From Acidimicrobiaceae bacterium (lineage in GTDB: Bacteria; Actinomycetota; Acidimicrobiia; Acidimicrobiales; Ilumatobacteraceae): a DNA stretch of 56,264 bases. How positions within the stretch are numbered: the stretch's first letter is position 1; every line of letters starts with the position of its first letter. The position numbers were made by a program, and so were the translations under genes. This document shows, piece after piece, positions 1 to 56,264 of the stretch. The notes below the pieces were generated by a model. That model saw only the letters and a list, made by a program, of their open reading frames with translations. It was not told the origin of the DNA and did not search any database. Location: positions 1 through 56,264 of the forward strand of contig CANHST010000001.1 in the NCBI GenBank assembly GCA_947463235.1, in the 5' to 3' direction.

Positions 1-540
1 GCTGCTGCTGATCGATGAACCGCCAGCGATCATTCCGGCAATGCTGTTCTCGCTGCTGCCGCTGTCGGTTTCGCTCTCGCACGGCATCAGACATTCGCCT
101 TCGCCCTCGATGTCGCACAGCGTCAGCACCGCCGTCGTGGTCGTCGCCTCGCCGGCGCTCGTGGAGGTGGCACCGGGTGCCACGTAACGGCACCGGTTGG
201 AGGCGAACGACTGGCCCACCGCGTCCCAGTTCATGCCAGGTGTCACGCCAGGGATCGGCGGGATGATGTCGCCCCACACGATCCCGTCGGCCGTTGCTCC
301 CGGGTACCAGACCGGGCCGGTGTGGCTGCTGTGGTCGTTGTTGCCCAGTCCATCAACCGACGACTGCGCAACCACGATGCTCACGTAGGGCACGCTCTCC
401 GACGACGTGGCATGGCAGATGGAGACCTTCGCTGAGTCTTTCGAGGCGCTCGCCGTGCTGTTGCCCAGAGTGAGGCCCGCGTAGGCCATACAACTCCCGG
501 TGATCGCCATCACCAATCCGATTGTCTTGCGGCCAGTCAT
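1..540 (-). CDS. secreted protein with uncharacterised Cys/His motif domain; C-terminus cut by window edge; paralog of 673..1440
   Basis: Manual minus-strand translation from ATG 538-540 gives the signal-like N-terminus MTGRKTIGLVMAITGSCMAYAGLTLGNSTASA. It continues KVSICHATSSESVPY..HSSHTGPVWYPGA..VWGDIIPP..GMNWDAVGQ and stays open to position 1. It is absent from the ORF track because no stop lies in the window. Confidence 0.65.
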   Translation of the reverse strand, partial: MTGRKTIGLVMAITGSCMAYAGLTLGNSTASASKDSAKVSICHATSSESVPYVSIVVAQSSVDGLGNNDHSSHTGPVWYPGATADGIVWGDIIPPIPGVTPGMNWDAVGQSFASNRCRYVAPGATSTSAGEATTTTAVLTLCDIEGEGECLMPCESETDSGSSENSIAGMIAGGSSISSS

Positions 541-609
541 ACCCTGCCCTCATCGCTCGTAGTACCTGATCAGGGTACGAAGCGGCTGGCCGCACGACCA
601 TAGGCCGCA

Positions 610-650
610 CGCCTCATTGAGTCCCGGGACTTGTGGGACCCAATGAGGCG
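610..650 (-). terminator. stem-loop downstream of CDS 673..1440
   Basis: Arms cgcctcattgagtccc (610-625) and gggacccaatgaggcg (635-650) are inverted with 1 mismatch in 16 and a 9-nt loop. The hairpin lies 23 nt past the stop codon on the minus strand. Confidence 0.5.
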
Positions 651-672
651 CTCAGGCCACTAGCTCACGACA

Positions 673-1440
673 TCAACTCTCGCTGGGTCGACGAGCCAGC
701 GTGGTGACCAGCAGACCACTGAGCAGCATGATGATGCCCATCCAGATCAGTGCTCCTGAGCCGGAACCCGTGGAGGGAATCTCGCCGCTGCTGTCGGAGA
801 CCGCAGTGGTGGTGGGCCCGCCAGCGGCAACTGCCGTGGTGGTGGTCGCATCAGTCGTCGCGACCTCCAGAGTGGTGGTCGGGCCTTCGCTGTCAACCGA
901 CGTCGTCGTCGCCTCGGGCTCAGTGACCGGCGGATCCGTGACCGGCGGATCTGTCACCGGCGGATCTGTCACCGGCGGATCAGTGACCGGCGGATCCGTC
1001 ACCGGCGGATCCGTCACCGGAGGGTCAGTGACCGGAGGGTCAGTGACCGGTGGGAGCGTCACCGTGGTGGTGGGCTCGGGCGGCGGGTTGCAGTCATTGT
1101 TGTAGAACGCCTGGCCCTGTTCGGTCCAGTTCAGTCCGTTCGTCACGTCGTCGACCTTGGGGATGATGTCGCCCCAGGTCACGCCCGCTCCCTTGGCCCC
1201 GGGATACCAGATCGGCCCCGTGTGGTGTTCGTGGTCGCTGCCGCCCTCACCGTCGACTGCGTCATGATCGACCGTCAGCATTTGGTACGGAGCGGTTTCG
1301 GACGCGGTGGCGTGGCAGATCGTCACCTTGTGGTGTTCGGACGTCGCCGACGCCGCACCCGGCAACGTCAAGAGGCCTGCGAGCACCAAGGCTCCACCTG
1401 CCATGGATGTGATCAAACCTAAACTTTTACGCCCGTTCAT
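673..1440 (-). CDS. cell-surface protein: signal peptide, Cys/His motif domain, PPVTD x9 stalk, LPXTG-like IPSTG sorting signal plus C-terminal TM
   Basis: Internal ATG at 1438-1440 is preceded by GGAGG. N-terminus [32 protein letters not shown] looks like a signal peptide. Domain motifs are KVTICHATASETAPY..HEHHTGPIWYPGA..TWGDIIP..GLNWTEQGQ. The C-terminus is IPSTGSG, a hydrophobic helix and RRPSES. The upstream part of track ORF 673..1866 overlaps the MidA-like gene in another frame and is rejected. Confidence 0.8.
   Translation of the reverse strand: MNGRKSLGLITSMAGGALVLAGLLTLPGAASATSEHHKVTICHATASETAPYQMLTVDHDAVDGEGGSDHEHHTGPIWYPGAKGAGVTWGDIIPKVDDVTNGLNWTEQGQAFYNNDCNPPPEPTTTVTLPPVTDPPVTDPPVTDPPVTDPPVTDPPVTDPPVTDPPVTDPPVTEPEATTTSVDSEGPTTTLEVATTDATTTTAVAAGGPTTTAVSDSSGEIPSTGSGSGALIWMGIIMLLSGLLVTTLARRPSES
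923..1057. repeat. 15-nt tandem repeat, 9 copies (gtSaccggcggatcN), encoding PPVTD repeats
   Basis: Nine consecutive 15-nt units counted directly from 923 to 1057, with a decayed tenth unit after. The units differ mainly at wobble positions. Confidence 0.9.
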
Positions 1441-1519
1441 GGTCGCCTCCATCACTTGTTGTGGTGAGACTTCATTCTGAGCGTTCTTTTGGGGATCGAC
1501 TAGAGGACTAAAGACCATT

Positions 1520-1550
1520 GCTGCTGCATCGAGCATGGTGATGCTGCAGC
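1520..1550 (-). terminator. stem-loop immediately downstream of the nuo-1/MidA-like operon
   Basis: Arms gctgctgcatc (1520-1530) and gatgctgcagc (1540-1550) are inverted, 11 bp with 1 mismatch, with a 9-nt loop. It lies 5 nt past the stop at 1556 and is followed on the minus strand by a locally AT-richer stretch. Confidence 0.45.
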
Positions 1551-1555
1551 CAGGT

Positions 1556-2572
1556 TCAGATGCGCCACTCCATGGCGAGAAATGCCCCGACACCCGATGG
1601 ATCCGAGAGGCTTTCCGCCTCTCGAACGCGGCTGCGCATGCGCAGTGCGTGCACATTCGGGCGCGCCGCCTGCTCGTTCCAGACCGCGATCCCCTCCTCC
1701 ACCAGTTCGGCCATGCCCCATCGCTGCAGGAACTGCGCCTGTGAGCGAACCACCGTCGCCTCGGGTAGCTGATCCAGGCAGACCTGCGTGGTGATGTCCT
1801 GGCTGCCGGGCTGGCGGAGGTAGTGCTCGCCACGCTCGTGGCCGCGATAGGTGCGCAACCATTCACGCCACGGCACGGCCGACAACATGGCAGTGCGAGC
1901 GGTGCAGTAGTCGAAGGCCAGCACTGAACCGGCTTGCAGGGCGGATCGTGCGGCCGTCACCCACGCCGATGCGGCGTGCTGGACCGGTACTCGAGCCCCA
2001 TGTGGCGCATGCCCGGGGAGCCACTGCCACTCAGGCGGCGCAGACACGAGCACCTCGCTCAGAGTGCCATCGCTCGCCACGGCCACCAAGGCCTCGCGCC
2101 AGCCTCCATCGAACACGGCCAGGCGGAAGGGAAGGTTGTCGAGCAACTCGTTGGCGATCACCACACCAACGAACGGGCTCGCCGGCATCGAGTCCGTGGA
2201 CGTCACACCCTCTGGATGCCGCCCTCGTTGCGCCGCCGACAGCTCGACCGCAACGTACCTGCCATGCCATTGCGGTGCATGCGTGAGCACGGCACGCGCC
2301 AGTGTGCCAGGGCCGGCACCAACCTCGACGATCGTGAAGTTGTCCGGGCGGCCAAGGCGTTCGAACTCCGCATCGATCCAGCGCGAAATCACCGCGCCGA
2401 ACAATGGCCCCACTTCCGGTGACGTGATGAAGTCGCCACGACGACCCGCCTGGCCGCCAACGGTGTAGAAGCCGTGGATGCCGTAGAGCGCAATGGAGAG
2501 ATACTCGTCGAACTGCAGCGGTCGACCCAGCGTGTGCTGGGTGGCAGCCAGTTCGTCAGCGGCCGAATGCAC
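1556..2572 (-). CDS. SAM-dependent methyltransferase, DUF185 / NDUFAF7 (MidA)-like complex I arginine methyltransferase homolog
   Basis: 338 aa. Contains GDFITSPEVGPLFG, the hallmark of NDUFAF7/MidA proteins, and the SAM-binding IVEVGAGPGTLA. The GTG start at 2572 overlaps the nuoN-1 3' end (stop 2556-2558) by 17 nt. Confidence 0.8.
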   Translation of the reverse strand: MHSAADELAATQHTLGRPLQFDEYLSIALYGIHGFYTVGGQAGRRGDFITSPEVGPLFGAVISRWIDAEFERLGRPDNFTIVEVGAGPGTLARAVLTHAPQWHGRYVAVELSAAQRGRHPEGVTSTDSMPASPFVGVVIANELLDNLPFRLAVFDGGWREALVAVASDGTLSEVLVSAPPEWQWLPGHAPHGARVPVQHAASAWVTAARSALQAGSVLAFDYCTARTAMLSAVPWREWLRTYRGHERGEHYLRQPGSQDITTQVCLDQLPEATVVRSQAQFLQRWGMAELVEEGIAVWNEQAARPNVHALRMRSRVREAESLSDPSGVGAFLAMEWRI

Positions 2573-4079
2573 CGGCCAGGTCGCTGAGGTTGCCGACCTT
2601 CGACACGAGGCCCGGCAGCACGCCGAAGAGCACCGTGCAGATGCCGGTGATGGCCAACGCAGCCATGACAGGAGCCTTCACCTTGATGGGCGTGACGTCG
2701 CCATCGGGCACCGGCTTCATCCACATTTCGCGCATGACCATGATGTAGTAGGCCGTGGCGATGACGGCATTGATCGCGGCGATGACCGCAATGCTGTAGC
2801 CCCATCCGCCGCCTGCGTCGACCACGGCGCGGAACGCACCGAACTTGGCGTACCAACCGCCGAGCGGCGGGATGCCAGCCAGCGAGGCGAGGAAGATCGT
2901 CATCATCGTGGCCAAACCCGGCGCATAGCTGAAGAGTCCGCCGAAGCTGCTGATCTCGCCGCTGCGGGTCTTGCGCGAGACGGCCAAGATCACGGCGAAG
3001 GCGCCGAGGTTCGTGGCGGCATAGATGATGACGTAGGTGACGACGGCGCGAAGTGCCGGGCCAGCGGCATCGCCGGTGCCAGCCATGGCGAGCGGCATCA
3101 GAATGAAGCCGCCCTGGCTGATGCTGGAGTAGGCCAGCAGTCGCACCATGTTCTTCTGCTTCAGCGCCACGAGGTTGCCGAACGTCATCGTCAGTGCAGC
3201 CAGCACCCACAGGAACGGCCGGTACACGTCGCTCGCTGCAGGGAAGGTGAGATAGACGAGCGCGATGATGCCCACGAAGCCAGCCGCCTTCGACGCCACG
3301 CTCAGGAACGCGGTGACCGGAGTGGGGGCACCCTCATAGGTGTCGGGCGCCCAGGTGTGGAACGGCACGGCGCTGATCTTGAAGGCGAAGCCGATGAGCA
3401 CGAACGCAACAGCAACCACCTGCACACCGACCTTGTCGCCGGTGAGCGTGATGACCTTGCCGATCTCGGTGAGCTTGGTGCTGCCAGCGAGGCCGTACAG
3501 CAGGCTCATGCCGTAGAGCAGCACCGCACTGGCGAACACGCCGAGCAGGTAGTACTTCACACCCGCTTCGTTGCTCTTTCGATCTCGCTTCCGCCAGGCC
3601 GCCATCATGTACGCGGGGATGGAGAGGAACTCCAGGGCCACGAAGATGCTCACCAGGTCGCGGCTCGATGCCAGCATCACCATGCCGAGCACGCTGCTGA
3701 GCAGCAGCACGTAGTACTCGCCCTGGTAGTAGCCGCCCTCCTCGAGTTCGTTCGTGCTGAGCAACACCACCACGTAGCCGGCCAACAGGAACAACGCCTT
3801 GAGGATGAGGCTGAAGTTGTCGACCATGTAGCGGCCATCGCCGAGCGCGTCACGCACATCGCTGCCCGTCACGGCCAGCGTGACGATCGGCAACACGGAG
3901 CCCAGCATGAAGAAGCCTGCGAGGGTGCCCGTGATCCAGCGCCGGTGCTCGGGGACGAAGAGGTCGACGAGCAACACCACGCAGATGCCGGCGGCGAGCA
4001 CGAGCTCGGGCGCGACTGCGTGATAGTCAACCTTCGGGGCCGTGAAGTCGCCCACTGCGGCGAGGATGGAACCGAGCAT
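2556..4079 (-). CDS. nuoN: NADH-quinone oxidoreductase subunit N (11-subunit operon)
   Basis: 507-aa polytopic antiporter-like protein in the last position of a nuo gene string. Typical NuoN motifs present (FHTWAPDTYEGAPTPVTAF). Confidence 0.92.
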   Translation of the reverse strand: MLGSILAAVGDFTAPKVDYHAVAPELVLAAGICVVLLVDLFVPEHRRWITGTLAGFFMLGSVLPIVTLAVTGSDVRDALGDGRYMVDNFSLILKALFLLAGYVVVLLSTNELEEGGYYQGEYYVLLLSSVLGMVMLASSRDLVSIFVALEFLSIPAYMMAAWRKRDRKSNEAGVKYYLLGVFASAVLLYGMSLLYGLAGSTKLTEIGKVITLTGDKVGVQVVAVAFVLIGFAFKISAVPFHTWAPDTYEGAPTPVTAFLSVASKAAGFVGIIALVYLTFPAASDVYRPFLWVLAALTMTFGNLVALKQKNMVRLLAYSSISQGGFILMPLAMAGTGDAAGPALRAVVTYVIIYAATNLGAFAVILAVSRKTRSGEISSFGGLFSYAPGLATMMTIFLASLAGIPPLGGWYAKFGAFRAVVDAGGGWGYSIAVIAAINAVIATAYYIMVMREMWMKPVPDGDVTPIKVKAPVMAALAITGICTVLFGVLPGLVSKVGNLSDLAGAFGR

Positions 4080-4083
4080 CAGG

Positions 4084-5754
4084 TCACTTCCCGCCGAAGA
4101 CCTTGACGAGCTCGACGACGCCCGGATCGAACAGCTTGAACATCAGCTGCGGCAGCACGCCGAAGACCACGATGGCGATCAACAGCGGCGTCCAGGCGAT
4201 CCATTCGAACTTGTTCACGTCGTGGAGCAGTTCGTGACCACCCTCGCCGTGAGCGTCGTCGCCATGGGCATCGGCGCCGTGCGCGTCGTGGCCGTGCGCG
4301 TCGTGGCCGTGGTCGCCATCGGCGCCGAGACCGGCGAACTCCGCAGTGGGGTTGCCGAACGCAGTGCGCTGGTAGAGCCACAGCAGGTAGCCGGCTGCCA
4401 GCACGGTGCCGAGTGCAGCGATGACGGTGAGCCAGCGGAACAGCGAGAGGCTCAGGCCGCCATACGGCAGACCCTCACCGTGCAGCGGGTTCCACGAGCT
4501 GAGAATGGCCGGGAACTCGCCCCAGAAACCAGCGAGGCCGGGAAGACCGAGCGACGCCATGGCGCACATACCGAGGATCCAGCCGAGCTTCGGCACCTGC
4601 TGCAGCAGACCGCTGAGGCGCTTGATCTCCAGCGTGTGGTATCGCTCCTTCACCGACCCGGCGATGAAGAAGAGCATGCCGGTGATGAGGCCGTGCGCCA
4701 CCATGCCGAACAGGGCCGCATTGATGCCCAGCGGGGTGAGCGTGGCGATGCCGAGCATCACGAAACCCATGTGGGCAACCGAAGAGAACGCAATGAGACG
4801 CTTCATGTCGGTCTGGGCCAAGCACCCCAGTGCGCCGTAGATGATGCCGATGACGGCGAGAATCCCGATGACCGGCGCCCACTTCGTGGCGGCCTGCGGC
4901 AGGAACGGGATGGCGATGCGCACGAAGCCATAGGTGCCGAGCTTCAGCAAAATGGCGGCCAGGATGACCGAGCCCTGCGTCGGCGCCTGCGTGTGGGCGT
5001 CGGGCAGCCAGGTGTGGAACGGGAACATCGGCACCTTCACGGCGAAGCCGATGAACATGCCGGCGAAGATCCAGATGGCCGTGTTCTTCGACACGTCGGC
5101 GCCGTTCTCGAGGAACCACTTGAAGCTGAAGTTGGCGGCCTCGGGGTCGGCGGCGTGGCTACGGGTGACGACGAACAGTGCGATGAACGACACGAGCATG
5201 AGCGCCGAACCGAACATCGTGTAGAGGAAGAACTTCAGCGATGCGTACTGGCGGTTCTCGCCACCCCACACACCGATCATGAAGTACATCGGCAGCAGCA
5301 CCACTTCGAAGAACACGAAGAACAGGATGAGGTCCTGCGCCACGAAGGTGCCCGCCATACCCGTCTGGAGCACCAGCATGAGGATGAAGAACGCCTTCGG
5401 GTTGCCGGGCGACGGCACGTGGTCCCAGGAGTAGATCATCACGAGCAGGGTGATGATCATCGAGAGCACATACAGCGGCAGGCTGATGCCATCGAGGCCG
5501 ATGGTGTACGTGGCCTTGATGGGCGTGATCCAGTTGTTCGTGGTGAAGAACTGGAGCGACCCAGCCTTGCCGTAGTCGAACTGGGTCATGGTGTAGATGC
5601 CCACCAGGAGCGTCGCCGCTGCGGTGAGGATGGCCACACCCTTCACCGTCGACTCGTCGCTCTTGGGGATGAACAGCATCACCAGGACACCAGCCAACGG
5701 CAAGAAGACACCGAGGCTGAGTAGCCACTGTTGGTTCTGAAGTACGTCGTGCAT
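4084..5754 (-). CDS. nuoM: NADH-quinone oxidoreductase subunit M, with C-terminal His/Asp-rich insert
   Basis: Start trimmed to ATG 5752-5754 (MHDVLQNQQWLLSLGVFLPLAG), 8 nt after the nuoL stop. Motif FHTWLPDAHTQAPTQGSVILA. The upstream track extension overlaps nuoL. Confidence 0.92.
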   Translation of the reverse strand: MHDVLQNQQWLLSLGVFLPLAGVLVMLFIPKSDESTVKGVAILTAAATLLVGIYTMTQFDYGKAGSLQFFTTNNWITPIKATYTIGLDGISLPLYVLSMIITLLVMIYSWDHVPSPGNPKAFFILMLVLQTGMAGTFVAQDLILFFVFFEVVLLPMYFMIGVWGGENRQYASLKFFLYTMFGSALMLVSFIALFVVTRSHAADPEAANFSFKWFLENGADVSKNTAIWIFAGMFIGFAVKVPMFPFHTWLPDAHTQAPTQGSVILAAILLKLGTYGFVRIAIPFLPQAATKWAPVIGILAVIGIIYGALGCLAQTDMKRLIAFSSVAHMGFVMLGIATLTPLGINAALFGMVAHGLITGMLFFIAGSVKERYHTLEIKRLSGLLQQVPKLGWILGMCAMASLGLPGLAGFWGEFPAILSSWNPLHGEGLPYGGLSLSLFRWLTVIAALGTVLAAGYLLWLYQRTAFGNPTAEFAGLGADGDHGHDAHGHDAHGADAHGDDAHGEGGHELLHDVNKFEWIAWTPLLIAIVVFGVLPQLMFKLFDPGVVELVKVFGGK

Positions 5755-5762
5755 GGATCCCT

Positions 5763-7985
5763 CTAGCTGTTGACGAGTACGAGTACGAGCGCACCGACTG
5801 CTGCGGCACCGAACAGCAGCGCTCCGTACATGCTGACCTTGCCTGATTGCACCGGTTGCAGCGCGCCACCGGCGCCGCGTGCGGTTGCACCACTTCCATT
5901 CACCACACCATCGACCACGCGTTGGTCGACGTTGCGGTACATCCACTCACCCGTGCGTCGGCCAGTGATGCCGACACCGTTCACCACGCCGTCGAGGACG
6001 TTCTGGTTGACCCAGTACGCCGCCTTGGCGATCGGATGAGCGATGGCCTTCACGATGACGCCCTCATAGAGCGCATCGAGGTAGTACTTGTTCACCAAGA
6101 ACTTGTGGCCGGCACCCAGCAGCGCGTTGCGCTCGGTGAGGCCCTTGAACGGCGACTTCTCGTCGTTGAAGAAGACCTTCTTGCTGAGGAACAGGCTGAC
6201 GGCGAAACCTGCGAGCACCAACACCACGCTGGGCAACGCATTCACCCATTCGAACGTCGGCGGCTCGGGAATGCCGCCTTCGCCGAGGGGCAGACCGATG
6301 GAGCTCTCGAGCCAGTGTTCGAACGAATGCCAGTGGAACGGTGCGGCATTCAGATAGCCGGACACCAACGCCAGGAAGCTGAGCAGGATGAGCGGCGCCG
6401 TGATCTGCCACGGCGAATCGTCGGGGGCGAACGGCAGCGGCTTGCCGTGGTTCAGCGGCGCATGGTGGTCGTCGTGCGCCGGGTGGGCGTGCGTGTCGTG
6501 ACCATCGATGTCGTGGTGCACTTCATCGGCGGCTTCGTCGTGGCTGTGGTCTTCGTGACCGTCCACGAAGTGCGCAGCACCGCCGCGGGCCTTGCCGAAG
6601 AACGTGAGGTAGGTGGCCCGGGTCATGTACGCAGTGGTCATGAACGCACCGATGAGACCGACGATCCAGAACACCGTGTAGTCGTTCGCATGGGCCGAGT
6701 CGATGATCTCGTCCTTGGAGAAGAAGCCGCTGAAGAACGGCACACCGCACAGGGCGGCCGTGCTGATCACCCAGGTGACGAACGTGACCGGCATCTTCTT
6801 GCGCAGGCCACCCATGTCGGTCTTCATGTCGAAGCTGTGGTGCGAGCCGGTGTGCGCAATGGAACCGGCGCAAAGGAACAAGCAGCACTTGAAGAATGCG
6901 TGCGTGAAGATGTGGAACACGGCGGGCATCCAGGCACCCACGCCGAGGCCCATCATCATGTAGCCCAACTGGCTCACCGTGGAGTACGCCAGCACCTTCT
7001 TGATGTCGTTCTGCACGAACGCCAGGCCGGCGGCGATCAGGATGGTGATGCCACCGATGACGGCGATGAAGTTGAAGTGGTGCCCGGCGACGTTGATGTC
7101 GAGGCCGATGTGGAACACCGGGTAGATACGGGCCACCAGGAACACACCGGCCACCACCATCGTGCTGGAGTGCAGCAGCGACGACACCGGCGTAGGGCCG
7201 GCCATTGCGTCGGGGAGCCAGGTGTGCAGCGGGAACTGACCGCTCTTGCCGATCGCTGCAATGAACAACGCGATCGCCGTCCACATGAGCATCGACTTGC
7301 TGTCGAACTCGCCGGCAGCAGCCATTGCATTGATGCCGTGCTCGCCGCCGATGTCGAGCGTGCCGAACACGGCCAACAGCATCGCAGTACCGACCAGCAA
7401 GCCCATATCGCCGGTGCGCACCGTGAAAAACGCCTTCAGGGCTGCACGAGCGTTGGCCTCTTCCTCCCACCAGTGACCGATGAGCATGAACGAGCAGAGG
7501 CCCATGATCTCCCAGCCGAGCACGAACTGCACCATGTTCGGTGCGAGCACCATGGTGAGCATGCCGGCGGAGAACAGCGTGAGGCTGGCGAAGAAGTGGG
7601 TGTAGCGACGATCGCCGCGCACGTACTCGGTGGAGTAGATCTGCACCAGCGTGCTGATGAAGGCCACGAGCACCAGTGCCATCACGGCGAGGCCGTCGAT
7701 GTGCTGGCCGATGGCAAACTTCAACGGGCCGCTGGACCACCAGGTGAGGGTCTTGTCGATGGCCTCTTCGCTGTGATGGGTCCACTGGGTCCATTGATAT
7801 GTGGTGCCGGCGGCGATGACGAACGAGGCGAACATCGCGGCGATGCCGATCTCGCTGCCACCTCGGGGCATCTTCTTACCGAAGAAGATGATGAGGAAGA
7901 ACGCAACGGCCGGGATGACCGGAATGAGCCACGCGTGCTCGAGGAACCAGCCCACTGCGTGCGTTGCCTCTGCTTCAGCGAACAT
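5763..7985 (-). CDS. nuoL: NADH-quinone oxidoreductase subunit L (long form, 740 aa, His/Asp-rich insert)
   Basis: Motifs LHTWLPDAMAGPTPVSSLLHSSTMV and antiporter-like TM repeats, followed by a C-terminal lateral-helix region. Sits between nuoK and nuoM. Confidence 0.93.
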   Translation of the reverse strand: MFAEAEATHAVGWFLEHAWLIPVIPAVAFFLIIFFGKKMPRGGSEIGIAAMFASFVIAAGTTYQWTQWTHHSEEAIDKTLTWWSSGPLKFAIGQHIDGLAVMALVLVAFISTLVQIYSTEYVRGDRRYTHFFASLTLFSAGMLTMVLAPNMVQFVLGWEIMGLCSFMLIGHWWEEEANARAALKAFFTVRTGDMGLLVGTAMLLAVFGTLDIGGEHGINAMAAAGEFDSKSMLMWTAIALFIAAIGKSGQFPLHTWLPDAMAGPTPVSSLLHSSTMVVAGVFLVARIYPVFHIGLDINVAGHHFNFIAVIGGITILIAAGLAFVQNDIKKVLAYSTVSQLGYMMMGLGVGAWMPAVFHIFTHAFFKCCLFLCAGSIAHTGSHHSFDMKTDMGGLRKKMPVTFVTWVISTAALCGVPFFSGFFSKDEIIDSAHANDYTVFWIVGLIGAFMTTAYMTRATYLTFFGKARGGAAHFVDGHEDHSHDEAADEVHHDIDGHDTHAHPAHDDHHAPLNHGKPLPFAPDDSPWQITAPLILLSFLALVSGYLNAAPFHWHSFEHWLESSIGLPLGEGGIPEPPTFEWVNALPSVVLVLAGFAVSLFLSKKVFFNDEKSPFKGLTERNALLGAGHKFLVNKYYLDALYEGVIVKAIAHPIAKAAYWVNQNVLDGVVNGVGITGRRTGEWMYRNVDQRVVDGVVNGSGATARGAGGALQPVQSGKVSMYGALLFGAAAVGALVLVLVNS

Positions 7986-7988
7986 GCG

Positions 7989-8288
7989 TCAGCCCTTCAT
8001 TTCCGACAGGTCGTCGAGCGAGATGTTCTTGCGGTTGCGGAAGATCAGCAGCACCATCGCAAGACCCACGCCCACCTCGGCGGCAGCAACCGCAATGATG
8101 AACAGAGCGAAGACGTTGCCGTCGCTGTTGCCCGTCATGGCGTCGAAGGCCAAGAGGTTGATGTTCACCGAGTTGAGGATCAACTCGATGCTGAGGAGCA
8201 CCATCACGGCGTTCTTGCGCGTGAGGACCCCGTAGACGCCCATGCAGAACAGCAGCGCGCCGAGAATGAGGAACTGGTTGAGCAACAT
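7989..8288 (-). CDS. nuoK: NADH-quinone oxidoreductase subunit K
   Basis: 99 aa starting at internal ATG 8286-8288: MLLNQFLILGALLFCMGVYGVLTRKN..AAAEVGVGLA. The rest of track ORF 7989..8981 overlaps nuoJ out of frame. Confidence 0.92.
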   Translation of the reverse strand: MLLNQFLILGALLFCMGVYGVLTRKNAVMVLLSIELILNSVNINLLAFDAMTGNSDGNVFALFIIAVAAAEVGVGLAMVLLIFRNRKNISLDDLSEMKG

Positions 8289-8305
8289 TCGGTGTTCCTT
8301 CCCCG

Positions 8306-8833
8306 TCAGTCTTTCCGGGCCAGCACGATGGCGCCGATGACGGCGGCGAGCAGGACGAACGACAGCGCCCAGAAGGGCAGCAGATACGGCTTGAAGATCA
8401 GGTCGCTGATGGCTGCGGTGTCCTGCGGCTTGGCACCGTTGCCGGTGGTGGCGGCGATCTTGTCGTCGGAGAAGCCCTTCAACAGCACATAGGCCAGCAC
8501 CCCGAAGAGCAACAGCGCCACGGGAGCGGCGACCACTGCGTTCTTGTTGTTCACCTCGGCGTCCTTGCCGACCTGCGCACGGGTGAGCATCACACCGAAG
8601 AGGAACAGCACCATGACGGCGCCGATGTACACGAGCACCTGGGTGACGGCAACGAACTCGGCGGACAGCAGCACGTAGTTCGCTGCAGCACCAGCCATCA
8701 CGACCACGAGCGACAGCGCTGCGTGCACGACGTTGCGAGCGGCGATGACACCAACGCCAGCAATGATCATCGTCAGGGCGATGATGGCGAACCCGACGTT
8801 CTGGGCTACCTGGATGTCGGAGGCGAGCACCAT
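8306..8833 (-). CDS. nuoJ: NADH-quinone oxidoreductase subunit J
   Basis: 175 aa from ATG 8831-8833, which forms an ATGA overlap with the nuoI stop. Sequence [43 protein letters not shown] is typical of NuoJ. Confidence 0.88.
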   Translation of the reverse strand: MVLASDIQVAQNVGFAIIALTMIIAGVGVIAARNVVHAALSLVVVMAGAAANYVLLSAEFVAVTQVLVYIGAVMVLFLFGVMLTRAQVGKDAEVNNKNAVVAAPVALLLFGVLAYVLLKGFSDDKIAATTGNGAKPQDTAAISDLIFKPYLLPFWALSFVLLAAVIGAIVLARKD

Positions 8834-9354
8834 CACTTGCCCTTCTTCTTCTCGGCGCCAGCCTCGAGCGCAGGCGCCTCGGGCACGGTTTCCATCCACT
8901 CGCCCAACTTGGTCTTGTCGTGGAGCAGATCGGCGATCTTGGGCTCGGAGTACTCGTACTCGGGGCTCCAGAACAGCGCATCGAACGGGCAGACCTCCAC
9001 GCAGATGCCGCAGTACATGCACAGCGCGTAATCGATGTCGAAACGGTCGAGCTTGTTCACCTTGCGAGGCGCGCCACCCGCGCGGCGCGGCGGCGCAAGT
9101 TCCTTGTGGCCCTCAATGTAGATGCACCAGTCGGGGCAGCTACGGGCACAGAGCATGCACGAGGTGCAGTTGTCTTCGCGCAGAGCGATCACACCGCGCG
9201 CACGCAGCGGCGGGGTCTCCTTCTCATGCGGGTACTGCACCGTGGCCGAGCCGCCGCCGAGCTTCCTCGGCTTCAGCGTCTGGGCCATCGTGTTCAGAGT
9301 GACGCCGAGGCCCTTGAGCAGACCGGGCACCTGCGGTTTCTTCGGAGCTGCCAT
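8833..9354 (-). CDS. nuoI: NADH-quinone oxidoreductase subunit I (2x[4Fe-4S])
   Basis: 173 aa with two CxxCxxCxxxCP motifs: [12 protein letters not shown] and [12 protein letters not shown]. Confidence 0.93.
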
Positions 9355-10406
9355 CAGAACGCAACCTTCAGGATCGCAGTGAGCATGATGTTGAGGAGCG
9401 ACACCGGGATGAGCACCTTCCAGGCGAAGCGTTGCAGCTGATCCTCACGGAAGCGGGGGTAGCTGAACCGCACCCACATGATGATGCCCGAGAGCACCAT
9501 CATCTTCGTGATCATGATGATCGGGCCGGCGACGTTCATCCAGTTGTCGACGCTGCCGGTGGCGGCATCCCAGCCGAACCAGCTGAACGGCACACCCCAG
9601 CCACCAAGGAACAACACGCTGGCGATCAGGGAGAACACACCGGCGGTGGCGAACTCGGCAATGAAGAAGATGAGGAAGCGGAAGCCGGAGTATTCCGTCA
9701 TGTAGCCAGACACGAGTTCGGATTCTGCGATCGGCATGTCGAACGGCGTCTGGGTGAGTTCGGCCTGCACGGCGATCATGAAGATCGCGAAGCCGATGAA
9801 CTGCGTGAGGATGTAGGGGTTGCCCAAGCCATCCCAGCCGAAGATGCTGTCGCTGTTCTGCTTCACCACGATCTGCTGGAGATTCATGGTGCCCGCCTGG
9901 ATGACCACGCCGAGCACGGCGAGCACCATCGGCAGTTCGTAGGCGATGAGCTGACCTGCAGCGCGGAGGCCACCGAGCAGCGAGTACTTGTTGGCGGAAC
10001 TCCAGCCGGCCATGAGGATGCCGAGCGTGCTGATGCTGCTGACGGCGAGCATGTAGAAGACGCCGGCATCGAAGTTCGTGAAGTAGGCGTCGGGGCCGAA
10101 GGGCACCACGGCCACGAGCAAGAAGGTGCTCACCAGCACCACCAGCGGCGCCATGCGGTAGATGCGCTTGTCGGCACCGTCGGGGGCGAGGTCTTCCTTC
10201 TGCAGCCACTTGCCCACTTCGGCGAAGAGCTGCATGGAGCCATAGGGGCCGGCTTCCATCGGGCCGAGGCGGCTCTGCATGAAGCTCATCATCTTGAACA
10301 GGAACAGGTACACGATGGTGCCCGCAGGCAACAGCACCGCCACCGTGCCACCGAGCACGCGCAACAGCGACTGTGCCCAGTAGGGAAGATCAACAGCGAG
10401 CATCAC
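9354..10406 (-). CDS. nuoH: NADH-quinone oxidoreductase subunit H
   Basis: 350-aa polytopic protein in NuoH position, with [27 protein letters not shown]. Confidence 0.93.
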
Positions 10407-11575
10407 CGGTCAATGTCTCCCAGGATGAAGTACAACGACGCCAGGATGGAGATGACGTCGGGGACGTACACGCCACGCAGCACCCACGGCACGATGGAGA
10501 TGTTGTTGAAGCTGGCCGAGCGGATCTTCACCCGGAACGGGCCAAGGTCGCCCTTGCTCACCACGTAGTAACCCATCTCGCCAAGCGGGTTCTCGGTGCT
10601 CACCCATGCTTCGCCTTCGGGCACCTTGATGATGCGCGGCACCTTGGCCATGATCGGGCCGCTGGGCATGGTGTCGAGCAGTTGGTCCACGATGAGCGTG
10701 GACTCACGGGTCTCCTGCAGGCGAATCCAGCAACGGGCGAAGCTGTCGCCGTCGGGGTGGGTCCAGACCTTCCAGTCGACCTTGTCGTAGGCGAGCGGCA
10801 GGCTCTGGTCGCGACGAAGGTCCCAGTCCACGCCGCTGGCGCGCAGGTTGGCGCCGCTGAGGCCGTACTGCTTGGCCACTTCAGCGGGAATCACGCCGAT
10901 GCCGCGCAGGCGGCTCTGGAAGATCTCGTTGCCGAACAGCAGGTCTTCCATCTCGGTGCAGAAGTTGCGGAGCTTCTTCATCACCTGCTTGGTCTCGGCG
11001 ATCCAGCCGGCCGGCAGATCGTCCTTGAGGCCGCCGATGCGGTCGAAGTTCGGGTGGAACCGGCCGCCCGTGGCTCCCTCGATGAGGTTCAGCACGTGCT
11101 CGCGATCTCGGAAGGCCATGAACACCGGGGTGACGGCACCGAGCTGCACGCCCAGGTCGCCGAGGAACAGACCCACGTTGGCGATGCGGCTGAGCTCGAA
11201 CAGGATGGTGCGGATCCATTGCGCACGCGGCGGCGCTTCGATCTCCATCAGCTTCTCGGCGGCCAGGATGAACGGCACTTCATTGGCGAAGCTGCCCAGC
11301 CAGTCGATGCGGTTCACCAGTGCGGTGACCTGCGGGAAGGTGCGCACCTCGGTGAGCTTCTCGTAGCCGCGATGCATGTAGCCGGCGCTGGGCTCGGCCC
11401 ACACCACCTGCTCGCCGTCGAGGCGAACGATGATGCGCAGCGTGCCGTGCGTGGCCGGGTGCTGGGGGCCGATGTTGAGGGTCATGCCCTCGGTCTCGAG
11501 CTCCACGTTCAGACGAGCATCGGCGGCCTGTGCCGCGATGTAGCTGAGCTTCTGGCGATCGGCGAGATCGGTCAC
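10403..11575 (-). CDS. nuoD: NADH-quinone oxidoreductase subunit D
   Basis: Contains NIGPQHPATHGTLRIIV and HRGYEKL motifs. Start placed at GTG 11573-11575, a GTGA overlap with the nuoC stop. The ATG at 11638 would overlap nuoC by 67 nt. Confidence 0.9.
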   Translation of the reverse strand: MTDLADRQKLSYIAAQAADARLNVELETEGMTLNIGPQHPATHGTLRIIVRLDGEQVVWAEPSAGYMHRGYEKLTEVRTFPQVTALVNRIDWLGSFANEVPFILAAEKLMEIEAPPRAQWIRTILFELSRIANVGLFLGDLGVQLGAVTPVFMAFRDREHVLNLIEGATGGRFHPNFDRIGGLKDDLPAGWIAETKQVMKKLRNFCTEMEDLLFGNEIFQSRLRGIGVIPAEVAKQYGLSGANLRASGVDWDLRRDQSLPLAYDKVDWKVWTHPDGDSFARCWIRLQETRESTLIVDQLLDTMPSGPIMAKVPRIIKVPEGEAWVSTENPLGEMGYYVVSKGDLGPFRVKIRSASFNNISIVPWVLRGVYVPDVISILASLYFILGDIDR

Positions 11576-12240
11576 GAGGCTTCTCCCTCTTCTGCGTCGT
11601 CGCCGGGCAACGGCTCCACATCCACGATGCCGGGCCACGGCTTCACGAGACGCGCCAGCAGCGGGAAGTCCTTACGCAACGGGTGCCCCTCGAAATCGGT
11701 GGGCAGGTACATGTTCCGAAGATCGGGGTGGCCGTTGAAACCGATGCCGAACATCTCGTGGCATTCGCGTTCGTGCCAGTTGGCACCGGCATACACCGGG
11801 ATCCAGCTGTCGATGGCCGGAGCATCGTCGGCCACATCGGCCTTGATGGTGACGCCGAAATGCTTCGACAGGTTGGTGACTCGGGCGAACACCTGCATAC
11901 GGGTGTCGCCGCCGGCGTAGCCCTGCTTGATCGTGGAATCGCGCTCGGGCGCCGGCGCTGTGGGGTCGTCCTCGCCGCGGCCGAACGGGCTGGGCATCCA
12001 GTCGATGCCGGAGAGGAAGCAGAAGTAGTCGCAGCCGACGGTGTCGCGCAGCACGTGACCGGCCTGCACCCACGCATCGGTGCGCACGCGCACCCAGACG
12101 TCGTCGTTCGGCTTGATCAGCGAATCCAGCAATGCGTCGCCGAGGGCGTCGCGCAGCGCCTGCACTACGCCTTCGCGAAGGGCATCGCCCGGCAACGCTG
12201 CCAGTTCCTGGGTTGCAGCATCGTCACTCAACGGGGCCAC
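11572..12240 (-). CDS. nuoC: NADH-quinone oxidoreductase subunit C
   Basis: Motif [37 protein letters not shown]. The start is uncertain: GTG at 12240, or TTG at 12231 which has better spacing from a GGGAGG. The track ATG at 12453 lies deep inside nuoB. Confidence 0.85.
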
Positions 12241-12763
12241 CTCCCACCACGATGGGCTCGCGTACGAGCGGCACCATGCCCTCGCCGCGCCAACGGGCGC
12301 CCATGTCTTCGTTCTTGATGCGCTGCTGCAGCAGCACGACGCCTTCGAGCAACGCCTCGGGCCGCGGCGGGCAGCCGGGCACGTAGACATCCACGGGGAT
12401 GATCTGGTCGACACCCTTGGTGACCGAGTAGCTGTCCCAGTAGGGGCCGCCACAGTTGGCGCACGAACCCATGCTGATGACGTACTTCGGCTCGGGCATC
12501 TGCTCGTACAAACGCTTGATGGCCGGGGCCATCTTGTCGGTGACGGTGCCGGAGATGACCACTAGGTCGGCCTGACGCGGGCTGGCGGGCAACGGAATGA
12601 CGCCGAGACGCATCACGTCGTAGCGGGGCGAAGCGAACGCCGCGCCCATCTCGATGGCGCAGCAGGCGAGGCCCCACTGGTACACCCACAGGCTGTAGGA
12701 ACGGCCCAGGTTGAACAGGGACGTGAGTGGCTTGGGCAGACGCCCCTTGTCGACGAGACCCAT
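12224..12763 (-). CDS. nuoB: NADH-quinone oxidoreductase subunit B (N2 cluster)
   Basis: 179 aa from ATG 12761-12763 with [19 protein letters not shown] and VPGCPPRPE cysteine motifs. Confidence 0.93.
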
Positions 12764-12767
12764 GCGG

Positions 12768-13133
12768 TTACACCCAGCGAAGAACGCCCTTGCGCCACGC
12801 GTACACGAGGCCAAGGAGCAGGACGAAGACGAAGATGGCCATTTCAACCAGACCCGTCGTGGAATAGCGCTCGAGCTGGGTGGCCCACGGGAACATGAAG
12901 ACTGCTTCCACGTCGAACACCACGAACAGCAACGCAAAGATGTAGTAGCGCACCTGGCTCTGCGACCAACCGTCGCCAACGGGGTTCACGCCGCTCTCGT
13001 ACGCCATGCTCTTCTGCTTCGAAGGCTTGTTCGGACGGATGAGGGCAGAGATGCCGAGGAGCAGGCCGGCCAGCACAAGTGCGATGGCGGCGAACCACAC
13101 CACGGTGAGGTAATCGCGCAGGAATTCGGACAT
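12768..13133 (-). CDS. nuoA: NADH-quinone oxidoreductase subunit A
   Basis: 121 aa with three TM helices and YESGVNP and FDVE motifs. First gene of the nuo string. Confidence 0.92.
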
Positions 13134-13154
13134 CGGGCAGGACGCTACTACGCG

Positions 13155-13172
13155 TTGTGAATCCCATCACAA
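13155..13172. promoter_or_regulatory. Rex-type operator candidate upstream of nuoA (11-subunit operon)
   Basis: TTGTGAATCCCATCACAA matches the Rex consensus TTGTGAA-N4-TTCACAA at 13 of 14 specified positions. It lies 22 nt upstream of the nuoA start, in the 48-nt gap after the preceding gene. Confidence 0.65.
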
Positions 13173-13181
13173 ATGGTGCGG

Positions 13182-14555
13182 TCAGGTGGGCGGAAGTGCC
13201 TGGGTGGCGTCGAGCCAACCAGCCATTCCCGCAGCGATCTGGCCACTGGTCATACCGCCGGCGTAGAACGCACCGGATCGCGCCGCGGTTCCTCGGTGCG
13301 CCGCCGCATGGTCGATGGCTTCGGCCAGATCGACACGGAACTTGTCGATCACCCCCGGTTGGGTGTTCGGGCGGGTGATGCAGAAGTGCACCGCGTTCGG
13401 CTTCTGCACACCGTTGAGCCGCCAGCGACGTGTGGCCAAGAAGTCGTTCACGAGGAAGATGTCGAGTCCGCTCTCCTCGGTGGTGGTGAAGGCCACGTTG
13501 AAGTAGGGATCGCCCATGACGCGCAGTTCGGGGAACGAGGCGACCACCTCGCGCAGTTCGGCGGCGGTGCGGAAGATGTCGGCGGCAATGGCCAGATAGC
13601 CCTCACGGCCGAGCGACACCATCGAGGCCCACGCCGAGGCGATGATGCCGCCCGAGCGCGAGCCGCTCATTCCCGGGGAGGTGTAGAGGCCACCCGGCCA
13701 GTCAGGGACGATGAAGTACTGCAGCCGGCGCAGTTCGGGTGTGCGGTACAGGAGCACGCTCGAGCCCTTCAAGCCGAACCCGTACTTGTGCGTGTCGGCG
13801 CTGATCGAGGTGACCCCGGGAAGTCGGAAATCGAATGTGGGCACGGGATAGCCGAGGTCTTGACCCCAGGCCAGGATGAACCCTCCCAGGCAGCCGTCGA
13901 CGTGCAAGTTGATGCCTCGCTCCAGCGCAAGATCCGACAGTTGGTCGATCGGGTCGATCAGCCCGTGCGGGTAAGTGCCTGCCGAACCGGCCAACGCCAC
14001 CGTGTTCTCATCCACCAGCGATCGCACTGAATCCATGTCGGCCACGAACTGGTCGGTGACCTCAGCCAAGCGCACCTCGATGCCGAAGTAGTGCGCTCCC
14101 TTCAACAGTCCAGGGTGGGCCGTGACGGGCATCACCAGGTTCGGGTTCGTGATGCCACGCTCGCGACCCCACTCGCGGTACACGAGCAGGGGGTTCATCA
14201 GACTCTCGGTGCCGCCGCTGGTGAGCACACCGCAACCGGTGCCCCCGGGAATGGCGTCGCCGTGCATCATGTCGAGTGTCATGGCGATGATCTCGCCTTC
14301 GAAGCGGGTGGCGCTGGGATACATGTCGCGCTGCAGCACGTTGGCGTGGCTGTAGTGACCGAACACCTCGTTGAGGAACGCGTAGTGCGCATCGTCACCC
14401 GAGTAGATGGAGCCGCTGATCTTGCCCTCGTGGTACGGCGAGTCCTCCACCTCCGACATCGCCTCGATCTCGGCGAGGATTTCGGCCCGGGGCCGACCGT
14501 GCTCAGGGAAGTTGCGAACGACCGGGAATCGATCGGCGTACGGATACAGGCCCAT
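13182..14555 (-). CDS. PLP-dependent enzyme, sphingosine-1-phosphate-lyase-like subfamily of group II decarboxylases
   Basis: Contains SISADTHKYGFGLKGSSVLLYR, the PLP-lysine motif shared with S1P lyases such as yeast Dpl1 (from memory). ATG at 14553-14555 is preceded by AAGGAG at 6-nt spacing, preferred over the TTG at 14573. Confidence 0.8.
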   Translation of the reverse strand: MGLYPYADRFPVVRNFPEHGRPRAEILAEIEAMSEVEDSPYHEGKISGSIYSGDDAHYAFLNEVFGHYSHANVLQRDMYPSATRFEGEIIAMTLDMMHGDAIPGGTGCGVLTSGGTESLMNPLLVYREWGRERGITNPNLVMPVTAHPGLLKGAHYFGIEVRLAEVTDQFVADMDSVRSLVDENTVALAGSAGTYPHGLIDPIDQLSDLALERGINLHVDGCLGGFILAWGQDLGYPVPTFDFRLPGVTSISADTHKYGFGLKGSSVLLYRTPELRRLQYFIVPDWPGGLYTSPGMSGSRSGGIIASAWASMVSLGREGYLAIAADIFRTAAELREVVASFPELRVMGDPYFNVAFTTTEESGLDIFLVNDFLATRRWRLNGVQKPNAVHFCITRPNTQPGVIDKFRVDLAEAIDHAAAHRGTAARSGAFYAGGMTSGQIAAGMAGWLDATQALPPT

Positions 14556-14625
14556 GGGTGGCTCCTTCAGCAACGCGTCGGCGCACGCGTCATGCCGACA
14601 GACTGTCAGGTGCTACACCATCCGC

Positions 14626-15537
14626 ATGAGTCCTGAGCACTTGGCCCTGCTTGCGTCGCGAGTACCTGCCTGGGCGGGCCGCGATGTGGCCATCGCTCCG
14701 CTGCACGGCGGCATCACCAACGCCAACTTCGTGGCCACCGTGGAGGGGCACCGGTTCGTGTTGCGAGTGCCGGGCGAACGCACCGAACTGCTCGGAATCG
14801 ACCGGCCCAACGAGGCCGAGGCCGCCGCCCGCGCTGCGGAACTGGGCATCGGACCACCCATTGCGGGGGTGCTACCCGAGGTGGGCACGCTCATCACCGA
14901 GTTGGTGCCCGGCGAGCACCTCGATCCGGTCCCGTTCATGGAACGCCTCCACGACGTGGTGAGCCTGCTGCGTCGGTTCCACCACAGCGGTGCGCTCAAG
15001 GGGACATTCCCCATCCATCGGGTGGTGGAGTGGCACGCCCGCGATGCAGCGCTCCACGGGGTGCAGCCGCCCGCCGCCTACGACCGGCTGCACGAACAGA
15101 GCACACGCATCGAAACCGCGTTCGCTGTCGCTCCGTCGGCGCCGGTGCCGTGCCACAACGACCTGCTGCCAGCCAACGTGCTGTTCGACCATCGCGACGG
15201 TCGGGCTTGGCTGCTCGACTTCGAGTACGCCGGGATGAACGATCGCTGTTTCGACCTCGGCAACCTCAGCGTGAACTGCGGCTTCGACGACGACGCCGAC
15301 GAAGCAATGCTGCGCGCCTACTTCGGAGAGGTCACCCCTGCACGCTGGGCGCGCCTGCAGCTGATGAAGATGATGAGCGAGTTCCGCGAGGGCATGTGGG
15401 CGGTGGTGCAGCAGGCCATCAGCACGCTCGACACCGACTTCGTGAGCTATGCCGATGAACGACTGGGTAACTGCGAACGATTGGCCGCGCTGCCGTCGTT
15501 CGAGCAGTGGCTCGCCGACGCCGCACACCCGGTCTGA
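14626..15537 (+). CDS. choline/ethanolamine-kinase-like phosphotransferase (APH/ChoK fold)
   Basis: 303 aa from internal ATG 14626. Has Brenner motif CHNDLLPANVL and choline-kinase-type motif LLDFEYAGMNDRCFDLGN. The upstream track extension overlaps the divergent gene. Confidence 0.8.
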   Translation: MSPEHLALLASRVPAWAGRDVAIAPLHGGITNANFVATVEGHRFVLRVPGERTELLGIDRPNEAEAAARAAELGIGPPIAGVLPEVGTLITELVPGEHLDPVPFMERLHDVVSLLRRFHHSGALKGTFPIHRVVEWHARDAALHGVQPPAAYDRLHEQSTRIETAFAVAPSAPVPCHNDLLPANVLFDHRDGRAWLLDFEYAGMNDRCFDLGNLSVNCGFDDDADEAMLRAYFGEVTPARWARLQLMKMMSEFREGMWAVVQQAISTLDTDFVSYADERLGNCERLAALPSFEQWLADAAHPV

Positions 15538-15542
15538 ACGCG

Positions 15543-15576
15543 GACGAGCCGACCCGGTTGCCCGGGTCGGCTCGTC
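15543..15576. terminator. bidirectional stem-loop between convergent genes
   Basis: Perfect 15-bp inverted repeat gacgagccgacccgg / ccgggtcggctcgtc with a 4-nt loop (ttgc). It sits between the stop at 15537 (+) and the stop at 15601 (-). Confidence 0.7.
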
Positions 15577-15600
15577 GCAACGTGCGAGTTGTTCAGACGG

Positions 15601-17259
15601 TCAGTCGACCGCGCGACCGTGCTCGACGGCATCGAGTTCACGCTCGATGGCACGCAACTCTTCAGGCGTACCCTGCACCTTCGGGCCGGTGAACCACTTG
15701 CGGCCGCTGAAACGCCAGTAGCCGAGCACGAATGCAGCGGCCAGCAGGATGAGCGGTCCAGTGAAGTTGAAGTTGTTCACCTTGTAGAAGCCGGAGAACG
15801 TGCCGTCGGCGTTCATGATCAGGTTGTCGGAACCCCAGATCTTCCAGAACGGCCAGAACACGGGGGCCACGAACAGCACCGAGATGAACACGATCCATGC
15901 CAGAGCGGTCCAGCCCACGACCTTGTGGTGCCCCTTCAGGTTCCACGGGCCCGTCTTGAAATCGGGGTTGGTGAGACGCAGGTAGATCGGGATGGCATAC
16001 GAGATGTACAGACCGATCACGCAGATACCGGTGAGCGCGAAGAACGCCGTGGAGAAGCCGCCCTTCTGGTACAGCGACAAGGTGCCGACCAGCGCTGCCA
16101 GAACCACACCCAACCACACCGAGTTGGTTGGCGTACGGGTCTTCTTGTTGATCTTGTGCCAGATCTTCGAGCCGGGCAGCGCACCGTCGCGGCTGAATGC
16201 GTAGATCATTCGGCTGTTCGCCGTCACCGATGCAAGGCCGCAGAAGAACTGCCCCACCACCGCGATGAACACCAAGAGTTTGGCTGCGCCCGAACCAACG
16301 GCGCTGGAAATGAGGCGAGGTGCCGCGTTCACCAGGAACGTGTCGCCACCACCGCCGAACGCAATGGCCACGTAGCCATCGACGTCTTCCTTCTTCGGCA
16401 TGGCGGCGATCATCGCCAGGTTCATCACCAGCGCGGCGATGGCCGAGATGTAGATCGACCGAACGATGGCCTTCGGGGCCTCGGTGCGAGCACCGACGGT
16501 CTCTTCACTTACGTGAGCCGAGGCATCGAAACCGGTGATGGTGTACTGCGCCAACAGCAGGCCGAGACCGAACAGGTAGATCGTCACGAAGAGTCCACCG
16601 GTCCAACCGGTGAGGCCGGGAGGCGCTGCGTCGAACGCGCCGCCGATGCCACGCTTGTTCGAGGGAGCGATGAAAAGGAAGCCGGCGATGATGACCACGC
16701 CGACCACATGCCACCACACGCTGATGTCGCCGAAGACCTTCACCAGGTTCACGCTGAAGGTGTTCAGCAGACCATGCACGATGAGCACAGCGAGATAGAT
16801 GAAGAAGATGTTCCACGAGGTGAGCGCGAACCCATCGTCGAACATGCGGATGAAGTACCCGATGAAGATGGCCAACGCGTAGTCCACGCTGGCGATCACG
16901 CCGATCTGTCCGATCAGGTTGAAGTAGCCGGTGAACCATGCCCAACGAGCCTGATTCTTCCGGGCCAGCTTGGCCGACCAGTAGTAGAGGCCACCGGCCG
17001 TCGGATACGCCGAGCAAATCTCGCCCATGGCCATACCGACGAGCAGCGCGAAGCCGCCGACGATGATCCAGCCGAGCGTGATCACCCGCGGTCCGGACGT
17101 GACCATGCCGAGCCAGAAGCTCGTCATGCCGCCGGCCAGGATCGAGATGATCGAGAAGCTGATGGCGAAGTTACTGAACGTACTCATGCCGCGATGCAGC
17201 TCCTGGGCATAGCCCATGGAGTGGAGATGCTCGCGGTCCTCGTCCACGGTGTCGGCCAT
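15601..17259 (-). CDS. APC-superfamily amino acid/amine permease
   Basis: 552 aa from ATG 17257-17259, with upstream AAGGGGG. About 12 hydrophobic helices; N-terminus HRGMSTFSNFAISFSIISILAG is typical of APC permeases. Confidence 0.85.
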   Translation of the reverse strand: MADTVDEDREHLHSMGYAQELHRGMSTFSNFAISFSIISILAGGMTSFWLGMVTSGPRVITLGWIIVGGFALLVGMAMGEICSAYPTAGGLYYWSAKLARKNQARWAWFTGYFNLIGQIGVIASVDYALAIFIGYFIRMFDDGFALTSWNIFFIYLAVLIVHGLLNTFSVNLVKVFGDISVWWHVVGVVIIAGFLFIAPSNKRGIGGAFDAAPPGLTGWTGGLFVTIYLFGLGLLLAQYTITGFDASAHVSEETVGARTEAPKAIVRSIYISAIAALVMNLAMIAAMPKKEDVDGYVAIAFGGGGDTFLVNAAPRLISSAVGSGAAKLLVFIAVVGQFFCGLASVTANSRMIYAFSRDGALPGSKIWHKINKKTRTPTNSVWLGVVLAALVGTLSLYQKGGFSTAFFALTGICVIGLYISYAIPIYLRLTNPDFKTGPWNLKGHHKVVGWTALAWIVFISVLFVAPVFWPFWKIWGSDNLIMNADGTFSGFYKVNNFNFTGPLILLAAAFVLGYWRFSGRKWFTGPKVQGTPEELRAIERELDAVEHGRAVD

Positions 17260-17328
17260 GGATACCCCCTTGTGGTTCAGGAATGTGAAGGCGTCCGCCT
17301 CCCCCAAAGCCCCTCGGGGTGGCACACG

Positions 17329-18030
17329 TCACTGTGTGCTTATCACATCCACAAATGCACTCTGAGTGACCGACTCGCAGAACCAGTCGACGAGCCGCTC
17401 GGCGTTCGGGCGGCTGTGCGCCACCGCTGCCTGCGTGGCCGCAATCAGCTCAGCAGGGCTGGAACCGATGCGCAACAGTTCCTCTTCACCGAAACCGGTG
17501 GCCCAGCGACGGATCACACCTTCGTGCACTTCCGGGTGGAACTGTGTGCTGAACATGCGTCCGAGTTGCCAGGCCTGCGGGCCCGAGGCGGTGCGAGCCA
17601 ACTCGGTGGCGTGCGGCGGCAGGGTGACCACGTCGTAGTGCCACTCCATCCACGGGCCAGCGGCGACAACATCGGGCACATCGGTCTCGACGTTCTGCCA
17701 ACCGATCTCCACGATCTCGGCCTTGTGTGCATCGCCGCCGAACGCGTGGGCCATCACCTGATTGCCGAAGCAGATGCCGAACACGGGAATGCCGCGACGC
17801 GCTGCCTCGTGCAGCACCGCAACCTCCGCCTGCACCTTGTCGGCCACGTCGGGCCAGTAGACGCTCCACTCGCTACCTAGCAGCAGAATCAGTTCGTGGC
17901 CGTCGAGGGCCGGCCAGTCGCCGGGCGTTTCGCGATGGCACTCGTCGAATGAGTAGCCGTGATCGCGGAATCGGTCGCCGATGAAGCCCGGGTCGGTATC
18001 AGTGCCGTTGGCGATGAGCAGTGCACGCAT
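17329..18030 (-). CDS. class I glutamine amidotransferase-like protein
   Basis: 233 aa with nucleophile elbow PVFGICFGNQ and STQFHPE, the GATase1 Cys and His-Glu region. Confidence 0.8.
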   Translation of the reverse strand: MRALLIANGTDTDPGFIGDRFRDHGYSFDECHRETPGDWPALDGHELILLLGSEWSVYWPDVADKVQAEVAVLHEAARRGIPVFGICFGNQVMAHAFGGDAHKAEIVEIGWQNVETDVPDVVAAGPWMEWHYDVVTLPPHATELARTASGPQAWQLGRMFSTQFHPEVHEGVIRRWATGFGEEELLRIGSSPAELIAATQAAVAHSRPNAERLVDWFCESVTQSAFVDVISTQ

Positions 18031-18050
18031 TGGAACGACGGTACCAAGGC

Positions 18051-19394
18051 TCAGGTGGCAAAGAAGACGTTCTTCAGCTCGGTGTAGTGATCCAGCACGT
18101 GCATGCTGTGCTCGCGGCCAAGGCCGCTCTGCTTGAAACCACCGAACGGCGTGCTGTAGCGCACCGACGAGTTCGAGTTCACGCTCAAGGTGCCTGCCTC
18201 CATCGCGCGCACGACGCGGATGGCCTTAGAGCCGTCCTGCGTCCAGACCGAACCCGACAGGCCATAGTCGCTGTCGTTGCAGATGCGGATGGCATCGGCT
18301 TCGTCGTCGAACGGGATGACCACCACGACCGGACCGAACACTTCTTCGTGACAGATCGGGTCGGCATAGTCGGGCGCCGCGATCATCACCGGGTGCCAGT
18401 AGCCGGGACCGCTGGGCACGTCGCCCGTGAACACGGTCTCGAGGCCATCGGTGTACGTCTTCACTCGAGCAAGATGATCTGCCGTGACCAGTGGCCCCAT
18501 CGCCGTGGCGGGGTCCATCGGGTCGCCCACGGTGAAGGCCTTCGCCGCATCGATGAACAGTTCCATGAAACGGTCGTATGCGCTGCGTTGCACCAGCACA
18601 CGACTGCGGGCGCAGCAGTCTTGGCCCGAGTTGTCGAAGACGGCACCCGGCGCCGACGCTGCGGCCTTCTCGAGGTCCGCGTCGGCAAAGACGATGTTGG
18701 CGCTCTTGCCGCCGAGTTCCAGCGTCAGTCGCTTCACTTGGTCGGCGCATCCCTGCATGAGGCGCTTGCCCACGGCGGTGGACCCGGTGAACGCCACCTT
18801 GCGCACATCGGGGTGTTCCACGAGGCGCCAGCCCACGGTGGAGCCAGGGCCGACCACCACGTTCAGCACGCCTTCGGGGATGCCGGCCTCCAGCGCCAGT
18901 TCGCCGATGCGCACGGTGCTGAGCGGTGTGATCTCGGCCGGCTTCAGCACGGCGGTGTTGCCCGCCGCGAGCGCGGGCCCGATCTTCCACGACGCCATCA
19001 GCATCGGGAAGTTCCAAGGGGTGATGAGGCCAACCACACCGAGCGGCTCGTGAAACGTGACGTCGATGCCGCCAGCCACCGGAATGCTCGAACCCGTGTG
19101 CTTCTCCACCGCTCCGGCGAAGTAGTGCAACACGTCGGACACCGCATTCGCACACCACCGTGCGCTGCCGATGGGCATGCCCATGTTCTGGGTCTCCAGC
19201 AGCGCCAACTCATCGACGTGCTCGGCCACCTTGTCGGCGAACCGGCGCATCAGTCGAGCGCGATCGGCGGGGGCCATCGCCCGCCATGCCGGCCCTGCGG
19301 CCTTCGCCTTCGCTACGGCCGCATCGACGTCGTCGACGGTGGCGTGACGGAACTCGTGGATCACTTCTTCGGTCGCCGGGTTGCGCAGGATCAT
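18051..19394 (-). CDS. NAD(P)-dependent aldehyde dehydrogenase
   Basis: Start trimmed to ATG 19392-19394 (MILRNPATEEVI). ALDH motifs ELGGKSANIVF (catalytic Glu) and GQDCCARSR (catalytic Cys), plus PFGGFKQSGLGRE. Confidence 0.88.
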   Translation of the reverse strand: MILRNPATEEVIHEFRHATVDDVDAAVAKAKAAGPAWRAMAPADRARLMRRFADKVAEHVDELALLETQNMGMPIGSARWCANAVSDVLHYFAGAVEKHTGSSIPVAGGIDVTFHEPLGVVGLITPWNFPMLMASWKIGPALAAGNTAVLKPAEITPLSTVRIGELALEAGIPEGVLNVVVGPGSTVGWRLVEHPDVRKVAFTGSTAVGKRLMQGCADQVKRLTLELGGKSANIVFADADLEKAAASAPGAVFDNSGQDCCARSRVLVQRSAYDRFMELFIDAAKAFTVGDPMDPATAMGPLVTADHLARVKTYTDGLETVFTGDVPSGPGYWHPVMIAAPDYADPICHEEVFGPVVVVIPFDDEADAIRICNDSDYGLSGSVWTQDGSKAIRVVRAMEAGTLSVNSNSSVRYSTPFGGFKQSGLGREHSMHVLDHYTELKNVFFAT

Positions 19395-19449
19395 GATGTC
19401 GGACACAGGTTGGAGGGTAGCGGGCGACCGTGCGTCAGAATGGTGGCCG

Positions 19450-20172
19450 ATGAGCACCCCGCCTCCCCTGATTGCCCTGTGCGCCCGAACCCTCACCTTC
19501 TCCGACGAAGGCAAGCGCGACGCGTTCAGCAGCAGCCAGCCATACAGCCGTGCGGTGGCACGCGCCGGTGGGGTGCCGGTGCTCGTGCCGCCGATCAAGG
19601 AACTGGCGCAGAACGCCCTCACCGTGCTGCAGCATTTCGATGGGGTGCTGCTGCCGGGGGGCGGCGACGTCGACCCGCGTCGTTACGGCCAGGAACCCGA
19701 CGACGACACGCTGTACGGCATCGTGCCGGTGCACGACGACCTCGACATCGCCGTCTGCCTGGCCGCCATCGAACTCGACCTTCCCATGCTGGCGCTGTGC
19801 CGGGGCATGCAGGTGCTGAACGTGGCACTGGGCGGCACGCTGGTGCAGGACATCGGCAACAGCGACCACTGGATGCGTGAGCACACCGTGCAACTTCTCG
19901 ACGGCAGCAAGTTGGCGATGGCCACCGGCACCACGGACCTGGAGCACTGTCACTCGGTGCACCACCAGGGCGTGGGCGATCTCGCATCGCCGCTCGTACC
20001 CGTCGGATGGGCGCCCGATGGCCAACTCGAGGCTGTGGAGCTCCCAACCGCCAGTTGGGTGGTCGGCGCACAGTGGCACCCGGAAGACACCGCTCCGCAC
20101 AAGCCGCAACAACAGGCCATCTACGACGAACTCGTCCGACGCGCCGCAGCCCGCGCGGCATCGACTGCCTAG
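19450..20172 (+). CDS. gamma-glutamyl-amine hydrolase family (peptidase C26, PuuD-like), copy 1
   Basis: Motifs LPGGGDVDPRRYG, LALCRGMQVLNVALGGTL (Cys nucleophile) and AQWHPE. Start at ATG 19450 is uncertain. Confidence 0.8.
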   Translation: MSTPPPLIALCARTLTFSDEGKRDAFSSSQPYSRAVARAGGVPVLVPPIKELAQNALTVLQHFDGVLLPGGGDVDPRRYGQEPDDDTLYGIVPVHDDLDIAVCLAAIELDLPMLALCRGMQVLNVALGGTLVQDIGNSDHWMREHTVQLLDGSKLAMATGTTDLEHCHSVHHQGVGDLASPLVPVGWAPDGQLEAVELPTASWVVGAQWHPEDTAPHKPQQQAIYDELVRRAAARAASTA

Positions 20173-20181
20173 GCTGATCTC

Positions 20182-20871
20182 GTGACTCCGCTCGTCCTCA
20201 TCGTCGGTCGCGTTTCGCCGGAAGCGAAGAACGTTCGCGGCGAGCCCTTCGCCGCCGGTCGCCGTTACTTTCACGCGGCTGCCCGTGCTGGCGGCGTTCC
20301 GCTGATGCTGCCCCCGATTCTCGACCTGGTCGACGACATCCCCGACCTCATGCGTCGAGTCGACGCCGTCGTCCTGCATGGTGGTGGCGACGTCGACCCG
20401 CGCCATTACGGGCAAGAGCCGACGGCCGATCAGCTCTACGGCATCGTGGAAGAGCACGATGAGGTGGAGTTGGCCGTGGTGCGCGCCGCGCTGGAACTCG
20501 ACGTGCCCACCCTGGCCATCTGCCGAGGCATGCAGGTGTTGAACGTGGCGATGGGTGGCACGTTGCAGCAACACATCGGCAGCGAAGACCACTGGTTCGA
20601 ATACACCCATGTGGAACTCGAGCCCGGTTCACGCATCGCCACGGCCATCGGGAACGCCAACGTGGCGTCGTGCCACTGCGTGCACCATCAGGCCCTCGAC
20701 GTGATCGCCGCCGGCCTCCACGTCACCGGCCACACGCACGACGGGATCGTGCACGCGGCCGAAGTGTCGGATGCCACCTGGATCGTCGCCACGCAGTGGC
20801 ACCCCGAGGACTCGGCCGACAACGATCCGCAGCAGCAGGCCCTCTTCAACGCCCTGCTCCGCCACACCTGA
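20182..20871 (+). CDS. gamma-glutamyl-amine hydrolase family (peptidase C26, PuuD-like), copy 2
   Basis: GTG start at 20182. Same motifs as copy 1: LHGGGDVDPRHYG, LAICRGMQVLNVAMGGTL, TQWHPE. A clear tandem paralog. Confidence 0.82.
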   Translation: MTPLVLIVGRVSPEAKNVRGEPFAAGRRYFHAAARAGGVPLMLPPILDLVDDIPDLMRRVDAVVLHGGGDVDPRHYGQEPTADQLYGIVEEHDEVELAVVRAALELDVPTLAICRGMQVLNVAMGGTLQQHIGSEDHWFEYTHVELEPGSRIATAIGNANVASCHCVHHQALDVIAAGLHVTGHTHDGIVHAAEVSDATWIVATQWHPEDSADNDPQQQALFNALLRHT

Positions 20872-20874
20872 CCC

Positions 20875-21046
20875 CCCGCCGCCGCCGCCACAGCCGCCGC
20901 CGCCGACTCCCGGGCCACCCAGAGCCACCGCCGCCACCTCCCGCGCCACCCAGAGCCGCCGCCGCCACCTCCCGGGCCACCGACTCCAGGGCCACCGACT
21001 GCCACCCAGAGCCGCCACCACCACCCAGAGCCACCGACTCCAGGTC
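20875..21046. repeat. C-rich mosaic tandem repeat (top strand)
   Basis: ccacccagagcc occurs at 20915, 20946, 21002 and 21021. ccaccgactccagg occurs at 20977 and 21031, with a partial copy at 20991. A 31-nt unit is repeated at 20915/20946. The region fills the gap between the puuD-like stop and the left inverted repeat. Confidence 0.8.
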
Positions 21047-21135
21047 GGGTCCGATTTGCGCCATTCCTGGCACGTTCCGGACCCACGGGTCCGAGATGAG
21101 CCACCAGTGGCACATTGCGTACCCGTGGGTCCGAA
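21047..21135. repeat. left inverted-repeat arm with two GGACCC-N2-GGGTCC-type palindromes
   Basis: Sequence: gggtccgatttgcgccattcctggcacgttccGGACCCACGGGTCCgagatgagccaccagtggcacattgcgTACCCGTGGGTCCgaa. Confidence 0.8.
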
Positions 21136-21222
21136 GTACGCCACTTACGAAGACGATGAGACCACCGATATGGTCCACCGAACGACTCCCCCGTCACCGT
21201 TCCCCGACTTGGGAGGTTCGAC

Positions 21223-22146
21223 ATGGCGAGTTGGCAACACGCCGTCGACGAGTGGCTACGCACTCATCACGGCATCATCGGCCCGAGCGGCCTCGATCAG
21301 AGCGGCATGCCGCTGCGCACAGCCCACCGCTGGGCCGACGACGGGCGCTTTGAGCGACTCATGCCTGGTGTCTTCAAGAGCAGACAGTGGCCCGACTCAC
21401 TCGAGCAGCGGTGCGCTGCGGCATGCGCGCGAAACGAACGAGCCGTCATCAGCTTCACCACCGGAGTTCGGCTCTGGCATCTGCGCCGCGCTCGCGTGAA
21501 CGGTGTCCACGTTCTGATCGACCACGGCACCACGCCCGAGATTCCGGGCATCATCGTCCATCGCTGCCGACGGATCGATTCAGTCGATGTGGTCGAACGA
21601 ACCGACGGGATCCGACTCGCCAGCCCGCCGAGGGCGCTCTTCGACGCCGCCGACATGCTGGGGTTCGACGCGACACGTTCAGCGCTGGAACAGATTCTGA
21701 ACGAGCGCCTCTGCACCATCGACACGGTCGTCGACACGGTGGCTCGGCTCTACCACCCGAATCGTCCAGGTGCCCGCACGATGCTCGACGTGGTCGCTTC
21801 GCGGCCAAAGTGGCAGCGGGCCTTGCAGTCAGATCTGGAGCTGAAGGTGCTGCAGGAGATCGAACGGCAGCAACTCCCGGCGCCCGTGCCCCAGTGTCTG
21901 CTCACGCTCCCCGACGGCACACCTATCCACCTCGACTTCGGCTGGCCCGATTGGAAGGTAGGTCTGGAGGTCGACGATCCGGCATGGCATGCCGGCGCAG
22001 CCGAGCAGCAACGCGACCACCGACGCGACCGCAAGGCCACCCTGCTCGGCTGGCTGGTTCTGCGCGTTGCTCGCCTCGACGTGGAAGGTCCGCTGCGCGA
22101 GGCAATCGGCGATGTCGCCGAGGTCATTCGACAACGCGCATCGTGA
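21223..22146 (+). CDS. DUF559 (Vsr/MutH-like endonuclease fold) protein with AbiEi-like N-terminal wHTH domain
   Basis: 307 aa. ATG is preceded by GGGAGG at 6 nt. The N-terminus (LRTHHGIIGPSGLDQSGMPLRTAHRWADDGRFERLMPGVF) matches the AbiEi_4-type domain. The C-terminus (HLDFGWPDWKVGLEVDDPAWHAG..RDRKATLLGWLVLRV) matches the DUF559 core common in actinobacteria. Both calls are recognition from memory, not a search. Confidence 0.75.
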   Translation: MASWQHAVDEWLRTHHGIIGPSGLDQSGMPLRTAHRWADDGRFERLMPGVFKSRQWPDSLEQRCAAACARNERAVISFTTGVRLWHLRRARVNGVHVLIDHGTTPEIPGIIVHRCRRIDSVDVVERTDGIRLASPPRALFDAADMLGFDATRSALEQILNERLCTIDTVVDTVARLYHPNRPGARTMLDVVASRPKWQRALQSDLELKVLQEIERQQLPAPVPQCLLTLPDGTPIHLDFGWPDWKVGLEVDDPAWHAGAAEQQRDHRRDRKATLLGWLVLRVARLDVEGPLREAIGDVAEVIRQRAS

Positions 22147-22151
22147 CTGAA

Positions 22152-22240
22152 TTCGGACCCACGGGTCCGCAGTGAGTCATTGTTGGCGCATTGCGGACCC
22201 GTGGGTCCGGAACGCGCCAACAATGGCGCGAAACGGACCC
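22152..22240. repeat. right inverted-repeat arm with two GGACCC-N2-GGGTCC palindromes and a 48-nt compound hairpin
   Basis: Sequence: ttcGGACCCACGGGTCCgcagtgagtcattgttggcgcattgcGGACCCGTGGGTCCggaacgcgccaacaatggcgcgaaacggaccc. The perfect 12-bp outer stem cattgttggcgc / gcgccaacaatg (22178-22189 and 22214-22225) encloses the second palindrome. Confidence 0.8.
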
Positions 22241-22245
22241 AACCC

Positions 22246-22357
22246 GGCGCGGCGCGGTGCTGGCGCGGCGAGGCGCTGGCGCGGCGCGGTGCTCGCGCGG
22301 CGCGGTGCTGGCGCGGCGAAGCGCTGGCGAGGCACTGGCGAGGCACGGCGAGGTGCT
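22246..22357. repeat. G-rich 16-nt tandem repeat (5 units) decaying into 10-11-nt units
   Basis: ggcgcggcgcggtgct-type units at 22246, 22262, 22278, 22294 and 22310. These are followed by ggcgaggcact, ggcgaggcac and ggcgaggtgct. The array lies between the right inverted repeat and the nuoN-2 stop. Confidence 0.85.
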
Positions 22358-22380
22358 GGGCCTGACCCGGGGGAGGCGGG

Positions 22381-23886
22381 TTAGGGGGCGAGGTTGATGA
22401 GCCAGCCGGGGAAGAACCCGACGAACAGCGTGAACGCCACCGAGAGGGTGATGGCCACCGTGAGGTACGCCGGCAAGCGCACTTCCTCGCGCTGGTCGTC
22501 GCCGGCTTCGGGCTCGGCGATCCACATTGAGATCATGATCCGCAGGTACAAGAACGCTGCGATCACTGCGGCCACCATCGCCACGACGGCGACGGAGTAG
22601 CTCTTGGCTTCCACAGCGGCACGGATGACGCCGAACTTGGCCACGAAACCGCTCGTAAGCGGAACACCCGCCTGCGCCAGCAGCAGGATGGTCATGCCGA
22701 AGGCCAGCATCGGCCGACTGCGGCCAAGGCCACGGAAGGCAGCCAGGTCGGTGGCGTTGTCGCCGGTACGGCTGACCGCAGTGACGATGCCGAAGGTACC
22801 CATCACGAGCACGGTGTAAATGAGCGTGTACAGCAACACCGACGAACGACCATCGTTGCTGGGGCCGCCGGCAGCGTGCGCCGCAGCCTCCACGCCCACG
22901 AGCATGAAACCGGCGTGGCTGATGCTGGAGAACGCCAACATGCGCTTCACGTTGGTCTGCACGACCGCCATGATCGAGCCGCCGAAGACGGTGAGGATGG
23001 CGAGCAGCCAGAGAACCGGACGGTAATCCCGGCTGAAGTTGGGCAGACCCTGCAGCAGCACTCGCAGCATCGCCGCGAACGCCGCGGCCTTCGCTGCCGA
23101 CGCCATGAACGCCGTCACCGGGGTGGGCGAACCTTCATACACGTCGGGAGTCCAGAAGTGGAACGGCACCGCCGCCACCTTGAACGCCAGACCCACCACG
23201 AGCAGGGCCACACCGGCCAAGAGGATCGCGTCGTCGCTGCCCTTCGTGGGCACAGTGGTGGCGAGTGCACGGAGCATCGCGTCGAAGTTCGTGCTGCCCG
23301 TACCGCCATAGATCAGGGCGATGCCGTAGAGGAAGATGGCCGATGAGAAGCCGCCGAGCACGAAGTACTTGAGGCCGGCTTCCTGGCTGCGCAGACGCTT
23401 GCGGTGGCTCGCAGCGAGCACATACAGCGTGATCGACAGGATCTCGAGACCGAGGAACAACACCACGAGATCGTTCGACGCCGCCATCACGATGCCGCCG
23501 ATGGCAGCCAGCATGAATAGGGCGTAGACCTCAGGACCTTCGAGGCCCTCGCGGCGCAGGTAGTCGTCGCTCAGCAGCGACGCCAGGAACACCGCGAGAC
23601 CGATGGTGAGCGTGACCCAGATGGTCATCTTGTCGAAGTGGACCGCGCCACCCACGAGGGTGGAAGGTCCGTCGACGTCGATGCGATGCCACAGCGGGAA
23701 GCACAGACCGATGGTGGCCAGCGCAACGACTGCGGAGAACGACGAATAGCAACGCTTCGGCCACTGCGGGGTGAGCGCAGCAACAACCAACAACACCATG
23801 GCACCGCCCAGCAGCACCAGCAGTGGGCTGAGGTCGAACCAGGCGATGCTGGGTCCTTTCAGCGTCTCGGCGGCGAGGACGCCCAT
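22381..23886 (-). CDS. nuoN: NADH-quinone oxidoreductase subunit N (14-subunit operon)
   Basis: 501-aa antiporter-like membrane protein with FHFWTPDVYEGSPTPVTAF. Last gene of the string. Confidence 0.93.
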   Translation of the reverse strand: MGVLAAETLKGPSIAWFDLSPLLVLLGGAMVLLVVAALTPQWPKRCYSSFSAVVALATIGLCFPLWHRIDVDGPSTLVGGAVHFDKMTIWVTLTIGLAVFLASLLSDDYLRREGLEGPEVYALFMLAAIGGIVMAASNDLVVLFLGLEILSITLYVLAASHRKRLRSQEAGLKYFVLGGFSSAIFLYGIALIYGGTGSTNFDAMLRALATTVPTKGSDDAILLAGVALLVVGLAFKVAAVPFHFWTPDVYEGSPTPVTAFMASAAKAAAFAAMLRVLLQGLPNFSRDYRPVLWLLAILTVFGGSIMAVVQTNVKRMLAFSSISHAGFMLVGVEAAAHAAGGPSNDGRSSVLLYTLIYTVLVMGTFGIVTAVSRTGDNATDLAAFRGLGRSRPMLAFGMTILLLAQAGVPLTSGFVAKFGVIRAAVEAKSYSVAVVAMVAAVIAAFLYLRIMISMWIAEPEAGDDQREEVRLPAYLTVAITLSVAFTLFVGFFPGWLINLAP

Positions 23887-25406
23887 CAGCCTTCTCCCTT
23901 TTCAACGACCGGCACCTGCCAGGACGAGTGCTGCGAGACGTGCTCGAGCAACTTGTCGACCGACGGCTCGATGCGATCGAGCATCGGCTTGGGGTACACA
24001 CCGGCGAACACGATGATGGCAATGAAGGGCAGCAGCAACATGCCCTCCTTCCAGCGGAGCTCCCGGAAGCTCTTGTTGTCGTCGTCGGGCTCGCCGTGGA
24101 AGACACGCTGATAGGCCCAGAGCAGATACAGCGCAGCGAGGATCACACCGACGGCCGCCACCACCACCCACCAGCGGGCGGTGGCGAAGGAACCGATCAG
24201 CACGAGGAACTCGCCGACGAAACCGTTCAGTCCGGGCACGCCGATGCTCGAGAGCATCACGATCATGAAGGCAGCAGCGAACACCGGCGCCACCTTCTGC
24301 AGGCCCTTGAGCTTGGCGATCTCACGAGTGTGACGCCGTTCGTAGATCATGCCCACGAGAAGGAACAACGCACCGGTGCTGATGCCGTGGTTGATGTTCT
24401 GCATCACGCCACCGGTGATGGCCTGCGACGTGAGAGCGAACGTGCCGAGCACGATGAATCCGAGGTGCGCCACCGAGGAGTACGCGACCAAACGCTTGAG
24501 GTCGGTCTGCATCGTTGCGGCGATGGCCCCCCAGAGGATGCCGATGGTGGCGAGCGTGAGGAACACCGGACGGGCCCACACTGCGGCCTCGGGAAACAGA
24601 TACACGCCGAAGCGGAGCAGACCGTAGGTGCCGAGCTTCAGCAGCACACCGGCGAGGATGACCGAGCCACCCGTGGGCGCCTGGGTATGCGCATCGGGCA
24701 ACCACGTGTGCAGCGGGAACAAGGGAACCTTCACGGCGAAGGCGATGGCGAAGGCAAAGAACAACCATCGGCCGGTGCCCGCAGCGAATGAACCATTCTC
24801 GGCAATCTTGATGAGGTCGAACGTGACCGCACCGTTGTCGGCCTTGGCGATGATGGCCGTCGCGATGATGCCGACGAGCATGAACGCCGAACCGACCATC
24901 GTGAAGAGGAAGAACTTGGTGGCCGCGTAGACCCGATCGTCGTAGCCCCAGCCCCCGATGAGGAAGTACATCGGCACGAGGACGATCTCGAAGAACACGA
25001 AGAACAGGAACAGGTCGAGACTGATGAAGCTGCCCATCACGCCCGCCTCGAGCAAGAGCATCCACGACAGGTAGCGCTTGTGATCGTGATGCGGGTCGAC
25101 GCCAGCGATGACCAATGGGAACAGGATGCCGGTGAGCACCACCAGGAAGATGGAGATGCCATCCACGCCGAGGTGCCACGAGATACCCCACTCCTTGATC
25201 CAGGAGTGCTGGCTGACGAACTGGAACCCACTGTCGGCCTTCTTGAAGGCGAACAACGTCCAGAGTGCCATGCCGCCGGTGAGCACGCTCGTGAGCAGCG
25301 CGACGACCTTCACCAGGTCGGGCTGTCGGTTGGAAATGAGCGCGACCACCAGCGAACCGATGGCCGGCACCAAGACCAGCAGCGTGAGAATGGGGAAGTC
25401 GATCAC
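23886..25406 (-). CDS. nuoM: NADH-quinone oxidoreductase subunit M
   Basis: 506 aa with LHTWLPDAHTQAPTGGSVILAG. 1-nt overlap with nuoN. Confidence 0.93.
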   Translation of the reverse strand: MIDFPILTLLVLVPAIGSLVVALISNRQPDLVKVVALLTSVLTGGMALWTLFAFKKADSGFQFVSQHSWIKEWGISWHLGVDGISIFLVVLTGILFPLVIAGVDPHHDHKRYLSWMLLLEAGVMGSFISLDLFLFFVFFEIVLVPMYFLIGGWGYDDRVYAATKFFLFTMVGSAFMLVGIIATAIIAKADNGAVTFDLIKIAENGSFAAGTGRWLFFAFAIAFAVKVPLFPLHTWLPDAHTQAPTGGSVILAGVLLKLGTYGLLRFGVYLFPEAAVWARPVFLTLATIGILWGAIAATMQTDLKRLVAYSSVAHLGFIVLGTFALTSQAITGGVMQNINHGISTGALFLLVGMIYERRHTREIAKLKGLQKVAPVFAAAFMIVMLSSIGVPGLNGFVGEFLVLIGSFATARWWVVVAAVGVILAALYLLWAYQRVFHGEPDDDNKSFRELRWKEGMLLLPFIAIIVFAGVYPKPMLDRIEPSVDKLLEHVSQHSSWQVPVVEKGEG

Positions 25407-27310
25407 AGGATTCCTCGCACGATGACGAACCAGGCGAGGAGGAGCACGACGCCCACCCCCACCGCTGCGGCGTAGTTACGCACGTTGCCGGTCTGCACTT
25501 TTCGGGCTTCGCCAGCCGTGCCCTGCACCAAGTGCGCCGTACCGTTCACTGCACCATCGATGATGTGCGAATCGGCCCAGGTGACGCCCTCGAAAGCCTT
25601 GCGGCCCGGGCCACCCATGAAGTTGCTGACCGCACGGTCGTAACCCCAGGCATCGGCGAGGATCTTGGGCTCCACCGGCTTGAGCTTCTTGAAGTAGTAC
25701 ACCGCAAACGCCACACCGATGCCGATGAGGCCCATCGCGATGGCCATCAACGCCAGCGGCAACTTGGCGGTGTCGGAGTGGTGCAGACCGACCACCGGCT
25801 CGAGCCATTGCGTCAGCTTCTCGGTGGACTCGCTGAACGGCAGGTTGATGAACCCGCCGGCGAACGACAGCACTGCGAGCACCACGAGCGGCAGCACCAT
25901 CATCCAGGGGCTTTCGTGGGGGTCATGGCCTTCGGCGTGAAGATCTCCGTGCGCACCGTGCTCTTCATGCGCGTCGTGCCAACGAGCCTCGCCGTAGAAC
26001 ACCATGATCACCTGGCGGGTCATGTAGAAGGCGGTGAGCAGCGCCGTGACGAGACCCACCACCCAGAGAATGGGGCTCTTGTCGTAGGCGGCCAACAGGA
26101 TGTCGTCCTTGCTCCAGAAACCCGAGAACGGCGGCACACCGGCGATGGCCAACCAGCCGACGATGAACGTGCCGAAGGTGAGCGGCATGAACTTGCGCAG
26201 CGCTCCCATGCGACGCATGTCTTGCTCGTGATGCATGCCGTGAATCACCGAGCCGCTGCCGAGGAACAGCAGTGCCTTGAAGAAGGCGTGGGTGACCATG
26301 TGGAAGATCGCTGCGGTATACGCACCGGACCCGACCGCGAGGAACATGAAGCCGAGCTGGCTGACCGTGGAGTACGCCAGCACCTTCTTGATGTCGTTCT
26401 GCGACACCGCCACCGTGGCGGCATAGAGCGCCGTGGCAGCACCGACGATCGCGATGATCGTGGGCGCATACGACGATGCCACGTTCAGCACCGGGCTGAT
26501 GCGGCACATCAGGTACACGCCGGCCGTCACCATGGTGGCTGCGTGGATGAGCGCCGACACCGGGGTGGGGCCTTCCATGGCGTCGGGCAACCAAAGGTAC
26601 AGCGGCAACTGCGCGCTCTTGCCGCATGCACCGACGAAGGCGAAGAGGGCGATGGCCGTGGCTGTGGTGGCCGACAGCGACCCCGCCGCCTCATTGATGT
26701 GCAGATAGTCGAGCGAACCCACGGCCCAGAAGGCGAAGAACATCGCCATCATGAATCCCCAGTCGCCAACTCGGTTGGTGACGAACGCCTTCTTGCCAGC
26801 GGTGGCAGCGCTGTCCTTCTCGTGCCAGAAGCTGATGAGGAAGTAGGAGCAGGTGCCCACGCCCTCCCAACCGAGGAACGTGACGAGCATGTTCGAGCCC
26901 AGCACGAGCATGAGCATGCTGAACGCGAACAGGTTCAGATAGAGGAAGAACTTGCTGAAGCGACTGTCGCCATGCATGTAGCCGACCGCATAGAGATGGA
27001 TCAGCGCACCGATACCTGTGACGAACAGGCACATGGTGATGCTGAGCGGATCGGCCAGGAATGCGAGGTCGATGTGCAGGCCACCGACGGCGACCCACGA
27101 GAACAGCGTGTGCACCTGTTCGGCACGGGCCTCGGGTGACAGCGACTGCAGGTCGAGGAACACGCCAACGCTGACCACAAAGGACAGCGCCACCATCGCA
27201 GCGGCGAAGTAGCCCGCCACAGGGTCGCCGAGCTTGCGCCCGAACAGCAGGATCACCAGGAACCCGAGCAACGGGAACGCGGGGATCAACCAGACGACGT
27301 CGAGCATCAC
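25403..27310 (-). CDS. nuoL: NADH-quinone oxidoreductase subunit L
   Basis: 635 aa with LYLWLPDAMEGPTPVSALIHAATMV and a HDPHESP motif before the C-terminal lateral-helix region. Confidence 0.93.
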   Translation of the reverse strand: MMLDVVWLIPAFPLLGFLVILLFGRKLGDPVAGYFAAAMVALSFVVSVGVFLDLQSLSPEARAEQVHTLFSWVAVGGLHIDLAFLADPLSITMCLFVTGIGALIHLYAVGYMHGDSRFSKFFLYLNLFAFSMLMLVLGSNMLVTFLGWEGVGTCSYFLISFWHEKDSAATAGKKAFVTNRVGDWGFMMAMFFAFWAVGSLDYLHINEAAGSLSATTATAIALFAFVGACGKSAQLPLYLWLPDAMEGPTPVSALIHAATMVTAGVYLMCRISPVLNVASSYAPTIIAIVGAATALYAATVAVSQNDIKKVLAYSTVSQLGFMFLAVGSGAYTAAIFHMVTHAFFKALLFLGSGSVIHGMHHEQDMRRMGALRKFMPLTFGTFIVGWLAIAGVPPFSGFWSKDDILLAAYDKSPILWVVGLVTALLTAFYMTRQVIMVFYGEARWHDAHEEHGAHGDLHAEGHDPHESPWMMVLPLVVLAVLSFAGGFINLPFSESTEKLTQWLEPVVGLHHSDTAKLPLALMAIAMGLIGIGVAFAVYYFKKLKPVEPKILADAWGYDRAVSNFMGGPGRKAFEGVTWADSHIIDGAVNGTAHLVQGTAGEARKVQTGNVRNYAAAVGVGVVLLLAWFVIVRGIL

Positions 27311-27311
27311 A

Positions 27312-27629
27312 TCAACCCTTCAACTCGGCGAGATCGTCGGTGGTGGCATTGGGGCGGCGGCGCAGGATGGCCACGATGATGCCGAGACCAACCACCACTT
27401 CGGCGGCTGCCACGACCATCACGAAGAACACGGTGGTCTGCCCACCGATGTCGCCCAGCTTCCGGGCCATGGCCACGAACGTGAGGTTCACGGCGTTGAG
27501 CATCAGCTCCACACACATGAACAGCACCAGCGGGTTGCGGCGCACCATCACGCCGACCATGCCGATGGAGAACAGCGCCGCAGCGAGAATGAGGTACCAC
27601 GTCGTGGTGGGATGGAGGGAAGCGATCAT
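27312..27629 (-). CDS. nuoK: NADH-quinone oxidoreductase subunit K
   Basis: 105 aa with three TM helices and [11 protein letters not shown]. Confidence 0.92.
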
Positions 27630-28192
27630 CAGGATTCACTCCCCTGCAACTCACCCTTGCGCGGCTTGCGCGCCAGCATCACGGTGCCGACCACGGCGAT
27701 CACCAGCAGCACCGACGTGAGTTCGAACGCCAACACGTGCGAGCTGAACAGATCGCGAGCGAGCGCCTTGATGTTGCCGTCGTGCAGTTGGCCACCACCG
27801 GGTGCCGCAACCTCGAGGCCCGTGCCGGCAACTGCGGTGCGGGCGTCGCGCGACACCACCACCGCAGCCACCACCAAACCGAACACGCCGACACCCACTG
27901 CAGCAGCGATGGGTCGCTGCACCTTGAACGGCTCGAGGCGCAGGTTCTCGGCGCGATCAACGCCGAGCAGCATGATGACGAACAGGAAGAGCACCACGAT
28001 CGCGCCGGCGTAGACGATCACCTGCACGGCCGCCAAGAAGTTCGCCTGCTGCGCCACGAACAGCACGGCCACACCGAACAGGGTGAGGATGAGGCTGAGT
28101 GCTGCATGCACCGGGTGCTTGCTGACGATCACACCGATGGCACCACCGAGCACCATGGCCGCCGCCACGACGAAGACGAAGAGCTCCATCAT
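27629..28192 (-). CDS. nuoJ: NADH-quinone oxidoreductase subunit J
   Basis: 187 aa with [20 protein letters not shown] and [19 protein letters not shown]. Confidence 0.92.
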
Positions 28193-28881
28193 CGTGTCAC
28201 CGACTTCACGGTCTTCTCCACCTTGTCGGCCTTCGGGGTGTCGGCTTCGGTCTGCGTTGCCTCGGCGGCGCGCACGCCGTAGCCGAGTTCGCTACTCCAA
28301 CCAACTGCGCCAACGAAGTCGGCGTCGCCAGCCGCAGCGGTGGCCCGCATCCAGCCGCTGGTGAACACGTCTTCGCCTTCGCGCCAGTCTTCCCACGGTA
28401 GTTGCTTGGGCTTGCCGTCGTCGCCGACGAGCAGTTCGGCCTTGCTGTACACAGCGTCGCGTCGGTTGGTGAAACTGAACTCGAAGAGCTTGCTCTCGGT
28501 GATGGCTTCGGTGGGGCAGGCCTCCACGCAGAGGTCGCAGTGGATGCAGCGCAAGTAGTTGATCTCGTAGACGAAACCGAAGCGCTCGCCGGGCGAGGTG
28601 GGTTCCTGCGGGTCGTTGTCGGCGCCGCGCACATAGATGCACTTGGCAGGGCACACACCGGCGCAGAGCTCACAACCGATGCACTTCTCCATGCCGTCCT
28701 CGTAGCGGTTGAGGACGTGACGGCCGTGCATCCGTTCGGGCTTGGCGATCTTCTCGTCGCGCCCTTCGGTCTTCTTGCCCTTCTTGGCAACGCGTCCGCC
28801 GCTGTACGGCGTGGTGACACGTTCGCCACCGAAGATGCGGTGCTGCTTCAGCGTGACGAGGAATCCGTCGAGGTATCCCAT
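28189..28881 (-). CDS. nuoI: NADH-quinone oxidoreductase subunit I (2x[4Fe-4S]; extended termini)
   Basis: 230 aa with [12 protein letters not shown] and [12 protein letters not shown]. Carries a Lys-rich N-terminal insert and a C-terminal tail of about 50 aa. Confidence 0.92.
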
Positions 28882-30098
28882 CAGAACATCGCCCCCTCTC
28901 GGTCGCGGTTACGGGCACTCACCTTGGTGGCATACGACAGCAGCCAGGCTGCAGCGCCCAACACCACCAGGCAGATGACACCGACGAGTGCTCGGTTCCA
29001 GTTGTTGTCCTGCCCGACGCGGAACGCAGCCAGCAGCATGAACCAACCCAGCGCGAGCGGGATCATCAGCTTCCAGCCGAGGTTCATGAGTTGGTCGTAG
29101 CGCAGACGAGGCAGCGTGGCACGGAACCACACGTACATGTACAGGAAGACGAGCACCTTCAGCAGGAAGAGCACGGTGCCGGCAAACGGCCCAAGGAATC
29201 CAAGCGTGATGTTGACGCCGCTGAATCGAATGGGCTGCGGCCCACCGAAGAACAACGTCACGATGACGCCGCTCATGGTGATCGTGTTCATGAACTCGGC
29301 GAGATAGAAGAGCGCGAATCGGATGCTGGAGTACTCGGTGTTGAAGCCACCCACCAGTTCCTGCTCGGCCTCGACCAGGTCGAACGGCGGTCGGTTCAGT
29401 TCGGCAGTAGCGGCGATGAGGAAGATCACGAACGGCACCACACCGGTGGCCACCACGTGCCAGCGGCTGAGGCTGCTCTGAGCGACCACGATGCCGTTGG
29501 TGCTCAGCGTGCCTGCCACCAAGATCACCGTGGCCAGAGCGAGACCGAGCGCTGCTTCGTAGCTGACCATCTGCGCCGATGCTCGGACCGAACCCAGCAG
29601 CGGGTACTTCGAACCCGAACTCCAGCCGGCGAGCATGATGCCGTAGATGGCGATGCTGCTCAGCGCCAGCAGCAACAGGACACCGATCGGAGGATCGGCC
29701 AACTGCAACTTCGTGGCATGACCCAGGATCATCACCGTGCCGTCCTTGCCATTGCTGAAGTCGCCACCCAACGGGATGACGCTCCAGACCAGGAAGGCCG
29801 GCACGAAGGCCAGATACGGGGCAAGGATGAACACGAACCGGTCGCTGCGATCCGGGATGAGGTCTTCCTTGAAGAACAGCTTGATGCCGTCGGCCAGCGT
29901 CTGCAGCAAACCCTTCGGCCCGGCCTTATCGGGGCCGATGCGGTTCTGCATGTAGGAGATGACCTTGCGTTCGAACCACACCATGAGCATGGTGCCCACG
30001 AGGCCGACGACGAAGACCACGAGCACCTTGATGATGACGATCAGGAACTCCGTGCTCCAGAGCTTGATGTGATCGAGGAGTTGGTCGAGCGCGAGCAT
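28881..30098 (-). CDS. nuoH: NADH-quinone oxidoreductase subunit H
   Basis: 405 aa with [27 protein letters not shown]. Confidence 0.93.
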
Positions 30099-32497
30099 CA
30101 GATGGTCTCGATTCGCACGTCGTTCACCGGCGCAAAGCAGTCGATGAGTTCACCCACGTTGGGGCCGGCCTGATTGAACGGCACCCATGCGGTGCCACGC
30201 AGCACGGTGTCGTCGGCAACAACACGGAACACCACGCTGGTGCGAGTGCCGGACACCTTCACCTCGCTGCCGGCGCTGGTACCCACACGCTCGAGGTCGA
30301 GTGGATGGAGATGCACCGTGGCACCTGGTGCCAGATGCGCCAACGACGGTGACTGAGCGGTCGAGACGGCCTTGTCGTACAGCACGCGGCTGACCACGAG
30401 GCGGTACTCGTAGGCGTTGCGTTCCGGCACCGCGGGCAACGGAATCTCCACTGCGTCGAGGTCGGTGGGGGCGCCAGCGAGCACACCATCGCCAGCCGCC
30501 GATGCGGAGGTGACCTCTTCGTAGCCCGACACGTTCTCCGCGATTGCGGCGGTGATGTCGGCGACCGAGGAGTAACCCAGATCGGTTCCCAACTCCAGCG
30601 CCAACTCAGCTGCGATCATCCAGTCGGCTCGGGTGGAGCCCGACGGGGTGACTTCACGGGCGAGCGCCGTGACGCGACCTTCGAGGTTCGTGTGCGTGCC
30701 GGACTTTTCTGCGTAGGCACTGGCGGCCAGCACTACGTTCGCGTGCTGCGATGAACCCGTGAGGAACGTGTCGACCGCAATGATGCGCGGCACGGCCTTC
30801 AGTGCACGGCGGGCCAGGTTGGTGTCGGGGAAGTCGGCCAACGGGTCGGCACCCAACAGCACGAGGCACTCGATCTTGCCGTCGGCGGCTGCCTGCAACA
30901 TGCCGCGAGTGTCGAGGCCACCGGTGCCAGCACGCATGCCCACGCGGAGTGCGCCGACCACGTTGCCACGACGGAACGCCGTGAGCACCTTGGCACCGGG
31001 CACTGCAGCGCGAACTTCGTTCAACGCTGCGATCGTGGCCGCCGACGACTCTGCGAGGTTTGCACGACCCACCACGATGACGACGTTGCCCTTGGCGAGC
31101 TGAGCAGCGACATCGGCGTCGGACAAGGTTGCGGCCACTGCAGCCGCTTGCGTGCCCGGCTCGTAGGCCACATGACGCCATGCGTACGACGTGAGGCCGG
31201 TCTGCTTCGGAGCGAACTCGATGATGCGGCTGCGACGCTTGGCGGCTGCATCACGCAGACGCAGGTACAGCACCGGCAACTCTTCTTTGAGGTCCGGTCC
31301 GAGCAACACGATGGTGGCAGCGTTCGCAGCCTCATCGATGGTGGCGGGCGACTCGGCCAGCAGACCGTTCGGCAGGCCATCACCCATCTGGGCGTACACG
31401 TTCGGCGTACCGATGACGTCGTGGCCGAGACGGGCCCACGCATGGGCATCTTCGTTCGTGCCGCGGGCGCCACCGATGATGCCGACGCTGCTCGGACCAC
31501 CCGCGGCCAGCGCCTCGGTGATGAGCGCAGCCGCTTCGGCCATTGCGGCGTTCCAAGTGACCGGCTGGAACTCGTCGCCGGAGCGGACGAGAGGCTGCAG
31601 CACGCGCTGATCGCTCTTCACGCTCTCGAAGTTGAAACGACCGCGGTCGCACAGCCAACCGTGGTTCACAGGGTCGCTGTCCACGCCCATGTAGCGCAGC
31701 AGTTCGTCGCGGCTGCTCTGCACCACGGTGCGACAACCAACGGAGCACGATGTGCAGGTGCTTTCCTGTTGCGAGAGGTCCCACGGGCGGGCCTTGAAGC
31801 GGTACGGCTGCGCCGTGAGCGCGCCCACCGGGCAGATCTGCACCGTGTTGCCGCTGAAGTAGCTGGCGAAGGGCTCGTCGGGGAACGTGGTGATGTGCGT
31901 GTTGTTGCCGCGGCTGTTGAAGTGGATCAGCGCATCGCCGGCCACCTCATCGGCGAAGCGGGTGCACCGATCGCAGAGAATGCAGCGCTCACGGTCGAGC
32001 AGCACCAGATCGCTGATGGCGATCGGCTTCTCGTAGTGACGCTTCTCCTCCAGCATCCGGCTCTCGCCGGGGCCATGGCTGAACGCTTGGTCCTGCAGCG
32101 GGCACTCGCCGCCCTTGTCGCAGACCGGGCAGTCGAGCGGGTGGTTGGCAAGCAGCAGCTCGAGGATGCCCTCCTGCATGCGCTTGGTGGTGGGCGACTC
32201 GGTGTCGACCTTCATGTCGGGCGACACCGGCACCATGCAGCTCACCGTGACAGCGGGCCCGCGGCCGGAATCGGCTTCGACCAGACACATACGGCACTTG
32301 CCCACCGGCGTCATGCGCTCGTGGTAACAGAACCGCGGGATGTACTCGCCGGCGTCGGCGGCTGCATCGATGAGCAATTGACCCTTGCGTGCCGTGTGCG
32401 GACGGCCGTTGATGGTGATCTGCACCGCGTTGGGGTCGGGCGGCGGTGCCTCGGCCTCGGTGGCCGGATTCGCGGCCGAGGGCTCAGTGGTGGTCAT
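30098..32497 (-). CDS. nuoG: NADH-quinone oxidoreductase subunit G
   Basis: Start trimmed to ATG 32495-32497 (MTTTEPSAAN). Has a 2Fe-2S/4Fe-4S N-terminal region (CYHERMTPVGKCRMCLVE, HPLDCPVCDKGGECPLQD, CILCDRCTRF) and a molybdopterin-like C-terminal part. Confidence 0.92.
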   Translation of the reverse strand: MTTTEPSAANPATEAEAPPPDPNAVQITINGRPHTARKGQLLIDAAADAGEYIPRFCYHERMTPVGKCRMCLVEADSGRGPAVTVSCMVPVSPDMKVDTESPTTKRMQEGILELLLANHPLDCPVCDKGGECPLQDQAFSHGPGESRMLEEKRHYEKPIAISDLVLLDRERCILCDRCTRFADEVAGDALIHFNSRGNNTHITTFPDEPFASYFSGNTVQICPVGALTAQPYRFKARPWDLSQQESTCTSCSVGCRTVVQSSRDELLRYMGVDSDPVNHGWLCDRGRFNFESVKSDQRVLQPLVRSGDEFQPVTWNAAMAEAAALITEALAAGGPSSVGIIGGARGTNEDAHAWARLGHDVIGTPNVYAQMGDGLPNGLLAESPATIDEAANAATIVLLGPDLKEELPVLYLRLRDAAAKRRSRIIEFAPKQTGLTSYAWRHVAYEPGTQAAAVAATLSDADVAAQLAKGNVVIVVGRANLAESSAATIAALNEVRAAVPGAKVLTAFRRGNVVGALRVGMRAGTGGLDTRGMLQAAADGKIECLVLLGADPLADFPDTNLARRALKAVPRIIAVDTFLTGSSQHANVVLAASAYAEKSGTHTNLEGRVTALAREVTPSGSTRADWMIAAELALELGTDLGYSSVADITAAIAENVSGYEEVTSASAAGDGVLAGAPTDLDAVEIPLPAVPERNAYEYRLVVSRVLYDKAVSTAQSPSLAHLAPGATVHLHPLDLERVGTSAGSEVKVSGTRTSVVFRVVADDTVLRGTAWVPFNQAGPNVGELIDCFAPVNDVRIETI

Positions 32498-33890
32498 CGA
32501 CAACTCCGACGCTGACAGGGATGTGCTTGCGTTCCACGATCTTGGCTTCGAACTCGTCGCGGAACAGCGTGAGTGCGGAGTGGACCGGGGCAAAGGCCGA
32601 CGGACCGACGAAACAGATGGTGGTCATCTTGTAGGGGAAGGGCGTGGCGTCGAGGCCGAGCTTCGAGCTGGACGCATGAGGGAAGTTGCCCGGGCAGATG
32701 GACTCGCCGATCTCGAACATCTGGTCGAGGTCGGCGCGGGTTCCACGGCCGTCGACGACTCGCTGCAGCACTCGCTCGAGCCAGGTACCGCCTTCGCGAC
32801 ACGGCGTGCACTGACCGCAGCTCTCCGCCGCGTAGAAGTGCGTCAGCGTGAGGGCAGCCTTCGGGATGTCGGTGGTGTGGTCCATCACCATGATGGCGCC
32901 GGAGCCCAACATCGAGCCGGCGGCACCGACGAGGCGACCTTCGAAGGGAAGGTCGAGTTGCTCGGGCGTGAACCACGGGGCCGAACCGCCGCCGGGCACG
33001 AACGCCTTCAGTTCGTTGCCGTTGCGGATCCCCTGGCAGAACTCCTCGCCGTAGAACAGGTCGCGGAATGTCGTGGTGCCGTTGATGATTTCGTACACGC
33101 CGGGGCGATTCACGTGGCCGCTGACGGCCACCATGCGCGTACCGGGCGATGTTGCAGTGCCGATGGCGGTGTAGGCAGCCGCGCCGTTGATGGCCAACCA
33201 CGGCAGGTTCGACAGCGTCTCGACGTTGTTCACGATGGTGGGCTGACCGTACAGGCCGATGGCGGCCGGGAAGAACGGGGGCTTCAGGCGCGGCTCGCCA
33301 CGCTTGCCTTCGAGGCTCTCGATCAGCGCTGTCTCTTCGCCGACCACATAGGCACCGGCTCCCCAGTGCAGCACGATGTCGACGCTGAACTTGGTGCCGA
33401 GGATGTTCTTACCGATGTAGCCGGCGGCGTACGCCTCGTTGAGCGCATTGGTGACTCGCTCGTGCGCCAGGGGCATCTCGCCACGGATGTAGAGAAACAC
33501 CTGCGACAGGCCTGCGGCGTACGCAGCGATGAGACAACCCTCCACCAACTGGTGCGGGTCGCGCTCCATGAGCAGACGATCCTTGTAGGTACCGGGCTCG
33601 CTCTCGTCGCCGTTCACCACGAGATAGCGCGGGAACTTGCCGGCGGGCATGAGGCCCCACTTCGTTCCTGCGGGGAAGCCAGCGCCACCACGACCGAGGA
33701 CGGTGGCCGTCTTCACTTCGTCGTGGACCTCGGTGGGCGACTTCTTCAGCACGGCCTTGAGGCCGTCGTAGCCGCCGGTGGCGTGATAGCGCTCGAGCGT
33801 GTAGCCGTCCTCGAGATGGAAGCGTGAGGTGACCACCTTCGGACGATCGCCATCGTCGATGTAACCGGCCGCCCAGGGATAGGTGCTCAT
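32484..33890 (-). CDS. nuoF: NADH-quinone oxidoreductase subunit F (FMN/NADH site)
   Basis: Start at ATG 33888-33890, an ATGA overlap with the nuoE stop. Motifs GRGGAGFPAGTKW, GEETALIESLEG and ESCGQCTPCREG. Confidence 0.92.
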   Translation of the reverse strand: MSTYPWAAGYIDDGDRPKVVTSRFHLEDGYTLERYHATGGYDGLKAVLKKSPTEVHDEVKTATVLGRGGAGFPAGTKWGLMPAGKFPRYLVVNGDESEPGTYKDRLLMERDPHQLVEGCLIAAYAAGLSQVFLYIRGEMPLAHERVTNALNEAYAAGYIGKNILGTKFSVDIVLHWGAGAYVVGEETALIESLEGKRGEPRLKPPFFPAAIGLYGQPTIVNNVETLSNLPWLAINGAAAYTAIGTATSPGTRMVAVSGHVNRPGVYEIINGTTTFRDLFYGEEFCQGIRNGNELKAFVPGGGSAPWFTPEQLDLPFEGRLVGAAGSMLGSGAIMVMDHTTDIPKAALTLTHFYAAESCGQCTPCREGGTWLERVLQRVVDGRGTRADLDQMFEIGESICPGNFPHASSSKLGLDATPFPYKMTTICFVGPSAFAPVHSALTLFRDEFEAKIVERKHIPVSVGVVDDHH

Positions 33891-34495
33891 TGGGCTGCCT
33901 CCGGCATCCAGGCAGGAACCACCGGGGCATCGGGCGACGCCACACCGGCGGCCTTGTCGGCGGGAATCTGCTGACGCACTCGGGCCAACGTGCCGTGCGC
34001 AGGGATCTCTCCGTCGAGGCGGCCGGCACGCAGGTCGTCGATCAACTCGTCGAAGTTCGCCGTGGTCATGCGATGGCAGTGGCGATAGTTCACCTGCATG
34101 TTGGGCGCCTCGGTACACGCTGCCTGACACTCGGCGTGTTCCAGCGTGAACATGCCATCGGAGGTGGTGCCGCCAGCCTTCACACCGAGCGTCTGCTCGG
34201 CATGGTGCATCAGTTCATCGGCACCGAGCAACTGGCAACTCATGGTTCCGCAGATGTTGACGAGGTACTTGCCCACCGGGGCCATCTTGAACATCTCGTA
34301 GAACGTGCACGTGCCCAGCACCTCGGCCGAGGTGGCGCCCACGAGTTCGGCGATATGCGCGATGGCATCGTCGGTGATGTAACCGTTCTGCTGCTGCGAC
34401 AGGTGCAGCAACGGAATGGTGGCCGAGCGAGCCCTCGGATAGCGACCGATGATCTCCTTCGCCACGAGAACGTTGGCTTCGTTCAACCGACTCAT
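33887..34495 (-). CDS. nuoE: NADH-quinone oxidoreductase subunit E (2Fe-2S)
   Basis: Start at ATG 34493-34495, an ATGA overlap with the nuoD stop. Cysteines of the thioredoxin-like 2Fe-2S fold are present (CGTMSCQ .. CQAACTEAP). Confidence 0.9.
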   Translation of the reverse strand: MSRLNEANVLVAKEIIGRYPRARSATIPLLHLSQQQNGYITDDAIAHIAELVGATSAEVLGTCTFYEMFKMAPVGKYLVNICGTMSCQLLGADELMHHAEQTLGVKAGGTTSDGMFTLEHAECQAACTEAPNMQVNYRHCHRMTTANFDELIDDLRAGRLDGEIPAHGTLARVRQQIPADKAAGVASPDAPVVPAWMPEAAQ

Positions 34496-35826
34496 CGGTC
34501 TACCTCTCCCAGGACGGGGTCGACCGATGAGATGACGGCCACGGCATCGGCCACGAGACCGCCGCGCATCATGTGCGGCAGACACTGGATGTTCACGAAC
34601 GATGGGGCCCGCACATGCATGCGGTACGGCGTGGAGGAACCGTCGCTGGCGATGTAGCAGCCGATCTCGCCTCGCGGACTTTCGATGGCCACGTACACCT
34701 CACCCTCGGGCACCTTGAAGCCCTCGGTGAAGATCTTGAAGTGGTGGATGAGCGCTTCCATGCTCTCATCGATGCGCGCACGCGGCGGCGGCGTGACCTT
34801 CTTGTTCTGGATGCGGAAGTCGCCCGAGGGCATCCGATCCAGAATCTGATGCACGATGCGGATGCTCTCGCGGATCTCGTTGAGGCGGATGGCGTAGCGG
34901 TCGAAGGCGTCGCCGTAACTGCCCACCACGACGTCGAACTCCACCTCCGGATAGCGAAGGTACGGCATGTCGCGGCGGAGATCCCACGGCACGCCGGTGC
35001 TGCGCAGGATGGGGCCGGTGGCACCAAGCGCCGTGGCTTCCTGCGCCGTGATCACACCCACACCCTGCAGACGGTCGCGCCAGATCGGCTGACCGGTCAT
35101 GAGGATGTCGTACTCCTCCAGGCGCGGGGGAATCATGTCGAGCAGGTGCAGCACGTCGTCGCGCCAGCCATCGGGCAGGTCGGCAGCCACACCGCCAGGA
35201 CGGATGAAGTTGTGGTTCATCCGCAGGCCCGTGACCTTCTGGAAGAAACGCAACACTTCCTCGCGCTCGCGCCAGCCATAGATCATCATGCTGACGGCGC
35301 CGATGTCCATGCCGTTCGTGGCAAGGAAGAGCAGGTGGCTGCTCATTCGGTTCAGTTCACTGAGCAGCATGCGCATCCAGACGGCGCGCTCGGGAATGTC
35401 GTTCTCGATGCCGAGCAACTGCTCCACCGCAAGGCTGAACACGAGTTCGTTGTTCAGCGGGCTGAGGTAGTCCATGCGGGTGACGTTCGTGCCGCCCTGC
35501 ATGTAGGTGAGTTGCTCACCGGTCTTTTCCATGCCGGTGTGCAGGTATCCGATGATGGGCTTGCAGCGCAGCACGGTCTCGCCCTGGAGCTCCAGCATCA
35601 GTCGGAGCACGCCATGGGTGCTCGGGTGCTGAGGACCCATGTTGATGATCATCGTCTGATCCTCGGAAGGATCGACGGGCAGATCGCCGAGCTTGGCGGC
35701 TTCCGCCTCGCTCATTCGCAGCACGGCGCCGACCTCGCGCAGCAGTTCGCGGGCGGTGATTTCGCTACGCGGCTTCAACCCCTGTGCGGGCTCGTTGCCG
35801 CCGCGGATGACGTCGACGATGCTCAT
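34492..35826 (-). CDS. nuoD: NADH-quinone oxidoreductase subunit D
   Basis: Start at ATG 35824-35826, an ATGA overlap with the nuoC stop. Motifs NMGPQHPSTHGVLRLML and LHTGMEK; C-terminal VISSVDPVLGEVDR. Confidence 0.92.
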   Translation of the reverse strand: MSIVDVIRGGNEPAQGLKPRSEITARELLREVGAVLRMSEAEAAKLGDLPVDPSEDQTMIINMGPQHPSTHGVLRLMLELQGETVLRCKPIIGYLHTGMEKTGEQLTYMQGGTNVTRMDYLSPLNNELVFSLAVEQLLGIENDIPERAVWMRMLLSELNRMSSHLLFLATNGMDIGAVSMMIYGWREREEVLRFFQKVTGLRMNHNFIRPGGVAADLPDGWRDDVLHLLDMIPPRLEEYDILMTGQPIWRDRLQGVGVITAQEATALGATGPILRSTGVPWDLRRDMPYLRYPEVEFDVVVGSYGDAFDRYAIRLNEIRESIRIVHQILDRMPSGDFRIQNKKVTPPPRARIDESMEALIHHFKIFTEGFKVPEGEVYVAIESPRGEIGCYIASDGSSTPYRMHVRAPSFVNIQCLPHMMRGGLVADAVAVISSVDPVLGEVDR

Positions 35827-36350
35827 GACGAGGCTCGCTTCGAGAAGTCGGCGGTGAACTGCACCGGGATACGGCTGGGATCGTCGTCCTTGCGCAGCGG
35901 GTGGCCTTCCCAATCCTCGGGCATGAGGATGCGCGTGAGGTCGGGGTGGTTGGTGAACGCGATACCGAACATGTCGAACACCTCGCGCTCCATCGCCTCG
36001 GCTCCGGGGTACAGGTCGAAGGCGCTGGCGATGCTGGCATCGGACTCCGGCACCTGCACCCGCAGACGGATGCGTTCGCGGCGCTCGATGCTGAGCAGGT
36101 TCACGACCACTTCGAACCGCTCGGCAGCGATGCCCTCAGGAAGAGCGCGACCCATGTGCAGCAGGTAGTCCACTGCGGTGAGGTCGGCGCACATGGTGAA
36201 GGTTTCGTCGAGCAAGGTGCGCAGCAACGCGATGTAGCCATCGCGCGTGGGGTGCAGCACTCGCTGGCCGCGACTGTCGCTCAGCGGCACGCCGTAGAGC
36301 ACCGTCGGCTCGGGCGCGAAGTTGGACTCGGGGGTGGTGGCCTCACTCAT
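35823..36350 (-). CDS. nuoC: NADH-quinone oxidoreductase subunit C
   Basis: 175 aa with [36 protein letters not shown]. Confidence 0.9.
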   Translation of the reverse strand: MSEATTPESNFAPEPTVLYGVPLSDSRGQRVLHPTRDGYIALLRTLLDETFTMCADLTAVDYLLHMGRALPEGIAAERFEVVVNLLSIERRERIRLRVQVPESDASIASAFDLYPGAEAMEREVFDMFGIAFTNHPDLTRILMPEDWEGHPLRKDDDPSRIPVQFTADFSKRASS

Positions 36351-36353
36351 GAG

Positions 36354-36992
36354 TTACCGGGTTCCCAGAATGACGGGCACCGGGTTGTCGCCAGCAGCGA
36401 TCTCGGTGACGTGCACGTTGGCGCCGGCACCGGTCTCCTGCCGACGACGCAGCAACTGGCCGTCCTCGATCAGTTGGTGCAGCGTCTCGATGGCGTGGAT
36501 GAGGGTCTCCGGAGTGGGAGGGCAGCCAGGGGCATACACATCGACCGGCACCACTTGGTCCACGCCCTGCACGATGGCGTAGTTGTTGAACATGCCGCCA
36601 CTGCTGGCACACACACCCATGCTGATGACCCACTTGGGTTCCATCATCTGGTCGTACACCTGGCGCAGCACCGGGGCCATCTTCTGGCTCACACGGCCGG
36701 CCACGATCATGATGTCGGCCTGTCGCGGCGAGGCGCGGAAGACCTCCATGCCGAAGCGACTGAGGTCGTAATGAGCTGCGCCCGTGGCCATCATCTCGAT
36801 TGCACAGCAGGCGAGACCGAACGATGCAGGCCAGGAACTGCGGCTGCGAGCCCAGTTCACCAGATCCTCGAGCTTGGCGGTGATGGCGTTGTGCTCGATG
36901 CCACCCATACCGTCGTCGAGAATGCCCTGCACGAAACTTCTGCCGGTGGCCGGCGTTGCGTCGACCGTTGCGTCGTGGTTCATCGCGCTCAC
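36354..36992 (-). CDS. nuoB: NADH-quinone oxidoreductase subunit B
   Basis: 212 aa with [18 protein letters not shown] and APGCPPTPE. Confidence 0.92.
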
Positions 36993-37450
36993 GCTGCGTT
37001 CTCCTGTGGGCGACCTTCGAGGCCGACGCGGCGGATGGTGCTACTGGACGTGCGCTCCGGTGAGAGGGCGGTATCGAGACGCCGTTGCACGTTCACCGGA
37101 CCCCACTCCAGCGCACCCCGTGCCACCACGTACACGAAGGCAGCGAAGAACACCACGCTGAATGCGACCATCTCCCACAGCGCATACGAGCCGAGGAATG
37201 CCCGGTCGACGGCGAAGGGGTAGATGAAGATGATTTCGATGTCGAACATGATGAAGAGCATGGCGACGACATAGAAGGTGACCGGGAAACGTTCCGGTGG
37301 CTCGCGGCTCGGCACGATGCCGCACTCGTACGGCGCCGACTTGGCAGCCGACGGACGACGCGGCGCGAGAAGGCGCGATGCACCGAAGCTCAAGGCTCCG
37401 AACAGCGTCGCCAGTACGAGGAGTGCGATGACCGGCAGGTACTGGCCCAT
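36989..37450 (-). CDS. nuoA: NADH-quinone oxidoreductase subunit A (with about 35-aa C-terminal extension)
   Basis: 153 aa with YECGIVP and FDIEIIF motifs. The start lies 3 nt after the stop of the preceding membrane-protein gene. Confidence 0.9.
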
Positions 37451-37453
37451 GAA

Positions 37454-38272
37454 TCAGACCTTCTGTGGTAGTGCCTTGGCGTCCAGGTTGGCGCGGACGT
37501 AGCGGTCGCGTCGGTGGAGCAGCCAGCACAGGATGAGGAAGATGATGAGCGACGAGATGCAGATGATGGCCGCAGGCTTACGCTTCGAGCCGAGGTCGCG
37601 GATCATGTACACGTAGTCGTGCGAGCGCGTCGTGTCGATCACCGGACGGGCCGGTGCGCGACCCGGTTCGGTGCGCTGTGGCACCAACGGCGCAGTCTCC
37701 ACGAGCGCATAGTGCGGATCGTGGAAGAACGCCAAGAAGTCGATGCGATCGTCCCAGAACGTGGGGTGGCGCTCGCCGCCCTTGTCGAACACGTTGACTA
37801 CGGTGAACTCGCCAGCCGCAAGTGCGCCGGATTCCTCGAGGAACACGGTGCCAGCCGAACCAGCCTGCTGGAACGACGGCAACGCCGGATCGAGCTTGAT
37901 CCACCCATCGGTGATCAGTTGCTGGCTGACGGCAGCAGCGTCGGCGGGAGCATCGCCGGTGGGCGTGAACGGCACCTGAATGACACCGACTTCATGCAAC
38001 AGCGCGCTATCACGGATCACCGTTTCGCCTGCGACGGCCTTCCAGGAGGAATCCGGGCCGAGGAGGCCCTTGCCGTACGACCACCAGATGGCACCCATGA
38101 GGAACATCCAGCCGGCCAACCCGGCAAACGCCACGAGGAAGCCGAGGCGGGCACCCATGTTGGTACCGAGGATCAGATAGATGCTGCCGCAGAGCACCGC
38201 CACCGAGATGATGACGATGAGGGTGCCGCGAAGCTCCCATTCCCAGTTCACAGCCAGAAGAGCACTCATCAC
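37454..38272 (-). CDS. uncharacterised membrane protein (2 N-terminal TM, about 170-aa extracytoplasmic domain, 1 C-terminal TM)
   Basis: 272 aa. ATGA overlap with the dihaem cytochrome c stop, and its own stop lies 3 nt before the nuoA start. Hydrophobic segments: LIVIISVAVLCGSIYLILG, LGFLVAFAGLAGWMFLMGAIWW, AAIICISSLIIFLILCWLL. I recognise no family. Confidence 0.7.
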   Translation of the reverse strand: MMSALLAVNWEWELRGTLIVIISVAVLCGSIYLILGTNMGARLGFLVAFAGLAGWMFLMGAIWWSYGKGLLGPDSSWKAVAGETVIRDSALLHEVGVIQVPFTPTGDAPADAAAVSQQLITDGWIKLDPALPSFQQAGSAGTVFLEESGALAAGEFTVVNVFDKGGERHPTFWDDRIDFLAFFHDPHYALVETAPLVPQRTEPGRAPARPVIDTTRSHDYVYMIRDLGSKRKPAAIICISSLIIFLILCWLLHRRDRYVRANLDAKALPQKV

Positions 38273-39351
38273 AGACCTCGCACGTATTCGACGACAGCCT
38301 TGATCTGCTCATCGGTGAGCAGGTGGCCGAAACCAGGCATACGACCAGAGCCCTGGCTCTGCATGCCGTACTTCTTACCGTTCGAGGAACCCGCCTTGAT
38401 GAAGCTGATCATGTCGGACTCGTTCGGGAAGTGGGTGTTCGTGGCTCCGCCGGTGAGGTTCCAGCCGAAGGCACCCTGGCCGGTCGCCACGGGATCGCCG
38501 TAGCTCCAGCCCTGCGTGTGGCAGCGGGCGCAGCTGTAGGCGCCGCTGTTGAGGTCGAGGTTGAAGAGCGCCTCGCCTTCGCTGGCATCCGGGTTCGCCT
38601 TCAGATAATTGTCGACGGCCTTCTGGATCTCGTCCTTGGTGGGCTGCGGCAGCGTGCCGCCGTCGCACACCGAGGGGTCGGCGGTATCGGAGAACGGCAG
38701 CGCCGAAGGGTTCACGCAGCTGTCGGGCTCGATCTGAATGGTCTCCAGGTACACCAGCAACGTCTCGATGTTCTGTTCGGTCATCGGGCCACCACCGGGG
38801 GCACCCCACGCCGACATCGGCGAGAAGGGACGGCCATAGTTCAGGATGAACCGCACCTCCTCCTTGCTGTAGCGGTAGAAAACCGTGTTGAGTGCGGGTG
38901 CGTACCAGCTGACGGCGCGAACCTCGCCGGTCTTCGGGTCGGTAACGGCATACGGCGCTTGCCCACCGGTGCCCTTCAGACCGCCGTGGCAACCGGCGCA
39001 GTTGAAGCCACCGTTGGCCGTGGTCTGGAACAGTTCCTCGCCCCAGCCCACGAACTCCTCGTGCTTCCGGTCGACGGCGCCGGCCTGACGGCCAGGCTCG
39101 AGAATCCAGTAGACGGGAAGGCCGATCACCATCGTGGCGAGCAGCAGCACACCGAACAGCTGGAAGCGCTCGAGTCGCGAACCTTCCATCTGTTCGTCGT
39201 CGTAGTACTGCTTCCGGTTCGGCGCCATCTCGATTTCGGAACCGAGTTCCTTGCGAGCCGACGAGTTGTTCAGGAAGTAGTAGGTGATCCAGCCGAGAAG
39301 GATGACCGTGAAGATCACCCAAGCAACAGCAGTGGTGTTGAGTGCAACCAT
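38269..39351 (-). CDS. membrane-anchored dihaem cytochrome c (QcrC-like role)
   Basis: 360 aa with two N-terminal TM helices, two CxxCH motifs (CAGCH, CARCH) and candidate Met ligands (PMSAWG, GRMPGFG). Confidence 0.88.
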   Translation of the reverse strand: MVALNTTAVAWVIFTVILLGWITYYFLNNSSARKELGSEIEMAPNRKQYYDDEQMEGSRLERFQLFGVLLLATMVIGLPVYWILEPGRQAGAVDRKHEEFVGWGEELFQTTANGGFNCAGCHGGLKGTGGQAPYAVTDPKTGEVRAVSWYAPALNTVFYRYSKEEVRFILNYGRPFSPMSAWGAPGGGPMTEQNIETLLVYLETIQIEPDSCVNPSALPFSDTADPSVCDGGTLPQPTKDEIQKAVDNYLKANPDASEGEALFNLDLNSGAYSCARCHTQGWSYGDPVATGQGAFGWNLTGGATNTHFPNESDMISFIKAGSSNGKKYGMQSQGSGRMPGFGHLLTDEQIKAVVEYVRGL

Positions 39352-40211
39352 CAGTGCGAGCCTCCGCCGCCGGTGATGCAGTGCGGACCCTCGGCCTCTT
39401 GGCCGGTGGTGTTGATGCCGATCGGGGCACCGGTGATCACGGTCGACGTGTCGATGACGACGTCGCCCGATGCGCTGACGGTGACCGCGAAGTGATCCAT
39501 GCCACGCGGGGCGGGACCGGCCTTCTTCTCACCGACGCGGTTGTACTGCGAACCGTGGCACGGGCACTCGAACCACTGGCTGCTGGCGCACTGCGGCACA
39601 CGGCAGCCGAGGTGCGGGCACTTCTGGTACATCGCCACAACGCCTTCGGAGAGACCGCCGAGCAGCGATTGGTACTCGGCAATGCCCTTGGCCTTCGGCA
39701 GTGCCTCGGGCGGATACTGCGTGATGTACGAACGCGCACTCGACGAGTAGAAGAAGCCGGCGTTGCTCCGGATGCTGGCAATGACGTCGTCGAGCTTGCC
39801 GACGCTCACCTTGCCGCCGAACACGGGCGCAGCAGTGGGCCACAGGAATGCCACGAAGGCACCGGCGGCGAACGTACCGAGGCCGGCGCTCATGAGCGTG
39901 ACGGTGGCGCGGTTGAGGAACTGGCGACGGTTCACACCGATCTGTTCCGCATCGGGAGCAACCCAGGTGACCGGGGCGGTGGACTCGGGCTTGACGAGGC
40001 TGGCCTCGCGAGCTTCGGTGGCGGCGCGCTCGACCTGGCGGCCCGTGGGTGCGGGCCCGTCGATCTCGGCGTCCTTGTCGCGACGACGCGTCTCGCGGCT
40101 GAGCGCACCGGCTCCGCGCACGTCGCTCTTTCGAGCGGCAGTGAGCAGGGCCACGGCGAACAGCGCGACGAGCACGACGGCGGCGATGGCGATGATGGCG
40201 GCAGGACTCAT
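39351..40211 (-). CDS. Rieske 2Fe-2S subunit of cytochrome bc/b6c complex
   Basis: Start trimmed to ATG 40209-40211. Has a twin-arginine-like NRRQFLNRA, and Rieske boxes CPHLGCRV and CPCHGSQY. Confidence 0.9.
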
Positions 40212-40224
40212 GACAGCAGGTGCC

Positions 40225-40995
40225 TCACAGTTCGAAGAAGATGCCGTCACGCCACGGGAGCGTGAAGTTGAAGCCGGGGCCACGGAAGAACGAACCGATG
40301 ATGACGAGCACGGCCCAGAACATGAGGTGCACGGTCATCAACGAGGTCGCGAACTTGCGATCTTCGGGCTTATTGGATGGGTTCTTGTCGATGAAGGGCG
40401 CAAGGATCAGCACGATCATGCCCACACCGGGGATGGTCACACCGGCGACCATCGGGTGGAACATGGTGAGCAGTTCCTGCAGACCGAGGAAGTACCACGG
40501 TGCCTTCGACGGGTTCGGCGTCTTGTTGATGTTCGCCTGCTGCAGCAGCGGGGCGTTCACGAAGATGCTGAAGAAGAAGGTGAACGACAGGCACGCCAGG
40601 GCGGCAACGAACTCACCGGCGAGTAGGTGCGGCCACGTGTGCACCTTGTCGACCGGCGAGGCCTTCACGTCCTGAATGGAGCCGCTCTTCACCACGGTGA
40701 GCAGACGCTGCGTGTGGCCACCGGGGCCAGCGCCCATCGGCACGCCACCACCGGCAGGAGCTGCGGCCACCACGCTGGCGACCTTCTCCTGCACGGCCAC
40801 GCCACCACCAGCGCCGTCAGCCTGCGCCTTGCGGGCCTTGCTGCGCTCGAGGAGATGGGCCGGGATACGCGGATCCGCGGCGGGTTCGCTGCTCGCCGCA
40901 GCGCCGGCGGCATCGGCCGCGGCACCGCTTTCGGCGGCAGCCTTGTCGCGAGCAGCTTGTGCTCGCTTGAGGAGGTGTTCGGGGATTTCGGTCAT
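40225..40995 (-). CDS. cytochrome b6f subunit-IV-like protein (C-terminal half of cytochrome b) with about 115-aa Ala/Lys-rich N-terminal extension
   Basis: 256 aa. The C-terminal 140 aa align by eye with PetD/subunit IV: three TM helices and the Qo-motif region [13 protein letters not shown]. The N-terminus carries two copies of an IPxHLLxRS..A.KA motif. Confidence 0.85.
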
Positions 40996-41012
40996 CGATC
41001 GTCTCCGTCAGC

Positions 41013-41798
41013 TCACAGGGGGCCCGAGATGCCGCCGTCTTTGCGGACTCGCCAGAAGTGGATAGCCATGAAGATGACGATCACGAAGGGCAGCATGAGT
41101 ACGTGCAGCACGTACCAACGCAGCAGCGTGTCGCCACCGATTTCCTTGCCACCGAGCAGCACGAACCGAACCTGGGTACCGATGACCGGCGAGTAGCCCA
41201 TCATGTTGGTACCCACGGTCACTGCCCAGAGCGCCAGCTGGTCCCACGGCAACAGATAGCCGGTGAACGACAGCAGCAGGGTGAGCATCAGCAGCACCAC
41301 GCCGATGACCCAGTTGAACTCACGCGGCGGCTTGTAGGCGCCGTGGTAGAAGACGCGGGCCATGTGCAGGAACACACTGAGCACCATGAGGTGCGCACCC
41401 CATCGGTGCATGTTGCGCACAAGTAAGCCGAACGTCACCGAGGTCTGCAGGTTCGAGATGTCGTTCCAGGCCTGCACGTCGGTGGGGCGGTAGAAGAACA
41501 TCAAGAAGATGCCGGTGACCGTCAGCAGGATGAAGAGGAAGAAGCTCAAGCCACCGAGGCAGAGCGTGTAGCTCACCTTCACGGCATGTCGCTTCACCTT
41601 CACCGGGTGCAGGTGGTACAGCACCGAGTTCATGATGACGTAGCTGCGGTTACGCGGGCTGTCGGTGTAGCCCTTGCGGAAGATGGAACCGGGCCGGAAG
41701 ATGGAACTCCAGGCCTGGCTGCCCTGCACGGAATCGACCGTCTTGTTCAGACGGTCTTTCACTGTGGGCTTGGGAGTGTCGTCGAGGATCTTTGCCAT
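41013..41798 (-). CDS. cytochrome b6-type subunit (N-terminal half of cytochrome b), haem-ci cysteine conserved
   Basis: 261 aa. By-eye alignment with plastid cytochrome b6 gives YTLCLGG (Cys80 matching b6 Cys35). The His pairs are spaced 14 (MHRW..FLHMA) and 15 (VLHVL..AIHFW). The C-terminal end RKDGGISGPL is b6-like. Confidence 0.9.
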   Translation of the reverse strand: MAKILDDTPKPTVKDRLNKTVDSVQGSQAWSSIFRPGSIFRKGYTDSPRNRSYVIMNSVLYHLHPVKVKRHAVKVSYTLCLGGLSFFLFILLTVTGIFLMFFYRPTDVQAWNDISNLQTSVTFGLLVRNMHRWGAHLMVLSVFLHMARVFYHGAYKPPREFNWVIGVVLLMLTLLLSFTGYLLPWDQLALWAVTVGTNMMGYSPVIGTQVRFVLLGGKEIGGDTLLRWYVLHVLMLPFVIVIFMAIHFWRVRKDGGISGPL

Positions 41799-41807
41799 TT
41801 CTCTTCC

Positions 41808-42221
41808 TCAGAGCCGCATGCCGTAGGCGTAGCCGTGGTTGTTGGTACGAGTGTGTGAATCGCCGGTCGTGCCCGGAGCGCCCACCTTGCCGAGGATGAT
41901 GACCCCGGTCGGGCAGCGGTCCACGCAGAGCTGGCACCGTGTGCAGATGTCGTCGTCGATGATGAACACGACGTTGTCGCTGGGGTCGAGCCCCGGCTTC
42001 TCCGTGCCGTTGGATTCCGAGATGGCGTCGGGTGACACCATGTGGATGCACTTCCACGGACAGATGTCGACGCAACCCTCGCACATGATGCACTCGGTCT
42101 GGTCGATGTGGATGAACTGCTTCGGCTTGACGGCCTTCGACAGGTAGTCGGCGTCGACCTCCACCAGGAGGTAGTCGTCGGTGTACGGCATCATCGCCGG
42201 ATTGGCGTCGGTCTTCGCCAT
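41808..42221 (-). CDS. 2x[4Fe-4S] dicluster ferredoxin-like protein encoded inside the bc operon
   Basis: 137 aa with CIMCEGCVDICP and CTRCQLCVDRCP and no TM segment. Its stop lies 9 nt before the cytochrome b6 start, and its start lies 3 nt after the stop of the upstream gene. Confidence 0.85.
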   Translation of the reverse strand: MAKTDANPAMMPYTDDYLLVEVDADYLSKAVKPKQFIHIDQTECIMCEGCVDICPWKCIHMVSPDAISESNGTEKPGLDPSDNVVFIIDDDICTRCQLCVDRCPTGVIILGKVGAPGTTGDSHTRTNNHGYAYGMRL

Positions 42222-42224
42222 GCG

Positions 42225-42713
42225 TCAGCCCTTCTTCACCAGCGGGCGACCGAAGCTGCTAGTGGCGATCTCGGTGCCGGCGACCACGTCGCCGCGCTTT
42301 TGCCACTTGCTCCAGAGGTAGATGAGCAGACCGAAGAACCACAGGTGGATGACGACCACCACGATGTCGCGAATGGCTTCGTACGACATGGTGATGGGCC
42401 AGCTGCCACCGAGCGCCTGCGGCTTGAAGATGTCGCCGGGGCCGTAGATGATGTTGTTCTTCGACCAGCCCAGTTCCTTGTCGGCATGGTCGATGAACTG
42501 GTGGGGGCACACGCCGAAGGCGATGAACATCACGCCGAAGGCGTACACCGACGCCAGCATGGCCTCACCCCAACTGGTGGGAGTGCCCTTGGGCCGGCGC
42601 TTGGAGTAGGGGATCACGATGAGCGCGCCGAAGGTGGCCAGGAAGAACGAAAACAGGAACGCCACGTTCATGCCGGGCCAATGCAATGGGTTCGTTTCGA
42701 ATGCGATCAGCAC
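42225..42713 (-). CDS. small uncharacterised membrane protein, first gene of the bc-nuo gene string
   Basis: GTG at 42711-42713 is preceded by GGAGAGGG at 7 nt; an alternative ATG lies at 42671. Three hydrophobic helices: FLFSFFLATFGALIVI, ASVYAFGVMFIAFGV, IVVVVIHLWFFGLLIYLW. The rest of track ORF 42225..43700 is antisense to a real cytochrome c gene. Confidence 0.65.
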   Translation of the reverse strand: MLIAFETNPLHWPGMNVAFLFSFFLATFGALIVIPYSKRRPKGTPTSWGEAMLASVYAFGVMFIAFGVCPHQFIDHADKELGWSKNNIIYGPGDIFKPQALGGSWPITMSYEAIRDIVVVVIHLWFFGLLIYLWSKWQKRGDVVAGTEIATSSFGRPLVKKG

Positions 42714-42728
42714 TTCGCTGCCCTCTCC

Positions 42729-42747
42729 ATGTGAACTGCTGCACGAA
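42729..42747. promoter_or_regulatory. weak Rex-like box in 5' region of the bc-nuo string
   Basis: aTGTGAActgcTGCACGAa compared with TTGTGAA-N4-TTCACAA matches 6/7 in the first half and 5/7 in the second. It lies immediately upstream of the RBS at 42721-42728. Confidence 0.3.
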
Positions 42748-42866
42748 CTGTAGCCACGCAACCCGGGGTCAGTACCAGTTCGTCCACGAGAACGCACCGT
42801 GACGTACCCCCGGACAGGTGTCACAAGCGACAGGTTTACCACGCGGACACCCCGACCGCCGTGCCG

Positions 42867-42884
42867 TTGTGAACTCGTGCACGC
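42867..42884. promoter_or_regulatory. weak Rex-like box upstream of the divergent cytochrome c gene
   Basis: TTGTGAActcgTGCACGC has a perfect first half-site (7/7) and a 4/7 second half. It lies 70 nt upstream of the GTG at 42954 and shares the core GTGAACTnnTGCACG with the box at 42729. Confidence 0.3.
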
Positions 42885-42953
42885 CGCCGGGTCGAGCGAC
42901 ATCGCGACCGAGGATTTCCCCCACGCGACCCTTCTCCGTCTATCGTTCACCCC

Positions 42954-43769
42954 GTGACCGAGATTCCCGAGCACCTGCTGAAGCGGAGCAAGGCCGCCAA
43001 GGCCAAGGCCGATGGCGCCGAAGCCCCTGCCGACGCACCCGCTGCCCCCTCCTCTGCGCCGGCCACCACCGACGCTGCCGTCCCTGCGGCTGCGGCCAAG
43101 GCCGCTGCGCCCGCAGTGCCGGCCGCACCCGTGGCCAAGCCCGATACTCCGGTGGTGGCTGCCTACAAGGCCCGCCGCAAGATCCCGGTATGGGCCATGC
43201 TCACGCTGAGCATCCTCCCCGTGTGGGCGTTCATGTACGTGCTGGCGATGAAGCCCGTCACCGCGAAGGCCACCGGCCCCCTCGGCGACGGTGCCGTGGT
43301 GTACTCCGGCAACTGCTCGGGCTGCCACGGCGGCGGCGGCGAGGGCGTCGGCTCCGCCTACGGCTTCACCAACGGTTCCGTGATGAAGACGTTCCCGCAC
43401 ATCGAAGATCAGGTCCGCTGGGTCGCACTCGGCACCAAGGCCTATCTCGATGCCGGCGTCAGCGTGTACGGCGACCCGAACCGCGAAGGCGGCGCACACA
43501 TCACCGGTGCCAGCGGCGGCCAGATGCCCGGCTGGAAGGGCAACCTCACCGACGCCGAGATCCTGGCCGCTGTCTGCGACGAGCGTTACGGCTTGGGTGG
43601 CGGCGACGAGGAGAGCGAAGAATTCGCCCTGTGGTGCGCCACCGACAGTGCGGTGTACGCGGCGCTCGAGTCGGGCGAGGCCACCTTCGACAATCTGCAC
43701 ACCGTCATCGCCGACAAGGGCATCATGGAGATCGGCAGCACGCCGATCGCTGGTACCACCGCCGGCTGA
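42954..43769 (+). CDS. membrane-anchored monohaem class I cytochrome c with Ala/Pro/Lys-rich cytoplasmic N-terminal extension
   Basis: 271 aa with a GTG start. One TM helix (IPVWAMLTLSILPVWAFMYVLAM), haem site CSGCH, and Met-ligand region GGQMPGW. The N-terminus [11 protein letters not shown] is identical to that of the subunit-IV-like protein. Confidence 0.85.
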   Translation: MTEIPEHLLKRSKAAKAKADGAEAPADAPAAPSSAPATTDAAVPAAAAKAAAPAVPAAPVAKPDTPVVAAYKARRKIPVWAMLTLSILPVWAFMYVLAMKPVTAKATGPLGDGAVVYSGNCSGCHGGGGEGVGSAYGFTNGSVMKTFPHIEDQVRWVALGTKAYLDAGVSVYGDPNREGGAHITGASGGQMPGWKGNLTDAEILAAVCDERYGLGGGDEESEEFALWCATDSAVYAALESGEATFDNLHTVIADKGIMEIGSTPIAGTTAG

Positions 43770-43803
43770 GCCTCGGTTCCAACAACCGATTCGTCCTTCA
43801 GAT

Positions 43804-43831
43804 GTGGCCGCTTCCCTCGGGAAGCGGCCAC
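43804..43831 (+). terminator. perfect 12-bp stem-loop after the cytochrome c gene
   Basis: gtggccgcttcc-ctcg-ggaagcggccac lies 35 nt after the stop at 43769. It has no U-tract, which is usual at this GC content. Confidence 0.6.
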
Positions 43832-43842
43832 ACTGCTATGTC

Positions 43843-45099
43843 GTGAGCGACCGCGCGACCACCCCCACCGAGGTGCTCGTCATCGGCGGCGGCCCAGCAG
43901 GGGCGGCGGCCGGCTACTGGCTCGCGCACCACGGCCACGACGTCACGATCGTGGAACGCAAGACATTCCCGCGCGACAAGACCTGCGGCGACGGCCTCAC
44001 CCCGCGGGCGGTGCATCAACTCGGCGAGATGGGCCTCGCCGACCAACTCGTGAAGTACCACCGCTACGAAGGACTACGCGCCACCGGCATGGGGCGCGAA
44101 CTCGAACTGCAATGGCCGTCACACTCGGTGTACCCCAGCCACGGTTACGTGGCGCGACGCCGCGAACTCGACGAGATGGTCGCGAGGAATGCGGTCGCGG
44201 CTGGCGCGACCTTGCTCACCGGCCACGAGGCCACCGGTCCGATCATCGACCGTGGATTCGTGCGCGGCGCCACGGTGCAGACGAGCGACGGCTCGACCAA
44301 AGAACTGCGCGCCAAGTACGTCGTGGTGGCCGATGGGGCCAACAGTCGCTTCGGCCGGGCGCTCGGTACGTTCCGCACGCGCGAATGGCCCTATGGCACA
44401 GCGATCCGCACCTACTGGACCACCCCTCGCCATGCCGAACCCCTGATCGAATCGGCACTCGATCTGAAGGATCGCAACGGCAACCCGCTGCCCGGCTACG
44501 GCTGGATCTTCCCGCTCGGCGATGGCACCGTGAATATCGGCGTGGGATTACTCAGCACGTTCCGCGACTTCAAGAGTGTGAACACCACGCACCTGCTCGA
44601 GGCCTACGCACAGCAGGTTGCCGAACGGTGGGAGATCGACCCCGACAAACCGGAAGCGAAGGCGCAGAGCGGCCGCATTCCCATGGGCGGTTCGGTGGGC
44701 CCGAAGGCAGGGCCGAACTACCTCGTGATCGGCGATGCGGCCGGCAGCGTGAACCCGTTCAACGGCGACGGCATCGACTACGCGTACGAGACCGGCCGCA
44801 TGGCCGCATCGGTGTTACACGAGGCACTCGTGGCCGCCGACCCCACCACCCTGCAGCAGTATCCGCGTCTGCTCGATGATGCCTACGGCGATTACTTCAA
44901 GATGGCTCGCCTCTTCGCCCGCGTCATCGGTCGACCGACACTGATGCGCGAACTCACCCGAGTCGGCATGCACAACCGCACGCTGATGGAGTGGGTGCTT
45001 CGGGTCATGTCGAACATGCTGCGCGACGACGAGTTCGGCCCCGCCGAAGCCGCCTACAAGGCCGCCACCCAACTCGTGAAGCTCGCCCCCAACGCCTAA
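43843..45099 (+). CDS. geranylgeranyl reductase family FAD oxidoreductase (MenJ-like menaquinone side-chain reductase candidate)
   Basis: The GTG at 43843 was chosen because it follows the hairpin. N-terminus VLVIGGGPAGAAAGYWLAHHGHDVTIVERK (FAD fold), then CGDGLTP and IGDAAGSVNPFNGDGI. It neighbours a polyprenyl synthase gene, as in the mycobacterial menJ-grcC1 arrangement. Confidence 0.8.
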   Translation: MSDRATTPTEVLVIGGGPAGAAAGYWLAHHGHDVTIVERKTFPRDKTCGDGLTPRAVHQLGEMGLADQLVKYHRYEGLRATGMGRELELQWPSHSVYPSHGYVARRRELDEMVARNAVAAGATLLTGHEATGPIIDRGFVRGATVQTSDGSTKELRAKYVVVADGANSRFGRALGTFRTREWPYGTAIRTYWTTPRHAEPLIESALDLKDRNGNPLPGYGWIFPLGDGTVNIGVGLLSTFRDFKSVNTTHLLEAYAQQVAERWEIDPDKPEAKAQSGRIPMGGSVGPKAGPNYLVIGDAAGSVNPFNGDGIDYAYETGRMAASVLHEALVAADPTTLQQYPRLLDDAYGDYFKMARLFARVIGRPTLMRELTRVGMHNRTLMEWVLRVMSNMLRDDEFGPAEAAYKAATQLVKLAPNA

Positions 45100-45133
45100 C
45101 CCCAGCCCGAACCGGGTCTGCAGGGCGTTGTGA

Positions 45134-46114
45134 TCAGAGGCTGGCGAGGAGGGCCGACGGCGCGGCGTACAGCGCGTCGGTGGCGGCACTGGGGGGAAGC
45201 AGTTCGCACGACGCCTCGGCGCGGGCCACCCACTCCTGGGCCGTCTGCATTGCGGCGGCGGCGCCACCATTGGAGCGCACGATGGACAATGCCTTGTCGC
45301 GCTCGGCCTGATCCAGCGGCTTGCCCAACAACGCCAGCAACTCCACCGCAGCCACGCCACCGGCCTGCAGCGTGCGCAGCACGGGAAGCGTGTACACGCC
45401 CTCCACCATGTCGTGCCCGGCTGGCTTACCGAGTTGCTCGTCGGTGGCCGTGATGTCGAGCAGGTCGTCGACGATCTGGAACACCATGCCGAAGGCTTCT
45501 CCGTACTCGGTGAGCGCATCGATAGCCGGGCGAGGCAGCCCAGCCACGATGCCGCCGATACGGGCCGAGGTGGAATACAGCGATGCGGTCTTGCCGCTGA
45601 TGCTGCTGAGGTAACTGGCCTCGGGTCGGGCCGAGTTGTACGTGTGGCGCAGTTCTTCGATCTGCCCCTCACACAAGCGGCCGATGGTGCGAGCCAGCAA
45701 ACCCGCCACCTCGGTGCCGAGCGACGCGGCGATCTCCGAGGCGCGCGCCAGGAGGAAGTCGCCGGCGAGGATGGCCTGCAGGTTGCCCCACTTGGCGTTG
45801 ACGGTGTCCACGCCTCGCCGGGTGTCGGCTTCGTCCATCACGTCGTCGTGGTACAGCGAACCGGTCTGGACGAGTTCGCACGAGATGCCGCCCTGAATGG
45901 CCTTCTCGCGTAGTTCGTCGTCGGCCGGGCCGGCCACCTGGGCCGCCACCACGGTGAGCACCGGGCGCAAGCGCTTACCGCCGGCAACGATCAGGTGCGA
46001 GGCAATCTCGCTGAGATATGCGTCGGGGGTGCGCACCGATGCCTTCAGCGCGTCTTCGATGCGCTCGAGGAGCGCAGCATGCGACGGCAGGGCGAACAGA
46101 GGCGCGGATGACAC
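45134..46114 (-). CDS. trans-polyprenyl diphosphate synthase (GrcC1/HepT-like)
   Basis: 326 aa with first and second Asp-rich motifs LYHDDVMDEADTRRG and FQIVDDLLD. Confidence 0.88.
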   Translation of the reverse strand: MSSAPLFALPSHAALLERIEDALKASVRTPDAYLSEIASHLIVAGGKRLRPVLTVVAAQVAGPADDELREKAIQGGISCELVQTGSLYHDDVMDEADTRRGVDTVNAKWGNLQAILAGDFLLARASEIAASLGTEVAGLLARTIGRLCEGQIEELRHTYNSARPEASYLSSISGKTASLYSTSARIGGIVAGLPRPAIDALTEYGEAFGMVFQIVDDLLDITATDEQLGKPAGHDMVEGVYTLPVLRTLQAGGVAAVELLALLGKPLDQAERDKALSIVRSNGGAAAAMQTAQEWVARAEASCELLPPSAATDALYAAPSALLASL

Positions 46115-46248
46115 GACGGCAAGGCTACGCCCTCTGGCCGAGGCTGACCAACGGTGCTACCAAGTCGCCCGTGCGGTCGTCGAGAACGGGTCGCGCGAAC
46201 CCCTGGCTCCGGCACGTTGGTTTCTCCGGCCACCGATACACTCCCCCT

Positions 46249-48813
<2,565 letters not shown>

Positions 48814-48837
48814 GCACGGCGCGTCAGCGCTGACAGA

Positions 48838-49641
48838 ATGACCAACGTGCGTCGCGTCCTGTTCGTCATCATCGCCGCGCTCGCCCTTGCGGCGTGCAAG
48901 GTGGACACCCGGGTCGACGTCGTGGTGCAGCCCGACGGCACCGGCACCATCACGCTGACGGCCGTGGCTGATGCCGAACTGGTGCAGAAGACGCCTGGGT
49001 TGGCCGAGGACCTGCGGTTCGACGATGTGACCGCCGCCGGTTGGACGGTGGATGGCCCTACCCCCACTGCCGACGGCGGGTTGACGGTTTCCGTGGCGCA
49101 TCCGTTCGCCACGGTGGAGGAAGCCACCGCGTTGCTGCAGTCGTTGAACGGCCCCGATGGCCCGCTGCACGGCGTGACCATCGGTCGCACCGTGACTGCC
49201 GACGACATCACCACCACGTTGTCGGGCACCATCAGCGTGTCGAACGGTCTCGACGCCTTCGCCGACCCCGACGTGCTGGCCGCGATCGGCGGCAGTCCGT
49301 ACGCCGCCGACCTCGCCGCATCGAACCTGCGGCCGGCAGATGCGGTCACCTTCACGTTCGCCGCCGACCTGCCCGGCACCGTGACGAATAGCTCCGCTGC
49401 CCCCGGCACCGTCACCGGTGGCGAGACCGGCTCGGTGTGGAGCGTGCCGCTCGATGGCACCACCGCCGATCTGGCCACCACCAGCGTGCTCGCACAGGGC
49501 TCGGGCGGCGGCGTGTGGGGCATCGTGGCGAAGGTGGCGCTGGTGGCACTCGTGCTGTGGGTGCTACTCGCCGCGGCGTTCATCGCCTTCGTCGCACAGG
49601 CCCGACGAGCCAAAGCCCGACGCACTGCGCCGGGGGCCTGA
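48838..49641 (+). CDS. putative lipoprotein with C-terminal TM anchor (LppM/DUF3153-like architecture, tentative)
   Basis: 267 aa. Lipobox-like IAALALAAC, a soluble Thr/Ala-rich domain, the C-terminal helix VALVALVLWVLLAAAFIAFV and a basic tail. Confidence 0.65.
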   Translation: MTNVRRVLFVIIAALALAACKVDTRVDVVVQPDGTGTITLTAVADAELVQKTPGLAEDLRFDDVTAAGWTVDGPTPTADGGLTVSVAHPFATVEEATALLQSLNGPDGPLHGVTIGRTVTADDITTTLSGTISVSNGLDAFADPDVLAAIGGSPYAADLAASNLRPADAVTFTFAADLPGTVTNSSAAPGTVTGGETGSVWSVPLDGTTADLATTSVLAQGSGGGVWGIVAKVALVALVLWVLLAAAFIAFVAQARRAKARRTAPGA

Positions 49642-49647
49642 CCGGGG

Positions 49648-51237
49648 TCAGGGTTCTGGGCCGGACGACGGCACCGGTAAGTCGGACCCGATTGTCTGAC
49701 ACGTCACACCCGCGCACGAGCGCAGGACGCGCAGCAATGCCATCGCCTGCTCCACGTCATCGACTGGGGGGTTGCCGGCGAGCAGGTTGTCGAGCTCGTC
49801 AGGGTCCTTCTGCACGTCGTACAGCTCCGCCTCGCCGTTCGTGTGCTCGATGTACAGCAAGCGTCCGGTGTACACGCCATCGAACGGCAGCACGAGCTTC
49901 TCGTCGGGGGCATGACCCTCGAGATAGATGGCTCTGCCCTTGCGCACGCTGCCGTCGCGGAGCATGTCGACCAGACTCACCCCGTCCGGCACGCGCGGCA
50001 ATGTGGCGCCGGTGAGCTCGGCGATCGTCGGTGCCATGTCGAGGTTGCTGACGACGGACGGTTGCACGACGCCCGCCGGTACGCCCGGGCCGGTGACGAT
50101 AAGCGGCACCGTTCGCGAGGTGCGGTACATGTAGTACTTCCCGTACGGGTAGCGATGCTCGCCGTAGAACGCACCGTTGTCAGAGGTGAAGAAAATGTAC
50201 GTGTTTTCGAGCACACCACGACGATCGAGCTCGTCGATCATCGTCGACACCGAGTCGTCGACCGACATCAAAGTCTCGAGTGCCCGCCGGTAGAGGACTT
50301 CGATTTTACCGATCGTCTGACCGTCCAGCGGCTTACGCTGGGTGGTCTTCGGTTTGTCGCTTATGTCCGCCTCGTTGAAGGACGGGCCACCTGGCAATGG
50401 GACGCCGTCGGCGGCACCTTCGTACTTCGGCTCGGGCACCGCCGGCACGAAGCCATCGGGGTAACGCTCGAGGATCTGCTTGAGCACCTGACCCTTCGAC
50501 GCCTCCTCCAAGGTGAGGCCACCCGGGGCGTGCGGGGCGACGTGCCCGATCATCATGAAGAACGGATCGCCGGCCTCGACGGACTGATCGATCGCGGCGA
50601 CCGTGAGCCGGGTGATCGCAGACGTGACGTACTCGTCCGGGTCGAGGGTCAGCACCTGGCCGTTGTCGTAGAACGAATTGCCGTAGTAGATCGATTCGGC
50701 CGGCCAGATGAGCCCCTTGAAGTCGGACCAACCCGGTGGCACGTAGCGGTCCTCCGGATCGCGTTCGCCGTACCGGTTGAGGTACTTGCCGATCATCACC
50801 GTGTGGTAGCCAACCTGTTGGAGTGCCACAGGAAGGGTGAGCTCCTGGTTCTTGAACGACGCGAAGCCTCCGGTGGGCGGCACGTTCCAGAGCACACCGT
50901 GATGGCGTGACTGCAGACCGGTGAGCCACGTGGTACGAGACGGGCAGCACTCGCTGGTGTTGACCACGAAGTTGCTGAACGAGATTCCCTTGTCGGTCAT
51001 CAACTGCTTGACCTTCGGCATCACGCTGAGCTGCGCCACCGTCTGGTCGTCGGTCATCACGACAATGATGTTCGGCCGCGTCGACGGGGACGGCACGGTA
51101 GTGCCGGCCACAGTGGAGCCGGGTGTCGAGGTGGGCAGATCGTTGGACGACGTCGAGGTGGTGCAGGCGGCGAGCAGCACGAACAGGCTGAACGCCAGCG
51201 AAACGAGCAGAGGTCGTCGCCGAATTCTTTCAGTCAA
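49648..51237 (-). CDS. formylglycine-dependent sulfatase, lipoprotein-type signal
   Basis: 529 aa with a TTG start. Signal and lipobox RRRPLLVSLAFSLFVLLAAC. Sulfatase signature IIVVMTDDQ .. SECCPSRTTWLTG (C-x-P-S-R). Confidence 0.85.
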   Translation of the reverse strand: MTERIRRRPLLVSLAFSLFVLLAACTTSTSSNDLPTSTPGSTVAGTTVPSPSTRPNIIVVMTDDQTVAQLSVMPKVKQLMTDKGISFSNFVVNTSECCPSRTTWLTGLQSRHHGVLWNVPPTGGFASFKNQELTLPVALQQVGYHTVMIGKYLNRYGERDPEDRYVPPGWSDFKGLIWPAESIYYGNSFYDNGQVLTLDPDEYVTSAITRLTVAAIDQSVEAGDPFFMMIGHVAPHAPGGLTLEEASKGQVLKQILERYPDGFVPAVPEPKYEGAADGVPLPGGPSFNEADISDKPKTTQRKPLDGQTIGKIEVLYRRALETLMSVDDSVSTMIDELDRRGVLENTYIFFTSDNGAFYGEHRYPYGKYYMYRTSRTVPLIVTGPGVPAGVVQPSVVSNLDMAPTIAELTGATLPRVPDGVSLVDMLRDGSVRKGRAIYLEGHAPDEKLVLPFDGVYTGRLLYIEHTNGEAELYDVQKDPDELDNLLAGNPPVDDVEQAMALLRVLRSCAGVTCQTIGSDLPVPSSGPEP

Positions 51238-52249
51238 CGGGGTGTCCCATCAGGTCATGGCGGCGGAGGCCGCGCGACATCTGTCGCAGGCGGGCCCCGC
51301 TGGTGACGCCGTAACCATACCGTGCGCCGAGCGGCGCGTTGAGCGCACCGGCGGCCGCGGATCGCCAGCGGGTCTGCTCGCTCCGCCACGCGTCGTCCGC
51401 ACGGATGGCCGTCGGCGCGGTCTCGAAGCGATTCGGATTGCCCCACGTGGTGTGACCAGGCGCCGGCTTGAACACGTTGCCCTCCAACACGCCGGTCAGA
51501 TCGATCTCCTCGCCGACGAACTCGGCGATTCGTGCGCATGCAGCGGCAGGGTTGGCGACGAAGTCCTCATAACGAAGAATCTGGTAGTGACCTGCATCGC
51601 GCCGCCACAGCGCCTCCGCTGCGATGTCCGAGACATAGAAGTAGGTGGACGAGGTGAGCAAGTTGCGGCGCTCCATGTTCACCTCACCGCGGAACCCTGC
51701 CTCCGGGCGCAGCTTCGTCCAACTGTACGAGATTGCACGCGGGTCGCGGACGAGGTGCAGGAAATAGACGTCAAGGTCGGTGCGCAGGCGCAGGATCTGG
51801 CTGTAGTGCGTGTCCTTCGACGAGTCGATGAGCACCCGGTCGCCGGTGACCTCCATCACCGAGCGGTACAGTTGCTCGACATTGCTGGGGTACTCCTCGA
51901 GCCGGTCGAACCGGCGACGAGCGAGCGGCGGGACCGCCATCAGCGGCAGATGGATGGACCAGAAACGTTGGCGCAGCGTCACCATCCGCTCGGCGTCTGC
52001 GCCATCGAGACCGAACGCCCTCTCGAGGGCCGTGCCCCACACATCACATTCGGCCACCTTCTGTCCACACGCGCACAGACCACCGCGGAGCAGACCCAAC
52101 CGCCACAGGAACGCCAATTCGCCACCCGAGAACCACCCAGGTGCACTACCCAGTAAACGGTCGACAAGAGTGCTGCCGGTGCGACCCGTGCCTCCGATGA
52201 ACAGAACTTTCAACGCGTCCGCTCCAACCACACAGTTTCTGTCTACCAT
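51230..52249 (-). CDS. cytoplasmic sulfotransferase family protein
   Basis: Trimmed to ATG 52247-52249; a later GTG start is possible. PAPS-loop-like VLFIGGTGRTGSTL, then LVRDPRAISYS. Its stop overlaps the sulfatase start by 8 nt. Confidence 0.7.
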   Translation of the reverse strand: MVDRNCVVGADALKVLFIGGTGRTGSTLVDRLLGSAPGWFSGGELAFLWRLGLLRGGLCACGQKVAECDVWGTALERAFGLDGADAERMVTLRQRFWSIHLPLMAVPPLARRRFDRLEEYPSNVEQLYRSVMEVTGDRVLIDSSKDTHYSQILRLRTDLDVYFLHLVRDPRAISYSWTKLRPEAGFRGEVNMERRNLLTSSTYFYVSDIAAEALWRRDAGHYQILRYEDFVANPAAACARIAEFVGEEIDLTGVLEGNVFKPAPGHTTWGNPNRFETAPTAIRADDAWRSEQTRWRSAAAGALNAPLGARYGYGVTSGARLRQMSRGLRRHDLMGHPVD

Positions 52250-52303
52250 GACGAGGTGGGACGAACAAATGCCGATCCGTCGACCCCGAGCGCGTTGGCG
52301 ATC

Positions 52304-52999
52304 ATGAAGATGTTCCTCCGCACGCGGGGTAGCAGCCAAGAGTTCGCCGAGGCGCTCGCCGACCGCGCCATCCGCCAACTCCCCGGACCGGTGCGCGGTC
52401 TGCGCGTCCTCGACCTCGGGTGCGGTCCCGGCGTGTACTCCCGTGCGCTCGCCGGGGCCGGCGCCGAAGTGCTGTCGTGCGAGATCGACGAGGGCGAACT
52501 GCGGAGGGCCGTGCACCCGATCGAGCGCCCGATCGCAGCCGACGGCAGGTGTCTGCCGTTCCCCGACGCCACGTTCGACGCCGTCGTGTGCTCGAACGTG
52601 CTCGAGCACACCCCTCAGCCGTTCGACGTGCTGGCCGAGATCGAACGGGTGCTCCGCCCCGGCGCCTGGGGCTATGTCAGTTGGACGAACTGGTACTCAC
52701 CGTGGGGCGGTCACGCCGTGGCTCCGCTCCACTACGTCGGAGCCGAGCGCAGCCTACGCTGGTGGCGACGCATGTTCGGCGAACCGAAGGGCCACAACCT
52801 GCCGCTGCGCAACGTGTGGCCGACGTACATCGGTCGCACCATGGCCTGGGTGGAGCAGCGGCGCGGCCTGAGCCTCGTCGAATCCTACCCGCGCTACTGG
52901 CCGTGGCTCCGTGTCATCATGAAGGTGCCCGGTGTGCGCGAGGTGCTGGCGTGGAACTGCGTGCTCCACGTCGAGCGCACGGTTCATCCAGTCGGATGA
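52304..52999 (+). CDS. class I SAM-dependent methyltransferase
   Basis: Motif I RVLDLGCGPGVYS and FDAVVCSNVLEH. The start is ambiguous: ATG 52304 is preferred, because the GTG at 52256 would leave only 6 nt to the divergent gene. Confidence 0.75.
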   Translation: MKMFLRTRGSSQEFAEALADRAIRQLPGPVRGLRVLDLGCGPGVYSRALAGAGAEVLSCEIDEGELRRAVHPIERPIAADGRCLPFPDATFDAVVCSNVLEHTPQPFDVLAEIERVLRPGAWGYVSWTNWYSPWGGHAVAPLHYVGAERSLRWWRRMFGEPKGHNLPLRNVWPTYIGRTMAWVEQRRGLSLVESYPRYWPWLRVIMKVPGVREVLAWNCVLHVERTVHPVG

Positions 53000-54621
53000 C
53001 CAGACGGCTCGGCGTCGGCCAAGAGATCCACCGCCGGTGACGCCGACCCGTCAGCAGACACGCGTCCCATCCGTCGCACGAGCAGGAAGGTGGCCGGGGC
53101 CAGCGACAACGCACTGCCCACCACCCAACCCCACACGGCGCCGTCGACGCCGTTGCGCTGTGCACCGGCCGCCACGCCGACCAGCGTGAACACCGCGTAC
53201 GGGATGCTGGCCGCTAGCACCGCCCCGAGGGCCGCATCGGAGCGTGCCTCGGCGATCTCGATGACCACCGGCACCGCCGCCACGCATCCGACCAGCAGTC
53301 CACCGAGCAGATGGCCGGCATCCTGATAGCGCTGCCCGAACAGCAACGACGTGAGCTCGTTGCCGACGAGCAGCGCCAACAATGCCGCCGACGACGTGAG
53401 CGCCAGCCCGAGGCCCAGCGCGGTGAGAGTGCCACTTCGGCTGCGCCCGCGGTTGGCGGATTCGGCAAGCAGCGTCTGGCCGATCACCTGCGTCGCCATC
53501 AGAAACACGGAGGCGATGCCCCACACCAGGTAGAACCGGCCGTACGCGGTGTGGTCGGTGGCCACCAGCACCACCAACGGCACCACGAAGAGCGGGGCCT
53601 GCACCGCAAGCTGGGACACATAGTTCACGGTGGCGAACTTCGCTAGGCGCCGGACGTCACTACGAAACACCGGGCGCGGATCGACGGGATCCCGGCGCAA
53701 CACCGACGGCAGCAACGCGAGGCTGGTGGCGGCGAACGCCCACACGGCAGCGACGAACAACCACGCCGCGCTGTCCGCGTCGGGGATGAAGACCACGCCA
53801 GCGAACCGCAACACCGTGACAGCAGCCAGACGGAAAAAGTACGCCCGCCACCGCAAAAGGGCGGCGAGGCGGGCGTCCACGACGGTGGAAACCGAGACGC
53901 CGGAGATCACCAGAGCCAGGACAGCAGCACCGGCGACCGACCGACCGCCGATGGGCAGGGTGTCCTCCACCGGCACGAGCAGCACCAGCACCGCAGCACC
54001 GATGGTGGACGATACGACCGTGAGCAACAGCGACCAGCCGGTGATTACCGCGGAGCGCCGGCTCAGGTCGGTCGCTTCGCGAGTAACCGTCGTGGGCAGG
54101 CCCAGCGAAGTGGCGTACGCGATGAAGAACGATGCGGAGAACAGGGCGGCCGCCCCGCCGAGTGCGTCGGGGCCGCTGATGCGTGCCGCGAGCACCCAGA
54201 AGGCGAACCCGCCCACGGACACTAGGGCGGTGCCGGCGAGGCTCCACGTGGCGCCCCTCATGACTCGCCCTGCAGCGCGCTGACCGGGCTCCGTCTCGGA
54301 CAGCAACTCGTCGACGACCGGTCCACGCAGTGAGAACGAGGCCTCACCGACCAACACCATGCCCAGCAGCAGCGCCAGTAGCAGACCGAGCGTGTGTGCC
54401 ACTGGACGTTCGAGCGGGAACACGCCGCGACGGTCGAACGATCCCTGCAGCACCACGGCGGCCGCCATCGCCACGGCCACCACCACCGGCACGAGGCGTG
54501 CGAGGCGCGGGCGGCTCTGCTGCAGGATGATCAACCCGGCGGCGGCGAGCAGGCCCCAGTAGTCAGCGATGAGGTACCCGACGAGGGCCCCGGCCGCCAA
54601 CACAGCGAGCGAGCGGTTCAT
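52984..54621 (-). CDS. MOP/Wzx-like polysaccharide flippase family membrane protein
   Basis: 545 aa from ATG 54619-54621, an ATGA overlap with the upstream gene stop. At least 12 hydrophobic helices. The core begins MRGATWSLAGTALVSVGGFAFWVLAARISGPDALG, typical of Wzx/PST-type proteins. Confidence 0.65.
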   Translation of the reverse strand: MNRSLAVLAAGALVGYLIADYWGLLAAAGLIILQQSRPRLARLVPVVVAVAMAAAVVLQGSFDRRGVFPLERPVAHTLGLLLALLLGMVLVGEASFSLRGPVVDELLSETEPGQRAAGRVMRGATWSLAGTALVSVGGFAFWVLAARISGPDALGGAAALFSASFFIAYATSLGLPTTVTREATDLSRRSAVITGWSLLLTVVSSTIGAAVLVLLVPVEDTLPIGGRSVAGAAVLALVISGVSVSTVVDARLAALLRWRAYFFRLAAVTVLRFAGVVFIPDADSAAWLFVAAVWAFAATSLALLPSVLRRDPVDPRPVFRSDVRRLAKFATVNYVSQLAVQAPLFVVPLVVLVATDHTAYGRFYLVWGIASVFLMATQVIGQTLLAESANRGRSRSGTLTALGLGLALTSSAALLALLVGNELTSLLFGQRYQDAGHLLGGLLVGCVAAVPVVIEIAEARSDAALGAVLAASIPYAVFTLVGVAAGAQRNGVDGAVWGWVVGSALSLAPATFLLVRRMGRVSADGSASPAVDLLADAEPSGHPTG

Positions 54622-56264
54622 CCCGGCCTCCGCCGCGTGGCGAACCACAGGCATGCGAGGACCGAGAGCGCCGACACCCCGAGCGCCAGCCGGTACAGCG
54701 ATTCCGGCGCGAAGGTCAGGTCCACGGTGGTCTGGCTGCCCTCGTCGAGCCACCAACCCACGTCGCCGTCCACGACGAGCGGTGTCGCGTCCCGAGCGCC
54801 GCTCTCGAGGATCCAACCTGAATGCTGCGGGATGGGGCTGGTCACAAGGCCCGCCTGCGCGGGCAGCACCACCACGTATGACGAAGCGGCGAGACGCGAG
54901 GCGGACACACCTGTGGCAAGCGACGGCGATGTCTTTGCCGTGTCGGTGAACGACAGGTCGACGATACGTCGCGCCTGGGACGACACCTCCTCGAACCGAT
55001 GCATCCCTGCAGCGAGTCGCACGGTGTCGCAGCTCTCCACGTCGATGAACGATCCGCCGGTCGCGGGTTGAAGTTCGCCGGTTGGTCGCACTTGCAGCAA
55101 CTGGCTGTCCAGAAGTGCGACCTGCGTGCACGCTCCGACCGCCGGCTCGCGCCCCGCGGCGTAGAAGACGTGGCCGGTGAGCGAGAACGTCTGATCGCGG
55201 ACCGTGACGAATTCCCGCCGCATGTCGCGCTCCTCGCCAGGGGCGGACGAGTCGCCGAACACGTACGACACCGAGCGCGCCCGATCGGCACGGCCGAGGT
55301 CGACGGGCAGTCGCAACCATTCGCGGGTGTCGAGCACGCCAGCAGGTGTGCCGATCACGATCTCTGAGAACCCGACCGGCTGCTTTGATACCAATGCGGT
55401 GCCGGTGACGATCATCTTCAACGTCTTCACCGTCGCTTCGAGGCGCACGGTGGTGGACAGCGTCAGCGTCTCGATCGGCACGGTGATCATGTTCGGCTCG
55501 CCGGACGCAGGCGTCACGAGCAGCGCGATCTCAGTGATGCGGTCGCCCTCGCTGATGGTGGGCGTGAACGACAGCGACGTCAACTCGGTGGGCTGGGCGA
55601 ACTCGACCTCGAGGGAACTGCCCGGGGCACGACCGCGCTGCTGGTCCACGCGCCAGGCGGTGTCGTTGCGACCGTCGAACGCCAGGCCTGCTCGATTCGC
55701 CGGGCTCCAGATGGTGTCGGTGTCGCCCGACCGGTTCGCCGCCACGCGACGCAGCGTGTCTGACACCACCACCGTCTGCGTGTCGGTGTCCTCCGGCCGA
55801 AGAGTCAGCACCGGCCGCGGCGGTCGGTCAGATGCACGTAGCGTCTCCGAACTGATCACGTCGGTGCTGGTGGCACGGACGGCGCGACGCCGTGAGCCAT
55901 CGGTGACGACGAGATCGAGGCCTGCATCCTGCAGGTCGTCGATCACGCGATCGTCCAGTTGAGCGAGGTTGACCGTAGGGCGGTCGAGCCATCCGTTCGC
56001 ACCCAGTGCCGCCAGCGCATCGGTGCCGCCGCTGACTACGAGCGGCGGCGCGGTGTCGAACATGAAAGCAGGTCGTGGGGAGACCACCTCGTAGAGCTCG
56101 AGCGCGGTCTCACCTCCGGGCACTGTGCCGAACGACGCCGCTAGGCGCAGCCCGTCGGCGCGCCGCAGGTCGTCGAGGGCGGACCTCGGCGGCAGATCGG
56201 GTGCGTCCAGATCGTTCTGCACCCACACCCACCGGATACCAGCCCAACGCAGCATCGGCGCCAC
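54618..56264 (-). CDS. C-terminal part of a large exported glycosyltransferase-like protein (AftD/DUF3367-like, with discoidin-like domain); N-terminus outside the window
   Basis: Open frame running to the window edge. Contains AFDGRNDTAWRV (an F5/8-type-C-like motif) and a terminal TM helix LALGVSALSVLACLWFA followed by RRRPG. The family call is from memory and of moderate certainty. Confidence 0.55.
   Translation of the reverse strand: MAPMLRWAGIRWVWVQNDLDAPDLPPRSALDDLRRADGLRLAASFGTVPGGETALELYEVVSPRPAFMFDTAPPLVVSGGTDALAALGANGWLDRPTVNLAQLDDRVIDDLQDAGLDLVVTDGSRRRAVRATSTDVISSETLRASDRPPRPVLTLRPEDTDTQTVVVSDTLRRVAANRSGDTDTIWSPANRAGLAFDGRNDTAWRVDQQRGRAPGSSLEVEFAQPTELTSLSFTPTISEGDRITEIALLVTPASGEPNMITVPIETLTLSTTVRLEATVKTLKMIVTGTALVSKQPVGFSEIVIGTPAGVLDTREWLRLPVDLGRADRARSVSYVFGDSSAPGEERDMRREFVTVRDQTFSLTGHVFYAAGREPAVGACTQVALLDSQLLQVRPTGELQPATGGSFIDVESCDTVRLAAGMHRFEEVSSQARRIVDLSFTDTAKTSPSLATGVSASRLAASSYVVVLPAQAGLVTSPIPQHSGWILESGARDATPLVVDGDVGWWLDEGSQTTVDLTFAPESLYRLALGVSALSVLACLWFATRRRPG

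What the first reader, a model, noticed from the sequence alone, without database searches (positions are those of the whole stretch)
21047..22240. DUF559/AbiEi-like endonuclease gene bracketed by about 89-bp structured inverted repeats: a possible uncharacterised mobile or homing unit
The reverse complement of 22152..22240 aligns without gaps to 21047..21135, with 75 of 89 identical positions by hand. Each arm contains two copies of the 6-2-6 palindrome GGACCC-(AC/GT)-GGGTCC plus further short palindromes (gccac-ca-gtggc, gcgcca-acaa-tggcgc). Exactly one gene lies between the arms. It encodes a wHTH (AbiEi-like) domain fused to a Vsr/MutH-fold DUF559 nuclease domain. This protein family is highly multicopy in actinobacterial genomes, and I know of no assigned function or mobility mechanism for it. 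The unit is wedged between an amine-catabolism operon and the end of a 20-kb respiratory gene string, which is a typical insertion context. Sub-terminal hairpins at both ends recall elements recognised as DNA secondary structures (IS200/IS605- or REP-type), but no recognisable transposase is present. The nuclease itself could be the mobility or maintenance function.
Basis: partly seen in the sequence, partly recalled or inferred. Interest (0 to 1): 0.72.

Follow-up and report, generated by a model that had tools for sequence, protein, structure and literature searches.

The report
Nuclease gene cassette with operator-like arms
A single gene for a DNA-binding nuclease sits between two mirror-image arrays of likely binding sites, and this 1.2-kb unit is gained, lost and swapped as a block among related freshwater and soil bacteria, so it looks like an undescribed kind of selfish or mobile gene cassette.

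Summary
In detail: revcomp(22152-22240) matches 21047-21135 at 75/89 positions, and the match extends to 105 nt at 81%. The arms are not generic REP or terminator repeats. Arm-like repeat units flank relatives of this gene in 55 of 66 loci from other Acidimicrobiia genomes, down to 35% protein identity. They are almost absent from 1.1 Mb of surrounding DNA.

The protein is a full AbiEi-type module (wHTH plus AbiEi C-domain) fused to an intact Vsr/DUF559 nuclease. Each arm is an array of about 40-bp inverted-repeat units, laid out like published AbiEi/Rv2827c operators. The left array abuts the gene's own promoter. A conserved leader hairpin hides the ribosome-binding site.

Arms plus gene behave as one unit:
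- Empty puuD-like/nuoN junctions exist.
- A near-identical genome carries a 61%-identical allele with different arms.
- One locus may be inverted.
- Copies at other loci share homology only from arm to arm.

The two arms evolve in concert. The gene is under strong purifying selection.

Against a classical transposon: no target-site duplication, one or two copies per genome, mostly vertical inheritance, and no known transposase. The best reading is an autoregulated, insulated AbiEi-nuclease cassette whose operator arrays also serve as its ends. How it moves is unresolved.

The parts
20872..21039 (+). Left tail: C-rich, G-poor tandem repeats (periods 31, 19 and 15) between the stop codon of the upstream Peptidase_C26 (puuD-like) gene and the left arm. 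It lies inside the segment that is replaced in the near-identical genome L011.
   Evidence: Composition is C 97, G 38 of 168 nt. GC skew is -0.34 to -0.47. Tandem arrays are listed. Tails that are C-rich reading inward are general across loci: mean skew +0.33 on the left and +0.22 on the right, against a control |skew| of 0.10. A role as a Rho-type terminator or insulator is inference only.
21040..21144 (.). Left arm: about 2.5 tandem 40-bp units. Unit 1 is 21047-21084 (GGGTCCG-N24-CGGACCC), unit 2 is 21087-21124, and a half unit follows at 21127-21144. The 14-bp palindromic junction boxes lie at 21079-21092 and 21119-21132.
   Evidence: Inverted repeat I1 and internal repeat I3. Pattern hits. 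Alignment A1. Fold z = -4.0. The layout, with inverted-repeat pairs in tandem separated by a 2-bp gap, resembles the Rv2827c and AbiEi operators.
21145..21174 (+). Putative promoter. A weak -35-like TTACGA at 21145-21150 directly abuts the inner edge of the left arm. After an 18-nt spacer comes a -10 TATGGT at 21169-21174, preceded by G at 21167 (GnTAnnnT type).
   Evidence: The sequence is read. The motif (C)GATAnGGT, followed about 16 nt later by the leader's CUUCCCC, is conserved at the same distance from the start codon in nearly all loci. The generic sigma-70 scan found nothing, so this call rests on conservation alone.
21179..21220 (+). 5' leader hairpin. The anti-Shine-Dalgarno ACUCCCCC (21185-21192) pairs with the Shine-Dalgarno GGGAGG (21211-21216) just upstream of the ATG at 21223.
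   Evidence: In 61 of 64 distinct leaders from related loci, the MFE fold pairs at least 4 of the 5 SD core bases with the 5' C-rich stretch. Flanking pairs change in a compensatory way, for example GGCUUCC/GGAAGCC, GACCUCCC/GGGAGGUC and GGCUCCCC/GGGGAGCC.
21223..22146 (+). CDS of 307 aa: an AbiEi-type module (wHTH at about 1-58, AbiEi C-domain to about 200) fused to a Vsr/DUF559-type PD-(D/E)xK nuclease (about 221-290).
   Evidence: - Pfam AbiEi_4 scores 25.3 bits against a cut-off of 25. MTES_1575 and DUF559 hits are weak.
- PADLOC AbiEi, E = 3.9e-17, covers residues 16-174.
- The AF2 model has pLDDT 88.5.
- Foldseek finds AbiEi 6y8q (E = 6.8e-7) and, for the nuclease, 3r3p, 1cw0 and 3hrl.
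- D238, E249, D251 and H256 are invariant in 39 homologues.
- dN/dS is 0.04-0.13.
22143..22247 (.). Right arm: the same array in inverted orientation, starting at the stop codon. Units lie at 22163-22200 and 22203-22240. Boxes lie at 22155-22168 and 22195-22208.
   Evidence: Inverted repeat I1 and internal repeats I2 and I4. Pattern hits. The fold gives -84.3 kcal/mol, z = -8.35. Across loci the right arm begins a median of 19 nt after the stop codon.
22246..22359 (+). Right tail: a G-rich 16-nt tandem repeat of 7.1 copies, which is C-rich on the strand of the convergent nuoN transcript.
   Evidence: Tandem array. Skew is +0.24 to +0.40. G 71 against C 40 over 22248-22380.
20882..22338 (.). 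The whole variable segment: everything between the two neighbouring genes. It is replaced as a block in L011, a genome whose flanks are 92.5% identical to the window in DNA.
   Evidence: BLASTN of window against L011: flanks align at 92.5% up to 20881 and at 92.8% from 22339 onward. The gene aligns at only 67.7% and the arms do not align. Flank identity stays at 86-95% right up to both edges.

Best explanation
The segment 21040-22247 is a self-contained single-gene cassette. Its product joins an AbiEi-type DNA-binding and regulatory module to an intact Vsr/DUF559 nuclease.

What the arms are. Both arms are arrays of the same roughly 40-bp inverted-repeat units. The layout matches the operators that AbiEi-family proteins bind in their own promoters. 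I infer that the protein binds these units on both sides of its gene.

How expression is held down. The promoter starts at the inner edge of the left array, so binding there should shut it off. A conserved leader hairpin hides the ribosome-binding site and limits translation further. The very stable arm hairpins, and the C-rich tails outside them, should shield the gene from transcription coming in from the two convergent neighbours. Together these fit a product that is harmful when over-made.

How the unit behaves. The cassette, arms included, is an exchangeable unit:
- it is present or cleanly absent at one junction;
- it has been replaced by a divergent allele carrying its own arms;
- it is possibly flipped in one genome;
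- it is found at unrelated loci with homology that stops at the outer ends of the arms.

So the arrays also act as the ends of the unit.

The step I commit to with least certainty is how it moves. I propose that the nuclease, held at its arms, makes breaks there, and that host recombination or end-joining resolves them into loss, exchange, inversion or rare relocation. This is not classical transposition.

Shown: the anatomy, the domain identity, the gene-arm association, the polymorphisms, the concerted evolution of the arms, and purifying selection. Inferred: binding, repression, insulation, cleavage at the arms, and any benefit to the host.
For: Association:
- Upstream against revcomp-downstream alignment scores 20 or more in 42 loci, against shuffles of about 10.
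- A generic unit pattern lies on one or both sides in 55 of 66 loci. It occurs at 3.41 per kb in the flanks and 0.10 per kb elsewhere. In the six loci inspected, the hits elsewhere looked like chance matches unrelated to the arms.
- A locus's own arms are almost never found elsewhere in 1.18 Mb.

Protein:
- AbiEi by profile and by fold.
- Nuclease fold and invariant catalytic residues.
- dN/dS of 0.04-0.13.

Operator analogy:
- AbiEi and Rv2827c bind tandem pairs of 23-bp inverted repeats that overlap their own promoters (PMC7319586).
- Here the left array ends at the -35 position.
- In L018 and L027 a -35-like TTGGAA or TTGAAG takes the place of the next half-site.

Co-evolution:
- Left-right arm similarity within a locus stays at 31-39 at every divergence level. 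Arms compared between loci fall to chance.
- The wHTH is the most divergent domain, at 47% against 62% mean identity.
- Arm types travel with protein clades. GGACCC occurs in the window and L005. CCGCCC occurs in L026, L028, L030 and L034.

Tight control: the SD-sequestering leader is found in 61 of 64 loci.

Behaviour as a unit:
- Empty junctions exist and are interleaved with occupied ones on the nuoN tree.
- Allele swaps: window against L011 has nuoN distance 0.024 but cassette-protein (DUF) distance 0.387. L005 against L086/L087 has 0.040 but 0.378.
- The edges are sharp.
- Homology between copies at different loci runs only from arm to arm, for example L012 9827-11036 against L092 4707-5886.
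Against: - No experiment shows binding or cleavage.
- Published AbiEi operators lie only upstream. A downstream copy has no precedent as a regulatory device.
- No target-site duplication is detectable.
- Copy number is one or two per genome, and inheritance is mostly vertical: Pearson 0.82 between cassette-protein (DUF) and nuoN distances. One allele was seen in 24 contigs, always in the same context.
- There are no copies on plasmids, phages or viral contigs.
- Strong purifying selection in vertical lineages suits a useful or addictive gene better than a purely selfish one.
- The single inverted case, L010, has an NN scaffold gap at one junction and could be an assembly error.
- Ordinary homologous recombination in a recombining population could also give allele swaps with sharp edges.
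Confidence: 0.5

Rival explanations
1. This is an ordinary resident chromosomal gene with unusually elaborate regulation. The AbiEi-nuclease protein represses itself through operator arrays on both sides, for example by looping its own gene or by blocking incoming RNA polymerase. The arms play no part in mobility. Absence, allele differences and extra copies come from ordinary deletion, duplication and homologous recombination at a variable intergenic spot.
For: - AbiEi-family autoregulation through inverted repeats is established.
- The left array abuts the promoter.
- Inheritance is mostly vertical and copy number is low.
- dN/dS is about 0.1.
- No target-site duplication.
- The same junction holds other content in L097 and L118, so it is a variable spot anyway.
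Against: - Copies at unrelated loci carry both arms, and their homology stops exactly at the outer ends of the arms.
- Empty sites lack arms altogether, apart from one marginal remnant.
- The two arms are kept alike over their full length rather than only at short core sites.
- Swapped alleles bring their own arms, and the edges lie within about 50 bp of the neighbouring stop codons on both sides.
Confidence: 0.25
2. This is an autonomous transposable element of a new catalytic class. The arms are terminal inverted repeats with several binding sites each. The wHTH-nuclease protein is the transposase. It pairs the ends and cuts the element out, and insertion happens without a staggered cut.
For: - The anatomy is like an insertion sequence: 1.2 kb, one ORF with an N-terminal HTH and a C-terminal catalytic domain, imperfect terminal inverted repeats, a promoter at the inner edge of the left repeat, and throttled translation.
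- Homology between copies at different loci runs from arm to arm.
- Six MAGs carry two copies.
- Opposite orientation in L010.
- A solo arm in L081.
Against: - No target-site duplication.
- No multicopy genomes were seen.
- No MITE-like derivatives in 1.1 Mb.
- PD-(D/E)xK nucleases are not known to carry out strand transfer. From my own knowledge, TnsA of Tn7 only cleaves and needs TnsB.
- The element has stayed at one site for a long time across many species.
Confidence: 0.13
3. This is a free-standing homing endonuclease gene. The Vsr-like nuclease cuts cassette-free or rival alleles near the puuD-like/nuoN junction, and the cassette is copied in by double-strand-break repair.
For: - The nuclease domain matches the I-Bth0305I homing endonuclease. 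That enzyme is a homodimer with a 14-bp pseudopalindromic core site and a footprint of about 60 bp (PMC3239194). The 14-bp boxes spaced 40 bp apart here recall that geometry.
- The same intergenic site is occupied across many species, with empty sites and allele replacement.
Against: - Flanking genes show no co-conversion tract.
- Empty sites share no conserved target sequence.
- The flanking arms are not explained.
- Copies also sit at unrelated loci.
- Strong purifying selection in fixed lineages does not fit the usual cycle of gain, decay and loss.
Confidence: 0.07
4. The arms are generic intergenic repeats, of REP or terminator type, that happen to lie on both sides of an unrelated gene.
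For: Each arm forms very stable hairpins between convergent genes. Assemblies break at them.
Against: - The motif occurs only at this gene within 56 kb.
- Own-arm searches find almost nothing in 1.18 Mb.
- Arms accompany the gene at different loci and change with its clade.
- Empty sites have no arms.
Confidence: 0.03

Closest known systems
AbiE type IV toxin-antitoxin / abortive-infection systems: AbiEi of Streptococcus agalactiae and Rv2827c of M. tuberculosis
   Same: - The N-terminal two thirds of the protein is an AbiEi homologue by profile and by fold.
- AbiEi proteins bind 23-bp inverted repeats arranged as pairs, in tandem for Rv2827c, over their own promoters and repress them.
- The left arm has the same kind of layout and sits beside the promoter.
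   Different: - There is no AbiEii (DUF1814 nucleotidyltransferase) partner gene. A Vsr/DUF559 nuclease is fused in its place.
- The repeat array is duplicated in inverted orientation downstream of the gene.
- The whole unit shows presence/absence and allele exchange.
EDxHD / Vsr-like homing endonucleases (I-Bth0305I) and Vsr itself
   Same: The catalytic domain has the same fold (3r3p, 1cw0). The motif E-x-D-x4-H is invariant. I-Bth0305I is a homodimer that acts on a 14-bp pseudopalindrome within a long footprint.
   Different: The gene is not in an intron or intein. It has flanking repeat arrays and a different N-terminal module. No target in empty alleles has been identified, and there is no co-conversion.
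Restriction-modification gene units flanked by imperfect long inverted repeats, or inserted with long target duplication (Furuta, Abe and Kobayashi 2010, PMC2853133)
   Same: These are nuclease genes bracketed by imperfect inverted repeats that are unique to the inserted unit, with empty sites in relatives and allelic substitution at one locus. L032 carries a 30-bp flanking direct duplication that recalls long target duplication.
   Different: There is no methyltransferase and no 8-bp target duplication. Here the repeats are structured arrays conserved across a whole protein family, and they plausibly bind the encoded protein.
Insertion sequences with terminal inverted repeats and self-limited expression
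   Same: Similar size, a single ORF with an N-terminal HTH, imperfect terminal repeats, a promoter at the inner edge of the left repeat, and RBS sequestration. The general features of insertion sequences come from my own knowledge.
   Different: The catalytic domain belongs to no known transposase class. There is no target-site duplication. Copy number is one or two, and the element has stayed at one site for a long time.
RAYT genes flanked by REP sequences (REPtrons), and IS200/IS605
   Same: A single-copy, vertically inherited nuclease-type gene is flanked by hairpin-forming repeats in inverted orientation. The biology of RAYT genes comes from my own knowledge.
   Different: There is no HUH/Y1 domain. 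The repeats are not dispersed through the genome.

Membership tests
AbiEi antitoxin family (AbiE type IV TA) | Two-domain AbiEi fold: N-terminal wHTH plus C-terminal domain | tested here: met
   PADLOC AbiEi models reach E = 3.9e-17 and cover residues 16-174 of a 184-position profile. Foldseek finds 6y8q at E = 6.8e-7, TM(target) 0.64. Pfam AbiEi_4 scores 25.3 bits against a cut-off of 25.
AbiEi antitoxin family (AbiE type IV TA) | Bicistronic operon with an AbiEii (DUF1814 nucleotidyltransferase) toxin gene | tested here: not met
   One gene lies between the arms. The neighbours are a Peptidase_C26 gene and nuoN. A nuclease domain is fused in place of a partner toxin.
AbiEi antitoxin family (AbiE type IV TA) | Binds inverted-repeat pairs in its own promoter and represses it | not testable with these tools
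   The sequence layout is compatible, with tandem inverted-repeat units ending at the -35 position. Binding and repression need EMSA and reporter assays.
Vsr / DUF559 PD-(D/E)xK nucleases | Vsr-like nuclease fold with conserved catalytic residues | tested here: met
   Foldseek finds 3r3p (TM(target) 0.69-0.79), 1cw0 and 3hrl, each with probability 0.99 or higher. D238, E249, D251 and H256 are invariant, and K271 is nearly invariant, in 39 sequences.
Vsr / DUF559 PD-(D/E)xK nucleases | Pfam DUF559 or MTES_1575 match above the gathering score | tested here: not met
   DUF559 scores 14.4 bits against 20.6. MTES_1575 scores 17.8 against 38.2. Many homologues carry a precomputed PF18741 hit.
Homing endonuclease gene (EDxHD family, free-standing) | Presence/absence polymorphism at a fixed site | tested here: met
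   Occupied and empty puuD-like/nuoN junctions occur in related lineages.
Homing endonuclease gene (EDxHD family, free-standing) | Co-conversion of flanking markers together with the gene | tested here: not met
   Window-L011 identity stays at 86-95% up to both cassette edges. There is no tract that resembles L005, the carrier of the related allele.
Homing endonuclease gene (EDxHD family, free-standing) | Cleaves the cassette-free allele | not testable with these tools
   Empty sites share no obvious common sequence. A cleavage assay is needed.
Insertion sequence / DNA transposon with terminal inverted repeats | Terminal inverted repeats that delimit the mobile unit | tested here: met
   Homology between copies at different loci runs from the outer end of one arm to the outer end of the other. 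Examples are L012 against L092, L034 against L028, and L032 against L022.
Insertion sequence / DNA transposon with terminal inverted repeats | Transposase of a known catalytic class (DDE, HUH, serine, tyrosine, DEDD) | tested here: not met
   Only AbiEi and Vsr/DUF559 domains are found.
Insertion sequence / DNA transposon with terminal inverted repeats | Target-site duplication | tested here: not met
   The longest direct match beside the arm ends averages 4.4 nt, against 4.7 in mismatched controls. Only L032 has a flanking 30-bp duplication.
Insertion sequence / DNA transposon with terminal inverted repeats | Several copies at different sites within a genome | tested here: inconclusive
   Six MAGs have two copies among the 79 loci kept. 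Whole genomes could not be scanned.
REP/RAYT or IS200/IS605 | HUH (Y1) transposase and dispersed REP hairpins | tested here: not met
   No HUH domain is present. The arms are confined to the gene's flanks.
Known RNA families (Rfam) | Match at the gathering score | tested here: not met
   The window gives no hits. The arms give only sub-threshold hits to miRNA hairpin models.

The most novel reading that the evidence does not exclude
The cassette is the first example of an autonomous prokaryotic mobile element whose only protein is a wHTH (AbiEi-type) fused to a Vsr-like PD-(D/E)xK nuclease. The operator-like arrays are its terminal inverted repeats. The protein pairs the two ends and cuts the element out, and host end-joining or recombination reinserts it without a target duplication. 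If this holds for the thousands of related AbiEi-DUF559 proteins (8,458 clusters at E <= 1e-10), it would define a new class of transposable or self-excising element.
Probability: 0.13. Interest if true: 0.88.

Novelty: new variant of a known kind. Interest (0 to 1): 0.64.

Why it matters
AbiEi-domain/DUF559 fusion proteins form a very large family of unknown function. The profile search found 366 clusters at E <= 1e-30 and 8,458 at E <= 1e-10. This finding gives the family a concrete and testable anatomy:
- cis-acting repeat arrays on both sides of the gene;
- a promoter at the edge of one array;
- a leader that hides the ribosome-binding site;
- behaviour as a unit, with gain, loss, allele exchange and relocation.

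Each of these can be tested directly with short DNA probes and one purified protein.

If the arrays are bound and cut by the protein, this would be a new way for a nuclease gene to maintain or move itself. It would link toxin-antitoxin-type regulators, homing-type nucleases and transposon-like ends. If the arrays are only regulatory, this is still an unusual case of a gene enclosed by its own operators.

There is also a practical point. The palindromic arms break short-read assemblies, so these cassettes are probably under-represented in MAGs.

Tried and rejected
- RNAalifold on 42 leaders gave no structure because MAFFT misaligned the variable loops. I replaced it with per-sequence folds.
- Target-site duplications. 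A search for direct repeats outside the arms mostly recovered the palindromic arms themselves. A test right beside the arm ends matched the controls.
- I considered whether the element's ends supply TGACCC stop codons to both neighbours. I rejected this because empty sites show the same gene endings.
- REP-like dispersal is rejected.
- An integron attC-type cassette was considered from memory only. No integrase lies nearby in the gene maps. The arms are arrays of units rather than single attC-like sites. This was not tested formally.
- An antisense promoter mirrored in the right arm: no -10-like motif was seen by eye in the last 60 nt of the gene.
- Plasmid, phage and IMG/VR searches found no relatives.
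- The PDB sequence profile search found nothing. NCBIfam found nothing.
- Remnants of arms in empty sites. There were only two marginal matches, L101 against L048 and L102 against L033, among many comparisons. They are a weak hint of secondary loss.
- The literature searches found no paper describing this gene architecture with flanking repeats.
- A second protein search from the Ilumatobacter nonamiensis copy stayed within the same group of organisms. It did not show whether the architecture extends to other Actinobacteria.
Full report
**1. The observation**

The repeat finder extends the pair to 21040-21144 and 22143-22247, 105 nt at 81%. A local alignment scores 56, against 10.9+-1.6 for shuffles.

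GGACCCNNGGGTCC with up to one mismatch occurs four times in the 56-kb window, all in the arms. Shuffles give 0.26 on average. The unit GGGTCCG-N24-CGGACCC occurs three times, again only there. Both arms fold far better than shuffled sequence, with z = -4.0 and -8.35.

One credible gene lies between the arms: 21223-22146, 307 aa. Each arm is about 2.5 tandem copies of a 40-bp unit that is itself an inverted repeat. For that reason the arms also match in direct orientation, but less well.

Outside the arms lie strand-skewed tandem repeats. The left one is C-rich. The right one is G-rich, which makes it C-rich on the nuoN strand.

**2. The protein**

Pfam gives AbiEi_4 just at its cut-off, plus weak MTES_1575 and DUF559 hits. 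PADLOC AbiEi models cover residues 16-174 at E = 3.9e-17.

An AlphaFold model built on 39 homologues has mean pLDDT 88.5. Foldseek against the PDB puts the first roughly 200 residues on the AbiEi antitoxin of S. agalactiae (6y8q, E = 6.8e-7). It puts the last roughly 100 on the catalytic domain of the homing endonuclease I-Bth0305I (3r3p), on Vsr (1cw0) and on NGO0050 (3hrl).

D238, E249, D251 and H256 are invariant across homologues of 51-97% identity. dN/dS is 0.04-0.13 in nine pairs. The nuclease is therefore intact and constrained.

The family is large: 366 clusters at E <= 1e-30 and 8,458 at E <= 1e-10 among 1.84 billion representatives. I found no relatives in plasmid, phage or IMG/VR collections.

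**3. Do the arms belong to the gene?**

The window comes from an Ilumatobacteraceae (Acidimicrobiia) genome. I fetched 79 loci that encode relatives, at 33-86% identity, from species-representative genomes.

- Aligning 400 nt upstream against the reverse complement of 400 nt downstream gave scores of 20 or more in 42 loci. Shuffles score about 10. This held even for homologues at 35% identity.
- In a clade where that score was low, direct inspection still shows one or two GGGCGCG-N25-CGCGCCC units on each side.
- A generic unit pattern lies on one or both sides in 55 of 66 testable loci. It occurs at 3.41 per kb in the 600 nt of flanks and 0.10 per kb elsewhere. In the six loci I listed, the hits elsewhere looked like unrelated chance matches.
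- BLAST of each locus's own arms against its own 20 kb found almost nothing else in 1.18 Mb. The exceptions are a solo arm in L081 and arm copies displaced from the gene in L047, where a DDE-type IS lies between arm and gene, and in L049.

The arms are therefore specific companions of this gene family, not generic repeats.

**4. What the arms look like across the family**

The core changes with lineage. It is GGGTCCG in the window and L005, GGGCGCG in most loci, GGGCGG in L026, L028, L030 and L034, and GGGTGC in a few. Single long hairpins occur in the 35% clade.

The conserved entity is the roughly 40-bp unit: two inverted half-sites of about 17 nt each. There are one to four units per arm. 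In some lineages they abut with a 2-bp gap, which creates the 14-bp boxes. In others they are spaced by 13-17 nt.

This is the layout published for AbiEi-family operators. AbiEi binds two 23-bp inverted repeats. Rv2827c binds two such pairs in tandem, 4 bp apart, over its own promoter, and represses it (PMC7319586).

The two arms of a locus stay alike however far the lineages have diverged (mean score 31-39). Orthologous arms of different loci fall to chance level once the cassette-protein (DUF) distance passes 0.4. The wHTH is the most divergent part of the protein, at 47% against 62% mean identity. Arm type follows protein clade, including for copies at other loci.

**5. Expression signals inside the cassette**

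A motif (C)GATAnGGT sits at a fixed distance from the start codon in nearly all loci. By my own knowledge of actinobacterial SigA promoters, it fits a GnTAnnnT -10 element.

In the window the -10 is at 21169-21174. The -35 position, 21145-21150, directly abuts the last half-site of the left arm. In L018 and L027 a -35-like TTGGAA or TTGAAG sits where the next half-site would be.

About 16 nt after the start of this -10 motif comes CUUCCCC. In 61 of 64 distinct leaders the minimum-energy fold pairs it with the Shine-Dalgarno sequence. The flanking pairs show many compensatory differences.

The gene therefore carries its own promoter and a device that limits translation. The right arm starts a median of 19 nt after the stop codon. 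No Rfam family matches.

**6. Does the unit move?**

(a) Synteny. In about 45 loci the gene sits at the same junction, between the second of two Peptidase_C26 (puuD-like) genes and the convergent nuoN.

(b) Empty sites. A scan of metagenome contigs with the puuD-like protein returned loci in which the two stop codons are 35-170 bp apart. These have no gene and no arms: L100-L103, L105, L106, L110, L116, L119-L121, L128 and L129. On a nuoN tree some empty loci are basal. Others, L100 and the L101 group, are nested among occupied ones. L097 and L118 hold other content at this site.

(c) Allele exchange. Cassette-protein (DUF) and nuoN distances correlate (Pearson 0.82), so inheritance is mostly vertical. 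There are three clear exceptions:

| Pair | nuoN distance | DUF distance |
|---|---|---|
| window vs L011 | 0.024 | 0.387 |
| L005 vs L086/L087 | 0.040 | 0.378 |
| window vs L005 | 0.178 | 0.137 |

Window and L011 align at 92.5% up to 20881 and at 92.8% from 22339 onward. The gene aligns at 67.7%, and the arms are of a different type. Flank identity stays at 86-95% up to both edges, with no tract resembling L005. L005 against L087 shows the same sharp edges.

(d) Other loci. Copies at unrelated sites share DNA homology with syntenic copies only from the outer end of one arm to the outer end of the other. An example is L012 9827-11036 against L092 4707-5886 at 70%. L034 against L028 and L032 against L022 behave the same way. 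L012 and L060 lie in one MAG.

(e) Orientation. In L010 the cassette is inverted relative to both neighbours. This is a single case with an NN scaffold gap at one junction, so I give it little weight.

(f) Against classical transposition:
- no target-site duplication;
- only L032 has a 30-bp direct duplication of the 3' end of the upstream ORF;
- one or two copies per genome;
- one allele seen in 24 contigs, always in the same context;
- no MITE-like derivatives.

**7. Interpretation**

The anatomy fits an autoregulated, tightly throttled and insulated nuclease gene whose operator arrays also mark the ends of an exchangeable unit.

Binding of the protein to the arms is inferred from four things: the AbiEi homology, the operator-like layout, the position of the array next to the promoter, and the co-evolution of the arms with the wHTH. 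That the arms are where the unit is cut or recombined is inferred from the arm-to-arm homology of relocated copies, the clean empty sites and the sharp swap edges.

I considered a purely regulatory reading (0.25), a true transposon with a new kind of transposase (0.13), a free-standing homing endonuclease (0.07) and generic repeats (0.03). Only the last is clearly contradicted.

Strong purifying selection in vertically inherited copies suggests the gene is useful or addictive to its host. That fits a defence-like or toxin-antitoxin-like role, but I have no direct evidence for one.

**8. Comparison with what is known**

The closest described systems are:
- AbiE autoregulation, which has the same regulator family and operator style but a different partner and no downstream array;
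- Vsr-like EDxHD homing endonucleases, which share the nuclease fold and act on a 14-bp pseudopalindrome within a footprint of about 60 bp (PMC3239194);
- restriction-modification gene units flanked by imperfect long inverted repeats or inserted with long target duplications, whose mechanism is also unknown (PMC2853133).

The six literature searches turned up no paper describing AbiEi-DUF559 fusions bracketed by repeat arrays. The library is incomplete, so this does not prove novelty. I rate the finding a new variant of known kinds. It would become a new category only if the protein proves to mobilise the unit.

**9. Limits**

- All comparative data come from MAGs and metagenome contigs, and the palindromic arms break assemblies.
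- Whole genomes could not be scanned for solo arms.
- I could not test whether the architecture extends to other Actinobacteria.
- Nothing here tests biochemistry.

Noticed in passing
window 21179-21220, and the equivalent leaders in L005-L083: A conserved 5' leader hairpin pairs a C-rich anti-SD (CUUCCCC) near the predicted transcript start with the Shine-Dalgarno sequence. It appears in 61 of 64 loci, with compensatory changes in the flanking pairs. No Rfam family matches it.
   Followed up: yes
window 20872-21039 and 22246-22359: GC-rich tandem repeats with strand skew lie just outside the arms and are C-rich reading inward on both sides. The skew is general across loci: +0.33 and +0.22, against a background of 0.10. 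They may be Rho-type termination or insulation tracts for the convergent neighbours, or slippage-prone filler.
   Followed up: partly
L032 6743-6772 and 8039-8068: A 30-bp direct duplication of the 3' end of the upstream 417-aa ORF flanks this non-syntenic cassette copy. The left copy lies 47 nt outside the left terminus and the right copy 17 nt outside the right terminus. It recalls the 'insertion with long target duplication' reported for restriction-modification genes. This is the only such case found.
   Followed up: partly
L047 about 8735-9900: About 1.1 kb of extra DNA lies between the left arm and the promoter of the cassette. It encodes an ORF that I read as an IS-type DDE transposase (motif ...CWQIDATKW...). 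That identification is by eye and was not checked against a profile library.
   Followed up: partly
L081 19814-19854: A solo copy of this locus's arm (93% identical over 41 nt) lies 9 kb downstream of the cassette, just after another gene's stop codon. No nuclease gene sits beside it.
   Followed up: partly
L076 (Ilumatobacter nonamiensis YM16-303, whole contig 1-1138): In an isolate genome the gene sits alone on a 1,138-bp contig bounded by perfect 29-bp inverted repeats (3-31 and 1110-1138). Many metagenome contigs that carry relatives are also 1.0-1.6 kb long. The palindromic arms evidently break short-read assemblies.
   Followed up: partly
L097 4676-5452; L118 4682-7109: The same puuD-like/nuoN junction holds different content in some lineages. 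L097 has a roughly 230-aa ORF on the opposite strand, and L118 has about 2.4 kb of other DNA. The site may be a general variable spot.
   Followed up: no
L046 10913-10975: The right arm is missing here. nuoN ends about 60 bp after the nuclease gene's stop codon, while the left arm keeps two units.
   Followed up: no
L069, L082, L061, L080, L063: In these loci the nuclease gene matches only in pieces, as split or truncated tblastn matches. This suggests occasional decay to pseudogenes.
   Followed up: no
window 2610-7823 and 22381-27100: The window holds two sets of NADH dehydrogenase antiporter-like subunit genes: nuoL/M/N paralogues with nuoN 37% and nuoM 44% identical between sets. The amine-catabolism genes and the cassette lie between the end of one nuo operon and the start of the other. 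The two Peptidase_C26 genes upstream are tandem paralogues, 48% identical.
   Followed up: no
L101 1166-1262 compared with the right arm of L048: An empty-site spacer contains ...CTCGGGCGCGGC..., which matches the start of an arm unit in the sister clade at 21 of 25 positions. This may be a footprint of secondary loss, but it is marginal after many comparisons.
   Followed up: partly

Follow-up and report, generated by a model that had tools for sequence, protein, structure and literature searches.

The genes for a b6c-type complex III and for a complete complex I are encoded here as one uninterrupted string of 21 genes on the minus strand, running from position 42713 to position 22381 of the 56,264-nucleotide stretch of DNA that was analysed (the window), which comes from a bacterium of the family Ilumatobacteraceae. 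As judged from the sequence, transcription and regulation probably treat the two complexes as a single unit, both here and across the order Acidimicrobiales. In bacteria, the genes for complex I and those for complex III normally reside in separate operons. A search of the full-text literature, which lacked most subscription journals, returned no description of a b6c-nuo fusion, and an earlier description is possible.

Organization of the gene string

The ORF map and Pfam scans showed seven genes of a complex III-type module (g1 to g7) followed by nuoA-N. The module encodes, in this order, a membrane protein, a 2x[4Fe-4S] ferredoxin, cytochrome b6, subunit IV, a Rieske protein, a dihaem cytochrome c and a second membrane protein. 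All 20 joints in the string are overlaps or gaps of at most 17 nt. Within the module, with overlaps given as negative values, they measure +3 (g1/g2), +9 (g2/g3), +17 (g3/g4), +13 (g4/g5), -1 (g5/g6) and -4 nt (g6/g7). The nuo joints measure -4 (A/B), +3 (B/C), -4 (C/D), -4 (D/E), -4 (E/F), -14 (F/G), -1 (G/H), -1 (H/I), -4 (I/J), -1 (J/K), +1 (K/L), -4 (L/M) and -1 nt (M/N). The joint between the two complexes, g7/nuoA, is +3 nt. Here, the TGA stop codon of g7 (37456-37454) is followed by TTC and then by the nuoA ATG at 37450, and the Shine-Dalgarno sequence of nuoA, AGAAGG, sits within the final codons of g7. Two start codons are ambiguous, that of the Rieske gene (ATG 40211 versus GTG 40250 or 40283) and that of nuoB (GTG 36992 versus ATG 36983), and none of these choices opens a gap. 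The sole sizeable non-coding stretch available to the string is 42714-42953, upstream of g1. An earlier, sequence-only reading of this DNA had described an uninterrupted 21-gene string with no intergenic room for a promoter at the g7/nuoA joint and with a sizeable upstream non-coding region at 42714-42953 alone, and the present analysis bears it out on all three counts.

The complex III-type module

The first cistron, g1 (42225..42713, minus strand, as are all genes of the string), encodes a 162-aa membrane protein of no known family, for which sequence searches returned no relative in Pfam, NCBIfam or PDB. As the alignment with its relatives begins only at about residue 15-17, translation more likely starts at ATG 42671, giving 148 aa. 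The gene is kept upstream of the ferredoxin gene throughout Acidimicrobiia. The ferredoxin itself, g2 (41808..42221), is a 137-aa dicluster protein (Pfam Fer4 families; two CxxCxxCxxxC motifs) that shows 61-75% identity across the order and accompanies b6 phylum-wide.

Cytochrome b is split. Its N-terminal half, the cytochrome b6 encoded by g3 (41013..41798; PF00033, 2.2e-46), carries four haem-ligand histidines with b6-type spacing (His131/145 and His232/247) and a single cysteine, Cys80 in YTLCLGG, that is placed at the expected haem-ci position by motif resemblance alone. The C-terminal half is the subunit IV/PetD-like product of g4 (40225..40995; PF00032), which has an N-terminal extension of about 100 aa and lacks the canonical Qo motif PEWY or PDWY, having APWY at residue 165 instead. 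The Rieske 2Fe-2S protein, g5 (39351..40211; PF00355), contains CPHLGC and CPCH boxes. It is followed by a membrane-anchored dihaem cytochrome c, g6 (38269..39351; PF13442 and PF00034 in two stretches; CAGCH and CARCH), and by g7 (37454..38272). Hence, both the split cytochrome b (g3 and g4) and the Rieske protein with cluster-binding boxes (g5) of a b6-type complex are present. The complex is predicted to be a quinol:cytochrome c (or plastocyanin) oxidoreductase, which is indirectly supported by g3 being the sole cytochrome b in the genome and by haem-copper oxidase genes being found elsewhere.

The cyanobacterial and plastid b6f and the Firmicute b6c complexes (Bacillus QcrABC, heliobacterial PetCBDX) likewise have cytochrome b split into b6 and subunit IV, 14 residues between the helix-D histidines, and both a Rieske protein and a c-type cytochrome as partners; going by motif resemblance, a haem-ci cysteine may be a further common feature. 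The present module departs from these in its Qo motif (APWY), in its separately encoded dihaem cytochrome c, in having a dicluster ferredoxin and two membrane proteins without a family as obligatory gene partners, and in its fusion to nuo. Small Pet subunits were not identified in it. By the APWY motif of g4, the complex falls into the "APWY clade" of Rieske/cytochrome b complexes, which are uncharacterised (Kao & Hunte 2014, PMC4122944). Ilumatobacter coccineum appears there as one of the actinobacteria whose cytochrome b is split, with sequences in either the PEWY-cyt c or the APWY clade, but the paper mentions neither a nuo linkage nor a ferredoxin partner. The clade includes Geobacter ExtP/ExtQ (NCBIfam NF040969/NF040970), and g3 exceeds the ExtP cut-off (309.7 versus 290), although the setting of the Geobacter ext genes, extracellular electron transfer and selenite/tellurite reduction, has no relation to the present one.

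The 272-aa membrane protein g7 also has no sequence relative in Pfam, NCBIfam or PDB. It begins with two helices, continues with an outer domain of the alpha/beta type and ends with a single helix. The AlphaFold model of g7 is confident (pLDDT 84), and a Foldseek search of the PDB with it gave no match (best E 0.12, TM no higher than 0.2). There are 1997 homologues, and every one of the 120 listed is named "hypothetical protein" at its source. Kinship of g1 or g7 to known supercomplex subunits was considered as well; neither has a sequence relative, and the g7 model has no fold match. Since g7 also accompanies b6c modules that are not fused to nuo, it belongs to the module rather than to the fusion, and we rejected it as a fusion-specific bridge.

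Complex I

All 14 subunits, A-N, are encoded on one strand in canonical order: nuoA (36989..37450; PF00507), nuoB (36354..36992; PF01058), nuoC (35823..36350; PF00329), nuoD (34492..35826; PF00346), nuoE (33887..34495; PF01257), nuoF (32484..33890; PF01512 and PF10589), nuoG (30098..32497; PF13510, PF10588, PF22117 and PF00384), nuoH (28881..30098; PF00146), nuoI (28189..28881; Fer4 families), nuoJ (27629..28192; PF00499), nuoK (27312..27629; PF00420), nuoL (25403..27310; PF00361 and PF00662), nuoM (23886..25406; PF00361) and, as the last gene of the string, nuoN (22381..23886; PF00361). The set thus includes the NADH-oxidising N-module (NuoE, NuoF and NuoG). A second nuo cluster of 11 genes, without E, F and G, occupies positions 2556-13133 of the window.

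Conservation of the fusion

Same-strand adjacency of g7 and nuoA was found in 30 of 30 loci from the same genus and, among loci with enough sequence, in 19 of 19 from other Acidimicrobiales families and in 63 of 63 from named Acidimicrobiales. It persists across at least 20 families, a pattern far beyond chance. The median g7-nuoA gap in 75 Acidimicrobiales loci is 3 nt, and 93% of these gaps do not exceed 30 nt, which equals or beats the joints within either complex (for example, medians of 28 nt for g3-g4 and 12 nt for g2-g3). Among relatives, a stop codon followed within 0-10 nt by ATG recurs together with a GAAGG-type site in the terminal g7 codons, and TGATG overlaps are frequent. Wider gaps of 68-154 nt occur in a few relatives (loci L042, L053, L070, L109 and L116), and gaps of about 300-350 nt in two other orders (L146 and L151). 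An assembly artefact was rejected, as the joint is also present in a closed 5.26-Mb chromosome (L057) and in megabase contigs (L036 and L048).

Outside the order the picture is different. None of 20 loci from other Actinomycetota classes has nuo downstream of the b6c module, and in 12 of 20 loci from other Acidimicrobiia families no nuo gene lies within about 12 kb of it, one further contig being too short. The fusion is therefore lineage-specific, with most other Acidimicrobiia orders carrying the module without nuo, and it appears to be derived within Acidimicrobiia. In several other orders the module, a geranylgeranyl-reductase-like gene and nuo are neighbours in looser or divergent layouts: divergent in L152, with the reductase-like gene leading into nuoA in L134 and L136, and in loose tandem in L143, L146 and L151. 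The sequence-only reading had called the arrangement unusual and had made its operon proposal depend on the junction being kept in relatives; the other classes and families agree with the former, and the order-wide conservation in Acidimicrobiales with the latter.

The control region

The 240-nt region 42714..42953 separates g1 from a divergent gene on the plus strand (42954..43769), which encodes a monohaem cytochrome c with a membrane anchor (CSGCH motif). This gene has the control region in common with the string and is kept at the same position order-wide. Two boxes resembling the operator of the repressor Rex are located in it. Box 1 (42729..42746) reads TCGTGCAGCAGTTCACAT on the minus strand and has 3 mismatches to TTGTGAANNNNTTCACAA; box 2 (42867..42884) reads GCGTGCACGAGTTCACAA, also on the minus strand, with a perfect right half-site and 3 mismatches. 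At this threshold of at most 3 mismatches, the whole window contains three matches (0.63 expected). The third and best is directly upstream of the second nuo cluster, so that all three head nuo-containing strings. The putative boxes resemble the DNase-footprinted ROP sites in the rex and nuoA1 promoters of Streptomyces avermitilis (PMC5355995), and the genome encodes a canonical rex (PF06971, 72.9 bits; a 241-aa ORF with a GAGNLG motif).

Against a background of 0.017 per 400 nt, Rex-like boxes were found upstream of g1 in 11 of 14 loci from other families. They were also found in 29 of 74 Ilumatobacteraceae-type loci, where only about 40% pass the 3-mismatch threshold, each of the two boxes in the window having exactly 3. 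In other orders, where 12 loci were compared and the tight fusion is mostly missing, such a box was not found upstream of g1 in any locus. An origin of the box in an ancestral nuoA promoter is unsupported, as none of 7 loci from other orders had a Rex-like box ahead of nuoA. From the resemblance of the boxes, Rex would bind to 42714-42953 and repress transcription there.

One operon or several

The explanation that we favour, and hold to be likely, is a Rex-controlled, translationally coupled super-operon of 21 genes with its main promoter in 42714-42953. NADH/NAD+-sensing Rex would control this promoter, and transcription would pass through the seven b6c genes into nuoA-N without an intergenic break, producing the single mRNA across the g7/nuoA joint that synteny and junction geometry suggest. 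Translation of nuoA would be coupled to the termination of g7, since the nuoA start codon comes 3 nt after the g7 stop codon and its ribosome-binding site is part of the g7 sequence. The outcome would be co-regulated synthesis of the sole Rieske/cytochrome b complex and of an NADH-oxidising, 14-subunit complex I, a pair that would make up the NADH-to-cytochrome c segment of the respiratory chain, and co-expression of the two, which the sequence-only reading had proposed to be stoichiometric, may be of physiological benefit. The closest regulatory parallel is the Rex-repressed nuoA1-N1 of S. avermitilis (PMC5355995), likewise 14 nuo genes in canonical order in one unit, with a TTGTGAA-N4-TTCACAA-type palindrome in the promoter region and rex in the genome. 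Here, however, seven complex III genes stand between the putative Rex-box region and nuoA, and the predicted regulated unit comprises 21 genes. It counts against this explanation that the linkage is no mechanistic necessity, given that in most other lineages the module functions with no nuo behind it.

The string might instead be a co-directional cluster in which one or more internal promoters, for example in the 3' part of g7, express nuoA-N independently and the tightness reflects nothing but genome compaction. Long operons often carry internal promoters and this string measures 20.3 kb; furthermore, the wider gaps in the five relatives and in the two other orders would give a promoter room. 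We nevertheless consider this unlikely, because 93% of the joints are within 30 nt, often as TGATG overlaps, the aligned last 90 nt of g7 contain by eye no conserved promoter-like block beyond coding constraint, and no Rex-like box precedes nuoA where a gap exists. Sigma-70-like and terminator-like sites between 24000 and 43500 occur at chance level, in a scan that is uninformative for an actinobacterium of 65% GC with weakly defined promoters. A different question is whether the fusion is a frozen accident, that is, a single rearrangement in the ancestor of Acidimicrobiales that was kept because nuo had lost its promoter, with no benefit from co-expression. As the parts are already neighbours in the varied layouts of other orders, one inversion or deletion could create the fusion. 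This account, which we regard as rather doubtful but deserving of weight, sits less well with a joint held at 0-10 nt with its ribosome-binding site in nearly all lineages and with the association of the Rex-like box with the fused state. It concerns the origin of the arrangement and not its mechanism, and is thus compatible with the Rex-controlled operon.

The fusion could also reflect a physical association of the two enzymes in a complex I-III2 supercomplex, which would act as a hard-wired NADH:cytochrome c oxidoreductase. In it, g1 and/or g7 would bridge the complexes or help to assemble them, and co-translation from a shared mRNA would make joint assembly easier. By analogy, operon linkage accompanies obligate III-IV supercomplexes, as in actinobacterial qcrCAB beside cta genes, Sulfolobus SoxM and ACIII-caa3. 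The retention of the fusion across at least 20 families speaks for this reading too, as do the two conserved membrane proteins without known fold or function. The bcc-aa3 (III2-IV2) loci of Mycobacterium and Corynebacterium, with qcrCAB beside cta, are a precedent within the phylum for two linked respiratory complexes and share the dihaem cytochrome c subunit. In those, however, complex III is linked to complex IV, cytochrome b is a single unsplit protein and experiments have demonstrated the supercomplex, whereas here the linkage is of III to I and is known from genes. A complex IV linkage like that of other actinobacteria was rejected for this genome, in which the COX1 genes are on another contig (C44); among the loci of other orders, an oxidase gene is found between the b6c module and nuoA only in L136. 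The absence of complex IV genes from the contig weighs against the supercomplex, as does the finding that g1 and g7 also accompany the module in orders and classes in which nuo is not its neighbour, and gene order by itself is no proof of protein contact. We therefore regard the supercomplex as improbable. An obligate I-b6c (I-III2) assembly made from one mRNA, with g1, g7 and possibly the ferredoxin as docking or wiring supernumerary subunits, the last possibly on the cytoplasmic face near haem ci, is a long shot. We know of no earlier prokaryotic I-III supercomplex that is hard-coded in gene order, and such an assembly, if real, would be the first. Another b6-like core, in the Rieske/cytochrome b complexes of anammox bacteria (Kuenenia), is encoded with extra Fe-S/NAD(P) oxidoreductase subunits; those complexes differ in having flavoprotein and multihaem cytochrome partners and no known nuo fusion, and belong to a different phylum.

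Implications

Freshwater, marine, soil and activated-sludge communities all harbour Acidimicrobiales in abundance, and the arrangement thus concerns an ecologically important respiratory chain. The APWY-type b6c complex occurs widely in deep-branching Actinomycetota, and two of its subunits have no assigned function. An order-wide, coupled fusion behind one putative redox-sensing site would amount to a natural one-unit NADH-to-cytochrome c segment. It would offer a testable handle on how the levels of respiratory complexes are balanced, on the possibility of genetic hard-wiring of I-III supercomplexes in bacteria, and on the role of this uncharacterised, ferredoxin-associated complex.

Gene content of the string

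In the window, which has a G+C content of 65%, the ORF map places 21 consecutive genes on the minus strand between 42713 and 22381, and Pfam assigned 19 of them to families, so the uninterrupted 21-gene string of complex III and complex I genes proposed by the sequence-only reading is borne out. The seven genes of the complex III module are transcribed ahead of nuoA. The outermost two, g1 (42225-42713, minus strand) and g7 (37454-38272, minus strand), encode membrane proteins that fall in no family. The others, also on the minus strand and identified by Pfam, encode a 2x[4Fe-4S] ferredoxin with two CxxCxxCxxxC motifs (g2), cytochrome b6 (g3, 41013-41798, PF00033, 2.2e-46), a subunit IV/PetD-like protein (g4, 40225-40995, PF00032), a Rieske protein with CPHLGC and CPCH motifs (g5) and a dihaem cytochrome c with two CxxCH motifs (g6). 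The canonical series nuoA-nuoN follows on the same strand, again by Pfam, and the NADH module (NuoE, NuoF and NuoG) is among its products.

A motif check of g3 found b6-type spacing of the histidines (His131/145 and His232/247) and a single cysteine, Cys80 within YTLCLGG, which by motif resemblance is the candidate haem-ci cysteine; g4 has APWY as its Qo motif. The module is of the b6 type and belongs to the uncharacterised "APWY clade" of Rieske/cytochrome b complexes, and the paper that defines this clade (PMC4122944) lists Ilumatobacter coccineum among split-cytochrome-b actinobacteria, in either the PEWY-cyt c or the APWY clade. The nuo part encodes an ordinary 14-subunit complex I, like the Rex-regulated operons of actinobacteria. 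Since g3 scores 309.7 against NCBIfam NF040969 ("selenite/tellurite reduction operon b-type cytochrome ExtP", Geobacter), above the curated cut-off of 290, automatic annotation may give it a misleading Geobacter-derived name.

The start of g1 is probably the ATG at 42671, as the alignment of its relatives begins only at about residue 15-17. The starts of the Rieske gene and of nuoB are ambiguous, and none of the alternatives opens a gap. Neither g1 nor g7 has sequence relatives among solved structures, and the confident AlphaFold model of g7 (pLDDT 84) gave no fold match in the PDB. There are 1997 g7 homologues, and among the 120 listed, all source names read "hypothetical protein". As g7, and often g1 too, accompany unfused modules, both belong with the b6c module and not with the fusion.

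Junctions and conservation of the joint

Each junction of the string is either an overlap or a gap of at most 17 nt, and the sole non-coding space is 42714-42953; in both respects, as in the 3-nt spacing of g7 and nuoA, the earlier description holds. Between the g7 stop codon TGA (37456-37454) and the nuoA ATG at 37450 stand only the three letters TTC, and the nuoA ribosome-binding site AGAAGG sits within the final g7 codons. When the gaps were measured one by one across the homologous loci L034-L133, the g7-nuoA joint had a median of 3 nt (93% at 30 nt or less, n=75), against 12 nt for g2-g3, 28 nt for g3-g4, 18 nt for g4-g5 and -1 nt for nuoA-nuoB. The boundary between the two complexes is at least as tight as those within either of them. 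In the aligned sequences upstream of nuoA the geometry ...GAAGGnCTGAnnnATG or TGATG recurs at the joint, and no conserved block suggestive of an embedded promoter was found there. A promoter and terminator scan of 24000-43500 gave matches at chance level.

The sequence-only reading had named loss of the joint in relatives as a test, and the joint was kept in every Acidimicrobiales locus that reaches nuoA. Same-strand g7-nuoA adjacency was found in 30/30 same-genus loci, in all 19 other-family loci of the order with enough sequence (20 families were sampled; the one left out, L052, is a 3.9-kb contig) and in 63 of 63 named public loci with enough sequence. Outside these 63 stand 17 further named loci: 16 contigs stop short of nuoA, and L088 carries an orphan second b6 copy. 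The g7 protein was found in 56 of 61 relatives, and the loci with a near-identical cytochrome b6 belong to Ilumatobacteraceae/Acidimicrobiales MAGs. An assembly artefact is ruled out because the joint also occurs in a closed 5.26-Mb chromosome (L057) and in megabase contigs.

The orphan cytochrome b6 (L088:10001-10786) is 88% identical and lies on a 583-kb contig of an Ilumatobacteraceae MAG, with the other module genes and nuo absent within 10 kb on either side; two b6 matches were also seen in several other genomes. Four small-genome Acidimicrobiales families (f21, f27, f31 and f36; e.g. genomes G056 and G106) have no closer cytochrome b match than a distant one at E 1e-25 to 1e-29, and the b6c module has apparently been lost or replaced in them. 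G056, their only genome in the g7 search, is without g7.

Origin of the fusion

The cytochrome b6 of the module is 70-90% identical across the class and in other classes of Actinomycetota, and the full gene set Fdx-b6-SUIV-Rieske-dihaem c(-g7) was confirmed in the sampled loci. Among 20 families of other Acidimicrobiia orders, nuo follows the module in tandem in three (L143 at ~1.3 kb, L146 at 292 nt and L151 at 356 nt), sits at a distance of 7-12 kb downstream in another three (L134, L136 and L145) and is divergent from it in one (L152). It was not found within ~12 kb of the module in 12 families, and the contig of the remaining one (L137) is too short to place it. In loci from other classes, nuo was downstream of the module in 0 of 20.

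In most orders of Acidimicrobiia, the module is flanked by a divergently oriented geranylgeranyl-reductase-like gene; in L134, L136 and L152 this gene is directly upstream of nuoA. In L152 it is divergent from the b6c module and leads into nuoA. The pair of reductase gene and nuoA lies 7-12 kb downstream of the module in L134 and L136, and a haem-copper oxidase gene occupies part of that interval in L136. Given these varied layouts in other orders, module, reductase-like gene and nuo are old neighbours, and the head-to-tail fusion appears to have been acquired as a derived trait by Acidimicrobiales. One rearrangement of these neighbouring elements may have produced it and left nuo dependent on the upstream promoter.

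Flanking genes and the second nuo cluster

The string has as upstream neighbours a divergent gene for a membrane-anchored monohaem cytochrome c (42954-43769, plus strand) and, flanking the respiratory locus at 43450-46114, genes for a geranylgeranyl-reductase-like FAD protein (plus strand) and a polyprenyl synthetase (minus strand), which suggests that quinone side-chain genes are clustered beside quinone-using complexes. In all Acidimicrobiales-family loci with sequence extending to this point, the cytochrome c gene stands between the reductase-like gene and g1; no other-order locus was found to have it. Its product and that of g4 share their first 11 residues. Just past the nuoN stop (22246-22357, minus-strand reading) there are C-rich tandem units of ~16 nt resembling cgccgcgccagcaccg, and the inverted repeats of the adjacent nuclease cassette come after this run.

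The assembly (3.1 Mb, 317 contigs, ~95% complete) contains one cytochrome b gene and two nuoA genes, and its haem-copper oxidase genes sit on another contig than the window's. The second nuo cluster, nuoABCDHIJKLMN (11 genes, 2556-13133, minus strand), lacks nuoE, F and G, the genes of the NADH module, and its proteins are 30-45% identical to their first-cluster counterparts.

Regulation and possible physical association

A search of the 56-kb window with the Rex operator consensus TTGTGAANNNNTTCACAA, allowing up to three mismatches, gave three matches against 0.63 expected. Two of these boxes (42729-42746 and 42867-42884) lie within the 240-nt control region, and the best one (TTGTGAATCCCATCACAA, 13155-13172, one mismatch) is directly upstream of nuoA of the second cluster. 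They resemble footprinted ROP sites of Streptomyces avermitilis, such as TTGTGCACGCGTTCACAA at the rex promoter and TTGTGACCTGCTTCACAT at nuoA1 (PMC5355995), and the genome encodes a canonical Rex. Relatives carry similar boxes in the 400 nt preceding g1: 11 of the 14 loci of other Acidimicrobiales families have them, as do 29 of the 74 Ilumatobacteraceae-type loci, against a background of 0.017 per 400 nt; upstream boxes were found in 0 of 12 other-order loci, which are mostly without a tight fusion.

The string is thus probably one Rex-controlled, translationally coupled operon co-expressing the sole Rieske/cytochrome b complex and the NADH-dependent complex I, a reading that leaves room for supplementary internal promoters. 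The case for a physical complex I-III supercomplex behind the fusion, which the sequence-only reading had raised, is an analogy with the III-IV supercomplexes that are operon-linked in actinobacteria and Sulfolobus; it is weakened by candidate "bridge" proteins that are not specific to the fusion, and we consider such an assembly unlikely.

In summary, the fusion is real and conserved. A full-text literature search found no description of a b6c-nuo fusion, and it is apparently undescribed so far. It is a novel organisation of otherwise known systems. Proof of a hard-wired I-III assembly, or of a new role for the ferredoxin-bearing b6c complex, would make it highly interesting.

Follow-up and report, generated by a model that had tools for sequence, protein, structure and literature searches.

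A dicluster ferredoxin-like protein encoded in a b6-type Rieske/cytochrome b operon of freshwater Acidimicrobiia

Does the ferredoxin-like protein (Fd) encoded directly upstream of a split cytochrome b6 in Acidimicrobiia belong to the Rieske/cytochrome b complex specified by the same operon, and could it exchange electrons with that complex on the cytoplasmic (n) side? Debate over what haem ci does, and over ferredoxin input at the Qi site of b6f-type complexes, dates from the 2003 structures, and electron output to NAD(P) from anammox Rieske/cytochrome b complexes is at the proposal stage. The operon described here is a minimal natural version, with only a dicluster ‘plug’ on the n side, and its carriers are abundant aerobic actinobacteria, some of them cultivable. 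If Fd is bound close enough to haem bn/ci for electron transfer, n-side electron exchange could be studied in a simple system, and respiratory-chain models for Acidimicrobiia and their soil and freshwater relatives among the actinobacteria would change.

Operon organization and the haem-ci cysteine of cytochrome b6

The window, that is, the whole 56,264-nt stretch of DNA that was analysed, comes from a freshwater Acidimicrobiia genome. On its reverse strand lies an operon in the order small membrane protein, Fd, cytochrome b6, subunit IV, Rieske protein, dihaem cytochrome c and a further membrane protein, then nuoA-N, with gaps of 3, 9 and 17 nt and start/stop overlaps from the small membrane gene through to nuoA. 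The first gene encodes a basic, 148-aa membrane protein with three predicted helices (42225..42671), which had no match in Pfam and NCBIfam searches; its stop and the ATG of Fd are 3 nt apart. Fd comes second (41808..42221, stop codon 41808-41810), and a Shine-Dalgarno-like spacer of 9 nt (GGAAGAGAA, 41799..41807; median among relatives about 13 nt) separates it from b6 (261 aa, 41013..41798, ATG at 41798; PF00033, E 2e-46). ORF coordinates, motifs and spacer thus bear out the preliminary description of a 137-aa 2x[4Fe-4S] protein encoded 9 nt upstream of b6. The subunit IV homologue (256 aa, 40225..40995, PF00032) has a long cytoplasmic N-terminal region with two IPxHLLxR motifs, and its residues 165-168 (nt 40492-40503) form the Qo motif APWY. 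The Rieske 2Fe-2S protein (39351..40283, PF00355) carries CPHLGC (39603-39620) and CPCHGS-Q-Y (39549-39566); its start is uncertain, and an alternative ATG at residue 25 would fall after the subunit IV stop. The start of a membrane-anchored dihaem cytochrome c (38269..39351; CAGCH and CARCH) overlaps the Rieske stop. The bc module ends with a 272-aa membrane protein (37454..38272), the start of which overlaps the cytochrome c stop and the end of which is 3 nt from nuoA; its gene is syntenic in 54 loci and its product has no family match in Pfam or NCBIfam.

Divergent from the operon, on the forward strand, is a gene for a 271-aa monohaem cytochrome c (42954..43769, CSGCH) that is syntenic in 71 loci. 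We note that the cytoplasmic N terminus of this cytochrome matches the subunit IV N terminus. The window also encodes an 11-subunit complex I without NuoEFG, and its two true nuoI genes lie at 28189-28881 and 8833-9354. Promoter and terminator counts for 36800-43100 did not exceed those of shuffled sequence, and Rfam and tRNA scans of the window returned no matches. Given GC3 values of 0.92 for Fd and 0.88 for b6, and more than 2000 and 8000 homologues, respectively, the two genes are not chance ORFs.

Cytochrome b6 is of the APWY clade or subfamily G type; the clade was defined in PMC4122944, and the CxGG motif in PMC5600118 and PMC4122944. A split cytochrome b has been reported for the cultivable Ilumatobacter coccineus (PMC4122944). 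The complex has the features of the split b6 type, namely a separate four-helix b6, a subunit IV gene, the CxGG cysteine, APWY, and a Rieske protein with CxHxGC and CxCHGS. Cys80 (codon TGC, 41559..41561), within YTLCLGG, occupies the position of the thioether cysteine for haem ci (cn). When searched with phmmer against b6 chains in the PDB (2zt9, 6rqf and 1vf5; E about 3e-48), it fell on Cys35 of VNIFYCLGG, which agrees with the alignment first proposed for this residue. The haem-b histidines H131, H145, H232 and H247 are all conserved in alignment to the PDB b6 chains, and the protein also keeps the Arg/Lys of the RVRKDGGISGPL C terminus and the terminal ISGPL. Cys80 is therefore a candidate site for covalent haem, on the strength of this alignment. 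Residues 1-57 of b6 (41628..41798), including WSSIFRPGS, form a basic N-terminal extension that is clade-wide and not specific to loci with Fd, and the motif YHLHP (residues 61-65, nt 41604-41618) lies just past it. The N-terminal WxSIFR and YHLHP motifs were considered as an Fd-docking signature and rejected, as the same motifs occur in 36 clade loci that lack Fd.

Conservation, transcription and relatives of Fd

Fd carries two CxxCxxCxxxCP motifs, CIMCEGCVDICP (residues 44-55, 42057..42092) and CTRCQLCVDRCP (residues 93-104, 41910..41945), from which two [4Fe-4S] clusters are predicted. The CIMCEGCVDICP motif is unchanged across two Fd alignments and is directly followed by an invariant W56; in the second motif, the cysteines, T94, R95 and R102 do not vary even among homologues at 30% identity. 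The Pfam content is a Fer4-type dicluster only (PF13237, PF00037 and PF12838 above cut-offs), to which are added a 43-residue N-terminal extension, a 37-residue inter-motif insert and a 33-residue C-terminal tail. Both ends contain invariant stretches (N-terminal TDANP and C-terminal GDxHxRT..HGYxYGxR) that appear typical of docked subunits and not of carrier ferredoxins of 55-80 aa. Fd is a soluble cytoplasmic protein, as it lacks any transmembrane segment (maximum Kyte-Doolittle 19-residue mean 1.12), signal motif or Tat motif. It is acidic (pI 4.6, net charge -9), and would face the strongly basic n-side N terminus of b6 (net charge +9 over residues 1-75). Its closest sequence relatives in the PDB are FwdF polyferredoxin domains and NuoI/NdhI. 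An AlphaFold2 model from a 52-sequence alignment gave a pLDDT of 46 and a pTM of 0.32, too low for the model to be used.

Gene order around Fd is strongly conserved. Among the 80 genome loci compared, which are the closest of at least 590 Fd matches, so that the counts are biased to one family, b6 directly follows Fd and has a cysteine at the position of Cys80 in 78/78 loci with sequence available, and a small membrane gene directly precedes Fd in 80/80. In more distant Fd lineages (35-60% identity), b6 adjoins Fd in five of seven (L082, L083/84, L086/87, L088-90 and L094), the labelled members of which are Actinomycetota metagenome-assembled genomes. Counterparts of the small membrane gene, equivalent in size and position, are found in L082, L083, L086, L088 and L094, and a counterpart of the gene for the 272-aa membrane protein lies in the same position in L082 and L088. 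The two lineages in which Fd is not beside b6 are represented by P0267 (L093), with an altered first cluster motif, and P0369 (L095/L096), in which the N-terminal extension is absent. The co-occurrence of Fd with a Cys-bearing split b6, set as a check by the preliminary description, thus held in the near loci and in five of the seven distant lineages, and the b6-type complex with Fd is characteristic of deep-branching Actinomycetota. Median identities across loci were 85% for Fd, 90% for b6 and 81% for subunit IV, compared with 62% for the Rieske protein, 61% for the dihaem cytochrome c and 64% for the small membrane protein; conservation of Fd is close to that of b6 and far above that of the Rieske protein and cytochrome c. 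Fd is co-transcribed with b6: the junction, including the spacer, is crossed by metatranscriptome contigs X26 record 15 (41656-42090) and X27 record 23 (41781-41910), and Fd and b6 have similar RNA depth. Four apparent Fd-b6 fusion proteins in the database (P0134, P0136, P0157 and P0184) proved to be frameshift or assembly artefacts, and an alignment built on them placed Fd homologues wrongly onto b6; the idea of docking by fusion was dropped.

GltD-like NAD(P)/FAD iron-sulfur proteins (GltD-Fd) carry a C-terminal dicluster domain to which the core of Fd is homologous. Homology was tested on relatives that share the architecture of the Kuenenia proteins: Fd residues 35-117 align with P0381 residues 517-601 (85 residues, 41% identity, pairwise E 4e-20), and the match of Fd to the GltD-Fd dicluster domain reached E 1e-11 in a search of 1.8 billion proteins. 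The inter-cluster insert is common to Fd and the P0381 dicluster domain, and the resemblance of the Fd tail to an N-terminal stretch of P0381 is weak and not significant (E 0.42). Genes for P0381, P0382 and P0388 adjoin Rieske/cytochrome b genes, as do further GltD-Fd genes in L133, L147, L167 and L170.

Presence of Fd and presence of the haem-ci cysteine are separable. We surveyed 39 APWY-clade loci whose b6 bears the cysteine and that extend 2.5 kb or more upstream, and 36 had neither an Fd nor a GltD-Fd gene nearby; the n-side module is therefore an accessory and not a requirement of haem ci. Conversely, GltD-Fd-linked cytochromes b in L081, L147 and L170 lack the cysteine and have W, Y and W, respectively. 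The preliminary description had proposed a dedicated subunit tied to haem ci. Synteny, slow evolution, shared transcripts and invariant tails speak for the dedicated subunit, and the functional tie between Fd and the cysteine is not supported, given the 36 loci without Fd and the three without Cys.

Candidate n-side roles

Fd is probably a real iron-sulfur subunit that is bound to the complex on its n side. The fuller reading, a dedicated, complex-bound n-side iron-sulfur subunit of a b6-type menaquinol-oxidising Rieske/cytochrome b complex, is the one we favour, with moderate confidence. The complex would comprise seven parts: the small membrane protein, Fd, b6, subunit IV, the Rieske protein, the dihaem cytochrome c and the further membrane protein. 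Its p-side activity would be that of an ordinary quinol:cytochrome c oxidoreductase, and the complex is probably the ordinary complex III of the organism, beside nuo. The two [4Fe-4S] clusters predicted in Fd could serve as a short n-side wire between the cytoplasm and the haem bn/haem ci/Qi pocket. Fd would then be a minimal form of the anammox-type FeS-FAD-NAD(P) module, in which the membrane-proximal dicluster domain alone is retained. Both the physical binding of Fd to the complex and its electron exchange with haem bn/ci are inferred here from sequence.

Two directions of flow can be envisaged. In the first, a reduced low-potential donor would pass electrons through Fd and haem ci to menaquinone, comparable to the ferredoxin-quinone reductase idea for b6f; in the second, quinol bifurcation would send one electron to a cytoplasmic acceptor, as proposed for Kuenenia. 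We lean slightly towards input. As a separate observation, the CPCHGSxY box of the Rieske protein is compatible with a bifurcating output. A more far-reaching reading, which we put forward tentatively, is that deep-branching aerobic actinobacteria have a ferredoxin port hard-wired into their main complex III at haem bn/ci, serving input or bifurcation. If true, the input case would be a true example of the ferredoxin:quinone reductase that has long been postulated in b6f cyclic flow, and the bifurcation case would allow a low-potential reductant to be made under oxic conditions. Either would provide the first non-photosynthetic, cultivable b6-type system for direct measurement of n-side electron exchange.

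Fd could instead be a co-expressed diffusible carrier, moving electrons to or from the complex or another enzyme without being a stable subunit. Its solubility and acidity fit this reading, some Fd-family members are located away from bc genes, and the 11-subunit, NuoEFG-less complex I of the window would require a ferredoxin-like donor. However, a protein of 137 aa with invariant tails and an insert is unlike carrier ferredoxins, its conservation is on a par with that of a membrane core subunit, its gene keeps a place between those of two membrane subunits in lineages with as little as 35% identity, and its closest relatives outside the phylum are covalently part of bc-associated subunits. 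We consider a free carrier unlikely.

The evidence for binding (synteny, tails, charge, homology and conservation) applies equally to a bound Fd that has no external partner and serves beside the Qi site as an electron buffer, storing a first electron so that menaquinone is then reduced in one two-electron step, or as a sensor, its clusters reporting the redox or oxygen state of the cytoplasm. The lack of a catalytic or nucleotide-binding domain in Fd is in keeping with such a role, as is the probable identity of the complex, adjoining nuo, as the ordinary complex III of the organism, and pre-loading of the Qi site by n-side centres has been discussed (PMC5600118). Against this, the homologous GltD-type domain plainly serves as a through-wire to FAD/NAD(P) (PMC12954380), haem ci is already an extra electron store in b6f-type complexes, and most clade members have no Fd. 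On balance, a buffer or sensor seems quite improbable.

A role as an assembly factor, for Fd alone or together with the small membrane protein, is very unlikely. In that reading the mature complex would lack Fd, which could, for example, provide reductant for formation of the haem-ci thioether at Cys80 and so be a functional analogue of the CCB system. In its favour, we know of no haem-ci maturation system for these bacteria, Fd and the cysteine occur together in every actinobacterial locus among the closest 80 of at least 590 Fd matches, and cytochrome c maturation genes adjoin the operon in L082 and L088. Yet assembly factors are rarely conserved like a core subunit, the survey found 36/39 Cys-bearing relatives without Fd in cis, and homologous GltD-Fd modules accompany cytochromes b that have no such cysteine. 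Finally, dicluster ferredoxin domains are ubiquitous, but an ordinary housekeeping ferredoxin gene in a coincidental neighbourhood is extremely improbable in view of the 78/78 and 80/80 synteny (closest of at least 590 matches), a gene order kept to 35% identity, co-transcription, and homology to bc-linked iron-sulfur subunits.

Comparison with known systems

Automatic names mislead at this locus: b6 is called a ‘selenite/tellurite reduction ... ExtP’ protein and Fd a ‘NuoI/PreA/formate hydrogenlyase subunit 6’. Fd was rejected as a NuoI (TIGR01971, 39.5 bits against a cut-off of 113), and the window has two nuoI genes of its own. PsaC of photosystem I and NuoI/NdhI of complex I likewise combine a 2x[4Fe-4S] fold with fixing tails and a loop and act as a terminal wire, but sequence matches are weak and they are analogues only. 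The b6 protein scores 309.7 bits against Geobacter ExtP (NCBIfam NF040969, equivalog cut-off 290), a model that begins at b6 residue 55 and so does not cover the first 54 residues, whereas subunit IV falls below the cut-off for ExtQ (50.3 against 150). No ferredoxin is encoded by the Geobacter ext cluster, which has a porin, a rhodanese and multihaem cytochromes (PMC5877670); none of the porin, rhodanese and multihaem cytochrome genes of the extHIJKLMNOPQS context occurs within the window. The ExtP name is over-propagated on Acidimicrobiia proteins. The Ext cluster was also considered as a ferredoxin-containing relative and rejected, ExtM and ExtN being multihaem cytochromes c.

Bacillus QcrABC, Heliobacterium PetCBD and actinomycete QcrCAB are, similarly, menaquinol-oxidising complexes III of Gram-positive bacteria, and the dihaem cytochrome c is shared with actinomycete QcrC. 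To our knowledge, no iron-sulfur subunit of this kind occurs in Firmicute b6c or actinomycete QcrCAB complexes. The CxGG motif is present in Bacillus and heliobacteria too (PMC3509893, PMC4122944), whereas the cytochrome b of actinomycetes (QcrB) is unsplit and lacks the cysteine, and the match to it here is 123 bits against a cut-off of 500. With cyanobacterial and chloroplast b6f, the complex shares the split into b6 and subunit IV, the alignment of Cys80 with Cys35 and the concept of n-side electron entry, as in cyclic flow; residues around haem cn in b6f (4OGQ) are matched here by F243, R247, I252 and the ISGPL C terminus (PMC5600118 Figure 4 legend). In b6f, by contrast, ferredoxin and FNR are transient soluble partners and not operon-encoded subunits, the Qo motif is PEWY in place of APWY, and cytochrome f, PetG/L/M/N and pigments, present in b6f, are absent from this complex of a non-photosynthetic organism.

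The closest counterparts are the anammox and planctomycete Rieske/cytochrome b complexes, for which a cytoplasmic FeS-NAD(P) oxidoreductase subunit has been described (PMC5600118 section 9; PMC12954380). We found no report of a ferredoxin gene in actinobacterial b6 operons within the literature searched, but the preliminary statement that no example had been described was too strong, because the module type with whose dicluster domain Fd shares homology is already described for these complexes. The Kuenenia FeS-NAD(P) subunits co-migrate with the complexes (PMC5600118 section 9; PMC12954380 sections 3.3 and 4), and in models these subunits lie on the n side, where their [4Fe-4S] chain extends as far as haem cN/bN (PMC5600118 section 9; PMC12954380), an association based on complexome profiling and AlphaFold3 models (PMC5600118, PMC12954380). 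An interfacial haem is also predicted for Kuenenia. The complexes encoded by Kuste4569-4574 and Kustd1480-1485 (Dibrova ‘subfamily G’) belong to the same b clade, with APWY, a split b6 with CxGG, and N-terminal WxSIFR...HLHP, and there too an n-side iron-sulfur protein is encoded in the operon, its placement here being the predicted one. The dicluster domain of the anammox type and Fd both resemble FwdF (PMC12954380; PMC5600118). The anammox-type subunit (Kuste4570/Kustd1483), however, has a Fer4_20/GltD FAD-NAD(P) part and further clusters, whereas Fd has only the two predicted [4Fe-4S] clusters; at 137 aa and with only Fer4 matches, Fd is therefore a homologue of one domain and not a member of the Kuste4570/Kustd1483 type. 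The p-side partner also differs, a dihaem cytochrome c here and a hexa- or octahaem protein in the anammox type, the small membrane protein gene before Fd is extra relative to anammox-type operons, and the hosts, unlike those of the anammox type, are aerobic actinobacteria from freshwater, soil and marine habitats. The arrangement of Fd and b6 is of a kind already known from anammox bacteria, and its dicluster-only form appears to be new.

An Fd gene within a Rieske/cytochrome b operon

The bc operon consists of seven tightly packed minus-strand genes (42671 to 37454), encoding a 148-aa small membrane protein with three helices (42225-42671), the dicluster ferredoxin Fd (137 aa, 41808-42221), cytochrome b6 (261 aa, 41013-41798), the subunit IV homologue SUIV (256 aa, Qo motif APWY, 40225-40995), a Rieske protein with CPHLGC and CPCHGSQY motifs and an uncertain start (39351-40283), a membrane-anchored dihaem cytochrome c (38269-39351) and a 272-aa membrane protein without family (37454-38272). 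Gaps of 3, 9 and 17 nt separate some of these genes, and stop and start codons overlap elsewhere. As given in the preliminary description, Fd carries both CxxCxxCxxxCP motifs and lies 9 nt upstream of b6 (GGAAGAGAA), and the TGC codon at 41559-41561 encodes Cys80 of b6. Cys80 aligns with Cys35, the haem-ci ligand, of b6 chains with solved structures (E about 3e-48), and b6 also keeps the four haem-b histidines and a C-terminal RxRK...ISGPL. Fd is acidic (net charge -9), and neither a hydrophobic segment nor an export signal was found in its sequence. Residues 1-75 of b6, a region that faces the cytoplasm in b6f, have a net charge of +9. The N-terminal TDANP and C-terminal GDxHxRT..HGYxYGxR tails of Fd are invariant across aligned relatives. 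The WxSIFR/HLHP extension at the N-terminus of b6 was considered as an Fd-docking signature and rejected, as it is found clade-wide.

Only 3 nt past the gene for the 272-aa protein, nuoA starts a complete operon with the canonical 14-gene set nuoA-N. The window holds two complex I operons, both on the minus strand (22381-37450 and 2556-13133), and the second, of 11 genes (nuoA, B, C, D, H, I, J, K, L, M and N), is without the NADH-oxidising NuoEFG module. Ferredoxin is often suspected as the electron donor to such sets, a point that bears on a cell whose bc complex is itself ferredoxin-fitted. Divergent from the bc operon is a plus-strand monohaem cytochrome c gene (42954-43769). Its product begins with a cytoplasmic peptide, IP(E/A)HLL(K/E)R(A/S)xA (42963-42986, plus), that occurs twice more in the N-terminal region of SUIV (40963-40986 and 40843-40866, minus). 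The full set of three is found in 59 of 80 related loci; the rest have fewer, in some cases on short contigs, and neither of the distant loci L082 and L088 has the motif. The two proteins may share it for docking or targeting. The cytochrome genes are flanked by a polyprenyl diphosphate synthase gene (45134-46114, minus) and a gene for a geranylgeranyl-reductase (GGR)-like, possibly MenJ-like, flavoprotein (43864-45099, plus); the latter keeps its place in the majority of related loci, at a median identity of 77%. These neighbours suggest a link to menaquinone side-chain synthesis or saturation.

Conservation of Fd with the complex

Fd relatives are encoded in at least 590 species genomes, and the best 80 of these loci were compared. 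The closest, in an uncultured Acidimicrobiaceae metagenome-assembled genome (MAG), encodes an Fd 99% identical to that of the window; further close loci belong to Ilumatobacteraceae or Acidimicrobiales MAGs, and lake and river metagenomes hold near-identical DNA. Among these 80, the small membrane protein gene directly precedes Fd in all, Fd precedes b6 in 78/78 with sequence available, YHLHP and T(L/F)CLGG are kept in all 78 b6 genes, and gene order is intact through to nuoB wherever the contig extends that far. Compared with the proteins of the window, median identity is 90% for b6, 85% for Fd, 81% for SUIV, 64% for the small membrane protein, 62% for Rieske, 61% for dihaem cytochrome c and 55% for the 272-aa protein; Fd thus evolves at the pace of a core subunit. 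Few full-length relatives below 66% identity were found when 1.8 billion representatives were searched exhaustively, and seven of these were examined for neighbouring genes. Five of them (P0305, P0346, P0352, P0294 and P0250; 35-60% identical to Fd) keep the order small membrane protein, Fd, b6 and, contig permitting, also carry SUIV, Rieske, cytochrome c and membrane protein genes. The other two depart from it: in P0267 the first cluster motif is altered, and P0369 has no N-terminal extension and adjoins a GGR-like gene and nuoABC. Named members of the distant clusters all bear Actinomycetota MAG labels. Fd co-varies with the Cys-bearing split b6, both in the genome loci and in five of seven distant lineages. 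Two freshwater metatranscriptome contigs span the Fd/b6 junction, and Fd and b6 have similar depth in such contigs, which derive from relatives 88-99% alike and from RNA libraries that may hold DNA.

Several database entries need separate comment. In loci L095 (3278-3628) and L096 (2165-2515), an Fd-family gene of only 116 aa, in which the N-terminal extension is missing, is divergent from a GGR-like gene that precedes nuoA, B and C. These are the window's neighbours minus the bc genes, and an ECF sigma/anti-sigma pair comes next; the short gene may be an operon relic or a re-used paralogue. Four contigs from 'Bifidobacterium' or 'Bifidobacterium breve' MAGs (L048, L049, L065 and L066) hold the complete operon of Acidimicrobiia type, with Fd at 82-83% identity and synteny from GGR to nuoB, and are almost certainly mis-binned or mislabelled. 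Apparent natural fusions of Fd with b6 or the small membrane protein (P0134, P0136, P0184, P0265 and P0339) are out-of-frame single-contig read-throughs. Automatic annotation gives Fd homologues differing names (NuoI, PreA or formate hydrogenlyase subunit 6). The window b6 barely exceeds the cut-off of the NCBI ExtP equivalog model (b-type cytochrome of a selenite/tellurite reduction operon), and the Acidimicrobiales proteins P0156 and P0186 already bear that name; no Geobacter ext genes are present alongside, and the name is probably an over-propagated annotation.

Haem-ci cysteine and FeS modules across the APWY clade

Among solved structures, Fd matched only generic domains of polyferredoxin (FwdF) and NuoI/NdhI, and no Rieske/cytochrome b entry holds an Fd-like chain. 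Beyond Actinomycetota, Fd is most closely related to the last 90 residues of ~610-aa proteins (P0381, P0382 and P0388) with a GltD-like N-terminal part (Fer4_20 plus FAD/NAD(P)), whose genes adjoin Rieske and cytochrome b genes. The C-terminal domain of these GltD-Fd proteins is 41% identical to Fd (E 4e-20), and both have the same long inter-cluster insert. Four further examples (L133, L147, L167 and L170) came from a metagenome scan queried with the N-terminal 100 residues of window-type b6 and ranked by similarity to GltD-Fd-linked cytochrome b.

A cysteine at the haem-ci position, mostly in TWCMGG, is present in 71/80 metagenome loci. Upstream sequence reaches 2.5 kb or more in 39 of the Cys-bearing loci: neither a dicluster ORF nor GltD-Fd was found in 36 of them, one has GltD-Fd, and two have weak, distant Fd-like ORFs. 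The typical Fd-less operon encodes Rieske, b6, long SUIV and octahaem cytochrome c. Such operons are very common in metagenomes (L109, L117, L124, L130, L150, L164, L168, L175 and others); the L109 type runs from a ~300-aa protein through Rieske, b6 (TWCMGG, at about 5950-6770), SUIV of ~375 aa and a ~1000-aa octahaem cytochrome c to a ~250-aa protein, and no FeS partner gene was found in it. Conversely, W, Y and W replace the cysteine in the GltD-Fd-linked cytochromes b of L081, L147 and L170. The specific tie between Fd and haem ci that had been proposed is unproven: FeS module and haem-ci cysteine are independent characters across the APWY clade, and their invariable pairing belongs to the actinobacterial lineage.

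Proposed role and comparison with known complexes

Fd is most economically read as a subunit bound on the n side, with the binding, the covalent haem and the direction of flow all inferred. On this reading it would represent the dicluster 'plug' nearest the membrane in an anammox-type module, without the flavin/NAD(P) head, and would connect the haem bn/ci-Qi region with the cytoplasm. Electrons could enter from a low-potential donor via Fd to menaquinone, as in a ferredoxin-quinone reductase, or could equally leave by bifurcation, as proposed for Kuenenia. In bc1 Rieske proteins, the Ser and Tyr of the Rieske box raise the potential; both are retained in CPCHGSQY, which is compatible with low-potential b haems and with output. 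Kao and Hunte speculated that APWY complexes operate in reverse (PMC4122944). Alternatively, Fd might serve inside the complex as an electron buffer or sensor, diffuse as a carrier, or act in the assembly of haem ci. With Fd as a bound subunit, this would be a minimal system, aerobic and potentially cultivable, in which electron exchange on the n side of b6-type complexes could be tested.

An earlier catalogue lists split cytochrome b from Ilumatobacter, together with its APWY relatives, and makes no mention of a ferredoxin (PMC4122944); no published description of the actinobacterial Fd gene was found in the literature searched. The preliminary description knew of no such module, a claim of novelty in kind that does not hold, as the architecture of GltD-Fd beside Rieske/cytochrome b is that described for Kuenenia and other planctomycetes, where FeS proteins that bind NAD(P) co-occur with 'subfamily G' short cytochromes b (PMC5600118 section 9). 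Complexome profiling and AlphaFold3 models put the Kuenenia FeS/NAD(P) protein on the n side; in the models, a [4Fe-4S] chain connects FAD with haem cN/bN and with an additional interfacial haem b that is predicted there (PMC12954380). The actinobacterial Fd is a variant on this already described module type.
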